Shown here one piece after another: positions 1 through 64,000 of a stretch of DNA of 64,000 nucleotides. This stretch comes from Octopus sinensis (taxonomy: Eukaryota): assembly GCF_006345805.1 (NCBI RefSeq), contig NC_042997.1, positions 113,212,001 through 113,276,000 on the forward strand, in the 5' to 3' direction. The notes below the pieces were generated by a model, which saw nothing but the letters and a program-made list of their open reading frames with translations, did not search any database and was not told the DNA's origin. The translations under genes were made by a program, and so were the position numbers. Numbering within the stretch: the first letter of the stretch is position 1; the number at the start of each line of letters is the position of its first letter.

Positions 1-140
1 ATTTCCTTTCAATCAATTGTGTGTTTATAGGTCTATAACCGCCTTTAAAAATATTTTCACTTGATTTTTATAAATGAGGCCCGCCAAGGTTCCAAAGACG
101 CACTGTGCGGCCCGCGATCAAAAAAGTTCGCCCACCCCTG
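1..140. mobile_element. End of a hAT-type non-autonomous DNA transposon, truncated by the window edge
   Basis: Ends GCGGCCCGCGATCAAAAAAGTTCGCCCACCCCTG; the reverse complement CAGGGGTGGGCGAAC is a typical hAT/Charlie-like terminal inverted repeat. The other end is not visible. Confidence 0.55.
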
Positions 141-599
141 GTTTAACAGAAGCATTTGAACTCCGAACAAAATGTCAGAAGAAATGCCGCAAAGCAGTTT
201 TTCTGGTGCAGAAATGATTCTGTCAGCTCAGCACCATAGCAGACTGCATTTATTACTCAGTTTAACACTCTACCGGACCCTTAAGCGCTTTTGGAAGCGT
301 CCATTCTGCTGCAAGCACTCTGGCTAAATCTCTAGTTTTAGGATAAATCCCCTGTCTTCATTGCATAAAAGTCTTGGAGATGCTGTTGGAAGGTTTGGCA
401 TGATCATGGGTATGATTGCTCTTACTTAAAAAAACAAAAATTCAAAAAATGAAGAATATCACATCTAAAGTTTAAATCTTGGCTAGTGCAGCTTTCATAT
501 TGGAAATTTACAGACACTTTTTTCAATAATATCTATAATTTTTAGTGGTGGTGGTGGGTGAGGGAATTCAAAATTATGCCACGTAAAAAGCACTGAGTC

Positions 600-1040
600 C
601 CATATGCCATACTCGTACGCCATGCTCATACACTATACCCATATGGCATGCCCGAATACAATGCCTGTATGCTATGCCTGTACACTATAACTGTATGCTA
701 TGCCCTTACACCATGCCATATGCTATGCCTATATACCATGCCCGTACACCTTGCCCATATGCCATGCTCATATGCTATGCCGGAACACTATGCATGTACA
801 CTATGCCCATACACTACGCCCGTATGCTATACCTGTACGCTACGCTCATACACCATGCTGTATGCCATGCCCATACACCATGCCTCTATGTTATGCCCAT
901 ATGCCATGCCCGTAGACCATGCCTGTACCCCATGCTCATACACTATGTCTGTACACTGTGCCCATATGCTATGCCTGTATGCTATACCTGTACACCATGC
1001 AGTATGCTATGCTTATATGCTATGCCCATACACTATGGCT
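600..1040. repeat. Degenerate minisatellite built from ATGCC/CCATAC/TATGC motifs
   Basis: About 440 bp of shuffled short motifs (ccatgcccatacac, tatgctatgcc); explains the three overlapping C/H/M/Y/P-rich ORFs. Confidence 0.85.
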
Positions 1041-1234
1041 GTAGGCAGTAACAGAGTGAATTTTTAAGGCTTGTAAACCTCCATTGATGTCTTATGTCAG
1101 CTCTGTTACCAATTAGATGAAACAATCCTGGGTTTCTGAGATAAAGAATTTTTATATTTTATGCATTGGTTTGAGTGATGTCCTCATCTTGGTTGTTACA
1201 TTTCATCATCATGCTCCCCACCCCACCTTCTGTT

Positions 1235-1372
1235 AGGAAGGGAATCCAGCTGGCTGTAGAAACACTGCCAGATCAGATTGGAGCCTGGTGCAGCCATCTG
1301 GTTCGCCAGACCTCAGTCAAATCGTCCAACCCATGCTAGCATGGAAAGTGGACGTTAAACGATGATAATGAT
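1235..1372 (+). mobile_element. RTE-LINE 3' tail fragment (repeat family with about 20 copies in the window)
   Basis: GTTAGGAAGGG..CCAGCTGTAGAAAC...CAACCCATGCTAGCATGGAAAGTGGACGTTAAAC(GAT)n; same sequence as the 3' ends of the RTE ORF2 relics at 44060-45375 and 52136-55560. Confidence 0.8.
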
Positions 1373-1959
1373 ATATATATATATATATATGACGGGCTTC
1401 TTTCAGTTTCTATCTACCAAATCCACTCACAAGGCTTTGGTCGGCCCAAGGCTATAGTAGAAGACAATTGCCCAAGGTGCCACATAGTGGGACTGAACTT
1501 GGGACCATGTGATTGGTAAGCAAGCTACTTACCATACAACCACTTCTTATTTATTTATTTTTTCTGAAAGTTTTCATTGTGTCTTGCAAAAGAAATAATT
1601 AAATGAATGGAAACCAGACCAGTGAGTGTGTTAAATGAATAAAGCACTAAAAGAGAATGACCCTCCCCAGACAATAAAATATGCTGCAACACACGAATTC
1701 ACATAAAGAATCTTGCAAGCCAAATACCAAAATGAAATATATGTGTGTGTGTTTGTCCTCCACCAGTGCTTGATAACCGGTGTTGGTGTGTTTATGTCCT
1801 TGTAACTTAGTGGTTTAGCAAAAGAGACTGATAAGGTAAGTACCAGGCTTTAAAAGAATGTACTGGAGTAAAACCATTCAAATAAAAATTCTTCAAGGTG
1901 GTGCCCCAGCTTGAAGTCTAATGACTGAAACATATAAAAGATAAAAGATATATAGACTC

Positions 1960-2300
1960 AGGAATGGCTGTGTGGTTAGAACCTGTTAGAACCTGGCTGT
2001 GTGGTTAGAACCACGTGCTTCTAGGTTCAGTCCCACTGTGTGGAACCTTGGGCAAGTGTCTTCTACTATAGCCTCAGGCTGACCAAAGCCTTGTGAATGG
2101 ATTCGACTGAAGGAAACTGAAAAGAAGCCTGTCATATGTGTGTGTGTGTGTCTGTCTGTTTGTCACCCACCACCACTTGACAACTGTTGTTGGTGTGTTT
2201 ACATCCCTTTAACTTAGTGGTTTGGCAAAAGAGCTGATAGAGGCTTGGTGCTCCAGCATGGCCACAGTCTAATGACTGAAACAAGTCAAAGATAAAAGAT
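1960..2300 (+). mobile_element. tRNA-derived SINE, family A
   Basis: Head GGAATGGCTGTGTGGTTAG...GGTTCAGTCCCAC, body ACCTTGGGCAAGTGTCTTCTACTATAGCC, tail GCTCCAGCATGGCCACAGTCTAATGACTGAAACAAG; about 15 full or partial copies in the window. Confidence 0.8.
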
Positions 2301-2599
2301 ATCAGGATCCAGAACTTCTGTACTTACATCATCAGAATCTGAGTCAATAGGAAAATGAGATCACAGATGATGAAGACGAAGAAGGAGTGTTGACATCAAG
2401 GATCGGACAAAGAGGATGGAACCTGGTGGAGGGCACTGATGCAGCATAAGACTGCTTCCTGTTGCAAGGAATGGTAAATGTATCTGAGGCCATCAACCCT
2501 CCAACCTTGAGGAAGGCATATTTATTTCATGCATTTCCTCCAAGCCGTTCACTCATACAGTGTTCGTCATACTCTCTCTTTAAGATATTATCAAGTTAC

Positions 2600-2651
2600 C
2601 ATTTTAACAACAGTTCTGGGCAACTATTCAAATTTGAAATCGCTTTCTTTA
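2600..2651 (-). CDS. Candidate exon 2 of an unidentified minus-strand gene
   Basis: Strong acceptor tgtcttgtcttttcccattctaag and donor TG|gtaact. Only the phase-1 frame is open (IKKAISNLNSCPELLLK), matching the ATG A|gt exon at 10918-10921. No homology recognised. Confidence 0.2.
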
Positions 2652-3389
2652 CTTAGAATGGGAAAAGACAAGACATTGCGATGATTACAATGTGTGTGTG
2701 TGTTTGTGTTTGTGAGTTTGAGTGTGTTATTGTGTGTATGAAAGAGTGTTTGTGTGTGTGGTTGTGATGTTTTGTTTGTTGGACGCCGTGTTTATTACTA
2801 TAATTAACGCTGAGAGGAGATTACTGCTGATTAAATGACAACAGAAATAAATTAAAAATTAACGAATATGTGTTATCGTTGAGTTCAAAATTCCTTGTTG
2901 AGATTTTGCAAGTTTGTTGAGTGACCGGATGTGAAATGAAAATAATTGCTAAATGATTAAAGAGAGGTAATGGTGATGACAGGGGTAGGGTGGAAGAGAA
3001 GTAAAGGCAAACTTTGATGAAGAAGCTTACTTTTGCAACCATCTGGTTTTGGGTTCAATCCTACAGTGTGGTACCTCTTCAGAAATGTCTTTTAATGTTG
3101 ATCAACTCTTCGTTTCCCATTGTTTCAGCATGTTGTGAATGGGAAACCCTGCAATGGACTGGTCTCCAGTCCAGGGAAAATGTTGGCCTGCTCACCTAAG
3201 CAGCAGGGTGGCATTATTTGAAAGCTGTAACAATGTAAGAAAGTGCATTGTGGCCAGTGATATGTAACAACATTTGATAGTCTGGCCACTAGAATGATAT
3301 GACAGACATGACAGAAGTAAATAGAAACTCCATAGAAGATTGTTTTATACTCTTTACTCTCTTTTATTCTTTTACTTGTTTCAGTCATT

Positions 3390-3760
3390 TGACTGTGCCC
3401 AAGCTGGAGCACTGCCTTTAGTCAAGCAAATCGACCCCAGGACTTAATCTTTGTAAGCCTAGTACTTATTCTATTAGTCTCTTTTGCTGAACTGCTAAGT
3501 TACGGGGATGTAAACACACCAGCATCGGTTGTCAAGCTATGTTGGGGGGACAAACACAGACACACAAACATACATATATATATACACATATATACGACAG
3601 GCTTCTTTCAGTTTCCGTCTACCAAATCCACTCTCAAGGCTTTGGTCGGCCTGAGGCTATAGTAGAAGACACTTGCCCAAGGTGCTATGCAGTGGGACTG
3701 AACCCGGAACCATGTGGTTGGTAAGCAAGCAACTTACCACACAGCCATTCCTACGCCTAT
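3390..3760 (-). mobile_element. tRNA-derived SINE, family A (full length)
   Basis: Reverse complement of the family A consensus, head at about 3700-3755. Confidence 0.85.
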
Positions 3761-3789
3761 GCGTATTTTAATTTGAAAAGGTGTATATT

Positions 3790-4790
3790 TTTTTAATTAT
3801 TTTACTTATTTATGTTTCAGGTTCTATAATGTGACTGTTTAATCATGCCACATAGAAAAGAAACCTCAGAAGTGTCCGAATTTCAAAGAAGCTCTATTGT
3901 GGGTTAATTTCAAGGTGTACTTAGTGTAAAATTCCAGAAACCTTGGGATTTTACTTTCTGCAGTTAATAGAGTGATTATGCAATTCACCAGAGAGGGGAA
4001 AGAGTCCACATCACCTAGCCCAGGTTGACCCTTCACTTTGTTAAGAGAAGTGTGGACGATAATCCTCATTTCAAGGCCTCTGACATGGCAGAACAAGTTG
4101 ATGTCAGTCCCAGAACAGCTGACAGGTGTCTCCACAAACTTGGCTACAATGGCAGAGCAGCAAGAAGGAAGCCACCTCTTCAACCAACCAATATCAAGCG
4201 GAGAAAAGATTGGGCCAGTGAGATGGTGGAGAGGCCACTAGCATTTTGGGACACTGTCATATTCCCTGATGAGTCCAAATTTGCTCTATTTTCTGACAGT
4301 GGTCAAGTGTGGGTCTGGAGACTCTATGATCAAGAATTTGCTGCCAACAATGAAACACAGCAGCTACTTTGTGATGGTCTGGGGAGCAATTTGGAGCAAT
4401 GGTTGATCAGAGCTGGTGGAGTGTGATGGAAACATAAACTCAGATGAATATGTGCCCATATTGCAGAAAGGATTCTTCCGATCTCCTCCAGTAGTGAAAT
4501 GATTTAAGAAGACTCTTTATTTATTGTCACACAGTTAAAAGGACCCAAAATTGGTTGGAAGAAAATGACATTAAGAAGCTTCCATAGCCAAGCCAGTCAC
4601 CGGATATGAACTTTATTGAACACCTCTGGAGCATAATGTATAGGACACTTTATATAAAAAAAACAAGAAAACATCCTCAAAGTTATATGTTTTGAGATTA
4701 CTGCAGGAAATTCCTCAGGAGAATAACTGTCAACTGCCATTAGGGACCTTGCATTGAAAAATGCAAAGGGCATGTCTACTAAATATTAGA
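3790..4790 (+). mobile_element. Decayed Tc1-like (DD34E-type) transposon
   Basis: ORF 4025-4426 reads VSPRTADRCLHKLGYNGRAARRKPPL...WDTVIFPDESKFALFSDSGQVWVWR (Tc1 helix-turn-helix and first catalytic D region); an SPDMNFIEHLW-like motif follows near 4595-4630; stops and frameshifts present. Confidence 0.85.
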
Positions 4791-4799
4791 TATTCACAT

Positions 4800-5105
4800 T
4801 ATTGTTGTTTGTTTGTTCCTTCTCAAGCTACACCTGGCTCATAAGGGCTGGTTTCCCAGTTTCCTTGGCGTATAGGTTCCCCACCTGGACAAGACACCGG
4901 TCCATCGCAGGTGATCTGCAAGATGCAGGAGGAAAGAGAGAGAAAGATGTTGCAAAAAAGTCAGCAGAAGTTCACCATTCTGCTGGCGTTGCATAGAGCT
5001 TAGGTGTTTCACTCATGAACACACACATCACCCGGTCTGAGATTCGAACCCGCAATCCCTCGACTGCGAGTCCACTGCTCTAACCACTAGGCCATGTGCT
5101 TCCAC
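4800..5105 (-). mobile_element. tRNA-derived SINE, family C
   Basis: Minus-strand head GCACATGGCCTAGTGGTTAGAGCAGTGGACTCGCAGTCGAGGGATTGCGGGTTCGAATCTCAGACC carries Pol III A and B boxes, followed by a non-tRNA body; a related head occurs at 24555-24865. Confidence 0.75.
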
Positions 5106-5822
5106 ATATTCACATTATAATAATTAATAAATAATTTGAATATATAATTTCAGATTTAAGTAAATTTTAATGATTATATTAATGTCTAAAGGGCTTCTAT
5201 TTACTTCTATCATGTCTGTGTACATCATCATCATTTAATGTCCGTTGTCCATGTTGCCATGGGTTGGATGGTTTGACTGGGCTGGTACGCTGGAAGGCTG
5301 TGCCAGGATCCAGTCTGATTTGGCATGGTTTTCTATGGCTGGATGCCCTTCCTAATGCCAACCACTCCAGAAAATTCTTTATAAGAAGGCCAAGAATTCT
5401 AAATTTGAACCATTTTTTGATAAATTCGATAACAGAAGAAAATGTCAAAAATGTAAATAAGATGTAAATAAAAAATATATATATATATATAAAATCATCC
5501 AACATTCTGACTACTGTATTATTCTAAATATACAATATCTGTGCATCACTTCAAAACTCTCTACCTTTATATACCTTTTATATACATTATATTATTTTTG
5601 TAATTTACTTAATCTTTACTTTTTAATTGTTATTTTAATTTTAACTTTTCTATTATATGTAATTTTCTAGATGGTGTAATTTAATTATTCATTTTGAATT
5701 GATAAAAGGTGTTTTTTTTTCTAATATTATATATATATATATTATATTGTGTGGAATTTGATTTAGTATTTCTAAATTGAATTCTTTTGCCTTGTAAGTT
5801 TGGATTTTATTCCCTCAAATAA

Positions 5823-5862
<40 letters not shown>

Positions 5863-6439
5863 CATACATAGTTAATCCAAACATGAACAAAGAGGAAACA
5901 CAACAATGCGAGGACGTGGAACAAATATAGTGTTATTGGCCGCTCAGGAGAGGAAAGAAAGGAGGATTTAACGCTTCAAGTGGAGCTTTTCGTCAGAAAC
6001 ATAGAAAAAGGAAAGGTCCAAGGAAGGGAAGACAAAGAAAGAAAATCGCCAACGATGCACATGCAGTCACATATTGAAATATAGATATATATATCTTTAT
6101 ATACACATACTCACAACAGGCTTCCGCACAGCTTCTGTCTCGCAAATTACACCATTACGTTTCCAAAGTATATGTCAACCTGAGGATACACATAACAGCA
6201 AACATTTATAAACAAGTGTAACTGCAAGTTAATGAAACTTCTTGGCCATTATAAATTCTTCTTCATATTGGATAACATACATCATTTATTATAATGTTAT
6301 TCTGCTGAGGTCAGAAGTCTCTTGTAAAGGATAATGTCGAAATGTCTTGGAGACAAAATACCCGAAAGACATATTCTACTCTATTTGGTTAACCAAACTG
6401 AATGTTTATAATATGGTTACAATTTCAAATAATCTGTAC

Positions 6440-6905
6440 ATTAAAACAGAAAGATATTAAATATAATCCATATTGGGAAAATGAAACAGATAATAATAAT
6501 GATAATAATAAAACAAACTATGCTGGATCATAGATATAGCATTCCCAGCTGACAACAAGGTATGTGATAAGGAAGAAAGTAAAGTCGAGAGATATGACAG
6601 GTTAGCTTGGGAAGTTAAGCAGTTGTGGTCGATGAAAAAGGTAGCAGTAGTACCAACAATTCTCGGAGCCCTGGGAACAGTGAGCAAAAATCTTGAGAAG
6701 TGCATGAAACAAATAGGGGCTGCAATAAGGGTGCAGCACTTGCAGAAAACAGCACTGCTTGGAACCGCTTGAATACTCCGGAAGGTGCTCGAAAAGTAAG
6801 AGGTGTTACCTTTGTTCACTGGTAGTGAACAGCTGACACCATAGTACATCTCCACTGTTAGAAGCTGTGCAAAAACAAGAAATAGTAATAATAATAATAA
6901 TAATA
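6440..6905 (+). mobile_element. Dong/R4-clade non-LTR retrotransposon 3' fragment (restriction-like endonuclease)
   Basis: Plus-strand reading IIDIAFPADNKVCDKEESKVERYDRLAWEVKQLWSMKKVAVVPTILGALGTVSK...LQKTALLGTA* matches the restriction-like endonuclease C-terminus; ends in (AAT)n. Confidence 0.8.
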
Positions 6906-6909
6906 ATAA

Positions 6910-7457
6910 ATGCCCTGATGCAGTACCAGGCAGTGGCTCTCATGGCTTCTGATCTTAACTGATGGGAAGAGTTATAATATACATTATTTTGTCTTGGTAT
7001 AAAAGATGAGTTACTGCAAATATTCTGCTCAGTACTACAGATTTGCTGGTCAGTTGTTTGACCTTAACCAGTTGAGCATGTCCCTTGGTGGCTGATGATA
7101 TGTGCATCTCTAATCATGAGCAGAACTAGTGGGGGAGCATCATAGCCATGTGTTGAGAGGAATTCTTTGGGGTTTGGATAATTCAGCTCTGGAAACATGG
7201 ATGCTTTGTTCAACATCCTGAAATAACCCTTATTCAGGGACCTTTTGAGTGGGGTGGGTTACTTGACCTGAAGAAAATTCTAACTGGTCCCCTTCAAGGT
7301 CATGCACTGTTTATCTTGATGTGAGATCACTATGCCATGCACACACTTGTTGTGATGCATGTACCTGATATCAGATGGGTAGTCATGTTGGGTATATTGG
7401 GCTTCGTATATTTGTACTTCAGTGTCACTTTGATGGCATGCACTACTCTCTCACTCA

Positions 7458-7460
<3 letters not shown>
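6910..7460 (+). mobile_element. About 550 bp non-autonomous retroposon flanked by (AAT)n, family E
   Basis: Homologous to 43450-43925 along their shared length; both copies abut (AAT)n tracts. Confidence 0.7.
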
Positions 7461-7499
<39 letters not shown>

Positions 7500-7524
7500 G
7501 TAATAGTAATAGTAATAATAATAA

Positions 7525-7985
7525 CACTGGATAATGTGTCAACATTATAAAATCAAAACTGCTGACAAATGATGCAAGTATAACCCTGAGGCTGTAACTG
7601 AGGGAGAAAATGTAACTATTCTTTGGGACTTCCCAGTATGTACAGATAGGACCATCAAAGCAAACAAACCAGATAATGTTGTGAAAGACCAAAGCAATAA
7701 AGTCTGTTTATTGATTGACATGAGCAAACCCTGTGGCCAGAATATCTTGGCAAAAGAATTTGATAAGCTCAGAAAATATAAAAATCTGCTAATCAAAATT
7801 AAAAGGATGTGGCATCTCAAGACAGTTACAATACCAGTAATTGTAGGAGTACTTGGAATGATCAAAAACGGAATTGAAAATTATTTAAGGATGATCCCTG
7901 GCTTACCATCCATACATGAAGTGCAAAAGATTGTCTTAACTGGTACATCACACATATTGAAAAGAGCACTATCGATGTGAATTTT
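7525..7985 (+). mobile_element. Dong/R4-clade restriction-like endonuclease fragment
   Basis: ILWDFPVCTDRTIKANKPDNVVKDQSNKVCLLIDMSKP...KEFDKLRKYKNL...IPVIVGVLGMI contains the PD..D..K motif. Confidence 0.85.
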
Positions 7986-8807
7986 CTTTTTCCCCCTTTA
8001 TTTTATTTGTTTACATTTTTATTTTATTCTTTTATTCATTTCAATCATTTGACTGCAGCCATGCTGGAGTACTACCTTTAGTTGAACAAATCGACCCCAG
8101 GACTTTATTCTTCATAAACCTAGTACTTATTCTATCAGTCTCTTTTGCTGAACCGTTAAGTTACAGGGACATAAACACACCAACATCAGTTGTCAAGTGA
8201 TGATGTGGTGGTGGTGGGGGGGACAAACACAAACACACACACATATATGACGGGCTTCTTTCAGTTTCCATCTATCAAATCCACTCAGAAGGCTTTGATT
8301 TCTTTCCTTTTTCTCTGTCTTTCTTCCCCCTTTTCTCTCCACATGACTTTGTAAATGGACAATCTGGTGTGTTTATTTTAATGGCCTACCAATGTATACA
8401 GTGCGTTTCTCTGCCCTAGGTGTCAGGAAGATACTCAGCAAGAAATGGGAAAGAATTGAAAGAAGATGATAATGAAAATAATAATGATAATAAGCTATAA
8501 AGACTAACCATACTACAGAAGCAAGAAAACCAGACATGATTATAGAGGACAAACAGACTGTGCAAAATCATGGATTTTGTAATTCCTTATGATTGCAGAG
8601 TCAATACCAAAGAAATTGAAAAATGTCGAGAAATATAAAGATCTAGCTAGATAACTGCATCGACCCCAGTATGTGACTGGTACTTATTTTATTGACCCTC
8701 AAAGGATGAAAGGCAAAGTCATCCTCAGTGGAATTTGAACTCAGAATATAAAGAACCTAAAGAAACGCTACTAAACATTCTATTTGGTATAAGGATTCTG
8801 CTTTACC

Positions 8808-8839
<32 letters not shown>

Positions 8840-8984
8840 GTTCTTTTATTAACCGCGAGGGCTCACATACAATAACAGTAAAGGATATGCAACAACATAA
8901 AAGACAAAAATGGGACGATAAAATGGGTTTTACAGTGTGTCAACAAGAATAACATTAAAAAATGAAACAAATTTATAGGAGTAG

Positions 8985-9126
8985 GAGAGGCTGTGTGGTA
9001 AGTAGCTTGCTTACGAGCTACATGGTTCCGGGTTCAGTCCCACTGCATGGCACCTTGGGCAAGTGGGCCAACCAAAGCCTTGTGAATGGATTTGGTAGAC
9101 AGAAACTGAAAGAAGCCCGTCGTATG

Positions 9127-9163
<37 letters not shown>

Positions 9164-9335
9164 GTATGTGTGTGTATATGTTTGTGTGTCTGTGTTTGTC
9201 CCCCCAACATCGCTTGACAACTGATGCTGGTGTGTTTACGTCCCCGTAACTTACCGGTTCGGCAAAAGAGACCGATAGAATAAGTACTAGGCTTACAAAG
9301 AATAAGTCCTGGGGTCGATTTGCTCATTTAAAGGC
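8985..9335 (+). mobile_element. tRNA-derived SINE, family A
   Basis: Well-conserved family A copy with an internal (TA)n/(TATG)n tract; 3' end clipped. Confidence 0.85.
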
Positions 9336-9838
9336 GATGAAAAGCAAAGTTGATCTTGGTGGAATTTGAACCCAAAACGTGAAGACAGACGAAATACTGC
9401 TAAGCATTTTGCCTGGCAAGCTATTGTTTCTGCTAGCTCACCACTCTGAAATAATAATAATCCTTTCTACTATAGGCACAAGGTCTGAAATTTTGAGAAG
9501 GAGGACAGTCAATTACATCGACCCCTCCCAGGGTTTCACCGGTACTTAATTTATCGACCCCGAAAGGATTATTAATAATAATAATATTAATAATAATAAT
9601 CCTTTCTATTAAAGGCACAAAGCCTGAGATTTTTGATGGGGAGGGGAACAGTTGATTACATTTAACCCTGTATGCAACTGGTACTTAATTTATCGATTCT
9701 GAAAGGATGAAAGGCAAAGTCAACTTTGGCAGAATTTGAACTCAGAGCATAAGAACGGATGAAATACTGCTAAGCATTCTGCCCAGCGTGCTAATGATTC
9801 TGCCTGGCATGCCAACAATTCTGCTAGCTCACCTAATG

Positions 9839-9875
<37 letters not shown>

Positions 9876-10055
9876 TTTCAAGTTTTTGCCACAAGTGACT
9901 ACATCAACCCCAGTGTGTAACTGGTACTTATTTAATTGACTTGGAAAGGATGAAAGGCAAAGTCGGCCTCAGCGGAATTTGAACTTAGAACGTAAGGACA
10001 GATGAAATGCTGGTGAGCATTCTGCCTGGTGTGCTAACAATTCTGCCAGCTCACC

Positions 10056-10107
<52 letters not shown>

Positions 10108-10115
10108 AATAATGC
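9335..10115 (-). mobile_element. Cluster of four partial family B SINE copies separated by (AAT)n
   Basis: Repeated ACTGGTACTTAATTTATCGAC...GAAAGGATGAAAGGCAAAGTC...GAATTTGAACTCAGAAC blocks with AAT tracts between them. Confidence 0.8.
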
Positions 10116-10513
10116 TACTCTATACCAATTATATTCCGATCATTTTAAAATGTAATATATTAGCAGAGAAAACAACAAAATTAACAACAGTGAGACAAAT
10201 AAAAGATGTAATGGCTACATCTTTTAACCACAGAAAATGTAATGTTTTCTTTTTCTTTTACTTATGTATTGTAGGGTATCATGGAGTACAACAAAGTAGA
10301 AATAAAACTCCCTAGGGGTGAGTAGACAAAGCTAGTTTTAAATATTTTATTCCACTTGTGCCACTAATACCCCTGACAAAAATATGATTGCTTCGTTAGA
10401 AGTTGGTAAGATTAATCACTTTTTCCTGGATAACTCAGATTATGAATGGTCGAATTATTGATTCAGTTTGTTACATTTATGAAAGATCAATAAAATACTT
10501 ATTGATTGAAAGT

Positions 10514-10561
<48 letters not shown>

Positions 10562-10562
10562 T

Positions 10563-10613
<51 letters not shown>

Positions 10614-10917
10614 TATATATATATATCTCTTATTATAATATATATATAAGATAAATAATAGAAAATAAAAATGTACTTACTAGGAATTTCATTGCCAAGT
10701 ATTTATGGATGCAAACTAGATGAAACAGATTTAGACAGCCTTGTATTATATAAGCAATGTGTCTACATCAGCTCTGTGCTGTTTCTCTGTATTTTGTGTG
10801 TGTGTGTGTGTGTGGAGAGGAAGCGGCTGATTGCAGTAGTTGCACTCCAGTGTATAGAAAGAAAAGGATTTAATTTGACACATTACCAAACAACTAACAC
10901 GTAGTAACTCTGCTTAC

Positions 10918-11095
10918 TCATCTTCACAGATTAATCGAGTTAATTTCTCGTCTCTTTGACAGTCGTACTAAATATCTTGTCAATTGGAGAAATTAGTTGC
11001 CAATCAGTGTCTGACATATCTTGCTGAGACACAATACAAATTCTTCACCTCTGTCCGTTGGTGCTACTTTCCGTTGGTCATTATAGTGTTTTATA
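10918..11095 (-). promoter_or_regulatory. Candidate TATA promoter and first exon ending ATG A|gtaagc
   Basis: TATAAAA at 11095-11089 (minus), two CCAACGG motifs just downstream, about 150 nt of apparently unique leader, ATG at 10921-10919 and a strong donor A|GTAAGC. Confidence 0.35.
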
Positions 11096-12649
11096 GATGA
11101 ATCTTCTCTTCATGTCACTTCAATCGCTTTTTGTCTTTCATTCAACTGGACTTCATTTATATCATCATTATTGAACATCTGTGATCCATTCAGACATGGG
11201 TTGGACAATAAGATTTGTAATGTGAATGACACATGTATACATGTCTGTATATGTATCATCATCATCATTAACATCGTCGCTTAATGTCCCTTTCCCCACG
11301 CTGCCATAGGCTGGTTATTTCCTCACATCCTACCCTAATAAGCCAAACTACAGCTTTAGGTCTCTTCTCTTCCTCACATTTCCTCCTTCATGCACTATGC
11401 TAACCTCTCACTCTCCAATCCTGTCCTCTTGCCCCTGTTTTACTGTATCATCCCTTTTTGTTAGCCCTTGACCTGTGTGTTCCACCCACATGTAACAATG
11501 CTTCTTTTGTAATGTCCTGCCACTTATATTATGACCTTTGAACCTCAAGGGTATGCTCTGGCATTCACCACCATCTAGCTCTCTTGTCTTTTACTTGACC
11601 ATCACATTTATATTCTGATCCTTGTCCCTTGTAAATTTGCCCAGCACTTTCCCACCATCTCCATCCTGTTGTCTACCACCCTTTGTCTCCTTCTACTCTT
11701 CCCTCAGGTTGTATCTCCTTTACAGCAACACATCCTGTTTCTGTCCTCATTCTTGATCTCCCTCCCTCCCTCCCTCCCTCCCCCCTCTGTCTGTCTAGCC
11801 AGGTAACCTTTTACCTCCTCTACAGCAAGACACCTGTTTCTGTCTCTCTATCTCACTATAACCATTCATTATCAGACACAAGATCACCTCCTCCAATGCG
11901 CCCTCTCCTCTCAAAAGATTTTTTTTTGTCTTGCAAAGTACTTGGTGACCCTGTCAGTGCAGGTGCCACTTAAAAAGCACCCAGTCCACACTGTAAGGTG
12001 GTTGGCGTTTGGAAGGGTATCCAACTGTAAAAACCCTGCCAAAACAGACACAGAAGCCTGGTGCAGGTTTCTGCATGACCAGCTCCTGTCAAACTGTCCC
12101 ACCGGTGCCAGCAGGGAAGATGGATGTTAAATGATGAGGATGATGATGTATGTATGTTTGTATATTTATAAGTTTATATCATCACCATCATCAACATTTA
12201 ATGTTCATTTTCTATGCTGGCATAGGTTGAACAGTTTGACAGGATCTGATGAATGTAAGGACTGTATCATGTTCCAGTGTTTGTTTGGCATGGTTTCTAG
12301 AGATGGATGCCCTTCTTAATGCCATTCACTTTAGAGCATGTACTGGGAGCTTTTTGTGTCACCAGTACCACATATATATCACGATATAGTAATCTCCATC
12401 TGGCCTTTGGGATCCTTCATCAAAGCCCACTTTGTTGTAAACATTTGAGCCAGTTCTCTGGTCTGAGGTGAAGTTTTTCCTGTCCTTCTACTCAATAATG
12501 CTGAGTTTGTATCTGTTGAATACTGAATGAATAAAAAAATTAACGAAACAGCTGTAAAGAAGTGTTTTACAAAACAAAGCTTAATAAATAAAAAAAAGAA
12601 AAAAAAAACAAATAAATGAATTTCCACTAAAGTAATATGCAAATTATTC

Positions 12650-12721
12650 TTTATTTAGTTTTAACACAATTCATTAATATTAATTAGTTGTTAGTTATAT
12701 CACCATTTATAGTCTGGAAAT
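12650..12721 (-). CDS. Candidate terminal exon of the EF-hand gene
   Basis: Acceptor tttacaatgttttag at 12721 gives (R)FPDYKW* in phase 2; an alternative ttccag at 12713 gives (R)L*. AATAAA at 12655-12650 is followed by a U-rich tract. Other acceptors between 12.7 and 22.8 kb cannot be excluded. Confidence 0.25.
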
Positions 12722-13079
12722 CTAAAACATTGTAAAGAAGAGCACAAATATGTAGGTTCTGGATATTATGTTTATATCGTTGAAGGATTCAGATTTTCAA
12801 AGGATAAGTGTATGGCTTTTTGTGCTCTCTTAAATAGGCTGTCTTACAACCAACTTAGAATGTTAGGTGTTTGTAATCCTCTTAGCAGCATCGTGTGTTG
12901 TTTCTATCATTAAGTTGCTTTGTCCTTTAGCTACATATATATCTTGCAGGGTTGGGACATTGCTTAATGTAATTGTTTTGTTACAGTACTGCATGTTTGA
13001 TGTGTATTTTGACAATTGTTGGTGGTGAGTTCAATCGCTGTTGAGTGAGAGAAATTACGTTCCGTGTCAAGAACATAAT

Positions 13080-13088
13080 GATAGATAA

Positions 13089-13185
<97 letters not shown>

Positions 13186-13195
13186 AGAGAGATTA
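13080..13195. repeat. (ATAG)n-(AG)n microsatellite
   Basis: Seen directly in the sequence. Confidence 0.95.
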
Positions 13196-13759
13196 GTGGA
13201 ACATCCAGGTAAAAATGGAGTCTATAGCACTGAATTTGTACTGAACTTAATTATCGTTATAGTAATGACATTTTTTATACAAATTCGTCAGAGAAGAATC
13301 TGCATCAATGATCTTCATGAAACCTACAAGATGAGGGATAATATTTTTACTTAAATATCTGTTGATCAACATCTGTAGCTCAACTTTTGTAGGAAAACCA
13401 TGGGTGACAGCATATTTCACAGCATAGAGAGGAAAGACTGGGAGAAAAATTTAGTTGGGTGAGGGTGTCTAAATGATAAACATAATGAATAGGGGAAAGA
13501 TGGATGCATCCGGTTTTATCACATTTAAGTAGAGTGTGTATACAGCTCGTTAATGCAGAGTATCAGAAAAGTTATCATTGCACTAAAAGACCCAGGTAAG
13601 AAGCAAGACATAACTGAGTTGGAAAATTTGTACAATGATGGTGAACAGGTCCTTACCAAGGGTTAGGGTTGTCAATCTTTGCAGGTGTGTGCTCAGTGAG
13701 CTTTGTGTGTAGAGTGGCAGTAGCAACAGCACTGCCCCAAAATATATAATTCTTGTTCC

Positions 13760-14040
13760 ATCAGCAACCTACTGATGTGGGTAGTTTATTTCACACTCAG
13801 AATCATTGAAGTATGGAATAAACTACTCACATCAGCTGTTAGCTGTTGGGACACTTCATCTTTCAAAACTTCCATGCTTCCTGAAATTCACCCAACAGTT
13901 AACCTGATGACCCTCACCACATCTTTTTTAACAGCTCTCACTTCCTGTGCATATTCTGTGTCCTGTTCATGCACTTTTGGTTACATTTTCTGATGTGCTG
14001 TACTGCACCTGAGCACTGTATACAATAAGTTTATTATTAT
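13760..14040 (+). mobile_element. CR1/L2-type LINE 3' fragment
   Basis: YFTLRIIEVWNKL...VSCWDTSSFK resembles the CR1 ORF2 C-terminal FS.RVVN.WN.LP..V....S...FK motif. Confidence 0.55.
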
Positions 14041-14496
14041 TTTACTTCTCAGAGCTCTCAGTCTTACTTGCTCTGGTTGTTTCTGTGAGAACGGACAACA
14101 ACCTGTCGTCAGAGGTCTCACAGGGTCTCTTTCCACAAATTACAAGCTTTGGTACTTGGATGTTAACTTATGGTGGCAGACACTCAATGTCCAATCACCA
14201 ATCTATAAATCCTAGCTGTCCCCCATAGAGCAGTTTTTTGGGGCCTACTCTGCCCTCATGTCAATTCCAGTTTCTCGAACCTGGTTGTCACTGTTCTGAG
14301 TGCCCCTACAACTACTGGGACAACAGTTACTCTCCTCATTGCCAACATTCTTGCAATTTCATCTTTTACTAGTCTGTATTTTTCCATCTTTTCCAGCTTT
14401 TTGTCATCTATGCATGCATCCAATGTCTATGATCTTGGTTTCCTTGTTCCTTTTATATACCACAACAATGTCTGGTCTCCAAGCATTGATTAGAAC

Positions 14497-14876
14497 TGAG
14501 GTTCTCTAACTTTTGGGCCACTGCTCACCCTCATGGCCACATAAAGCCTTCTGCACCCCCATCCCTATTTTTTTGTATAAATAAATATTTTATATTTTAC
14601 TAATTTATATATACCATGAATCATTTGATATTTAATATAATATTATATAATTTGTATACAATAAAGGCGGTGCTCCAGCATGGCCGCAGTCAAATGACTG
14701 AAACAAGTAAAAGAGTAAGAGTAATACTATAATAAAATATATTCATAAGTGTCCCCTAATCCAATGCCTTTCTTCCAATGCCTTCTTTTTCTCTACCACC
14801 CACTTAGACACTAGTGCCAACCTGAACCCTCTCAATGCCTACCAGGGGGCAGTAGCACCCACTTTGAGAACCTATG
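14497..14876. mobile_element. hAT-like MITE containing a SINE tail fragment
   Basis: Ends GAGGTTCTCTAAC and TTTGAGAACCTATG are imperfect inverted repeats. Confidence 0.45.
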
Positions 14877-15009
14877 GATTAGAGAGTCACAATGGATTGT
14901 AGTTCAGTAAACTATCAGAGCCAATGTATTTAGTGACTCTTGCAAAGTTAGTCTAGTATTCGATGGCTTTGTCCGTGTTATCTGTATGATAGATTGCCAG
15001 GATAGATCG

Positions 15010-15575
15010 TTAGCCACTACACACATTTTTTCTCTCCTTGTTTTTTCTGTGTCCCTTTCTGTAGAAGAACGTAGGGTCGAAACATAAAAGACTTTTTCTA
15101 TTCCTGAGTGTTATACTAATACATCTGTTTGTTTTGTACATCACATGTCGTCTTTTGTTTTTTTTGTAAACTCTCCCCTTATCTGTATGATGTTACATAA
15201 GAGCTTGTGAAGTGCATCTTTTCCAGTGGCTTTGAGGATTTTTCATTGAGTGTTGTTCATATTTAAGGAAGTTTTTACTCAAGATCCTTTCCTTGAACTG
15301 TATAATGTTGTTTGTCTTGAAGGAGAATAGGTTATCAAATCCCGACAGGAATAAACTCACTCATACATAAACACAAATACACACTCACAGGTGAAATTTA
15401 TAGATAAACAAAAGATGAAGACAGGTAGTATGAACAACAAGCAAGTATATTACTTTGACGCTCAGGAAAAATGAAGAAGTCTTTTATGTTTCGAGCCTAT
15501 GCTCTTCAACAGAAAGGAATAAGAAGAAATAAACAGAGGGAGAATGAAAAAAAACATGTAGAGTTCAGTAGTCCG
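15010..15575. mobile_element. Inverted pair of Penelope-type repeats carrying hammerhead-like motifs
   Basis: 15010-15175 (+) and 15390-15575 (-) are homologous; each has CTGTWGA-AGARC-4nt-GSTC-GAAAC. A third copy lies at 19408-19570 (-). Confidence 0.6.
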
Positions 15576-16390
15576 ACATGGTAAATATATATATTCATGG
15601 GTGCGGGGCTCAAAATTCATGAGGTGTCTGAGTTGTGTCCCAAAAATTAAGAGGTGAAAATTCTGGTATGAAATGCATTGTGATGTAAAAACTTAGTGTG
15701 AGCACTTGGAACAGCATTAGATTAAAATAGGCATCTATGTACCATACTTAACATATATACACCCATGAGAGGCATAATGTTGTGGATTGTCATGCATTTG
15801 GCATTCTCAAGAATTACTGCCAGCACAATTTTTCATCTTTCTTTGATATATAGGCACAGGCATGGCTGTATAGTTAGAAGTTTCTTTCCCAACAACATGG
15901 TTCCATGTTCAGTCCCACTGCATAGCACCAAAGGCAAATGTTTTCTGCTATAGCCTTGAACTGATCAAAGTCTTGTAAGTGGATCTGCTTGATGGAAACT
16001 GAAAGAAGCCAATCATATATTTGTGTGTGTATATATATATATATATATTATCATTATCATCATCATCATCATCATCATCGTTTAACATCCGCTTTCCATG
16101 GTGGCATGGGTTGGACGGTTTCACTAAGATCTGGAAAGCCAGCAGCTGCACCAGGCTCCAGTCTGATCTGGCAAGGTTTCTACAGCTGGATGCCTTTCCT
16201 AACGCCAACCACTCCAAGCGTGTAGTTGGTAATTTTTATGTGCCACCGGCACAGGAGCCAGTTGGGGTGCACTGGCATTGACCACGTTATTATATATCAT
16301 CATCATTGATGATGTTATTATATTTATATAGTTATATAAATGGGAAAATATTCAAAATGAATAATCATAAAGATATTATTATTATTATTA

Positions 16391-16429
<39 letters not shown>

Positions 16430-17120
16430 CAGTAACAGCTAATCTAAATAACTGATAATAACAATAACATTTATACTAATCCCACAAGCTTTTTGCAGTA
16501 TCAGTGAATGTATTGTTCGCTGTTTCCTATATATTCGAAGGGATACATTTTGTCAAAGCATGTGACTAGTAAGTTCCTATCAGTGCCAAGGCCCAGGAAA
16601 GCTGAAATACATCTGACATTCTCATGAATTACTGTTGTGACAATTTTTCATCTCACTCCAATATATCTTGTGTTGTCAGTTACAAAGAGTTTCTGAAGAG
16701 AGTGGTATCTCAGATGAAAACTACATCATGCCTCTTAATGGTGTATATACATTTAGTACATAGACGCATAGATGTATGTATGCATGTATACATATATGTA
16801 TTTCTGTATGCGTATAAGTATTTACGCATGAGTATGTATGTGTGTGTATGAGTATCTATGTATAAGTATGTTTGTGTATATAGCAGTGCTCACGCAGCCA
16901 CTCACCTGAAGATGTGTGAGTACACAACTATTGGTGTATCATATTTATATGATAAGTGCAATATGGAAAACTCAGCAATTAACAGCATTTACAAATGCAC
17001 AGAAACAACTGTTGGGATTTGTGACTAAAGCTTGTTCATTCCATCTTGTATTATAAATTTATATACATACATACATATATATATATATATATTTATATAT
17101 ACATATATATATCTGTAAAT

Positions 17121-17300
17121 GTAATATGTGAGAATTATTCAGTAGCCATGATAAAACTCTGAGTTTCGGATGCCGGGGTGGATATTCACACCACCATGTC
17201 TTCATGGCCAAATAACTGAAGAGATGGCGGTGTAGATTTCCACCCTGGTATCCGAAACTCGAAGTTTTATCATAGCTACCAAATAATTGTCACATATTAC
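17121..17300. mobile_element. 180 bp palindromic element made of two inverted hammerhead-like units
   Basis: Arms GTAATATGTGAGAATTATT and AATAATTGTCACATATTAC; CTGAAGA...CCGAAAC at 17216-17258 (+), with a decayed mirror copy on the minus strand. Confidence 0.65.
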
Positions 17301-17375
17301 ATTTACAGATAAATTCCTTTATTTACATAATATCGAGGTCTCTTTCATTCTTTTGTTGTCTTACATTTATCAATA

Positions 17376-17454
<79 letters not shown>

Positions 17455-18012
17455 AGCAAGTGTACCAGAGTGTATAATCTTGCTTGGTATTTGTCATATG
17501 AAGCACTTCTACAGATACCAACTATCTTAAAATGGAAAAGTGGGAAAAGGTTTTTTTCATGCTATGGCTCCAATTACCTGGAAAATCCACCAAATATCCA
17601 TAGAGTATGAATAATAATAAATACCTAAGAATGGAGTTGACAAATCAGTTTGATACATCGTTTACAATTGCTTCATCACTTTCAGTTGTAACATTAATGT
17701 TGCATCATGTAACTATATTAGCGACTGTTGGCTTACTTCCATGTGCTACATAGGATTTCTTCTACAGTAAATATTGAAATGATTCTTCAGAACTTCGGGA
17801 AAAACAATTTGATGATTGATTCTGCTGTCTTGCTGATAAATACTTTCCTACAAATTCGAATTGTGTGAGTGTGCGTATGTGCATGTGTGTGAATCTAAGT
17901 AATCACATTTATGCATCAGAAACATATATATATATCATCATCACCATCATCATCATCATCGTTTAACATCTGCTTTCTATGCTAGCATGGGTTGGACGAT
18001 GGGTTGGACTGG

Positions 18013-18050
<38 letters not shown>

Positions 18051-19365
18051 AAGATGAACGTCTGTGTGTCTATCTGTTTATTGAAGAAAAGGCTAGAGCA
18101 TCTACATAAAAACTAAAAGTAAATTCGTATGTAAAATCTTCTGAGAAAGGCAATGGAAGTGGTTCTGAGTTTGTAGGTTCTCCTCTAAAGGAGCTACAGA
18201 CCTTTTTCAAAAATATTGCATATAGCACAGTCCCCACTAAAAAAAAAAAAAAAAAATGACCGATCTAAGGGAGATAACTAAATGAAAGTTCTGAGCAAAC
18301 TAAAAACGGAAAATTATTCGGGATTTATTTTTCACGTTTTACGATGTTTGATCTTCAATTGTCTCTTTCATTATTCTATGTGTAAGAAGTATGCTACTCA
18401 CTGAGATAGGTTGTTACTATATATTCCTTCTAAATTTGTGTGTGCACTTCAATATCATTATTGTATCATTTTTATTCGTTTTATATTTATATCTTTGAGC
18501 TACCAGGCTATTCGTCTAAGAAAAGCTATTTGTATTTTTGTTAGTTGTAATACTCAAGTTCAAAAAATTATAGTTCATATGTTTTCTCCTAACTTTTATT
18601 TAGTTACCTTGTACTACACATAAGCCAAAGTCTATGGAGTGTTTGCTTCATTTACAGACTAGAGATCATAGACAGAACTTTATATGCAACCATGATGATA
18701 TTGGCCAGAAGAAAACTGCTCTATTGTCTACATGAAAGTTAACAGTCATTTCTTATATATGTTTAATACAATCAAAGTGAATAACTTTCAATATTCATAG
18801 TGCAATTTTGGCAACCTATTTCAACCCAGTCAATGACGGCTGTTTCTGCTAGTACACACACACACACACATACAGACACATACTCACACACATGTAATCA
18901 CATGCAAAATACTAGAGAAACCAGTTCCTTACATTTATGGGGGCAAATGTTGCAAGCTGTGCATAGCAGAACTGGTGAGGATATTAAAGAACTCCCTCGA
19001 TGAAGTGAACATCTTAAATTGCAGGATGCAAGTCTTTAGACCTTCTTTATGCTTTAGGCAATTCCTACTGAAATCCTGGGACCCACAAGCTGATTCTGAA
19101 TAGGGGTCTATGAGAGACAATCCCTTGTGCTTGGCCTTCTTTGTCTCAGTGTTTGAAAACTAGTCACATGGCCTTTTCTCCCTCCCATTTGAAGAGAGAT
19201 TATAGACCACTGGCCACTAGGGTCTGACAAGATGTTTGTAAAGCTAGCACTTTATGGATGCAAATCCCTGGGTAACCCTGTGAACCGGCCATAACTATCT
19301 TTATCTAAATACTCCACTGCTCTATAACCTAGAGTGGGCTTCTCTTTCAATATATGTGTGTGATC

Positions 19366-19411
<46 letters not shown>

Positions 19412-19654
19412 AGAGTTTACGAAAAAAACAAAAGACGAAGACAGGTGGTGTACAAAACAAACAGATGTATTAGTATAACGTTCAGGAATAGAAAAAGTCT
19501 TTTACGTTTCGAGCCTACGCTCTTCTAAAGAAAGGTACACAGGAAAAACAAGGAGAGAAAAAAAAAGTGCATCAGCATGGCCGCAGCTCTGAGCTGAAAC
19601 TAGGAAAAAAAAAAAAAAAAAATATCTGTGTGTGTGTGTGTTGTTTGCATGTAG

Positions 19655-20050
19655 GAGGGGCTGTGAGGTAAGAAGCTTGCTTCGCAACCACATGGTTCTG
19701 GTTTCAGTCCTACTGTGTGGCACCTCGGGCAAGTGTCTTCTACTGTAGCCTCAGGCCGATCAAAGCCTTGTAAGTGGATTTGGTAGATGGAAACTGAAAG
19801 AAGCCTGTCGTATATATGTATGTATATGTGCATGTGTGTATTTGTGTGTCTGTTTCCCCCCCTCCACCATTGCTTGACAACTGATGTTTGTGTGTTTATG
19901 TCCCTGTAACTTAGCAGTTCAGCAAAAGAGAATGATAGAATAAGTACTAGGCTTGCAAAGAATAAGTCCTGGGGTCAGTTTGTTCGACTAAAGGTGGTGC
20001 TCCAGCATGGCCATAGTCAAATGACTGAAACCAGTAAAAGACTAAAAGGA
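19655..20050 (+). mobile_element. tRNA-derived SINE, family A (full length)
   Basis: Matches the family A head, body and tail. Confidence 0.85.
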
Positions 20051-20216
20051 TGTAGTGTGTATATATGCGTGTGTATGTGTGCATGTGAATATAGTTATAA
20101 GTGTTTATATGTAGATCTGTATATGCAAATACTTGTATATTTCTAAATATTCAAGTTTGCAAATGAAATGCTGAATAAATATATATCTGTGTGTGTGTTT
20201 CATGATACATATTATA

Positions 20217-20783
20217 CAGGGTGTTCAAAAAGTCTCTCCGCAGTGATATTTTTTGAAGACACCATCAACAGACAGATATTGCTCAAACATTGTCTATCCA
20301 TTTGTAATCCAACTCACTGAAAGTGAAATTAGTAATTGCATACTTTCAGCAAGATGGAACTACAGCACATACTTTGCACATCACCATGGCACTACTTCAA
20401 GAGTTTTTCGGTGAACGGATTATTTTGAAAGGACTTTGGCCACCAAGATCCCCTGATTTAACACCACCAGACTCTTTTTCCTGAGGAGCAAGTAAAGGAT
20501 CAGTGTACAAGAATCACCCGAAAACCATTAATGAGCTAAAAGACACAATTATAACCTTCACATGGTCCATACTGCATCAGACTCTCCAAGATGTATTTCA
20601 AAACATGTGTAGAAGAGTCAACTTATGTATTGGGAATGAAGGACAACACTTTCAACACCTCTTATAAAGTTTCTTAAAGTCTTGTAGAGTCTAATATATT
20701 CTTTTGTAGTCTTCTTATATCATCTTATAAATATTTGCTTTGCAATAAAACACTTACTGCAGAGAGACTTTTTGAACACTTTG
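20217..20783 (+). mobile_element. Internally deleted mariner/maT-like (DD37D-type) element
   Basis: TA-flanked terminal repeats CAGGGTGTTCAAAAAGTCTCTC and GAGAGACTTTTTGAACACTTTG; residual EFFGERIILKGLWPPRSPDLTPPD. Confidence 0.85.
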
Positions 20784-20939
20784 TATTTGTTTTTTTACAA
20801 AATCTGTGTGTAAATGCAAACGTATTATCAAATGTGTATGAGAGTGTAAGTTAGCTAGCAGTGAAGTGTGTGTGTGTGTAGGTGGGAAGTATGTGCGAAT
20901 GTATCTATGTAATAATCATGATTTTTTTTTTCTGTAAAA

Positions 20940-21285
20940 AAAGCAGGGTTAAGAGCCTCTTTGGTCATGAATGACTAAGGGATTGCAACTAGAAAGTTCC
21001 ATTCTGATGCACAAGTCCAGGCAAGGTTGTTTTATGGAAGACCAGCAGTCGCCCATGCATTACCAGCCTCCTCCTCTCCATGCCACCGATGTTTTCCAAG
21101 GGAAATGCCAAGGGCAATACAATTTGGCACCAGGGACATCACAACTCATTTCTACAGCTGAGTGAACTGGAGGAATGCGAAATAAAGTGTCTGGCTTAAG
21201 AACACAACACACATCCCAGTCTAGGAATTGAACTCACTATTTTATGATTGTGAGCCCAACACTCTAACCACTGAGCCATGTGGCT
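20940..21285 (-). mobile_element. tRNA-derived SINE, family D (diverged)
   Basis: Reverse-complement homolog of 21705-22035 and 37875-38210. Confidence 0.7.
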
Positions 21286-21635
21286 TAATTTTTTTCTGTA
21301 TGCATGTATAAAAAGTATATATATGTGTAAATAAACATGGGCAATTGACTTATAACACGTTACTAAGTTCAATGAAAATGTATCATTCAATGTTAGACAG
21401 GAAGTCTAAGGCTAAGGCAACAGACTGGAATAACTGCCAACCAAGAACTAAACTATCAAGGCCAAGTGATCTTAACAATTTGTTTATTGTAGGCACAGGA
21501 GTGGCTGTGTGGTAAGTAGCTTGCTTACCAACCACATGGTTCCGGGTGCAGTCTCACTACATGGCACCTTGGGCAAGTGTCTTCTACTATAGCTTCAGGC
21601 TGACTTGGTAGACGGAAACTGAAAGAAGCACATCG

Positions 21636-21672
<37 letters not shown>

Positions 21673-21704
21673 ATATATATATATGTGTGTGTGTATGTGT
21701 GAAG

Positions 21705-22035
21705 GCGAATGGCTCAGTGGTTAGAGCGTTGAGCTTACAATCGTCAGGTTGTGAGCTTGAATCCCTGACTGGGCTGCGTGTCATGTTCTTGAGCAAAACA
21801 CTTTATTTCACGTTGCTCCAGCTCACTCAGCTGTAGAAATGAGTTGCGACATCACAGGTGCCAAGCTGTATTGGCCTTTGCCTCTCTCTTGGATAACACT
21901 GGTGGTATCGAGAGGGGAGGTTGGTATGCATAGCCGACTGCTGGTCTTCCATGAACAACCTTGCCTGGACTTGTGCCTGAGAGGGTAACTTCCTAGGTGC
22001 AATCCCTGGTCAATCATGACCGAAGGGGATGGTCT
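21705..22035 (+). mobile_element. tRNA-derived SINE, family D, nested in a family A SINE
   Basis: Head GGCGAATGGCTCAGTGGTTAGAGCG; the family A 5' half is at 21492-21640 and its 3' half at 22040-22262. Confidence 0.8.
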
Positions 22036-22870
22036 CCAATATATATGTGTTTGTGTGTCTGTGTTTGTCCCCCCCAACATCGCTTGACACGCAATGCTGT
22101 TGGGTTTAAATCCCCATAACTTAGCAGTTCAGCAAAAAGAGATCGATAGAATAAGTACTGGGCTTACAAAGAATAGGTCCTGGGGTCGATTTGCTCGACT
22201 AAAAGGTGGTGCTCCAGCATGGCTGCAGTCAAATGACTGAAACAAGTAAAAGAATAAAAGAAAAGTAGTTGGAATAGCTGCATTTTCTTTTATAATGACA
22301 ACCAAAATTCACATCACAGAATGGAGCTAATTATCTTGTCAGATTTCATTAATTCCTCCTTCATCCCTTTAATTCCCCATTTTCCTTTGCTTGTCTTGCA
22401 TAAATGTGGTTACTTCGACACATTGAATTTGGAATTATAAGACTCTGTTTATCTGCGAGATAGCAGGATCAATCAGTATTTATTTTTTTTATGAAGTTCT
22501 GGAGAATCATCTCAGCCATGAGATTTACAAGCACATGGAAATAAATCAGTAGTTGCCTTCATGGTTACAACATATTGCCATGATGCTTACAATGGAAAAT
22601 GATGAAACAGTTGTAAATGATGGATTAAAATGATCTGCCAACTCCATCCTTCAACATTTGTTATTATATGTGTGTGTGTTTATGCTTATTCAAGCTTATA
22701 TCTGTAGTACGTATGTGTGTAAAGGTATGCGTATAATCAGAGAGTAACAGGCAAAAACTTTATTGAATTTACAGGTATGTAACAGTCATCATCATCATCA
22801 TTATCATTGTCATTATTATTTTGTTGTTAATCCACAATAAGATTTAGGAGGATTGTCTATCAGGACATAC

Positions 22871-22916
22871 CTCGTAAATTCATCCAGGAATTCGCATTCT
22901 AAAATTACTTTGTCTC
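22871..22916 (-). CDS. EF-hand protein exon 5 (second half of EF4)
   Basis: Acceptor ttctgttcttatctgtttgcag, donor AG|gtatgt, 46 bp, phase 1 to 2; reads (R)DKVILECEFLDEFT and completes loop DADRDKVILECE. Confidence 0.85.
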
Positions 22917-23339
22917 CTGCAAACAGATAAGAACAGAATAAACTACAATGAAAATATAGTCTTCTTTCACTGCAGCAGCAGCAGCAGCAGTAGTAGTAGT
23001 TGTAGTAGTAGTAGTAGGAGGAGGAGGAGGAGGAGACATACCAGTCATAGTAGTGGTAGTCATAGTAGTAGCAATGGTAGTTGCTGTTACATAACTGCAG
23101 GTCGATTATAATTAGACAAACCTTACAGTCTTTTTATGTGACACCGGCACAGGTGCCAGTCAGGTGGCACGGGCATCAGCCATGACTATGATGTCACTCA
23201 GCTTGACGGGTCTTCACAAGCACAGTATATCCACCCAACATTTGAAGTGTGCTTTTTACATGCCAGTTACGAGACACTGTTATTGGCTGTGACTACAGTC
23301 TCACTTGGCTACATCTATACATCCTTCGTAAAGCATATA

Positions 23340-23894
23340 CAGGGTGGACCAAAATGATCTGACACATTTGGAGGTTTAATAAAAGCACAGAATAAGAAAT
23401 AATGAAAAGAAAAATTTTATTTTCTGAATGTACATATAATGCCATTTTATTTCATTAGGTTTTAAAAATTAAATCAGCTAAATGCTTCCCATCATTGTCA
23501 ACACACTGTTGGAGACGTTCATGAAAGCTATCGATAACTCTATGGATCATTTCTTCTGGAATGGTTGCTATTTCTACACAAATTGCACGTTTTAATTCAT
23601 CAATAGATTGAGGGCGATGACTGAATACTTTTGATTTTAAATATCTCCACAGGAAGAAATCACATTTCACCATTCCAGAAGAAATGATGTATAGAGTTAT
23701 CGATAACTTTCATGAACGTCTCCAACAGTGTGTTGACAATGATGGGAAGCATTTAGCTGATTTAATTTTTAAAACTTAATGAAATAAAATGGCATTATAT
23801 GTACATTCAGAAAATACAAATTTTCTTTTCATTATTTCTTATTTTGTGCTTTTATTAAGCCTCCAAATGTGTCAGATCATTTTGGTCCACCCTG
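23340..23894. mobile_element. Palindromic mariner-derived element (inverted duplication of the transposon 3' end)
   Basis: TA|CAGGGTGGACCAAAATGATCTGACAC ... GTGTCAGATCATTTTGGTCCACCCTG|TA; both arms carry the transposase C-terminus (CDFFLW.YLKSKV...IHRVIDSFHERLQQCVDNDGKHLADLIFKT). Confidence 0.9.
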
Positions 23895-24554
23895 TATATG
23901 TATGTGTATACTGTTCTGTCTTGGGAGGATCATTACGCCAATGCATTACTTCAGTTGGTTAAATATCTCATCAAATAATTGATTGTTTATTTAATGAGCT
24001 GGTTAATTGGTTGTTTGTTAATTGAAGTTCTTTTGTTAGATATTTAACCAGTTGACTTACAATAAAGAAGTGATATTGAACTGGTGCATGTGTTATCCTT
24101 ATTGGCATAATGACCCTCTGAAGACAACAAGGCTGGTTTCAACACATGAATTCACATCAAGGATCTTGCAAACCAAATACAAAGATGAAGTACACGTGCA
24201 CACACACACACACACTGATTCCAGAGAAATGTGTTGTTACTGGCAGGCCATTTCACATTGGCCTCTGATGACAATATTTTTGTCTCCGAATGCAAGGATT
24301 ATTTTTTTTTTCTTCAATTTCAAAAGGGGAATCTTTCCCGAAATGTAGAACTGTTAAACAACATATGTAAGATATCACAATATCTTTTCTCTTGGCGTTC
24401 ATTCACTGATATCATATTAACATATTTTGCTCAACTCCTCACCAGCATTACTCAAAGGTTTTTGCAAACTTCTCATTTTCCCAGACACACACACACACAC
24501 ATATATCTATATATGCATACAAAATGTATATGTGTGTGTATATATATCTCGTGA

Positions 24555-24865
24555 CCACGTGATCACGTGACCGACCAGGCTATCAGATGTAGTTACACAT
24601 CGCTGGTCACAATGCGCTTCACATTGTTTTAGCCTTCAAATGATGCCACCCCGCTGGCTAAGCGGGCAGGCTAACAGAAGAAAGAATGAGAGAAAGTTGT
24701 GGCGAAAGAGTACAGCAAGGATCGCCACCACCCATTGCCGGAGCCGCATGGAGCTTTAGGTGTTTTAGCTCAATAAACACTCACAACGCCCGGTCTGGGA
24801 ATCGAAACCGTGATCCTACGACCGCGAGTTCACTGCCCTAACCACTGAGTCATTGCGCCTCCACG
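24555..24865 (-). mobile_element. tRNA-derived SINE, family C-related
   Basis: Minus-strand head GGCGCAATGACTCAGTGGTTAGGGCAGTGAACTCGCGGTCGTAGGATCACGGTTTCGATTCCCAGACC. Confidence 0.8.
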
Positions 24866-25529
24866 TATATATATATATATATATCCTCATCATCATCATC
24901 ATATAATGTCCATGTTCCATGCTGGTATTGGTTGGATGGTTCGACAAGGATCCATTGAGTCCAAGGACTCCATTGTCTGCTTTGGCATGGTTTCTACAGC
25001 TGGATTCCTTTCCTAGTGCCAACCACTTTACAGAGTGTATTGGGTGCTTTTTATGTGGAACCAGTACCAGTGCTTTATATGTTTCACCAGCATGAAGAAG
25101 AATGAAGAAATTCTTCCATAAAACAAATTGCAGCTTTGGCAAAACACCAGGACATTAGATCAGTTTCTTTCACCTTGCAGATCAACTTCTGTGTCTGCCA
25201 GCTACTGGACCCACAAAATCTGCAATGGAGTGGACGGAGGGAGAAGGAAAACATGAAAAGGGTCAGCTCAAGAACACTTGGAACCAGACATTCCAGAAAG
25301 ACCTCAAATACACAAGAACTTGTTGGATAGAAATAGAAAGAAATGGAACCAATTGACTTTTCTGGAGACACTAATTCTAAGAACGATCTGATAATGCCTC
25401 TTAGTTATATCTTGTAAATTCAGTGCAAACTTAATAAATGGTTATAATTTTAGAAATATTGAATTTCTAAATGCCTCAAAGAGACATGAGCGGTGGTGGA
25501 GTGATAGAGTGGTTGTATACTGTCAACAT

Positions 25530-25860
25530 AACGTGACAGTCCCGTAAAGGGAATTACACCACTGCTATATAGCCCTAGGAAGCATCGATGCTTCCTGTCA
25601 GCTTTGACACATTTCCTGTGTCTTTATATTTGCGAAGGGGAGGCAATCACCCCCACCAGTTAGGCTTGCTACCCTGGACTGATGACGGGCAAGACCCAGA
25701 AACATGCATGTCTTCAGGTGCTAATCCTAGCTGGTGGAGGTGCTTACCTCCCCTTCACAAATATAAGGACACAGGAAATGTGTCAAAGCCAATAGGAAGC
25801 GTTGATGCTTCCTAGGGCTATATAGCAGTGGTGTAATTCCATTTACAGGACTGTCACGTT
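25530..25860. mobile_element. 331 bp palindromic element with a central hammerhead-like motif
   Basis: About 130 bp inverted arms (AACGTGACAGTCC ... GGACTGTCACGTT) around the loop region 25673-25718. Confidence 0.8.
25673..25718 (+). ncRNA. Minimal type I hammerhead ribozyme-like motif
   Basis: CCUGGA-CUGAUGA-CGGG-CAAGA-CCCA-GAAAC-AUGCAU-GUC^-UUCAGG: stem I CCUGGA/UUCAGG, intact core, palindromic stem III ACAUGCAUGU, GUC site at 25710-25712; C.A mismatch at the base of stem II. Confidence 0.65.
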
Positions 25861-25899
25861 GGTTATAATTTTAATCTTGTAAATCTTTTCAGTACTTAC

Positions 25900-26058
25900 T
25901 ATCCGCATCAAATGCTTCAAAGGTAAATCTCTCTTCATCGAAATCAATTGTTCCGCTGTCGTCGATATCCTCAGATGCAAATGCGATCTTTATTATTTGG
26001 GGTTGAACCAAACCCTTCCAACGAGCGGTATATTCCTCTTTACTTACTAGACCATCAG
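25900..26058 (-). CDS. EF-hand protein exon 4 (end of EF2, EF3, start of EF4)
   Basis: Acceptor tttgtcattatag, donor A|gtaagt, 159 bp, phase 1 to 1; reads (T)DGLVSKEEYTARWKGLVQPQIIKIAFASEDIDDSGTIDFDEERFTFEAFDAD with canonical loop DIDDSGTIDFDE. Confidence 0.92.
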
Positions 26059-27223
26059 CTATAATGACAAATACAGTAAATCAAAAAACATTATTCCAGA
26101 ATGTCGAATGAGATTTTAGTTATTTCCTAATGAGAACAGGTGGGATTATAGTTGCTGGTGGGGGGGGGGGCATAGTAACAGCCATGGGGATAGGCAAAAA
26201 GAAAAAGTCATCATTGGCTAAAAATTATTATATTTGTCAAGAAGCTTGCTTCCCATTCATGTGGCCTCAGGTTCAATCCCATTATGCAGCACCTTGGCCA
26301 AGTATCTTCTGTAGTCACATGCCAACCAAAGATTCACGAGTGGATTTGGTAGACAGAAACTGAAAGAAGACTATTACACACATGTACATGCACGCACGCA
26401 TGCACACTCACACACACATTGTAAGAGGAGGGTCCCAACTGCCATATTTTTCTAAGTCTTGTGTAATATTCTCAGATCACTAAGGCAGAAAGCTGGCAGA
26501 AATGTGGCGAAATGCTTAGCGGTATTTCATCCATCTTTACATTCTGAGTTCAAATTCTGCTGAGGTTGACTTTGCCTTTCATCCTTTTGGGGTTGATAAA
26601 TTAATTACCAGTTGCATACTGTGGTTAATCTAATCGACTGCCCCCCCCCCCCCAAATTTTGGGCCTTGTGTCTAGAGTAGAAAAGAATATTCTCAGGTCA
26701 CTCTATTTTTATTCACTCTATCTTTATTCATATACACAGTAATGTGTATGTATGTTTGTTTATAAGTAAGTATGTAGGAATGTATGAATATATATATATA
26801 TATGCACAAGTACAAACTTGTAACCAGTTCGCATATGCTGGAGGCATATTCAAGCCCAGAAGAAAGCCATTCATTATATTTTGCCATAGAGAATAATTCT
26901 AATCAGTATTGTAAGTATGTATGCCATTATTCAGTTTATTTCAAGATTTCTTGCCAATAGAGAAAGAGCTGGTTTCTAACCTAGATCCAAGGTTCCTTCA
27001 CTAGGATTTCAAAATCAACAACAGGGTATTTTTGTTTGTATGTATGTATGTATGTATGTATGTATGTATGTATGTATGTATGTATGTATGCATGTATGTA
27101 TGTATGTATGTATGTATGTATGTATGTATGCATGTATGTATGTTTATGTGCAGATTTCTATGTTTTGTTTTATATATGCATTCTCATGCATATAGTTGCA
27201 TATCTAGACATGCTCATATATAT

Positions 27224-27560
27224 TTAAATGATAAACTTCTGGAAAGTTTTACAGATTCTTACAGTTCCAGTGATGGATTGGATTTGTAGTCTTCGAATTA
27301 GCTTTCTACTTTCTGATTTTGAGAAGCCTAATTTCTCAATATTGGTATTTAGGCAGTGTGTTACATTTTCCAGGGCCCCATTAATTACAGGTATAAACCT
27401 GGACTTATAATCTGGATAGAGTAACTGCAGATTTCTCAATAGTTCGGCATAGGTATTCTCTTTTTCACTGATGTTCAGCTTTATGTTAACATCCCATGGG
27501 CAGCTAATTTCCATGCATACAAGCTTAGTATGATATACATAACTGGTCAGTGACTCCTCT
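27224..27560 (-). mobile_element. Dong/R4- or NeSL-like restriction-like endonuclease fragment
   Basis: MEISCPWDVNIKLNISEKENTYAELLRNL...FIPVINGALENV...LQIQSITGTVRICKTF. Confidence 0.75.
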
Positions 27561-28443
27561 GTGATGGTCAACAATCGACAACAAGGTGAGCTGCCACAGA
27601 TCACACTATCCCAAAGACTTGCGATCGGGGACCCCACTTGAACTTATATTTTCACTGAAATTCCGAACAGGAGTTCTTCACCCGAATAATGAACGACTGC
27701 TATGGCCACAGTGTCTATGCTATCGAATGAGCTTGTTCTCCCTGTGGGGGCATTTGTCAAACTTGCAAAGCTGGATAGTTGAGCTGCAAGCAGAAGCATT
27801 ATTTTTACCTGTTGGAGTGTTTGGGCTGACAACTGGATGTGGCCATCATTTGTGAAGTATGTGATGAACTCATTGAATGGAACTAGCTCAACCCACCCCA
27901 GGTGAATGCCATCACATGTATAAGTAAGTATATACATCTGCAGGTAGATAGATAAGTGGGTAGATAGCAAAACTAGGCACCAAACTGTTAATCCATTTAA
28001 TCCATTAATCATTAATTAACAAAGTTAACACTTTCATTAACAATTTAACTTTTAAGTTAACTTTGGAAATCATTATCAAACTATTTAGCTTCCATTAATT
28101 CAAGTCAACTTGAGTTAACTTCCATTAACTTCAATCCAATTGAAGTCAAGGGATTTTATATTTTTGGCACTTTTTAAAGGTGTTTTTAGGTGGTTCTAGA
28201 GCAAAAACTTTTTTTTTCTATAATAAAAATTAATGTTAATGGTTTATCAATAACTTCCGTTATATTTTTAAAGAATTAACTAATTAACGGTCATCAAAGT
28301 TAACTTTTTGGCTAATGGATTAACAGTTAACAAAGTTAACTTTGGAATTAGCAGTGCCCACCTTTGGTAGATAGGTAAGTGGGTAAGTAGGTAGATAGAA
28401 GGTTGGTATGGCAGTTATTAATTAGATTGGTTTTTGCACTTAC

Positions 28444-28583
28444 TGTTTTTATCAATTGCCTGGTGGAAATCTTCAACTTCTTTGTAAGTGATTTTGCCAT
28501 CATGGTTTAGATCTTTGCCTCTGAATTGTATTAATTTCTCTTCACTTGTAAGCTTTTCGGCAGCATAACCAATAGCACACCAA
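28444..28583 (-). CDS. EF-hand protein exon 3 (end of signal peptide, EF1, start of EF2)
   Basis: Acceptor ttttattccattag, donor A|gtaagt, 140 bp, phase 2 to 1; reads WCAIGYAAEKLTSEEKLIQFRGKDLNHDGKITYKEVEDFHQAIDKN with canonical loop DLNHDGKITYKE; joins exon 4 in frame to give DKNTDGLVSKEE. Confidence 0.9.
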
Positions 28584-28729
28584 CTAATGGAATAAAATTT
28601 ACAAAATTAAATTTTTGCACAATTATAATTTTAATTACAACTAGGTGCTACCTGTCATATAACTTTGAGAATATGCTTTTGCTGTCATGGGTGATATCAA
28701 AAAATATGGCATACATACAATTTTTTTTA

Positions 28730-29120
28730 TTTATTTGTTTCAGTCATTTGACTGCAGCCATGCTGGAGCACCGCCCTTAGTTGAGCAAATCAACCCTAGG
28801 ACTTATTCTTCGTAAGCCTGGTACTTATTCTATTAGTCTCTTTTGCCGAACTGTTAAGTTACAGTGACGTAAATACACCAGCATCGGTTGTCAAGAAATG
28901 TTGGGGGGACAAACACAGATAGACAGACACACATACACACTCAAACACACACACACATATACGATGGGCTCCTTTCAGTTCCGTCTAACAAATCCCCTCA
29001 CAAGGCTTTGGTCGGCCCAAGGCTATAGTAGAGGACACTTGCCCAAGATGCCAAACAGTGGGATTGAACCTGGAACCATGTGGTTGGTAAGCAAGCTACT
29101 TACCACACAGCCACTCTTCC
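28730..29120 (-). mobile_element. tRNA-derived SINE, family A (full length)
   Basis: Reverse complement of the family A consensus. Confidence 0.85.
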
Positions 29121-29134
29121 GCCTATAATATTTA

Positions 29135-29530
29135 TGGCGGCGAGCTGGCAAAAACATTAGCATACCTGGCAAAATGCTTAGCGGTATTTCGTCTGCTATT
29201 ATGTTCTGAGTTCAAATTCCACCGAGGTCAACTTTGCCTTTCATCCTTTCGGGGTCGATAAATAAAGTATCAGTTTCGCACTGGGGTCAATGTAATCGAC
29301 TTAATCTGTTTGTCTGTCCTTGTTTGTTCCCTCTGTGTTTAGCCCCTTGTGGGTAGTAAAGAAATAGGTATTTCATCTGCCATTATGTTCTGAGTTCAAA
29401 TTCCACCGAGGTTGACTTTGCCTTCCATCCTTTCGGGGGTCAATAAATTAAGTACCAGTTGCATACTGGGTTTGATCTAATCGACTGGCTTCTTCCCACA
29501 AAATTTTGGGCCTTGTGCCTAGAGTAGAAA
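29135..29530 (+). mobile_element. Family B SINE with a tandem partial duplication
   Basis: GGCGGCGAGCTGGCAAAAACATTAGC...GAGTTCAAATTCCACCGAGG; the internal block repeats at about 29370-29460. Confidence 0.8.
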
Positions 29531-29559
29531 TAGAAATGAATATTTATGATTTATCATCA

Positions 29560-32500
29560 ACATCAAATTCCCTGTTCTTGGGGTTACATTCTAGATGCTT
29601 CTGACTCAGTTGATGCTATAAGTTTCTGTTTTCTGTTATGCATAGCTGGGTTGTGGTGTTGTGACCTGTCCAGTCCTTGATGTGGTCAGACCTGGATTTT
29701 CTTTGCCCACCATTTTTACACCTTCCTTTACCTGTACCTTAATGGATGGTTTTAGACAAAGTGATATGTGGCAAGATATGTGACCATACCAGGAGGCAAG
29801 CTTTTGTCTTTTTACCTCTGCAAGGAGTGGTTCCTGTCTGCCAGGGAGGAATTACAACCGTGTTTCATGGTCTGCTACCACAACAGCTCCTTTATAGGAT
29901 CCAGTTAGCTCAAGACATCATCAGGAGGAACCACGTCCGGTTTCGGCCCCTACTCCCCTACCGTTTTGACATGGCGGGGCCCCTCCTTTCGGAGGTGTCT
30001 TCAGCTCTGGTGATGGGTACATGTCTTCTTCCTTCTTCTTTCTTCTGTTCCCTAGCCTCTTTGGTGTAGCGTCAATGAGTGTCAGCCGGCGACTGACTGA
30101 CTTGTCAAATTTTTCCCCTTTAAATACCTGCCACTAGGCTCCAGCAGGCAGCCCCAGCAAGTTGTCATGTGACACTGTCTCAGTGTCTGCCAGTGTATTT
30201 GTTAACTTGCTGCCTGACAAAGCTGTTCATTTTGTGCTTTGTGTATGGGATGTGTAGCAGCACCTTCTGAAGCACTTGTGCTTAAATGCCTGGATTCTTT
30301 GCTTCATGTCAGCTGTAAAAGTCCAGCTCTCACACCCACACAGAACAATTAAAGTCACTAAGGACTCGTACACCTTGAGTCTTGGAAAACTAATGAATTG
30401 GCTTTTCCATATGGTGTTCATCTCTATCATGGCAGCAGAAACCAAACTAGTCTTGTGATCTTCTTTTTGAGATCTGCTGTCCTTGGTGAAAGTGGATCCT
30501 AAGTACTTAAAGGTGTCTACTTTATCAAGTCTCTCTGTTCAGCCATGATGTTGCTTGCTGTGTTCTACTTGTTACTATTAACCAAGATCTTGCTCTTTTC
30601 TGGGCTGATCTCCATCCCATTTGATTCTGATACTTTATCAGTCTGATTGATGAACTCCTGTTGTTCTTCTTCATTGTTTCCAAGCAAGCCAATATCACCA
30701 TCAAAGCACAGGTAGGAAATGGGTTGCCCTCCTCTGGAAACAGAGGGGTAGAAGTCTTGGATTTTTTTCCCTGCAGGATGTTGAAAAGCACTGGGGAGAA
30801 GAGACATCCTTGTTGAACACCTACTTTTGACCTGAAGAATTCTCTGATGTTGTTGTTCAGGGGAACTACACTGTTTGAGTTTTCATACAGTGCATATCTG
30901 AGTGTGATTGTTGCCAGGGTCATGGATTGGCTCATGTGCCGGTGACACATGGAAAGCACCATTCGAGTGTGATCATTGCCAGTGTCACCTTATCGGCACA
31001 TGAAAAACAACATTCGAGCATGGTCGATGACAGTGCCACCAGACTGGCTCCCGTGCAGGTAGCACGTAAGAAGACGTCTTGAGCGTGGTCACTGCCAGAA
31101 CCGCCTGACTGGCCCTTGTGCCAGTGGAACGTAAAGGCACCCACTACACTCTCAGAGTGGTTGGCATTAGGAAGGGCATCCAGCTGTAGAAGCTTTCCCA
31201 GATCAGATTGAGCCTGGTGCAGCCTCTGGCTCACCAGTCCTCAGTCAAACTGTCCAACCCATGCCAGCATGGAAAGTGGACGTTAAACGATGAATGATGA
31301 TGCTTATATTACTTTGAGTAGGTTGTTTTTGCAGCTGTAATTCTTCATCATCTGCCACCACCTGCAGTCAAAGACCTTTTTGAAGTCGACGAAGTTGTGA
31401 CAGAGGCCAGGTTGGTACTACAAATGTTTCTCAGTGAGCAGTCTGGCATTTAAATACCTGCTCCCATAGTACTCCTTTTGGGCCTAAATCCTTCCTTTTC
31501 ACCTGCAAAGATTTCTTCAGCCTTCCCCTTAAATCTGCTTAGCAGAGCTCTTAGTAATGCTTTGCTGGGGTGGTTAATTAGGATGATTGTTCTGTAGTTC
31601 TGTGAGAGTCTTCAGCTGCCTTTCTTCAGAATGAGCATCATCAGTAATTGGGTCCACTTATTTGGTCACTGCTTCGTCTCCTATATCTTCTGACAAGTAT
31701 CTGTTAATGTCTTGATAAACTTTGGCCCTCTGTGATTTGGGTGCTCTGACAGGATCTTCTCCACTACTGGGGATTTCCCACCTTTGAGCTGGCACACTAC
31801 CTCTTTGACTTCTTCCCTGCGAATTGGAGCATCCCCAAGTTCTCTGTTGTTGTTGGTGGTGGTGGTGGTGTTGGTGGTGTTGGAATTGTCCAGGATGTTG
31901 ATAGCATGTCTAATTTCGTGATTGTACAGATCTTTGCAATTCTTAGATCGTCTTTTAATGACATCATTCTCATCTGCAAGGAACCAGCCTGTTTTGTCCT
32001 CAATATAGAGGTGGTGTGTTTCTTTGTTTTTGTTGGGATTTTGAGGGTTTCATAATGACCTTGTGGTTACCTTTCTTTATTCAAACTTTGATGATTTTGC
32101 ACTGGTCTGCTACCGATTTTTCTTTGGTTTCCCTCATTTTCTTGTTAACCTTTCTATTCACTGCATTGTATTGCTGACTTATTCCTAACCCGTCAGCATG
32201 GTTTACCTCAGGTTTTATCTTAAGTCACATAGGTCCAAGATGGCATCACTAATTCCATGGTTTCCTTTTTTCTTCTTCTCCTCTGCACTTTCAGAGCCAT
32301 TTTTTGAAGTGCTCCCTTGATGTCAGTCAGGGAGTTTATATCATCTTCCAGAAGGTTGAGGGCTGCAAACCTGTCACCCACTTTCACCTCAAACACTGTT
32401 GCAACCCTGGGATCTTTCAGTTTGTCTGCACCAAACCAAACACATGTGGCTCTTTTCTTATAGATCCTTTTCAGTTTAGGCCTCATGTTGATATTCACAT

Positions 32501-33115
32501 CAGGAAAATTCCAGTCCTAGCTTTGTTGACACTGGACTTGAACTTTTGAGATATGAGGATGAAGTCAGTTTAGTTGAATCCTGCTACTGGGTGCATGTCA
32601 TATTGTTCTGTATGGGATCTTGTGCAGAATCAGTGTGTTGGGTTGCATCAGCCTTTGAGGGCCAGCAAATTCTAGAAGCTGCAGTCCAAGATCATTGGTT
32701 TTTCCAGTCATGAGTCATCCCAGTATCCTGGGATGATTCAGAACCATCCAGTTTTCTAAGATGATGATGAGTTGCCTAGGTGATTTTCTCCAGGTCTTCA
32801 CAGAATTCTTCAATGGCATCCTCATCATATTCAAGCATTGGTGCATAGACTTGTTTGATGGTAATATTCTGTGGTTTTGCAGCCACATGTATGGTGATGA
32901 GCTTGCTGGATACTGGTGTACAGCTAAGACTGAGCTTACTCTGGTTTCGCTAATGATGAAGCCCACTCCATGTTCATGTTTGATGTCATCTCCACTATAC
33001 CACAGTCCATTACATTTGTTTGTTGTTTTGCCAAATCCAATCCACCTGACTTTAGCCAGCCCTAGGATATCCTTGGTGCACCTGTCAAGCTCATGTGTAA
33101 ATTACTTCTTCCTTC
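29560..33115 (-). mobile_element. Decayed RTE-clade LINE (endonuclease and reverse transcriptase relics), interrupted by an RTE-tail insertion at about 30925-31295
   Basis: HNFVDFKKVFD, FFRSKVGVQQGCLFSPVLFNI, FKYLGS, LCGCESWTFTADMKQRIQAF; endonuclease QVYAP-like region near 32850-32920; many stops. Confidence 0.85.
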
Positions 33116-33454
33116 TAGAAGCATATAAATTGGTAGACGGAAACTGAAAGAAGCCTGTTGTATATATATATATATATGTGTGTGTGTTTGGGTCTGTGTT
33201 TGTCCCTCTAACATCGCTTGACAACCGATGCTGATGTGTTTATGTCTCCGTAACTTAGCGATTTAGCAATAGAGGCTGATAAAATAAGTACTAGGCTTAC
33301 AAAGAATAAGTCCTGGGGTCGATTTGCTCGACTAAAGGTGGTGCTCCAGCATGGCCACAGTCAAATGACTGAAACAAATAAAAGAATTTATTATATTATA
33401 AATGCAAAACAACACCACAGAGGAATCGACATAAGCTTAAATAATAAACCATGA

Positions 33455-33556
33455 GAGGTGAACCGCACCAGCGGAACCATGATAGGTGAACTGCAATGGA
33501 TGAACCGTGATAGGTGAACAGTGATAGGTGAACCACAATAGGTGAACCACGATATG
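33455..33556. repeat. Short minisatellite, about six degenerate GATAGGTGAACC units
   Basis: Seen directly in the sequence. Confidence 0.75.
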
Positions 33557-34355
33557 ACAAGGGATTACTGCACATTGATCTTCTCTTCCCAGTAAATTAG
33601 CAGTGAACAGAACAATCGTTTGTTTTCTGGGCCTTGGCCAGTTTAGCGTATAGTGTTTTGACTGTGTCTATTATGGCATTTCAGTGGACCTTAGAAATGC
33701 TTGGTAGAGCCCATCTCCCCTCCAAGTATTCAGTTCCTTATTAAGTTTAGCCTACCAGTGGAAGCAGTTACCAGGGTATGGCTGAGAATGGTCTTGGAGC
33801 CACAAGTGAGAGTCAGGTGAGAACCAGTGTACCCATCCATTTCTTTACTACCCACAAGGGGCTAAACACAGAGAGGACAAACAAGGACAGACAAACGGAT
33901 TAAGTCGATTATATCGACCCCAGTGTGTAACTGGTACTTAATTTATCGACCCTGAAAGAATGAAAGGCAAAGTCGACCTCAGCAGAATTTGAACTCAGAA
34001 CATAATGGCAGACGAAATACCGCTAGACCTTTCGCCCGGTGTGCTAACGTTTCTGCCAGCTCGCTATGTTGCTGCCCAAAATCAAGGTATTCTCTCTACC
34101 CGAACACCCCGAATGTAATTTAACTTTTGTTAAATTTCTTGGGGCTTATACAAAATAATAAAACTAATATTTATCATCATCATCATCGTCATCATTTAAT
34201 GTCTGTTTTCCATGCTGGCATAGGTTGGACAGTTTGACTAGAACTGGCAAGGCCAGGCGCCATGCCAAACTCCATTTATTTGTTTTGGCATGGTTTTTAC
34301 TGCTGGATGCCCTTCCTAATGACAACCACTTTACAGTGTGTACTGGGTGCTTTTT

Positions 34356-34635
34356 ATATGGCGTAGTGGTTAAGAGCATGAGCTACTAATCCCAAGATTC
34401 CAAGTTCGATTCCAGGTACTGACCTGAATAATAATAATAATAATAACAACAACAACAACAACATTGAAAAATACCTTAGGAATGAGAACCCAGGTTTGAA
34501 ATTTCCCCAAGACATCTGATGAAGGCTGGAGGTTATATCGGCGGAAACGTTGAGTTAACAACAAACAAGATGAGGATAGATATCCATCAACTGTAAATAA
34601 TATACATAATTCCTCATCTCTTAAATATAGAACTG
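34356..34635 (+). mobile_element. tRNA-headed SINE with a hammerhead-like tail
   Basis: A box TGGCGTAGTGG (34359-34369), B box GTTCGATTCC (34404-34413), (AAT)n/(AAC)n linker, then CTGATGA-AGGCTG..CGGCG-GAAACGTT at 34516-34551. Confidence 0.65.
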
Positions 34636-35569
34636 TATCACCAGTGCTTTTTATGTGTCACCAGCACTGACCGGGTCACTAAGTATCTTCTAAGACAAAA
34701 ACCCCTCAACTGGTCTACTGGAAGAGGAGAGTATTGAAGGGTGTGTGGATTTGTGCCAGTTGAGAGATTAAAGGTATAGAGGGGACAGATATAGGTGTCT
34801 TGCTGTAGGGTAGATACATAGATACCCCAGTTAGAAAAAAAAAAAGAAGTGTGAAGTAGATCATAAGACAAAGAGAGCGATAGTGGGAGATATTCATTTT
34901 CAAACTTAGTACTTTGTAAAACAAAGCTCTGATGCACACAGCCATGCTCGCACCGATGAATCCATGCTAGGCCACTGTCCACTGTTTTCTTTGTTAATCC
35001 TTCAACTCCTATGGCATTTGTTTGTACCAAGTTGAGCTGGGATGGCTGCTGAAGTGAGTGCTGCTGGCCATTCTCCACAGCTATGCTTTTCAAACCATGT
35101 TCCACAAGGCACAGCTAAACACACCCTTTGTTATAAGGTCTACAACCCATTAGCCCCTCTCCTACATCTTCTACTGATTAACTCCCCACCCCTTTTCTTT
35201 TTCTCTTTGTTTCCTTGGTGATGCAGACCTGGGTTTGTTTTCTTGATAATTTGGTCTTTTATACTTCCAATGTTATTTTCTTTCTTTTCTTCCTGTAAAA
35301 ATATGTTGTTAATAAAACTTCTATTCCATGTCTTGTTTCATAAAACTGTTTTAGGCCATAGGCCAACATTTTTAGTTGGTAGGAAAAGAAAACTGACTTA
35401 GCTGTGCATTGATACAGGGTTAGCTGTTGGTGGTGTGACATCTACTGCTAATTCACCAATCTACAATCTAACACCCTCTCATTTCCACCAGCTTCAAATT
35501 TCTATGGCAATAACAGAAATATTTCAAGACTTCCATTTCATAGAAATACTGTGTGTAATTATGATGACG

Positions 35570-36071
35570 TCAGTACCACCTGACTGGCTCATGTGCCAGT
35601 GGCATGTAAAAAGTACCATTCGAGAGTAATCAATGCCAGTGCCATCCAACTGGCTCTCGTCCGAGAGTAGTCGATGCCAGTGTCGCCTGACTGGCTCCCA
35701 TGCCAGTGGCACGCAAAAAGCACCATCTGAGAGTAGTCAATGTCAGTGCCATCTGACTGGCTCCCATACCAGTGGCATGTAAAAAGCAACATCTGGGAGT
35801 AGTTGATGCCAGTGCTGCCTGACTGGCTCCCATGCTGGTGGAACATAAAAGCACCATTCAATCATGGTTGTTGCCAGTACCACCTGACTAGCTCCCATGC
35901 ACATAAAAGCACTAACTACATTCTTGGAGTGGTTGGCATTAGGAAGGGCATCCAGCTGTTGAAACTTTGCCAGAACAGAATGGTGCTTGGCACAACCTTC
36001 TGGCTTGCCAGTTCTCAGTCAAACTGTCCAACCCATGACAGCATGGAAAACGGACGTTAAACGACGACGAC

Positions 36072-36102
<31 letters not shown>

Positions 36103-36105
36103 GTC
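35570..36105 (+). mobile_element. RTE 3' UTR-derived repeat with a tandem array of about 57 bp subunits
   Basis: About five CTGACTGGCTCC..TGCCAGTGGCATGTAAAAAGCACC units, then the conserved tail and (GAT)n. Confidence 0.8.
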
Positions 36106-36397
36106 ACTCTTATCAGTTTCAATGAACGAATGTTTGAAAGAGAGGACTTAATGAAAAACGAAACACAAAGGAGTTGCATTTATTTGTGATGGACGTGTGA
36201 ATTCAATTTCGGTCAAGGGATGGATTTTGCTATGAAGTCACAATGGGGACATTGATGACTGTGTAATTATATTAGTTATTATTAATTACAATAATTATCG
36301 TAATTCATATGAATCCTTGCAAAAGAAAAAAGGAAACATTAATGAAGTTAAAGTTTTCTTAGAAATTTCACTCATTCAACGACCAATTAGCAATTTG

Positions 36398-36720
36398 TTA
36401 TGAACCACTGACGATATGCTGAATAGAATCATCCTCGTTGTTATTGTCATCGTCCATCATAATGGTCGTCATCACCAACTCATTGTCATTGTTGTCTTCA
36501 TCATCATAGTCATCATCATCATCATCATGAATATCTGTCATTGTTGCCATCATCATCATCATTGTCACAATTTTCAACATCATCATCTTCAGCATCATTG
36601 CCGTCATCCTCCTCCTCCTCATCATCATCATCATCATTTGTCATCACTGCCACCACCAACTTCGCCATCATCATCATCAACATCATCATCATCATCATCA
36701 TCATCACAATCTTCTTTTTT
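36398..36720. repeat. (CAT)n-rich low-complexity tract
   Basis: Degenerate trinucleotide repeat; accounts for the poly-H/S/D/M ORFs. Confidence 0.9.
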
Positions 36721-37874
36721 CTCCTTGTGATCTTTAAGATACTTCACCCATCCACCCATTACATATGGCTGTTATAAATCTGTTCCTATAAAATCAATCA
36801 TTTGACCTGTCATAACCTGAGTTATGAATCAATGAATTCACCATTATGTGATCAGAGCTTTGCATCAGCATGTGACCAGATAACAAACCCTCTCAGAATT
36901 TACCTCCAAAATATATGTTACCCTAGTCTTCAGCAATAAGTTAGCAGTAAGCACACCTTCTTACATAAAAGTCAATAAAACTGAAAGGAGGTTCTCATCT
37001 GAGATTGTTTGATAAACATTATCAAAACTAATAAATTGTGTTTACATCGTCAGTGTTGAAGATAGTGCAGCTGTGACTTGAAACCAAATTGCTACGTAAC
37101 TGGTCACACATCACGGCCGAACCACAGTAGTTTCACATGGTCTGTATATTAAGCAACCAGTCACCATCACACCATCACATGACTCAATCTTGAATTTTCT
37201 TGTACCCTATAAAAGATCTAACAAGTGGAGCCTCATATCAGTGAAGCAAGGTCAGTGCAAAATAATGTCGTCGAGAGGTAGCCCTCGAAATGGCATGCAC
37301 TCTCTCCTGATGACCCTATACACTTGCTGGCCTCCAGTATGCGGAGCTTTCGACTGGTAGCACTTGCATGTGAAAGCAGCTGACTCACTTCTTGCCATGC
37401 AGAACGTTGAGGCAGCTGAGTGAGATGTGTCTCCATTCTTGTCACACCAGACAGCTCAGACAGATAATAATCAAGAACCACCATTGGCACGAATATAGCA
37501 CAATTGTTTCCTGTTATGTTGAGTAAACCACCTGTTACTGTATTAGTAAGCTTCCTGTAATTGCTCAATTAACTAACCAATTAGCATCAAGCCATCATAT
37601 GATTCAAGCAGTAATTAATACGAGAATATTGAGGTAGTTGAGTTTCAAGTGTCACCATTCCTGCTACCCCAGATGGCATGAATTTTTTAACAGGAAGATG
37701 GCTAAGACACTTGGTGCAACCAGGCAACCAAGAACCACTGTCACCATGAATAAAACACAATTGTTTCCAGTTATGTTGAGCAAACTGCTTGTTGCTGTAT
37801 CAGTAATCTTGCTGTAAAATCCAAGTAATATCTCTCTCTCAGTCAATAATTATTGCTGTTGTTATCGATATGAA

Positions 37875-38210
37875 GGCACATGGCTCAGTGGTTAGAGTGT
37901 CGAGCTTACGATCGTGAGGTTGTGAGTTCGAATCTCGGACCGGGCTGCATGTTGTGTTCTTGAGCAAGACACTTTATTTCACGTTGCTCCAGTTCACTCA
38001 GCTGTAGAAATGAGTTGCGATGTCACAGGTGCCAAGCTGTATCAGCAGTTGCCTTTCCCTTGGATAACACTATTGGCGTAGAGAGAGGAGGCCGGTATGC
38101 ATGGGCGACTGCTGGTCTTCCATAAACAACCTTGCCCAGACTTGTGCCTGGGAGGGTAACTTTCTAGGTGCAATCCCATGGTCAGTCATGACTGAAGGGG
38201 TTCTCAAGCA
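37875..38210 (+). mobile_element. tRNA-derived SINE, family D (full length)
   Basis: GGCACATGGCTCAGTGGTTAGAGTGTCGAGCTTACGATCGTGAGGTTGTGAGTTCGAATCTCGGACC head. Confidence 0.85.
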
Positions 38211-38919
38211 TGTTATCTATAAAAGACCAACACAGTTTGTCTTTATGTGCGACAATGAAATCTTCTGTTGTTCAGTTTCTCCTACTTGCAGCCCAAGAAA
38301 CATATTTTCATTGATCAGCACAACCAGTCATCAGCAAAGATCAGCTGGCAACAACACAACAACCTGAGTAACAATAACAATATTAATAAGACTTTCAGTG
38401 AAAAAAATTATTTAATTTATTGTTGTATTTTGGGATGGTGATTATAATTTTTTGCCAAATAAACACATGTACTTCATCATCATTTAACATCCACTTTCCA
38501 TGCTAGCATGGGTTGGACGATTTGACTGAAGTCTGGCGAACCAGACTCCAATCTGATCTGGCAGAGTTTCTACAGCTGGATGCCCTTTCTAATGCCAACC
38601 ACTCCGAGAGTGTAGTGGGTGCTTTTATGTGCCACCGGCACGAAGGCCAGTTTGGTGGTACTGGCAATGGCCACGTCCAAATGGTGCTTTTTATGTGCCA
38701 CCTGCACTGGCGACAATCTTGCTCAAATGTTTCACGTGCCACCAGCACAAGTGCTAGTAAGGCGACGTGGTAACGATCACTCTCGAATGGTGTGCTTAAC
38801 GTGCCATTGGCACGAAGGCCAGTTTGTTGCTCTGGCAACAATCTTACTCATATGGTACTCTTAGCACTCCACTAGCAACGGATGCCAGTCACCGAGTCTG
38901 ATTTTGACTTTGATAATTT

Positions 38920-40210
38920 TTAATCTTTTGTCACACATCTGTGACCTCTTCAGCGATACTATCTGTCTTCATGTGTGCTCTTGCTCCACTTATTCCATTC
39001 TGTTCTTCTATGATGTGCATCCTTATGTGCACATGTGTTTGTGTCTGTGTTTGTGTGTATGTACATGTGTGTGTGTGTATGTCATTGTGCTTAATAAAAC
39101 TATGACCCCTCCCCCCTGCTACTGCTACCCTTGAACCCAACTGTTGGTACTGTTCCTGTATTTCTCTGTGTTTGTTTGCTTGCCTATGCTGCTGCCATCA
39201 TGGTAGTTGTTGCTGTTGCTGTTGTTATTATCGCTTTTGCTGTTGTCATTGTTGGTCATGTTGTTGATATTGTTTCGACTGTCTGTGAAGTTACTCTATG
39301 TGTGTTTGTGTGTATATGGCTTTGCTTCCTATGTTGTTTGTATCTGTGCCCTTTATACATTTTAAAAAATCTATCTCTATTTTTTATATTTATCTGCAGT
39401 ATGTGGATATTTGTTCAGTGTGTGTATTACACTGTTTGTATCTGATATTTTTCCTTCTCCCTTCTGTCTTTAGTTGTCATGTTGTATGGTGTGGTGGTGG
39501 GTGTTATTGTTCCATTCATGTTTTCTGTCGAGGCTCAGTCTGTCTATTGCTATGTGTATAGCCTCTGTGATCTGTCTAAGTGTCGTATCAATTCTATGCT
39601 TTGATAATACCTTAACCTCTATGCTTTAAATCGAGCCTCTATGTACTGCTTGAGCATGTTGGCAGAGCACTGATGAGCCTCTCTCATCTTTGCGCTCTTG
39701 GCAGTGTTCACCTACACCCCCACTATGCTGCTTTCAGTCTCTGTAATGTAAGTAGTTGCCATGTTTCTGCACCCCCCCCCCTCAGTACATCATAAGCTAT
39801 ACACTTTATTCCTAAACTTATAGTTAACCTTTAGGTTCATCCTGCATACAATACAATTGTTCTCCATACATGGGGACCTATCAAAGGGATAAGTTCTACA
39901 GATCAGGGATTTTATAGGGGCACCAAGCTTTTCTATTACTTTAATATGTAGATTGGCCTTATCTAATGTTTTCCTAAAAAGGTAAGCTAGTTCACTGCCA
40001 GGGGTAGCATCAACGAACATGACACTCTGGTATTTTTTGTTGTCATACCATGAGTTGGCCTTATCTATACTTTTTTTTTTAATCTTTCATCACACATTTG
40101 TGACCTCTTCAGCAGCACTATCTGTCTTTGTGTATGCTCTTGCTCCACTTGACCATCCCAAAATACAACAATATCTGTTCCAACACACAGTTTCATATCA
40201 GGAATCTTGC
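38920..40210 (-). mobile_element. Penelope-like element relic (Neptune-type) with direct repeats carrying hammerhead-like motifs
   Basis: ORF MFVDATPGSELA...IKVIEKLG..IKSLI...PF....C....CIVC...NKVY, followed by a frameshifted Y.TET..EH...SVL..H GIY-YIG region; homologous repeats at 38920-39000 and 40080-40160. Confidence 0.75.
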
Positions 40211-40518
40211 AACAGAAATTCATAAATCATTTAATTCATTTTTAAAATTATTGAATTCAGAATGTAAAGACAGACGAAATACCTATTTCTTTACTACCCA
40301 CAAGGGGCTAAACTCAGAAAGGACAAACAAGGACAGACAAACGGATTAAGTTGATTATATTGACCCCAGTGCGTAACTGGTACTTATTTCATCGAACATG
40401 AAAGGATGAAACGCAAAGTCGACCTCAGCGGAACTTGAACTCAGAACGTAGCAGCAGACAAAATACCACTTATATCAGTGTGCTAACCTTCTGTTCAAAT
40501 ATTGTTTTATATTCGTTA

Positions 40519-41054
40519 CATTGAGTGACTTTTATAAAATATTTTGATGTATATGTCCATCTTATCAAATATTAAGAATTGAAATTCAAAAATTAGGGAA
40601 TGAGAAAAAATTAGAAATTAAGTTCATTCTCATAATTTTGTGCATTATTAAGGGCATATCCATAACAATGTCCTTAACAATGCACAAAAATACGAGAACA
40701 TATTGTTCTTAATTTCTAATTTTTTCTCATTCCTTAATTATTAACTTTCAATTCTTAATATTTGATAAGATGAAGGTGGCAAGCTGGCAGAAACGTTAGC
40801 ACGCCAGGTGAAATGCTTAGCGGCATTTTGCCTGTCTTTACATTCTCAGTTCAAATTCTGCCAAAGTCGTCTTTGCCTTTCATCCTTTTGGTGGGCGGTT
40901 GATAAATTAAGTACCAGTTGCATACTGAGGTTGATCTAATTGACTGGCCCTATCTCCTCCAAAATTTTGGGCCTTGTGCCTGGAGTAGAAAATAATATTT
41001 GATAAGATGGACATATACATCAAAACTGGGAATATTTTATAAAGCCACTCAATG
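40519..41054. mobile_element. Foldback/palindromic AT-rich element split by a family B SINE (40773-40993)
   Basis: Inverted arms CATTGAGTGACTTTTATAAAATATT and AATATTTTATAAAGCCACTCAATG; the SINE is flanked by the 16 bp duplication AATATTTGATAAGATG. Confidence 0.8.
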
Positions 41055-41432
41055 TGTGGGCATAGCTGTGTGGTAAGAAGCTTGCTTTCCAACCACGTGG
41101 TTCTGTGTTCAGTCCCACTGCATGGCATCTTGGGCAAGTGTCTTCTATTAAAGCCTCAGGCCAACAAAAGAGACTAGCAGAATAAGTACTAGACTTATAA
41201 AGTCGATTTCTGCGACAAAATAAAAATAAACCTTTAAAGCTGTGCCCCAGTATGGCCACAGTCAAATGACTGAAACAAGTAAGAGAATAACGAATATAAA
41301 ACAATCTTTAAACATACTTTCATGTTGTTTCCACCTTTATTTTTTAACTATATATATATATATACACATGTATGTATGTATTGATATAGATATACATATA
41401 TATACATATGTATATATATATGTGTGTGTGTA

Positions 41433-42248
41433 CAGGCATACCTCAGCTTAAGTCATTCTGATTTAAGTCATTCTTGATTATATGCCGCTTCTCAAAAATA
41501 ATTTATGGAAAAATCAAAATCAAATGAAGTCATTTTACTTGACTTTACATCTGTCTGCCACAAATATTGGAATCATAAAAGCACTAGAAAACCATTAAAA
41601 GCACATAAAATCATCTTACTGTACAATAAATAAGAATAAAAGCATATAAAATCATGTTAAAATACGTACAGTAAATGTTAAGATACACACCATAAAGTAG
41701 TGTAGCTTAGTGAACTCATTAAACAACAAGAACAGCCAGAAACCGCTGTTGATGTTGATGATCCACTGCCATCTACATCTGTGATGTAAACCACTAAATT
41801 GTATGTACTTAGTGGTAAATTTAAAATAATTTGGTTTTTATTTACTATTGCAAAATAATAATAATTACTGAATTTGTTTTTCAAGCTTGAAAAAGGCTTT
41901 TATTTTACCATGTCTTATTGCAAACCGCATTCATAAATAAAGTGTCTGCGATGAAAGGTAAACACCGTGAAATTGTATTTGTAAATTTAGATTACATTTT
42001 TTAATACTGTACTGTATTAAAAAATAAAAATTATTTGTTTGTAAGCTTAAAATAGGTTTTTATTAACCATGTATTATTGAAAATGCATTCCTAAGTAAAG
42101 TACAGAACTGGGAATGGTTGTTATCAGTTTAGCCTAGTGACAAGTAAGTTCAGCCTAGCCTAGAGACAAGTTAATTCGACTTAAGTTGTTTTTTTACTTA
42201 AGTCATGTCTCCTGGCACTAATTAACAACGTAGGGTGAGGTATGCCTG
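41433..42248. mobile_element. pogo/Tigger-like non-autonomous element
   Basis: TA|CAGGCATACCTCA ... TGAGGTATGCCTG|TA terminal inverted repeats. Confidence 0.8.
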
Positions 42249-43342
42249 TATATATATATATAAATTAAAAAACATAATATATACAACCAAATTAAACGGA
42301 AAACAGACACAGAACATCACCAGGATTTACAGTAATCCATTGCCATATCGTGGTTCTCCTATTGCACACTCAATACATCGCAGATTTTACTGTCTAATAT
42401 ATGCAAATTTATGTTGCAGACTCCTCAGTATATTCAGGTTTCTGCGGCCGATAGGTATTTAGATTTTTTTAGATTTTAATTTTTTCTGTGGGAGGTTTTG
42501 GAACATAATACCAGCAATAAGCAAGGGATTACTGGACACAATTTTGCACCTTCAATGATAATATTACTCTCCTTGGTGGGGCAATGAGAAATAGCCAATG
42601 AACATGGGACCAAAGAGGCAGAAAGGGAACATTCAAACATGAAATAAATATGAAATATATAATACATAAATGAATCCATCTTCTCAGTTGCTGTCAGATT
42701 TGGAAATTTTAAAATTAAGTGAAAATTTTCAAATTTGGTATATTGATGTGATTTTTTGCACTGAATCCAGATTTGGGATTCGTTTATTTCTCCAAAATTT
42801 TAGGAAAATATTACAGAGGTTTAAAGTTTGATAATTTTTAGTCCAAGCTGAAAGCGGGAATCAGAAGTGAGCATTTTCTGTGTGATAGCTGTCACAAAAT
42901 GACAGAGAAATAACACAAGCACAAAACAATGCTGCTTGTCAAAACTTGTGATGGGTTACAGTGGTGAAAGTGATTCGGTCATGCTTGGTATGGTGTCTTT
43001 ATTATAATGAAAACAGAGCAGACTACAGCTTTGCTTGTTGCTATGGAAACAGACTCCAATGTGAGATTTACAGTCATGTGTATAATGGTAGCAAATTTCC
43101 CCAAATTAGCAAACTTTAAAAGCTCTTAACATTTTATTGATTAATTTATGGCAAAAATAATTTTCTTTTTCATAACTAGCATACAAAACTATATTGATAT
43201 AACCAAATTTGAAAACAGTTGAAACAAAATTGAAAAAATACGAAATCTGTGACAGCAATCATAGTATAAGATATAAAAAGACCCCCTTTGAAAAGCTAAT
43301 ATTCCCATCTTTAATGAAAGAAGCAAAACCAGCACCATAAAC

Positions 43343-43394
<52 letters not shown>

Positions 43395-43397
<3 letters not shown>

Positions 43398-43925
43398 CAG
43401 AATATTTGCTGTAGCCCATCTTTTATACCAAGACAAAACAATGTACATGTTAACTGATTGGAAGTGTTATCATGTACATTGTTTTGTCTTGGTATAAAAG
43501 ATGGGCTACAGCAAATATTCTGCTCAATACCACAGATTTGCTTGTCAGTTGTTTGACCATAACCAGTTGAGCATGTCCCTTAGTGGCTGACGATATGTGC
43601 ATCTCTGATCACGAGCAGAAGTAGTGGGGGAGCATCATGGCCATGTGTTGAGAAGGATTATTTGGAGTTTAAATAATTCACCTCTGGAAACAGGTGTTTC
43701 ATTTAACATCCTTAAATAACCCTTATTCAAGGACCTTTTGAGTGGGATGGGTTACTCGACCAAAAGAAAATTCTAACTGGGCCCCACCTGCAAGGTCATG
43801 TGCTGTTTATCTTCATATGAGATCACCATGCCGCGCACATATGGTTGTGATGCATGTGCCTAATGTACCCTTATCAGACGAGTAGTCATGATGGGTATAC
43901 TGGGCTTCGTATATTTTACCCCAGT
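43395..43925 (+). mobile_element. Family E retroposon with an inverted 5' duplication
   Basis: Homologous to 6910-7460; preceded by (AAT)n; the first 55 bp are the exact reverse complement of 43471-43525. Confidence 0.8.
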
Positions 43926-44059
43926 GTTACTTTGATGGCATGTAATAAATTTTGAAGGGAGGAAGAAGTTAATTACATCAACCCCAAGAAGAAAAGGCAA
44001 AGTTGACTTTGACAGGATTTGAACTCAGAACATTTAGTGTAAACTCTTGTGTGCTAAAT

Positions 44060-45375
44060 ATACTACCTATTGAAGCAAGGTGTAGAGTCGAAGTGCCTTA
44101 GAGTTAATCTAGCAAAAATCAAAGTCTTAGTAAGTAGGAGAGTAGACAAATCACAAATCCCTTCAGGCAGATGGCCCTGCATGATCTGTAGAAAAGGTAT
44201 AGGTAGAAACTCCATAAGATGTACCCAGTTCAAGCTATGCATGCATAAAAGGTGCTGCAAAATTAGAGGAAGATTAACTAGGAAAATAGTTTTTGTGTGT
44301 AGAAGGTGCACAGATATAATTAACACCGAAAATGTTCAGCAAATAGACTCCATCAAATGCCAGAGGGGAAAACTAGTAGTTGATAGCTTCCATTACCTAG
44401 GTGACCAAGTCAGTAGCAGGGGTGGATGCTCTGAGAGCGTAGCTGTGAGAATAAGAATAGGCTGGGCAAAGTTCAGAGAGCTCTTACCTCTGTTGCTAAC
44501 AAAGGGCCTCTCCCATAGAGTAAAAAAGCAGATTGTATAATGTCTGTGTGTGGACAGCTGTGCTACACAGCAGTGAAACATGGGCTGTGACAGCCGAGGA
44601 CATGTGTAGGCTTGAAAGAAATGAAGCCAGTATGCCTTGCTGGATGTGCAATGTCAGTGTGCATGCACGACAGAGTGTAAGCATCTTGAGAGAAAAGTCA
44701 GGCATAAGAGGCATCAGATGTGGTGTGCAAGAGAGATGGCTGCATTGGTATGGTCATGTGATATGTATGAATGAGGATGACTGTATGAAGAGGTGTCGCA
44801 CTTTAACAGTGGAGGGAACCTGTGGAAGAGGTAGACCCAGGAAGACATAGGATGAGATGGTGAAGTAGGACCTTCAAATACTGGGCCTCACGGAGTCAAT
44901 GACAAGTGACTGACACCTTTGGCAATATGCCGTGCTTGAGAAGACCCGTCACCCCAGGTTAAATTGTAGTCATGGCCGATGCCACTGTTGAGCATCTGCC
45001 ATGTAAAAAGCACCCTTTGCATAACTGGCAGCCATGTTGGTGGTACATAAAAAGCACCATTCAAACATTGGGCCTCACAGAGGCAGTGACAAATAACCGA
45101 GAACTCTGGTAATATACTGTGCTTGAGAAGACCTGACAAGCCAAGTGAGATTTTAGTTGTGACCAATGCTGGTGTAACGTAACTAGCAGCTTTGCTGGTG
45201 GCATGTAAAAATCTCCCACTACACTCTCGGAGTGGTTGGTGTTAGGAAGGGCATCCAGCTGTAGAAACCATGCCAAATCAGATTGAAACTTGGTGCAGCT
45301 CCCCAGCTGACCAGTTTTCACTGAAACTGTCAAATCCATGTCAGCATGGAAAACGGATGTTAAATGATGATTATG
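44060..45375 (+). mobile_element. 5'-truncated RTE LINE (ORF2 C-terminus and 3' UTR)
   Basis: LRVNLAKIKVL...WPCMICRKGIGRNSIRC...FHYLGDQVS...RIRIGWAKFRELLPLL...LHSSETWAVT...WYGHV.....GRGRPRKT. Confidence 0.9.
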
Positions 45376-45880
45376 ATAATGTCTCATTAGTGAGGCAACT
45401 CTGTAGGTGTTTTAGCCCCTTCCACCATGACACCAAAGCTGTTTGGGGCTACTGACTGATATGCCCAACAAAACCCCTGTATGTTATCTCGTAACCTTTG
45501 GTAGAATTGAAAGGGTGGAAAGAGAATCCTTTTAATGCTAAGAATAGAAAAACTACAACTGTGGGGTGTTTGTAGTTTCAATCAATCAGTTTATATTGAT
45601 TATCGGTCATAAATTTGGCATGGACAAAAGAGAATAAACATAAAGGACAAAGATGCTTCGTTATCAACGATTTAATTAGCTTACATGAGTTTCCCACCAA
45701 ATTTAATTGGTGTTCAACGTTCAGGTTTACAAACCGAACCTGTCACAGGACAAGAATAACAATACATATGGATTACTGTGGTAATAATTGGACATTTAGT
45801 TGACTGGGTTTGATTTCTACAAGCTGCTTACTGAGATGTTCACCTGGATTTATTTAATCCTTGAATATATATGTATAATA

Positions 45881-46334
45881 CAGGGTGCCCATAAATGACC
45901 ATTACAATTTGAAAAACTCAGGTGAGTTTATTGGAAAACAGAGGGTAACAAACAATAATAAATCTCTGAGCAAAGTATAAACAGTAGCTGCAACACATTG
46001 TGAAGTATATTTGACACTTAAATATGGCTAACCCCTAAGGGTGGATGCTACTGTAGCTTGAAGATGGGAAGGATGGCTTCCCTTTGCAAATACTGATAGG
46101 GCACAGAAAGTGTGTCAATAGCCAGCTGGAGGAGGTGTCCTCCTGGGGCTACAAGCTACAGTAGCATCCACCCTTAGGGGTTAGCCACATTTAAGTGGCA
46201 AATACACTTCACGAAAAGGGTAACAAAGTTTTATTAGAAACATCAGAACACTTCTATGTGGGCTCCATTAGTTGCATGCAACATATCTAGATGATGTGCT
46301 ATTTCTGTTGTAAAGATAATTTGTGGACACCTTG
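45881..46334. mobile_element. Tc1/mariner MITE containing a nested palindromic element (46001-46211)
   Basis: TA|CAGGGTGCCCATAAAT ... ATTTGTGGACACCTTG|TA; internal 60 bp inverted arms. Confidence 0.7.
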
Positions 46335-46952
46335 TATCATCATCATCATCATCATCATCGTTAAACGTCTGTTTTCCATATTGGTATGGGTTGGGTGATT
46401 TGACATGGAGCTGATAAGCTGGCGAGCTGCACCAGGATCCGATTGTCTGTATTGGTATGGTTCCTATAGCTAGATACCCTTCCTAATAATGCCAACCACT
46501 TTACAGAGTAGATGTTTTTTATGTATATAGGAGCACTCTGTCAGTTATGATGACGAGGGTCCCAGCTGATACGATCAACAGAACAGATTTCTCATAAAAT
46601 TAACGTGCAAGTGCCTGAGCACTCCACAGACACGTGTACCCTTAATGTAGTTCTCAGGGATATTCTGCATGAAACAGAGTGTGACAAGGCCAGCCCTTTG
46701 AAATACAGGTACTACTCATTTTTGCCAGCTGAGTAGACTGGGGCAACAAGAAATAAAGTGTCTTGCTCAAGGACACAACAAGTCACTGGGAATTGAAATC
46801 AAAACCTTATGATAGTGAGTCAAATGCCCGAACCACTAAGCCATGCACTTTCACATGTATGTATGTATGTATGTATGTATGTATGTATGTATGTATGTAT
46901 GTATGTATGTATGTATGTATGTATGTAGTATGTATGTATGTATGTATGTATG

Positions 46953-47014
<62 letters not shown>

Positions 47015-47015
<1 letters not shown>

Positions 47016-48047
47016 CTTTATATATATAAAACTGAGAATGTATGTCTGTCTGTCTATCTGTCTGTGTGTTTCCCTAAAACTTGAGAACTACACAACCAAT
47101 TTCATTCAAATTTTACACATGCCTTACTTAGGGTCCATGTAGTTTCATGGGCAAAAAAAAAGTTCAACTTCTTGCCTAGAGCAAGCCCATAGCAATATCA
47201 TATCTTCTCCACTATTTCAGTATTACGTGTTAAAAGTGAAACAAAAACATTTCTCTATTTTATGTCAGATACTTTCACTTTAACAATAAAAATAATAATA
47301 ACAATTGAATTATATGTAGAAAGTAATAATTAAAATCAAACTAAAGTATAATATAATCGTAACATAACAAAAGTAAAAATAGCAAATGGTATAAAATTGC
47401 ATCAATGACTTGAACTTGAATAAGTGGTTTCACATGAATGGGAATAAATTATAAAATTAGCGTGCAGAAATAGTCCAGATGGATAATAAAAAATTAAATT
47501 AAAGAAAAGACTATTGTCTATAAAGTATACAATGTAGAGAAAAAAGATTTGAACACCTGGAGGAAAGTACCATCGAAAAGTGTCTTGGTGCGACTATGAA
47601 AGGTATCTAACCAGAGGCGGTAAATTCGCCACAATAGAAGCAAGGTTCGAGTCAACGGAGCGTGCAAGGGAGTACTCAACTTGAACTTGCAAAGTGGAAA
47701 TATTTTATTTTTACCTTTATATCTGGGATGTAGGATGTGCCGGATAAAAATTTAAAATGCCCCCCCCCCCGAAGTTGAGGTAGGCTGGATTGTAGCCATA
47801 CTTCTATACAAGAGGGAGGACAAGATACAATTGATCAAAATTGCAAGAGACGGGCTTACAATTCCAGTCTGTTATATATTTTAAGTATTGTTATCACTAG
47901 TGATATCAAGATATAACTTTGTATTTTGTATTTTATGTGTAGATGTATATATATATATAGATGTACATGTAATATATGTACACATATATATATACACATA
48001 TATACATGCACTAGCACTATGACCCGGCAACGACGGTCATAATGCTA

Positions 48048-48048
<1 letters not shown>
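47015..48048 (+). mobile_element. Non-autonomous Helitron
   Basis: A|TC 5' end, subterminal hairpin ATGACC-CGGCAACGAC-GGTCAT (48019-48040), CTAG|T 3' end; this is the canonical Helitron structure and AT target. Confidence 0.75.
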
Positions 48049-48120
<72 letters not shown>

Positions 48121-48353
48121 CATACATATTAATTATTGAGTTAGAAAAGAGTGAGATCTAATGGCTACAAATTAATTTATTAATTACTTAACGTATTCAC
48201 CTACAATTGTTTCATTTTACAAGCAAAATTAAAATTACAAAACATATATAAATATATGATTATGCATTTTAAAATACCTTGGATGGAAACTCATCAGGGT
48301 GTAGAAGCATTACATGAGGATATGTTTGGAATACTCAGAATGTATAGATATAT

Positions 48354-48386
<33 letters not shown>

Positions 48387-49812
48387 TTTGGTCTTTGCTC
48401 CATTGACTCTAAGGCCTTTTGGTTCTAAACCTTGCTTCCACACCTGAAATTTCTTTTCTAGTTCTCATAGTGATTCTGCTATGAGGGCCAGATCATCAGC
48501 ATAGAGGAGCTCCCAGGGGCAACCTGTCTCAAATTCCTCTGTTATTGCCTGGAGGACTATGATGAATAAAAGGGGACTGAGGGCTGATCCATGGTGGAGC
48601 CCTACTTCTACTTATTTGAAACTGGTACTTATTTGAAAATGAAATAACTGAAGCAAATATGAAATGGAGTACCTTGCTCAACAACACAATGTTCTGCATA
48701 ATCCATCTGATTGTAGATAAAGCAATTAAGAGTATGAAACCAGGAAAAGCTGGCCATCAGGAATCACTGCCGAGATGCTTAAAACATCTGGTGGTGTGGG
48801 CTATGGCCTAGTCACCCTTGGCTATATGCCTTAACGTTAGTATAAATCTAAAGGCAGCAAGCTGGCAGAATTGTTAGCACACTGAACGAAATGCTTAGCT
48901 ACATCCATCGGTCTACACTTGTGAGTTCAAATCCTGCCAAGGTCTACTTTGCCTTTTATCCTTTTGGGGTTGATAAAATAAGTACCAGTTGAGAACTGGA
49001 GGTGATGTAATTAATTGTCCCCCTCCTCCAAAATTTTGGTGCCTACATTAGAAAGGATTATTATAAACCTAAATCATTGTTATTAATCATTCTTCTGGGG
49101 CCAATAAAATATGTATCAGAAATATATCATTGACATTTTAATCCAATAGTTTTGCATCAAGGATTAGTCTCATTGACTGAAGAATAAACCCACGGTGATT
49201 CTAATCCTTGAAACATTTTCAATTTGCGAATGATGGTATATATTTTCAGTAAGCAGTCATTGCATTTGTGAAAGTTACAAACTTCACAACACCCAGCATT
49301 TCTCTACTCTTGAGCCATGATGTCCTCATAGTAAGGCATTAAACCTAGGGGTGATCTCAAAGCAGTGTGGACCCTAATTGTGGAGGGAAGAAGAATATGC
49401 CTCATCATGGACGTGGCAGACACACATGGGAGAAAGATTGAAGCAGAAAGCAAAGAACAAATCCTCAGCTTGTAGTAAAACAAAATAGTTGCTGCTTGGG
49501 GTTGGAGCGGTTACAACTGTGTCTGGTTTGGTGTGAGAGATGCAAGGAGATAACTGAGGACAAAAAGCAAAAATATTACAAAATGAATGAATAAATAAAA
49601 CTGGATATTTTTTGATAAGCACTGTTTGAGAGAATGGTATTGTGGAAAGGTTCTGAAACTGTTGAGAACACTGCTTGGCAGCTGGTGAAGATGCTACTTT
49701 GCACAAAAGGCTGTCTTTTGTCCCATCAGTATACTGATGACAAACCAAACATTTATTCTGTCATCCTTTATCAAAAAGCTGTCATTCAAAAGAAATAAAA
49801 TGTTATACTAAC

Positions 49813-49862
49813 TTAATCATAAGCAATATGGTAGCTACAGAGATCTGGAACTGTAGAAATGT
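49813..49862 (-). CDS. EF-hand protein candidate exon 2 (hydrophobic core of the signal peptide)
   Basis: Strong acceptor taatttttgctttcag, donor AA|gttagt, 50 bp, phase 0 to 2; reads TFLQFQISVATILLMI(N); phases link exon 1 and exon 3 without a frameshift. Confidence 0.5.
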
Positions 49863-50259
49863 CTGAAAGCAAAAATTATTAAGAATATTAATTTGTTTTT
49901 ACAAAAATTGTTTTATTCACTGCTCTCTTTTCTTCTTTCACTTTGTCTAAAAGTTTCACGTTTCATACACTTATAATACTAATACAGTGTGGGGTTATAA
50001 ATAAATATGTATATGGACAGCACTGCATCTATACATTAAAATAGACATATATATATTTATATGTCACTCCCCTTGTTCTGTCTCTTTCCCTCTTTTTCTT
50101 CTCCTCCCTTGTTCCCCCTCTTTCTTTCTCTCTTCCTCCGTCTCTCCTCTTCCTCCGTCCCTCCTCTCCCACATTTCTCTGCCTCTCAGACCTTATACCC
50201 CACTTGACCTGTCCCTTTCCCTCTCCTGCTTCTCTCTTCATCTGTCCCTTTCTCCTTTT

Positions 50260-51120
50260 TGTGCTCACGTGACCAGCTAGCTACCACTGCCTTTCGCATC
50301 AAGTAGTTGGCGTGACCACATGTATGTGTTTGTGCTCCGTTTGCCTTCAGGCACTTATTCCACAGCCAGCCTATACTCTCCTCGTCCTGTCGAAAGACGC
50401 TTGTCCTGACGTCCTGGTTTTGTTATGATTGTTTTTACGTTATTTTGTATTTTTATCCGTGCTATCTTTATTGTTTTTACGTATTTTTGAATTTTTTTTT
50501 TCGAGTAACATCGTCCGTTTTTTCCGTCACCATGTTGTATACTTTCGAGGTTTTCTTCCAAAGAATCTAATGCGATTGGCTTAGATTTCCCTTGGCGGGC
50601 TGCCCAGATTGGAGCAATCTCAAGATTAATCAGCCAAAATTGCGAAGATGATCTGGTTCTTGACTGATGACTGAGAGCTTCGAAAGTCCCGTCTGTGTGT
50701 TTTTTTTTTGTCGTCTTCAAAATGTTTCACGTTCTTGTCCCAGTTTGTGTTTTTTTAACGTTTACCTATATATATATATATATATATGTAAAAGTATATC
50801 GTATGTCGTATATATACATATATATTTGTATTTATGTGCTTTGTGAGTATATTCCACTGATGAAGGCAGAGTATTTCTTATGCAGAGTCAGAAGTCTGGG
50901 ATCTGGAATTATCCAGTAATTTTTTTGCTAGTTTATTTTGTCTTTTTGTCTTCTCTCCTGGTGCTTTATGAATATTTAATGTGGTTTTAGAGTCAAGTTT
51001 TGACTGCTATTTCCAGTGTGGTGGTATCTCTTAGATACCCTAAATTATAATTTTAAATAATTATTACCTTTGGAGGTTTTTATTTCCATACTGGCCACCT
51101 GATAAGATTGGTATTTAAAT
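50260..51120 (+). mobile_element. Penelope-type non-autonomous repeat with decayed hammerhead cores
   Basis: CTGATGAAGGCAGAG at 50857 and CTGATAAG near 51099; resembles a repeat class I recall from Octopus. Confidence 0.45.
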
Positions 51121-51403
51121 ATCGATCCAATCAACTTTGGTGGAATTTGGACTCAGAACTTAGCAGCAGACGAAATACCACTAAGCATTTCGTCCGGCGT
51201 GCTAATGTTTCTGCCAGCTCACCGCCTTAAAAGCATTGAATATTAGCTTATGCAAAGTTCAGCTTTGTATACGGGAATCAGGGTAATTATTTTGAGACAT
51301 TTTTTGAGACTGAAGGAGTGTCTTAGATACCATTAAATACAGGTTAATAATATCTTGTATTACCAATAAAAAAAAGAAAATGAAGTTTTAGAAAAAAACA
51401 TAC

Positions 51404-51457
51404 CAAAAAATGGTTCTTTGTCTTCAGTTGACTTCGATAGTTATTTAAGCAAATCAT
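51404..51457 (-). CDS. EF-hand protein candidate exon 1 coding part
   Basis: Only ATG downstream of the TATA/initiator; reads MICLNNYRSQLKTKNHFL; donor TTG|gtatgt, phase 0. Confidence 0.5.
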
Positions 51458-51509
51458 CTTTGAGTTTGTGTGATTCTCAAGAACTTTTAGTTGCGTTGAA
51501 GATTTTCTT

Positions 51510-51545
51510 TTGTGAGGAACAGACGTTGCAAAATGCTTTATAAAT
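51510..51545 (-). promoter_or_regulatory. TATA box and initiator-like site
   Basis: TATAAA at 51542-51537 (minus), TCAC initiator with A at 51513 (29 nt downstream), in apparently unique sequence just upstream of a donor-terminated exon. Confidence 0.55.
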
Positions 51546-52135
51546 AAAAGCCGAGAAAGTTATTGATCTATTACTGCAGCAGATGTAAAACTAATTACCA
51601 TCTCTTTTGTAACGAATGGGAAGGGATATAATTAAATTTATTATTTCTGGAGAGTATGCCTCTAGGGTTTAGGTGAGTGATAGGTGTGTTTGATGTATAA
51701 AAACTGTCGTTCATAATTCAAATAACTTAGCATACTGCAACAGTATGAAGTTCAATGAATGATGGTCGGCTTTAAAGAAGGTAATAATATGCAATTAGTT
51801 GTTAATACAACTAAAGTTGAAAGGCTACGGTGACACTTGGATGCATTTTCTTTTTTGTTGGTTTGGTTTGGAAAGGGACTGTGCTTATGGCCTTCACATG
51901 TTGGGTCTGGAGTAGGGCACTGTCTCTGTGGCCTTCATAGGTTTGGTCTTGGTGTTGTGTCTATGGCCTTCATAGGGCTTGTTTGGGAGAAGGGGATGTG
52001 TCCATGATCTTTGCAGCTTTGGTCTGGAAGAGGGAGCTGTATAAGAAAATTTGCAGGTTTGGTCTGGGTGGGAAAGGTGCTGTACTCATGGCCTTCATAA
52101 GGCTTCTGTGAATTGTGTCATATAGGTATGATTAA

Positions 52136-55100
52136 TCATCATCATCATTTAACGTCTGTTGTCCATGCTGGCATGGGTTGGACAGTTTGACAAGGGCTGG
52201 CAAGCTGGAAGGCTGCACCAGACTCCAATCTGATTTGGCATGGTTTCTATGGCTAGATGGCCTTTGTAACACCAACCACTCTGAGAGATAGGTTCTTTTA
52301 TGTGCCACTGACATGGTGCCATTTGCGTGACACCAGTATCTGTCACAACTGTGATTTTACTTGTCTTGATGGGTCTTCATCTCAAGCACAATATAATGCC
52401 AAGAGTCTTGGTCATTCATCATTCTCTCTGTGAGGCCCAACACTTGAAAGGTGCATTTCATGTGCCACCGGCATCAGCCACTTTGTCTCTGTGAAGTCCA
52501 ATGCTTGAAAGGTGCTTTTTACGTGTCACCAGCATTGGCCATGATTACAATTTCACTTGTCTTGTTGGGTCTTCTCAAGCACAATATATCACCAAAAGTC
52601 TCAGTCACCAGTCAGTGCCTCTATGAGGCCCAAAGTTCAAAGATCATACTTCACCTCCTTGTCCCATGTCTTCCTGGGTCTACCTCTACCACAGGTTCCC
52701 TTCACAGTTAGAGATTGGCACTTCTTTACATAGCTGTCCTCATCCATATGCATCACATGACCATACCTGTGCATTTATCTCTCTTGCACACCACATCTGA
52801 TGCCTCTTAAGTTCAACTTTTCTCTCAAGATGCTTACACTCTGTTGAATATGCACACTGACATTGCACATCCAGTGAACCACACCGGCTTCATTTCTTTC
52901 AAGGCTACACATGTCCTTGATTGTCACAGCCCATGTTTCACTGCCATATAGCATAGCTGTTTGTACACAGGCATCATACAATCTGCTTTCACTCTGAGAG
53001 AGAGAGGTCTTTTTTTACCAGCAGAGGTAGGAGCTCTCTGAACTTTATCCAGCCTATTCTAATTCTCGCAGCTATGCTCTCAGAGCTTCCACCTCCAGTA
53101 CTAACTTGGTCGCATAGATAACGTAAGCTATCTACTACCTCTAGCTTACCCACCTAGCAGTTGATGGAGTCTATTTTCAGCACATTTTCAGTATTTTTTG
53201 TACCTGTGCATCTTCTGCACACAAAAGCTATTTTCCCTGTTAACCTTCCTCTGATATTGCTGCACCTATGTGTCCATAGCCTACACTGGGTACATCATAT
53301 GGAGTTTCTACCTATGCCTTTCATACAGATTGAGCAGGGCCATTTACCTGAAGGGATTTGTGATTTGTCTGCTCTCCTACTTACTAAGACTTTGGTTTTT
53401 GCTAGATTAACTCTAAGGTCCTTTGATTCTAGACCTTGCGTCCACATCTGAAACTTCTCTAGTTCTGGCAATGATTCAGCTATAAGAACAAGGTTATCAG
53501 CATGGAGGAGCTCCCAGGGGCAGCCTGTCTTGAATTCCCCTGTTATTGCCTGGAGGTCTATGATGAACAAAAGGGGGCTGAGGACTGGTCTTTGGTGAAC
53601 CCCTAGTTCTACCCAGAATTCTTCGCTGTACTCATTGCCAACTTTCACCTTACTGATAGCATCCCTGTACAGGGCTTGTACAACTCTCACCACCCTAGTT
53701 TATCCCTAGTTTCCGCATTGACCACCAGATAAGACATCAGGGAACCCTGTCAAAGGCTGTCTCCATATCAACAAAAGCCAAGTACAAAGGTTTATCTTTG
53801 GCTAAGTATTTCTCCTGAAGTTGTCTTACCAGAAATACAGCATGAGTGGTGCTTCTACCTGGCACAAAACCGAACTTCATCTCATCCAACCAGAGTCTCT
53901 CCCTAATCAGTTAGGCTATGACCCTCTCCATGACCTTCATCACCTGATCCAGCAGTTTGATACTCCTGTAAATTACTTCTATCTAAAGCATCACCTTTAT
54001 CTTTGTAGCAGTTGACTATAGTACTGCTACACCAGTCATTGGGTATGACTCCTTCGTGAACTACATGATTTACAATACAAGTCTCTAGACCATAACCCAC
54101 ACCACCAGATATTTTAAGCATCTCAGCAGTGATTCCTGATGGACTGGATTCTTTCCCTGTCTTCATATCCTTAATTGCTTTATCTACCAAGGTACTTGTT
54201 GATTTGGGTAGTTGGTGTCTCAGTTGGGTCAACGTTTAGCAGACTCTCTTACTCCCCATTCATTCTCCACATTCAGCAGTCTTTTATAATGGCATCTCCA
54301 AGCCTCTTTCTTTGCAGAATCATTAAATGCAAGTGAATGATCATCCATGTGGACACATTTCTCTCCTATGATATCAAGATTTTCTCTCACACTCTGTCTT
54401 GCAATCTGAAACACTTCAAGTCTTTGGTTCTCATGTCACTGAACATAGGCAAACTTCTTTTATGCTTCTGCCCTGGCTAGATATACTTGTCTCCTAGCTT
54501 CCCTTCTGGCTCTCTTATACAGTTCCCTGTTATCCAACTCTGCCACGCCTGTTTTTTTGCTCTAATGGCCTTGTCTACAGCATTGCTTCTACGTTTGAAT
54601 GGGACTTGCACCAACTGCAGATTTGGTCTGTGGCACTCGGCAAGCTGTCCCGCAGGAATTCCCAGTTGCCCTCTGTGTCACAAGTCTGTAGCTCCTCCCG
54701 CTCATCAAATTTCTCAATTAGGAAGTCCCTAAATCCCTGACCATATGAAGAGTCCTTAAGCTTCCAAATCCTTCTTTTCCAGATGTATCTGCTTCTTGGT
54801 ATCCTTCTGGCCTGGAGTCTAAAGTCACTAATGACTAGTTTATGCTGGTGGGGAACATTCTTCACCAGGGAGGGTCTTTGTATTTAAGAACAACCATATA
54901 TCCTGCTGTCTGGTGAGAATGTAATCAATCTAGCTAGCCTAATCACCTGATTGGTAGATTATCAGGTTGGCTGGCTTCCTGAAGTTGGTGTTGCAGATCA
55001 GTAGGTTATTGGCATTACAGAACTCCAGTAGCCTTGTCCCTTCTTTGTTTTAGGAACCAATTCCATGGTGCCCCATGTATGCCATGGAAGATACCAAGCT

Positions 55101-55560
55101 GCTGCCTGACATGCCCATTGAAATCCCCAGCCATGAAGATGAGATCATTGTCACTCATCTTTGAGGTAGCCTGCAGAAGAATATCATAAAAACGGTCATT
55201 TTGTTCATTTGGTAGGCCAGTTTGTGTGGAGCATAGACCGAGATAATTTCCACTATATTATTCTGTAAGACAAGCCTGACCTTAAATATTCTATCGCATA
55301 CACTGACTACCTCAATGACCTCATCCACCCATTTCTTAGCAAGAAGTATGCCTACACTACCTATCTCGTTGCTGTTACTTTCCCAGAAAATTTTATACCT
55401 ATGTGTTTTGCCTGCAAGGAACCTGGCTGAAGTTCCTCTCCACTTTACCTCTTGAATGCAACATACATCAACACACCTCCATTCAAGCATCTCAACAATG
55501 TCACTAGACCTACTTTTCAATGTGCCTACATTGACAGTTTCAACTCTGAAAACTGGGAAA
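52136..55560 (-). mobile_element. Long decayed RTE LINE, internally deleted
   Basis: Endonuclease N-terminus VDVCCIQEVKW...VGILL...CDRI...IISVYAP (55155-55520); reverse transcriptase VGNEYSEEFWVELGVHQ.PVLSPLLF...WELLHADNLVL (53295-53693); (CAT)n tail at 52136. Confidence 0.92.
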
Positions 55561-55679
55561 GGGGCATGGGAGGGAACATGAGAAGGAGAGGTGGTATTCA
55601 GTACCTGAAAAACAGTTTCAATGGCTGTTTGATAACAGACATGTCACATCAGCTGTTCTTGCTTTAACCTGCCATCATT

Positions 55680-56365
55680 CAAACATCATTCAAATTGTTG
55701 CTCCTATTGGGAGTGAGTGTAACGTAAGCATTGTAAATATAAGTGTTATTGCTGTAAACATAAATATAAAAGACAGAGACCTCTGGAGATATACTGTGAC
55801 TGAGAAGACCTGGCAAATAAAGTGAGTTCACAACTGTAACCCACACCAGTGTCGCATAACCAGCCAACTCAAAAAGTACCCTTGGTTCATAGGACGACAT
55901 GCCATGCTTGAGGAGATCTATTGAGTCAAGTACATCAACATCAAAATTACAATCAAATGGCAATTGTAGTTGTGATCCCTGTGCTGGTGGCATGTAAAAA
56001 GCACCATCTGAACGTGGTCGATGCTAGCTCCCTCAACCCGACTGACTTCTGTGCCAGTGGCATGTAAAACGCACCATCCGAACATGCTGATGCCAGCACT
56101 GCCTTGACTGGCTCCTGTGCCAGTGGCACGTAAAAAGCATCATCCGATTGTGATCAATGCCAGCCCCCTCTGGCCCCTGTGCTAGTGGCATGTAAAAAGC
56201 ACCCACTTTCATCTCAGAGTGGTTGGTGTTAGGAAGGGCATCCAGCTGTAGAAACATTGCCAGATCAGACTGGTGCCTGGTGCGGCTTCTTGGCTTTCCA
56301 GATCCCAGTCAAAGCGTCCAACCCATACCAGCATGGAAAATGGACGTTAGACGATGATGATGATG
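55680..56365 (+). mobile_element. RTE 3' UTR-derived repeat with tandem subunits
   Basis: Same family as 35570-36105 and 58740-59135. Confidence 0.75.
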
Positions 56366-56705
56366 ATAATAAATAAGTCAATGTTTGAATTAAGTAAATG
56401 AGCCACAATTGATCAGTCCATTATATATAGAGGGAAAGGGGTCAGTGGTTTGTTAATTTACAAAGTGACACATCTCCTTTTGGTGCATGCAGTAGTATGA
56501 ATGATTGCTTCTGGGGCTGGTGGTAGTAGGGGGGAGGGAGGTCTGCAAGTCTTCTGATGCAGAAGCGAGGCAGAGCCATGTAGGGGTTTCCAGTTTAAGA
56601 GAAGAGATTTCTGGTATAGGTGGTGGGGGCAGGAATGGGTGGGTGCATCATGGACCAGCAATGGTCAGCTTCACTTGAGGAAATGGCAGTAGAAGACACT
56701 AGTGT

Positions 56706-56755
<50 letters not shown>

Positions 56756-57866
56756 AAGAGAGTGAGAAAGAAAGAAAGAGAGAGAAGACTTTATTGCTTG
56801 AGAAATCATGGCAAGTATGAGAAAGACACAAGTTATACAACAAAGTGAAGATTTTTACAAATTTTAGAGAGAGAGTGTGAGATTGTTGAGGAAATCATGG
56901 CAAAGTATGGAATCACATGAGTTATGAAATGGAAAGAATATTGCAAAAATTTAAAGAATGAAAGAATTACGAGTTTTGGAAGTTATTCTAAAAATGAAAG
57001 AATTACGAATTATGAAACATATTTTAAATCCAAGTACAGCATGTTATGTAATATTCTTGTTATCTCACTGCAAGTCAAGACATGAGCTGGGAAAGAATTT
57101 CAGACATTCTGGAAAAGAAGGTGAAACCATAGTAACTGAAGGAGAGTAGAGTTAAGTTAGTTGAGTGTAGCTGGGTGGAAGTGGCATGAGATCAGCTGGT
57201 TTTGAGAAGCAGAGGCCACTGTAGTAGTGGTAGAAAGAGCAGAGAGAGGGTATAGAATATATATAGGTTAGGGATAACCGTGTGTTTGTAAATGGTAATC
57301 GGTTGAGTGGTTTTTCTTAGGATGCAGTCAAGTATAATTCTTTGTGTAGCTGCAGCATCGTCTGTGGGTACCATGGAAACAGTAATCTATTGAAGGGCAC
57401 ACCTAAGGTTTGCAAAGGGTCATAGCTGTTAGGGTCTGGAGTATTTTCTGGTTCTGAAGCAGACGGTCAGTGTTTGTGGTGCAGCATTTGGTCTATTGAG
57501 GATTGGCTGTGCATTTGTCAAGAGAGATCAAGAATGGCGAACATTTATGGGGAGGTTCATGGGTTTAATTCTGTGCTGTTCATGTTGAGGTTGTGGAGTT
57601 CAGTAATGGATTGTAACATTGAAACTTGAAAAGCTTTCAAGTAGAAATGTCACTCAACATTCACAATTGCAGCCATCTGGCTCTTTGATATCAGGAATAA
57701 TTAGTCAGTATTTCAGAAATGCACTAGAAATATCTCTGGTTTTGAAAATTATATCGATTGTTTCCCAAGGGCCAAAGTTACTTGTCTTCATAATATATAG
57801 CAATGGTTATTGTGTGTGTATATATCTGTATATATATACATATATATACATACATACATACACATA

Positions 57867-57902
<36 letters not shown>

Positions 57903-57932
57903 TGTATGTATGTATGTATGTATGTATGTATG

Positions 57933-57981
<49 letters not shown>

Positions 57982-58499
57982 GTGTATCTATATATATATA
58001 TATGTTTTTTCACTTGTGTGTGTTTGTGTGTTGTATACCAGGCTTAAGTTACTTATTGCTGTAATATATTGCCATACTTATTTTGTGTGTGTGTCTGGTT
58101 GGGGTTAGGATGGGCATCCAACTGTAAAAACCTTGTCAGATCAGATTGGAGTCTAGTACAGCCTTCTGGCTTGCCAGTCCTTAGTCAAACCATCCAACCC
58201 ATGTCAGCATGGGTAAGCAGATGTTAAACGATGATGATTAAGTACTGGGGTTGATGTAATTTACTAACTACTCCTGTCCCTTACCACCACCACCACCACT
58301 ACCATCTCAAAATTACTGAGTTTGTACCAAGTTTGTACCTAGATATCAGTTTACAGAAGCAGGTGTGAGAAGTGACCAAAGTTACCTGTCTTTATAATAT
58401 ATAGCAGCGTTTTATGTAAATAGCTGTGTATATAATAAGCATTAGAAAATTACTATTTTTAAATCTCACAACGTGAGATATTCAGCAACACTACTTTGT

Positions 58500-58704
58500 A
58501 GTAAAGATTGTTTGCCAACATAACATGGCAGTCCTGGTTTACGACTAATGACACAATCTGTGTTCTTATATTCCCTTGTTCGAAAATATAAGGACACAGA
58601 TCGTGTTGTATAGCCAGCTGGAGACGATGTCTCCTGGAGCTAAATTACAGCAACATTAGTCTTAAACCAGGACTGCCATGTTATGTTGGCAAACAAACTT
58701 TACT
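58500..58704. mobile_element. Palindromic element related to 25530-25860
   Basis: About 50 bp inverted arms; shares CAACATAAC.TG.CAGTCC ends and AATATAAGGACACAG with the 25.5 kb element. Confidence 0.7.
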
Positions 58705-60217
58705 ATAATAAGCATGTCAGTGTACTGGCCATCAAAATCAAATTTGATGACTGGCATCAGTGTCAGTGGCACGTAAAAAGCACCATTCGAGCATGATCGT
58801 TACCAGCATCGCCTTACTGGCACTTGTGTCGGTGGCACATGAAAAATCATTTGAGCGAAGTCGTTGCCAGTGCCACTGGACTTGCTCCTGTGCAGGTGGC
58901 ACATAAAAAACACCATTTGAGTGTGGCTGTTGCCAGTACTGCCTGACTGGCCCTCGTGCCAGTGGCATGTAAAAGCACCCACTACACTCTCGGAGTGGTT
59001 GGCATTGGGAAGGGTATCCAGCTGTAGAAACTCTGCCAGATCAAGACTGGAGCCTCGTTCAACCATCTGGTTTGCCAGTCCTCAGTCAAATCGTCCAACC
59101 CATGCAAGCATGGAAAGCGGACGTTAAACAATGATGATGATTTGTGTATATATGCATGTATGTATAACAAGCTAAGAGTCCTGTGTTTATAATATATAGT
59201 AATGATTATTGTGTGTAAGTCTCTGTAAGTATAAATATATGTGTGTTGGCCAATGTTACCTGGTCATGTGTATATATCTGATTGTATATGCATTCGTATG
59301 TGTGCGTGTAATGTAACATAATGTATGTACATCAGATCCTTAAAATAAGGAAGTGTAAAACAATATCTACAGTAATATTATATCTATAGATTTTTATCTA
59401 CGTATAAGCATATGTGTACGGCTGTGCATAGCTGGCTGTATGTCTGTATGGCTGTGTGCATGTGTGTGCGTGTGTGTGTGTATGCATGCATTCATTAAAA
59501 TCACATTTGCATTCAAAGCATAAACACAAAAAGGAAAAAGCTTCAATGTGACAATAGCTCTCAGCAACATGGCAGACAGAAAGTACCCTGAGGGAATGTT
59601 TCTGTATAGAAGAAAACTAAATGACAGGAAGGAGGTTTCAAATATATAAAATAGAGAAATGAGAAATCTGTTAATCAACTGAGATTATCAAGGTTGTAAA
59701 ACTTTTAACATTTGTGTATCTAGTAGACACAACATTTGTCTCCGTTACGCTTTCCCTTGGCATTATTGTTGATTTTTATCATCAATGTCATTACATTCCG
59801 TCTCCCCATTTTCTCTCCCCCATCATCTTTCTCTCACTGTATACGGGTATATGTATGCCCCAAAAGTCACTGATGGGTTTCATATTTTAACAACTTCCTT
59901 AACTTTACAAATAGATGCATGAAATTTTGATACAATATAAAGGACATAATGGAAATTAATATGTACAAGTCAAATTTTGCAATACTACTATATCACATAT
60001 GGAAAATGACATTGCTAAAATGGCAGTCATTTTCAGCTTCACATGTCTGTGCTCTTTCCAGAACTTGCACCATAACACCCTCAAGAGTTTCAGACCCCAC
60101 TTCTTTGATTTCTCTTTTGATGTTCTCCTTCAGTTGCACTAGGGTCTTTGGTTTAGGGTCTCAGGCCAATATATCATCATCATCATCATCGTGTGTGTGT
60201 GTGTATGACCTCGAACC

Positions 60218-60438
60218 CACAAGAGTAAACAAGAGAGACAGAGACAGGCAGAAACAAGGAAAATGCCACTTGTATTTGAACACTATACAAATATTCTTTT
60301 AAAAAAACTTTTCTTTTAATTTTTCTAAATTTAATTATTTAATTGTTACAGTTGAAAAAGTCTTAATGACTGAAACCGGTACTGAAATGTTTTTTATAAA
60401 ATTATTTTAGCATTTTCTATCTTGACTTTTTTTTCCAT
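60218..60438 (+). repeat. About 220 bp repeat with an inverted homolog at 62394-62613
   Basis: CACAAGAGTAAACAAGAGAGACAGAGACAGGCAGAAA... matches the reverse complement of 62394-62613; contains TTGAAAA-AGTC-TTAAT-GACT-GAAACCGGTA. Confidence 0.8.
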
Positions 60439-61470
60439 ATATATATACTGTCCAACCCATGCTAGCATGGAAAACGGACGTTAAACGATGATAATGATGA
60501 TGATGATATATTAAAACTGCCATGCCATTGGTTGATCCAGTCAGCAGAACAGCCTACTCATAAAATTTACAAACAAATGGCTGAGCACTCCACACTCACA
60601 CATACCCCTTAACCCCTTAATGTAGTTCTCAGGGAGATTCTGCCTGACACAGAATGTGACAAGGCTGGACCCTTGAATTACAGGTACAACTCAGTTTTAC
60701 CAGCTGAGTGGACTGGAGCAACATGAAATAAAGTGTCTTGCTCAAGGACACAACATGTCACTAGGAATCGAACTCATGACCTTTTGGTCATTAGCTGAAC
60801 ACCTTAACCACTTAACCACACACACACACATATATGTTAATGTTTGTTTTTATGTTGAATTTATCTGATGGGTTACTCTGCTTTTGTAGAATATAGATTT
60901 ATTATTCTTAAACAAGAATATATTATTGATAGTGACTTTGAAGTTTCAACCAGTTAAGCCATCATCAGACTGTAATGCATTGGAGTTAATCCTGACCTTA
61001 TATAGTCTCTCATCATCATCATCATCATCATTTAATGCCTGTTTTCTATGCTAGCATGGGTTGGACAACTTTACAGGAACTGGTAAACCCAGGGCTGCAC
61101 CTGGTTCCATCATAGTCTGATGATCTCCCTATCTTAAAACCTTCTTACTACACCACCCAAACCCACATACCCAAGGAAGATACTCGTACCCAACAGAGAC
61201 TATATAAAACGAAAATAAACTTCAATGCATTGCAGTTGAACAATGACTTAACTGGCAGAAATTTCAAAGTCACTGTCAAAAATATCCTTGTTTAACAATG
61301 ATATGTGTGTGTTTGTAACATATACCATCATTGTCATCATTATTAAATGTCCACTCTTCCAGGATTGCATGGGTCAGATGGAATTTGTTGCTGCAGATTT
61401 TCTATGGCCAAATGCCTTTCTTATTGCCAGGTGGTGGTCATGGGTGGAGATGTGGGGTATGTATATATAT

Positions 61471-61543
<73 letters not shown>

Positions 61544-61663
61544 ACAAAGTGGAGTTGTAAGGTACGAGTGGAATTATATATGAAAGAAGGTTTGAAAATG
61601 CAATTTTAAAAGATGTTTTTACCGGTTTCACTTTTTAGAAAAAGATTGTCAAAAGTAACATGT

Positions 61664-61995
61664 AAAAGCTTGGTTGTGTTAGTTACTGGTTGTCACAAAA
61701 TACTACAATACATATATACATTCTTTGATAATAAGAACATGTTAAGAACAGCTTACAAGGGAAAATCTTGGGAAAATATAAAAAAGTTTAACAAGTTCAT
61801 CAAAATATTGGGCACAAAAGCTTGGTTGTGCCAGGTACTGGTTGTCACAAAATATTACAATATACATATACATTCTTTGATAATAAGAACATGTTAAGAA
61901 CAGCTTACAAGGGAAAATCTTGGGAAAATATAAAAAAGTTTAACAAGTTCATTAAAATATTGGGCACAAAAGATTACAACATATATATACATTCT
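61664..61995 (+). repeat. Recent tandem duplication, about 152 bp unit
   Basis: Two near-identical copies (61664-61815 and 61816-61971) plus a partial third. Confidence 0.9.
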
Positions 61996-62784
61996 CAAGA
62001 AAATGCTAAAGATAGTTTCCAGAAGGAATTATTAAAAAGTTCAGTGGAATATTGGTATTGTATCTGTATATATATACACACACAAAATATTATAAGTTCA
62101 AAAAAGTTTACATTTTAGTAGTAGGGTAGCTGAAACTGACCTGGTTCACCATGTTATCATAAAAGACTATTTTATATTTCAAGAGACAGTGTATGTGTGT
62201 TTGGGTGGGGGTAAGGAAGAGTAATGTGTAACTGAAAAGAAGTTTTTTGTCTCTCCTTCAAGCATCAATGATTTGGGGGATCGGTCTGAAGAGGTCAGAA
62301 TGGTGCAAGTGTATGTGTCTTTGTGTGTGTGTATATACATATACATGTGTTTGTGTGTGGGGGCCGTTTTTGAGTGTATATATATATATATATATGGACA
62401 AAAAGGTCAAGATAGAAAAGGCTAAAATAATTTTATAAAAAACATTTCAGTATTGGTTTCAGTCATTGAGACTTTTTCAACTTTAAGTATGGAAAACAAT
62501 TAAATTTAGAAAAATTAATAAAGTTTTTTTAAAAGAATATTTACATAGTATTCAAATACAAGTGGAATTTTCCTTATTTCTGCCTGTCTCTGTCTCTCTT
62601 GTTTACTCTTGTGCTACGATTTCGATATATGGAAGGGTATCGAGCTCTAGGAACATTGCCAGGTCAGATTGAAACCTGATGCAGCCCACTGGCTTGCCAG
62701 TCCTCAGTCAAACTGTCCAACCCATGCCAGCATGGAAAGTGGACATTAAACGATGATGATGATGATGATGATATATATACATAG

Positions 62785-63045
62785 TAATAACAATAATAAT
62801 CCTTGGAGAGAATTAAGAAATATTTTACTGCATCGCTACACGTGTTTCCACGATTCACATGTCTCTTATGATCATAGTTTGTATTCCTGGGATGATTACA
62901 GTACAGCCTGTAGTATCCATGGACATTGGATAGATCATTTTCATGCATCCAGACCATGATCTTAAGAAATATGTGACTTGTGGAAACACACATAGTGATG
63001 TATTAAAATATTTATAAATTCCATCCAAAGATTCTTGTTGTTATT
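62785..63045. mobile_element. Old degenerate foldback element
   Basis: Left arm 62785-62890 is an imperfect reverse complement of 62935-63045. Confidence 0.6.
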
Positions 63046-63214
63046 ACCATATTTATTCTATATTATATTGGCACAGCTTCATACAACCCCAAAACACTGG
63101 TGTTGCCAGTTGGCATCATCAGACTGTAGCTGGCATATTAGAATAGCAGCTTTTATATGCATATTCAAAAGCATTTCCTGTAAACAAACTTATAGGATAT
63201 ACATATATAAATTA

Positions 63215-63640
63215 TCATCATCATCATCGTTTAACCTCTGCTTTCCATGCTAGCATGGGTTGGATGATTTTGACCGAGGGCTGGTGAACCAGATGGCTGC
63301 ACCAGGCTCCAATCTTGATCTGGCAGAGTTTCTATAGCTGGATGCCCTTCCTAATGCCAACCACTCCGAGAGTGTAGTGGGTGCTTTTTATGTGCCACCG
63401 GCACGGGAGCCAGTCAGGTGGTACTGGCAATGATCTCACTCAAATCTTTTTACACATGCCAACGGCACAGGTGCCAGTAAGGCGATGCTGGTAACGATCA
63501 CGCTCGATTGGTGTCTTTTACGTACCACCGGCATGGAGGCCAGATCAAGATTGGAGCCTAGTGCAGCCATCTGGTTCGACAGCCTTCAGTCAAAATCGTC
63601 CAACCCATGCTAGCATGGAAAGCGGACGTTAAACGATGAT
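63215..63640. mobile_element. Two RTE-tail repeats in inverted, abutting orientation
   Basis: 63215-63540 (-) is directly followed by 63540-63640 (+). Confidence 0.75.
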
Positions 63641-63651
63641 GATATATATTG

Positions 63652-63730
<79 letters not shown>

Positions 63731-64000
63731 AACATAATTGCCAACCAAATGTGGCATCCTATACAGGACAGTGGTACTGACCTTATAGCGCAAGGAAGAT
63801 ATCTCTTCCAGCTGGCTAACAACACAGATTCTGTGTCTGATTAGTATTTGTGAGAGACATCATTGCTCCCATCTCTAGAGCCTTACGTGATATACACGGA
63901 CTCGAGCTTCTGGGTGGTTACCCATCCTAAGCATGTGTTAATTACCAGCTAGTGATGAAAACTCATTCCACTTACAAAATACTATATGCTTCTTCCAGTA

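What the first reader, a model, noticed from the sequence alone, without database searches (positions are those of the whole stretch)
22871..51457. Hidden gene for a probably secreted four-EF-hand calcium-binding protein, invisible in the ORF track
Seen: phase-compatible GT-AG exons give MICLNNYRSQLKTKNHFL-TFLQFQISVATILLMIN-WCAIGYA^AEKLTSEEKLIQFRGK[DLNHDGKITYKE]VEDFHQAI[DKNTDGLVSKEE]YTARWKGLVQPQIIKIAFASE[DIDDSGTIDFDE]ERFTFEAF[DADRDKVILECE]FLDEFT... (about 150 aa). Established: the 12-residue loops fit the EF-hand consensus, with EF4 having Gly6 replaced by Lys. Inference: a signal peptide plus four EF-hands and no visible ER-retention motif resembles molluscan secreted EF-hand shell-matrix proteins (insoluble matrix shell protein 5-like, recalled rather than searched). 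In a shell-less octopod such a protein would need another extracellular role, for example statolith, stylet, egg case, saliva or mucus. EF4 also holds a single unpaired Cys in the mature region.
Basis: partly seen in the sequence, partly recalled or inferred. Interest (0 to 1): 0.7.

Follow-up and report, generated by a model that had tools for sequence, protein, structure and literature searches.

The report
Octopus secreted four-site calcium-binding protein gene
The window holds a real five-exon octopus gene for a small, acidic, probably secreted protein with four calcium-binding EF-hand loops. [quoted passage not shown]

Summary
The gene is real. Five minus-strand exons with canonical GT-AG borders encode 167 aa. 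They lie between a conserved TATA-like box and a conserved AATAAA signal. RefSeq models the same five exons in Octopus bimaculoides (LOC128250466). The O. vulgaris assembly holds them at about 99% DNA identity.

Two details of the finding were wrong. The last exon does not stop at 22871 but reads on to a stop codon at 22818-22816. That tail holds a second conserved Cys, so the EF4 Cys is not the only one in the mature protein.

The protein has a 42-aa hydrophobic leader, four canonical 12-residue EF loops and no KDEL-like end. Its nearest full-length relatives are small secreted EF-hand proteins of gastropods, bivalves, a brachiopod and a bryozoan. [quoted passage not shown]

The family has unusual loop spacing of 8 / about 22 / 8 residues. 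In the AlphaFold model one short helix joins EF1 to EF2, and another joins EF3 to EF4. The best PDB match is lanmodulin, and it is weak.

Between Octopus species the mature protein evolves at dN/dS of about 1.4, yet all 16 Ca-ligand positions are kept.

Secretion and tissue of expression remain untested. I rate this a new member of a known kind, of moderate interest.

The parts
51536..51547 (-). TATA-like box (TTATTTATAAAG), about 80 nt upstream of the ATG. There is no ATG between it and the start codon.
   Evidence: It is identical in the window, O. vulgaris and O. bimaculoides. About 550 nt upstream of exon 1 is 90-98% conserved against O. bimaculoides, compared with 72-84% in the intron just downstream.
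51404..51457 (-). Exon 1 coding part (MICLNNYRSQLKTKNHFL), with A at -3 of the ATG and donor GTATGT.
   Evidence: It is 100% identical at protein level and 53/54 nt identical to O. bimaculoides, against 80% in the flanks (Fisher p = 2e-4). RefSeq LOC128250466 uses the same exon.
49813..49862 (-). Exon 2 (50 nt; TFLQFQISVATILLMI plus the first two bases of codon N35). It supplies most of the hydrophobic core of the leader.
   Evidence: Borders are tttcag| and |gttagt. A stop codon lies 5 codons upstream in frame, so an upstream exon is needed (read). It is 48/50 nt identical to O. bimaculoides.
28444..28583 (-). Exon 3 (140 nt). It holds the end of the leader (WCAIGYA, probable cleavage after A42 at 28562), the entering helix, EF1 (28513-28478) and the first 3 1/3 codons of EF2 (28453-28444).
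   Evidence: Borders are cattag| and |gtaagt.
25900..26058 (-). Exon 4 (159 nt). It holds the rest of EF2 (26058-26033), the 22-residue linker, EF3 (25969-25934) and the first 3 1/3 codons of EF4 (25909-25900).
   Evidence: Introns 3 and 4 cut EF2 and EF4 at the same loop position and phase (after the first base of loop codon 4). This is the mark of an internal duplication of an EF1-EF2-like unit.
22816..22916 (-). Exon 5 coding part (101 nt). It holds the rest of EF4 (22916-22891, with Cys142 at 22896-22894), the exiting helix, a tail with Cys162 (22836-22834) and the TAA stop (22818-22816).
22759..22764 (-). Polyadenylation signal AATAAA, about 50 nt after the stop codon.
   Evidence: It is conserved in O. 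bimaculoides at the matching place.

Best explanation
This is a complete, functional octopus gene with five coding exons spread over 28.6 kb. The introns are full of transposon debris.

The product is a 167-aa precursor. A 42-residue N-terminal leader (basic start, hydrophobic core, G-Y-A|A end) takes the protein into the secretory pathway. What remains is an acidic protein of about 14.5 kDa (pI 4.5) made almost entirely of four canonical EF-hand calcium sites, with no ER-retention signal.

The sites are laid out as EF1-8 aa-EF2-22 aa-EF3-8 aa-EF4:
- EF2 and EF3 form an ordinary EF-hand pair.
- EF1 sits on the entering helix of EF2, and EF4 sits on the exiting helix of EF3. One 11-residue helix therefore serves two sites at each end.

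At extracellular (millimolar) calcium all competent sites would be filled. I therefore infer that it acts as a calcium-loaded structural, buffering or matrix-binding protein, not as a calcium switch. [quoted passage not shown]

In Octopus the leader and the 16 metal-ligand positions are held constant while the rest of the surface changes quickly.

Shown: gene structure, EF-hand content, family relationship, loop spacing and evolutionary rates. Inferred: cleavage and secretion, calcium occupancy, and pairing of EF1 with EF4. Unknown: tissue and the extracellular partner.
For: Gene structure
- Exons, splice sites, frame and stop.
- The same five exons occur in O. bimaculoides RefSeq LOC128250466 and in the O. 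vulgaris assembly.
- TATA-like box and AATAAA are conserved. Promoter and exon 1 are conserved above background.

EF-hands and family
- Pfam EF-hand_1/5/7/6 hit above their cut-offs.
- An exhaustive phmmer search of 1.84 billion representatives found only the Octopus cluster below 1e-30. The hits that match most of the query's length are mollusc, brachiopod and bryozoan secreted proteins.
- The profile search and alignments show the leader aligned to the relatives' signal peptides and all four loops in register.
- hhalign: 98.2% probability, E 3.4e-14, over 115 columns.
- The 8-residue spacer is a sharp mode, with 199 occurrences among the retrieved proteins.

Structure
- The AlphaFold2 model built with the family alignment has pLDDT 84, and above 90 over the EF region. 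Single helices 68-78 and 121-131 lie between the loops.
- EF2-EF3 aligns to canonical EF pairs (RASEF pair rmsd 1.5 Å over 63 columns).

Evolution
- 16/16 ligand positions are identical between species even though 36/120 mature residues differ (P = 0.002).
- The mature protein is 125 aa with pI 4.5, 29 acidic residues and 2 Cys.
Against: - No transcript, proteomic or signal-peptide-predictor evidence could be obtained here.
- The leader is atypically long. It has 24 residues before the hydrophobic core, and its 19-residue hydrophobicity of 1.78 lies in the transmembrane range. It may therefore stay uncleaved.
- dN/dS of the mature part is about 1.4 and cannot be distinguished from neutrality. 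Exons 3-5 are no better conserved than their introns. This would also fit relaxed constraint.
- Position 6 of EF4 is Lys in the window and Gln in O. bimaculoides, and position 6 of EF3 is Arg in O. bimaculoides. Some sites may therefore be weak.
- The original clam IMSP5 sequence was never retrieved. The link to it rests on NCBI's '-like' names on relatives.
Confidence: 0.6

Rival explanations
1. The same protein is not released. The long N-terminal hydrophobic segment is an uncleaved signal anchor (type II: N-terminus in the cytosol, EF-hand module in the lumen or outside the cell). The protein would then work as a membrane-tethered calcium buffer or chaperone of the ER, Golgi or cell surface, in the manner of CREC proteins such as Cab45.
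For: - The Kyte-Doolittle 19-residue mean is 1.78 at residues 25-43, above the usual 1.6 transmembrane threshold.
- The hydrophobic span is about 18-26 residues and is preceded by R8, K12 and K14.
- The leader, including the 24-residue N-terminal extension that the relatives lack, is almost invariant between species (dN 0.04 against 0.16 for the mature part). That is more conservation than a disposable signal peptide usually shows.
Against: - The relatives have short classical signal peptides at the aligned position.
- The segment ends in a textbook small-x-small site (G-Y-A|A, and G-Y-A|V in O. bimaculoides).
- There is no KDEL/HDEL or other known retention signal.
Confidence: 0.2
2. The gene is a lineage-restricted leftover of the shell-matrix toolkit. 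It is drifting under relaxed constraint in a shell-reduced animal and has little or no present function.
For: - dN/dS is 1.4 for the mature part. It is not different from 1 (p = 0.28) but clearly above 0.5 (p = 0.005).
- Coding exons 3-5 are no more conserved than the flanking introns.
- Gly6 is lost in EF4 in both species and in EF3 in O. bimaculoides.
- No orthologue outside Octopus was found among 1.84 billion representatives.
Against: - The reading frame, all eight splice sites, the start codon, the TATA-like box and the poly(A) signal are intact in three genomes.
- All 16 metal-ligand positions are unchanged although 30% of mature residues differ (P = 0.002).
- Both mature Cys are kept.
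- Exon 1 and the promoter are conserved well above background.
Confidence: 0.12
3. It is a cytosolic EF-hand sensor. Exon 1 and most of exon 2 would be 5' UTR, and translation would start at Met33 (MINWCAIGYAAEKL...), giving a protein without a signal sequence.
For: Met33 is in frame and conserved. No transcript data were available to fix the start site.
Against: - The exon 1 ATG is the first ATG after the conserved TATA-like box and has A at -3.
- The exon 1 reading frame is 100% conserved at protein level, with its single nucleotide change synonymous.
- RefSeq starts at M1.
- All full-length relatives carry signal peptides.
Confidence: 0.03

Closest known systems
[quoted passage not shown] Biomphalaria XP_055898399, Physella XP_059162582, Lingula XP_013386799, Aplysia LOC101845039, Magallana 'LPS1-beta isoform X2')
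   Same: - An N-terminal signal-type segment.
- A module of about 105 residues with four EF loops spaced 8 / about 20-24 / 8.
- An aromatic residue or Trp after EF2.
- Small size (about 140-165 aa) and acidic composition.
- An in-register profile match at 98.2%.
   Different: - Only about 22-29% identical.
- The Octopus leader has an extra 24-residue N-terminal extension encoded by a separate exon.
- Two Octopus-specific Cys (EF4 position 11 and the tail).
- The conserved HLD-HD / YW / EHLHG motifs of the gastropod-bivalve group are absent.
- No shell to go into.
- The family itself is functionally and structurally uncharacterised. The names are automatic.
Lanmodulin (LanM) of Methylorubrum extorquens, PDB 8fns
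   Same: - A small secreted (periplasmic in LanM) protein with four EF loops set much closer together than in calmodulin, so that single short helices connect neighbouring sites.
- LanM pairs EF2 with EF3 and EF1 with EF4 (PMC10232371). The Octopus layout suggests the same pairing.
- It is the best Foldseek PDB hit.
   Different: - The match is weak (E 4e-3, TM 0.33/0.45, rmsd 5.3 Å).
- LanM has 12-13-residue spacers between all neighbouring loops. The Octopus protein has 8 / 22 / 8.
- LanM has Pro at loop position 2. The Octopus protein has L, K, I and A.
- LanM is bacterial and lanthanide-selective. Nothing suggests that here.
Calmodulin / troponin C-type four-EF-hand proteins
   Same: The same 12-residue loop consensus. 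The central EF2-EF3 unit aligns to a canonical EF pair.
   Different: Those proteins are cytosolic, have no leader, and have two separate lobes with spacers of about 24-25 residues. Here EF1 and EF4 share helices with the central pair, and the protein is routed to the secretory pathway.
CREC family (reticulocalbin, calumenin, Cab45) and the pearl-oyster extracellular EF-hand protein EFCBP (Huang et al. 2007, cited in PMC13425148)
   Same: EF-hand proteins that carry a signal sequence and act in the secretory pathway or outside the cell, some of them in shell formation.
   Different: CREC proteins are about 300+ aa with six or seven normally spaced EF-hands and often an HDEL-type end (own knowledge). 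EFCBP has two EF-hands (own knowledge). None of these appeared among the best sequence or fold hits.

Membership tests
EF-hand superfamily (Pfam PF00036 / PF13202 / PF13499) | 12-residue loop with oxygen ligands at positions 1, 3, 5 and 12, and a hydrophobic residue at position 8, flanked by helices | tested here: met
   Four loops: DLNHDGKITYKE, DKNTDGLVSKEE, DIDDSGTIDFDE and DADRDKVILECE. Pfam scores are 39.3, 38.9 and 31.8 bits, above the cut-offs. Helices flank every loop in the AF2 model.
IMSP5-like / LPS1-alpha-like secreted twin-loop EF-hand family (Lophotrochozoa) | Four loops in the layout loop-8 aa-loop-about 20-24 aa-loop-8 aa-loop | tested here: met
   Octopus spacers are 8 / 22 / 8. 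The same module was found by regex in 59 retrieved proteins, and the 8-aa spacer is a sharp mode.
IMSP5-like / LPS1-alpha-like secreted twin-loop EF-hand family (Lophotrochozoa) | Significant full-module sequence similarity to family members | tested here: met
   phmmer E 4.5e-8 to Biomphalaria P0028 over query residues 31-150. hhalign of the Octopus pair against 20 non-Octopus members gives 98.2%, E 3.4e-14, over 115 columns.
IMSP5-like / LPS1-alpha-like secreted twin-loop EF-hand family (Lophotrochozoa) | Cleavable N-terminal signal peptide | tested here: inconclusive
   The hydrophobic segment aligns with the relatives' signal peptides and ends in G-Y-A|A. It is long and transmembrane-like (KD19 1.78). 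No SignalP-type tool was available.
Insoluble matrix shell protein 5 proper (Ruditapes philippinarum shell matrix) | Direct sequence similarity to the clam IMSP5 peptide | not tested
   The clam sequence was not returned by any search. The link is only through NCBI '-like' names on Biomphalaria, Physella and Lingula relatives.
Insoluble matrix shell protein 5 proper (Ruditapes philippinarum shell matrix) | Physical presence in a calcified matrix | not testable with these tools
   This needs proteomics of Octopus statolith, stylet or other secretions.
Lanmodulin | All adjacent EF loops separated by 12-13 residues (PMC10232371) | tested here: not met
   Spacers are 8, 22 and 8.
Lanmodulin | Pro at loop position 2 in at least one EF hand (PMC10232371) | tested here: not met
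   Position 2 is L, K, I and A in the window and V, K, L and K in O. bimaculoides.
Lanmodulin | Three-helix-bundle fold with metal sites on the periphery | tested here: inconclusive
   LanM 8fns is the top Foldseek hit, but only at E 4e-3, TM 0.33/0.45. Model coordinates could not be inspected for loop pairing.
Calmodulin-type cytosolic four-EF-hand proteins | Two lobes of canonically spaced EF pairs and no signal sequence | tested here: not met
   The EF1-EF2 and EF3-EF4 spacers are only 8 residues. An N-terminal hydrophobic leader is present.
CREC family (reticulocalbin / calumenin / Cab45) | Six or seven EF-hands in a protein of about 300+ aa, often with a C-terminal HDEL-type signal (own knowledge) | tested here: not met
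   The protein has 167 aa, four loops and a C-terminus of ...GLTTK. No CREC protein is among the listed best PDB sequence hits, and none was seen among the named or inspected database hits.

The most novel reading that the evidence does not exclude
The Octopus gene is the cephalopod representative of a structurally undescribed class of extracellular EF-hand proteins. In this class a canonical EF2-EF3 pair is flanked by two extra sites that share its helices. The resulting compact four-metal module has a topology that parallels bacterial lanmodulin. In a lineage that has nearly lost its shell, the gene has been redeployed to a new secreted role (saliva or venom, egg coat, statolith or stylet matrix, mucus) and is under diversifying selection on its surface while the metal sites are kept.
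Probability: 0.25. Interest if true: 0.55.

Novelty: new member of a known kind. Interest (0 to 1): 0.35.

Why it matters
- **Annotation.** The result gives a corrected gene model: the true start in exon 1 and the true stop at 22816. The only public O. vulgaris model (A0AA36EWL9) is mis-joined at both ends.
- **Family.** The Octopus gene now belongs to a named but unstudied lophotrochozoan family that turns up in shell-matrix annotation. No cephalopod outside Octopus turned up in these searches.
- **Structure.** The family's 8-residue loop spacing has no close match among solved structures (no Foldseek hit at E <= 1e-3). A solved structure would add a new EF-hand arrangement.
- **Evolution.** The pattern of a conserved leader and ligands with a fast-changing surface is the one seen in secreted effector and matrix proteins. 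It would make a tidy test case for what happens to shell-toolkit genes after shell reduction.

None of this overturns current views.

Tried and rejected
- **Spliced window protein as query.** I tried to hand it to the exhaustive search and the structure predictor. I used the O. bimaculoides orthologue P0002 instead.
- **Single-sequence AlphaFold of P0002.** This was useless (pLDDT 35). Only the 27-sequence family alignment gave a confident model.
- **Paralogous exons in the window.** tblastn found none.
- **Retrieving the original clam IMSP5.** A profile of the two-module relatives did not return it.
- **Literature.** Searches for IMSP5, the LOC identifiers, and EF-hand shell-matrix proteins in cephalopods or Lymnaea gave nothing specific to this family.
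Rejected, because both orthologues read through it.
- **O. vulgaris N-terminus (MAFITNSH...).** Rejected as a mis-join. Its two exons lie about 27 kb upstream of the conserved exon 1, outside the window.
- **Lanmodulin, calmodulin-type and CREC membership.** All rejected, because defining features are not met.
Full report

Yes, with two corrections. On the minus strand the quoted peptides are present:
- exon 3 (WCAIGYAAEKL...AIDKN-)
- exon 4 (-DGLVSKEE...FDAD-)
- the start of exon 5 (-DKVILECEFLDEFT)
- the two small 5' pieces (MICLNNYRSQLKTKNHFL at 51457-51404; TFLQFQISVATILLMI at 49862-49813)

The exact exon borders are 51457-51404, 49862-49813, 28583-28444, 26058-25900 and 22916-22816. Every intron starts with GT and ends with AG. 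The joined frame is open for 167 codons.

The first correction concerns the 3' end. Both Octopus homologues read through it (FTRYVL...). In the window the frame runs on to ...RYVLIDNPPKSYCGLTTK and a TAA at 22818-22816.

The second correction follows from the first. The missed tail holds a second Cys (C162), which O. bimaculoides also has. 'A single unpaired Cys' is therefore wrong: the mature part has two conserved Cys, C142 in EF4 and C162.

**2. Independent support for the gene model.**

A word-indexed search of 5.8 billion proteins returned only two hits:
- O. vulgaris A0AA36EWL9: 224 aa, 99% identical over the shared part.
- O. bimaculoides RefSeq 'uncharacterized protein LOC128250466': 163 aa, 79% identical.

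I fetched both loci. The O. bimaculoides locus (L001) is collinear with the window. It has the same five exons with canonical splice sites.

The O. vulgaris locus (L002) is 98.3-99.1% identical to the window over its long collinear blocks, apart from one 95% block. The window therefore comes from O. vulgaris or a very close relative. L002 contains the same exon 1. The O. vulgaris protein model ignores that exon and instead joins two exons about 27 kb further upstream, outside the window. It also splices away the last codons. I regard it as mis-annotated.

The remaining gene signals are all conserved:
- A TATA-like box (TTATTTATAAAG, 51547-51536) lies about 80 nt before the ATG and is identical in all three genomes.
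- No other ATG lies between the box and the start codon.
- The ATG has A at -3.
- An AATAAA lies about 50 nt after the stop in both species.

Exon 1 is 53/54 nt identical to O. bimaculoides, against 80% in its flanks (p = 2e-4). The 550 nt upstream of it are 90-98% identical.

No paralogous exons are in the window. The introns are filled with LINE, SINE-like and mariner-like debris. This explains why no long ORF marks the gene.

**3. What the protein is.**

Pfam EF-hand_1, EF-hand_5, EF-hand_7 and EF-hand_6 all hit above their cut-offs. The four loops are:

| Loop | Window sequence | Note |
|---|---|---|
| EF1 | DLNHDGKITYKE | canonical |
| EF2 | DKNTDGLVSKEE | canonical |
| EF3 | DIDDSGTIDFDE | canonical |

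The putative mature protein (residues 43-167) has 125 aa, 14.5 kDa, pI 4.5 and 29 Asp+Glu. It has no N-glycosylation sequon and no KDEL-like end.

The leader has three parts:
- a basic N-terminal part (R8, K12, K14)
- a hydrophobic core (ISVATILLMINWCAIGYA)
- a small-x-small end (G-Y-A|A)

Its 19-residue Kyte-Doolittle mean peaks at 1.78. That is high enough for a membrane anchor, so cleavage is likely but not certain.

**4. Relatives.**

An exhaustive phmmer search with the O. bimaculoides orthologue against 1.84 billion cluster representatives found only its own cluster below 1e-30. No orthologue outside Octopus is in that library.

Most of the 243 weaker hits are multi-EF-hand proteins hit piecemeal. 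The hits that match most of the query's length are secreted proteins of:
- gastropods (Biomphalaria, Bulinus, Lymnaea, Haliotis)
- bivalves (Ostrea, Solemya, Mactra, Dreissena)
- a bryozoan

A profile search added many more: Physella tandem genes, Aplysia, Elysia, Plakobranchus, Sinanodonta, Tegillarca, Saccostrea, Magallana, Mytilus, Mercenaria, Pomacea and the brachiopod Lingula.

[quoted passage not shown] Others are named 'calcium-binding protein LPS1-alpha/beta-like'.

A profile-profile comparison of the two Octopus sequences against 20 non-Octopus single-module members gives 98.2% probability, E 3.4e-14. It covers 115 aligned columns running from the end of the leader through all four loops.

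I could not retrieve the original clam IMSP5. Membership in 'IMSP5' in the strict sense is therefore not tested.

**5. Anatomy of the module.**

The family shares a peculiar spacing: loop-8 residues-loop-about 20-24 residues-loop-8 residues-loop. Among all proteins retrieved, an 8-residue spacer is a sharp mode with 199 occurrences. It is distinct from the 11-12-residue mode of bacterial proteins and from the broad canonical mode at 20-25.

AlphaFold2 failed with the single sequence (pLDDT 35). With the 27-sequence family alignment it gave pLDDT 84, and above 90 over the EF region. The model shows:
- helix ...-58, loop 1, helix 68-78, loop 2, helix 88-95
- helix 101-111, loop 3, helix 121-131, loop 4, helix 141-152

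One 11-residue helix is thus both the exiting helix of EF1 and the entering helix of EF2. The same holds for EF3 and EF4.

A family profile aligns its EF2-linker-EF3 stretch to ordinary EF pairs of Entamoeba CaBP1 and calmodulin. Foldseek superposes 63 columns on the RASEF EF pair at 1.5 Å. The centre is therefore a canonical pair, with an extra site grafted on each outer helix.

No PDB chain matches the whole model at E <= 1e-3. The best is lanmodulin (8fns; E 4e-3; TM 0.33/0.45). Lanmodulin is defined by:
- 12-13-residue spacers
- a three-helix bundle with peripheral metal sites
- EF2/3 and EF1/4 pairing
- Pro at loop position 2 (PMC10232371)

The Octopus protein shares the idea of close-packed loops and probably the pairing. 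It fails the spacing and proline criteria. It is an analogue, not a member.

The gene structure reflects an internal duplication. Introns 3 and 4 cut EF2 and EF4 at the same place and phase, after the first base of loop codon 4.

**6. Evolution.**

I compared the window with O. bimaculoides by the Nei-Gojobori method:

| Region | dN | dS | ω |
|---|---|---|---|
| Leader (codons 1-42) | 0.041 | 0.041 | 0.99 |
| Mature part (codons 43-162) | 0.156 | 0.109 | 1.43 |

For the mature part, ω is not different from 1 (p = 0.28). It is well above 0.5 (p = 0.005) and 0.2 (p = 1.5e-8). Exons 3-5 are no more conserved than their introns.

Yet all 16 ligand positions (1, 3, 5 and 12 of each loop) are identical although 36 of 120 mature residues differ (hypergeometric P = 0.002). 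Both Cys are kept.

The combination of a frozen leader, promoter and ligands with a fast-changing surface argues against simple decay. It is the pattern common in secreted matrix, immune, reproductive or venom proteins. With only two divergent sequences, positive selection cannot be shown.

**7. Most likely mechanism.**

The leader inserts the nascent chain into the ER, with the basic N-terminus in the cytosol. Signal peptidase probably cuts after A42. The 14.5-kDa acidic module is released without a retention signal.

Outside the cell calcium is millimolar, so the competent sites are filled. I infer that the protein acts as a calcium-loaded folded unit that binds or organises a calcium-rich matrix or buffers local calcium. 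It would not act as a switch. This is an inference from EF-hand chemistry and from the family's association with shell matrices.

C142 (loop 4, position 11) and C162 in the tail could form an internal disulfide that pins the tail to EF4, or could link the protein to a partner. The tail is modelled at low confidence, so this is open.

The tissue is unknown.

I give about 0.6 to 'secreted, calcium-loaded IMSP5-like protein'. The rivals are a tethered lumenal or surface protein (0.2), a drifting relic (0.12) and a cytosolic protein starting at Met33 (0.03).

**8. Novelty and verdict.**

The gene is not new to databases. It is unnamed and unstudied there, and its O. vulgaris model is wrong at both ends.

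It is a new, divergent and lineage-restricted member of a known but uncharacterised family. The family-wide twin-loop architecture has no close solved structure and is the most interesting by-product.

Interest is moderate (0.35). The finding is mostly right and well reasoned, but it overturns nothing.

Noticed in passing
L002 10001-10801 (O. vulgaris OX597814.1), outside the window; window 51404-51457: The public O. vulgaris protein A0AA36EWL9 joins two exons about 27 kb upstream of the conserved exon 1 to this gene, and it also splices off the true C-terminus. The conserved exon 1 (MICLNN...) is present in that assembly but unused. This is probably an annotation mis-join.
   Followed up: partly
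window 52131-53444 and 44072-45377: Two copies of a LINE-type retrotransposon fragment about 1.3 kb long and about 78% identical. ORFs in and next to the copies show reverse-transcriptase-like sequence. The copies lie in opposite orientation on either side of exons 1 and 2.
   Followed up: partly
window, about 20 places (e.g. 63217-63406, 56184-56364, 38474-38635, 34182-34330, 16068-16264, 5223-5367): A SINE-like element of about 150-200 bp is scattered on both strands. It equals the first 180 nt or so of the plus-strand sequence of the LINE fragment at 52131-53444. The same element recurs many times in the O. bimaculoides locus.
   Followed up: partly
window 50064-50767: A 704-bp stretch in intron 1 is absent from the O. 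vulgaris assembly at the matching place. It is single-copy within the window, and its first third is CT-rich low-complexity sequence.
   Followed up: partly
window 22965-23085: A compound trinucleotide microsatellite ((CTC)n, (TAC)n and (GCT)n runs on the minus strand) sits in intron 4, only about 50 nt upstream of the exon 5 acceptor.
   Followed up: no
window 4025-4426 (+): An ORF whose translation looks like the N-terminal part of a Tc1/mariner-type transposase. This was judged by eye only.
   Followed up: no
P0003, P0007 and many 175-aa metagenome proteins: Bacterial signal-peptide proteins (named members in related hit lists are from Planctomycetota, Acidobacteriota and Pseudomonadota) also carry tandem EF loops at short fixed spacing, with spacer modes at 11-12 residues. 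This is reminiscent of lanmodulin-like layouts. They crowd the weaker hit lists.
   Followed up: no
Physella acuta LOC131946158-131946160 and LOC1319459xx: The small single-module family members share contigs in Physella (two contigs each carry several members), so the family seems to expand locally in gastropods. The Octopus loci examined hold a single copy.
   Followed up: no
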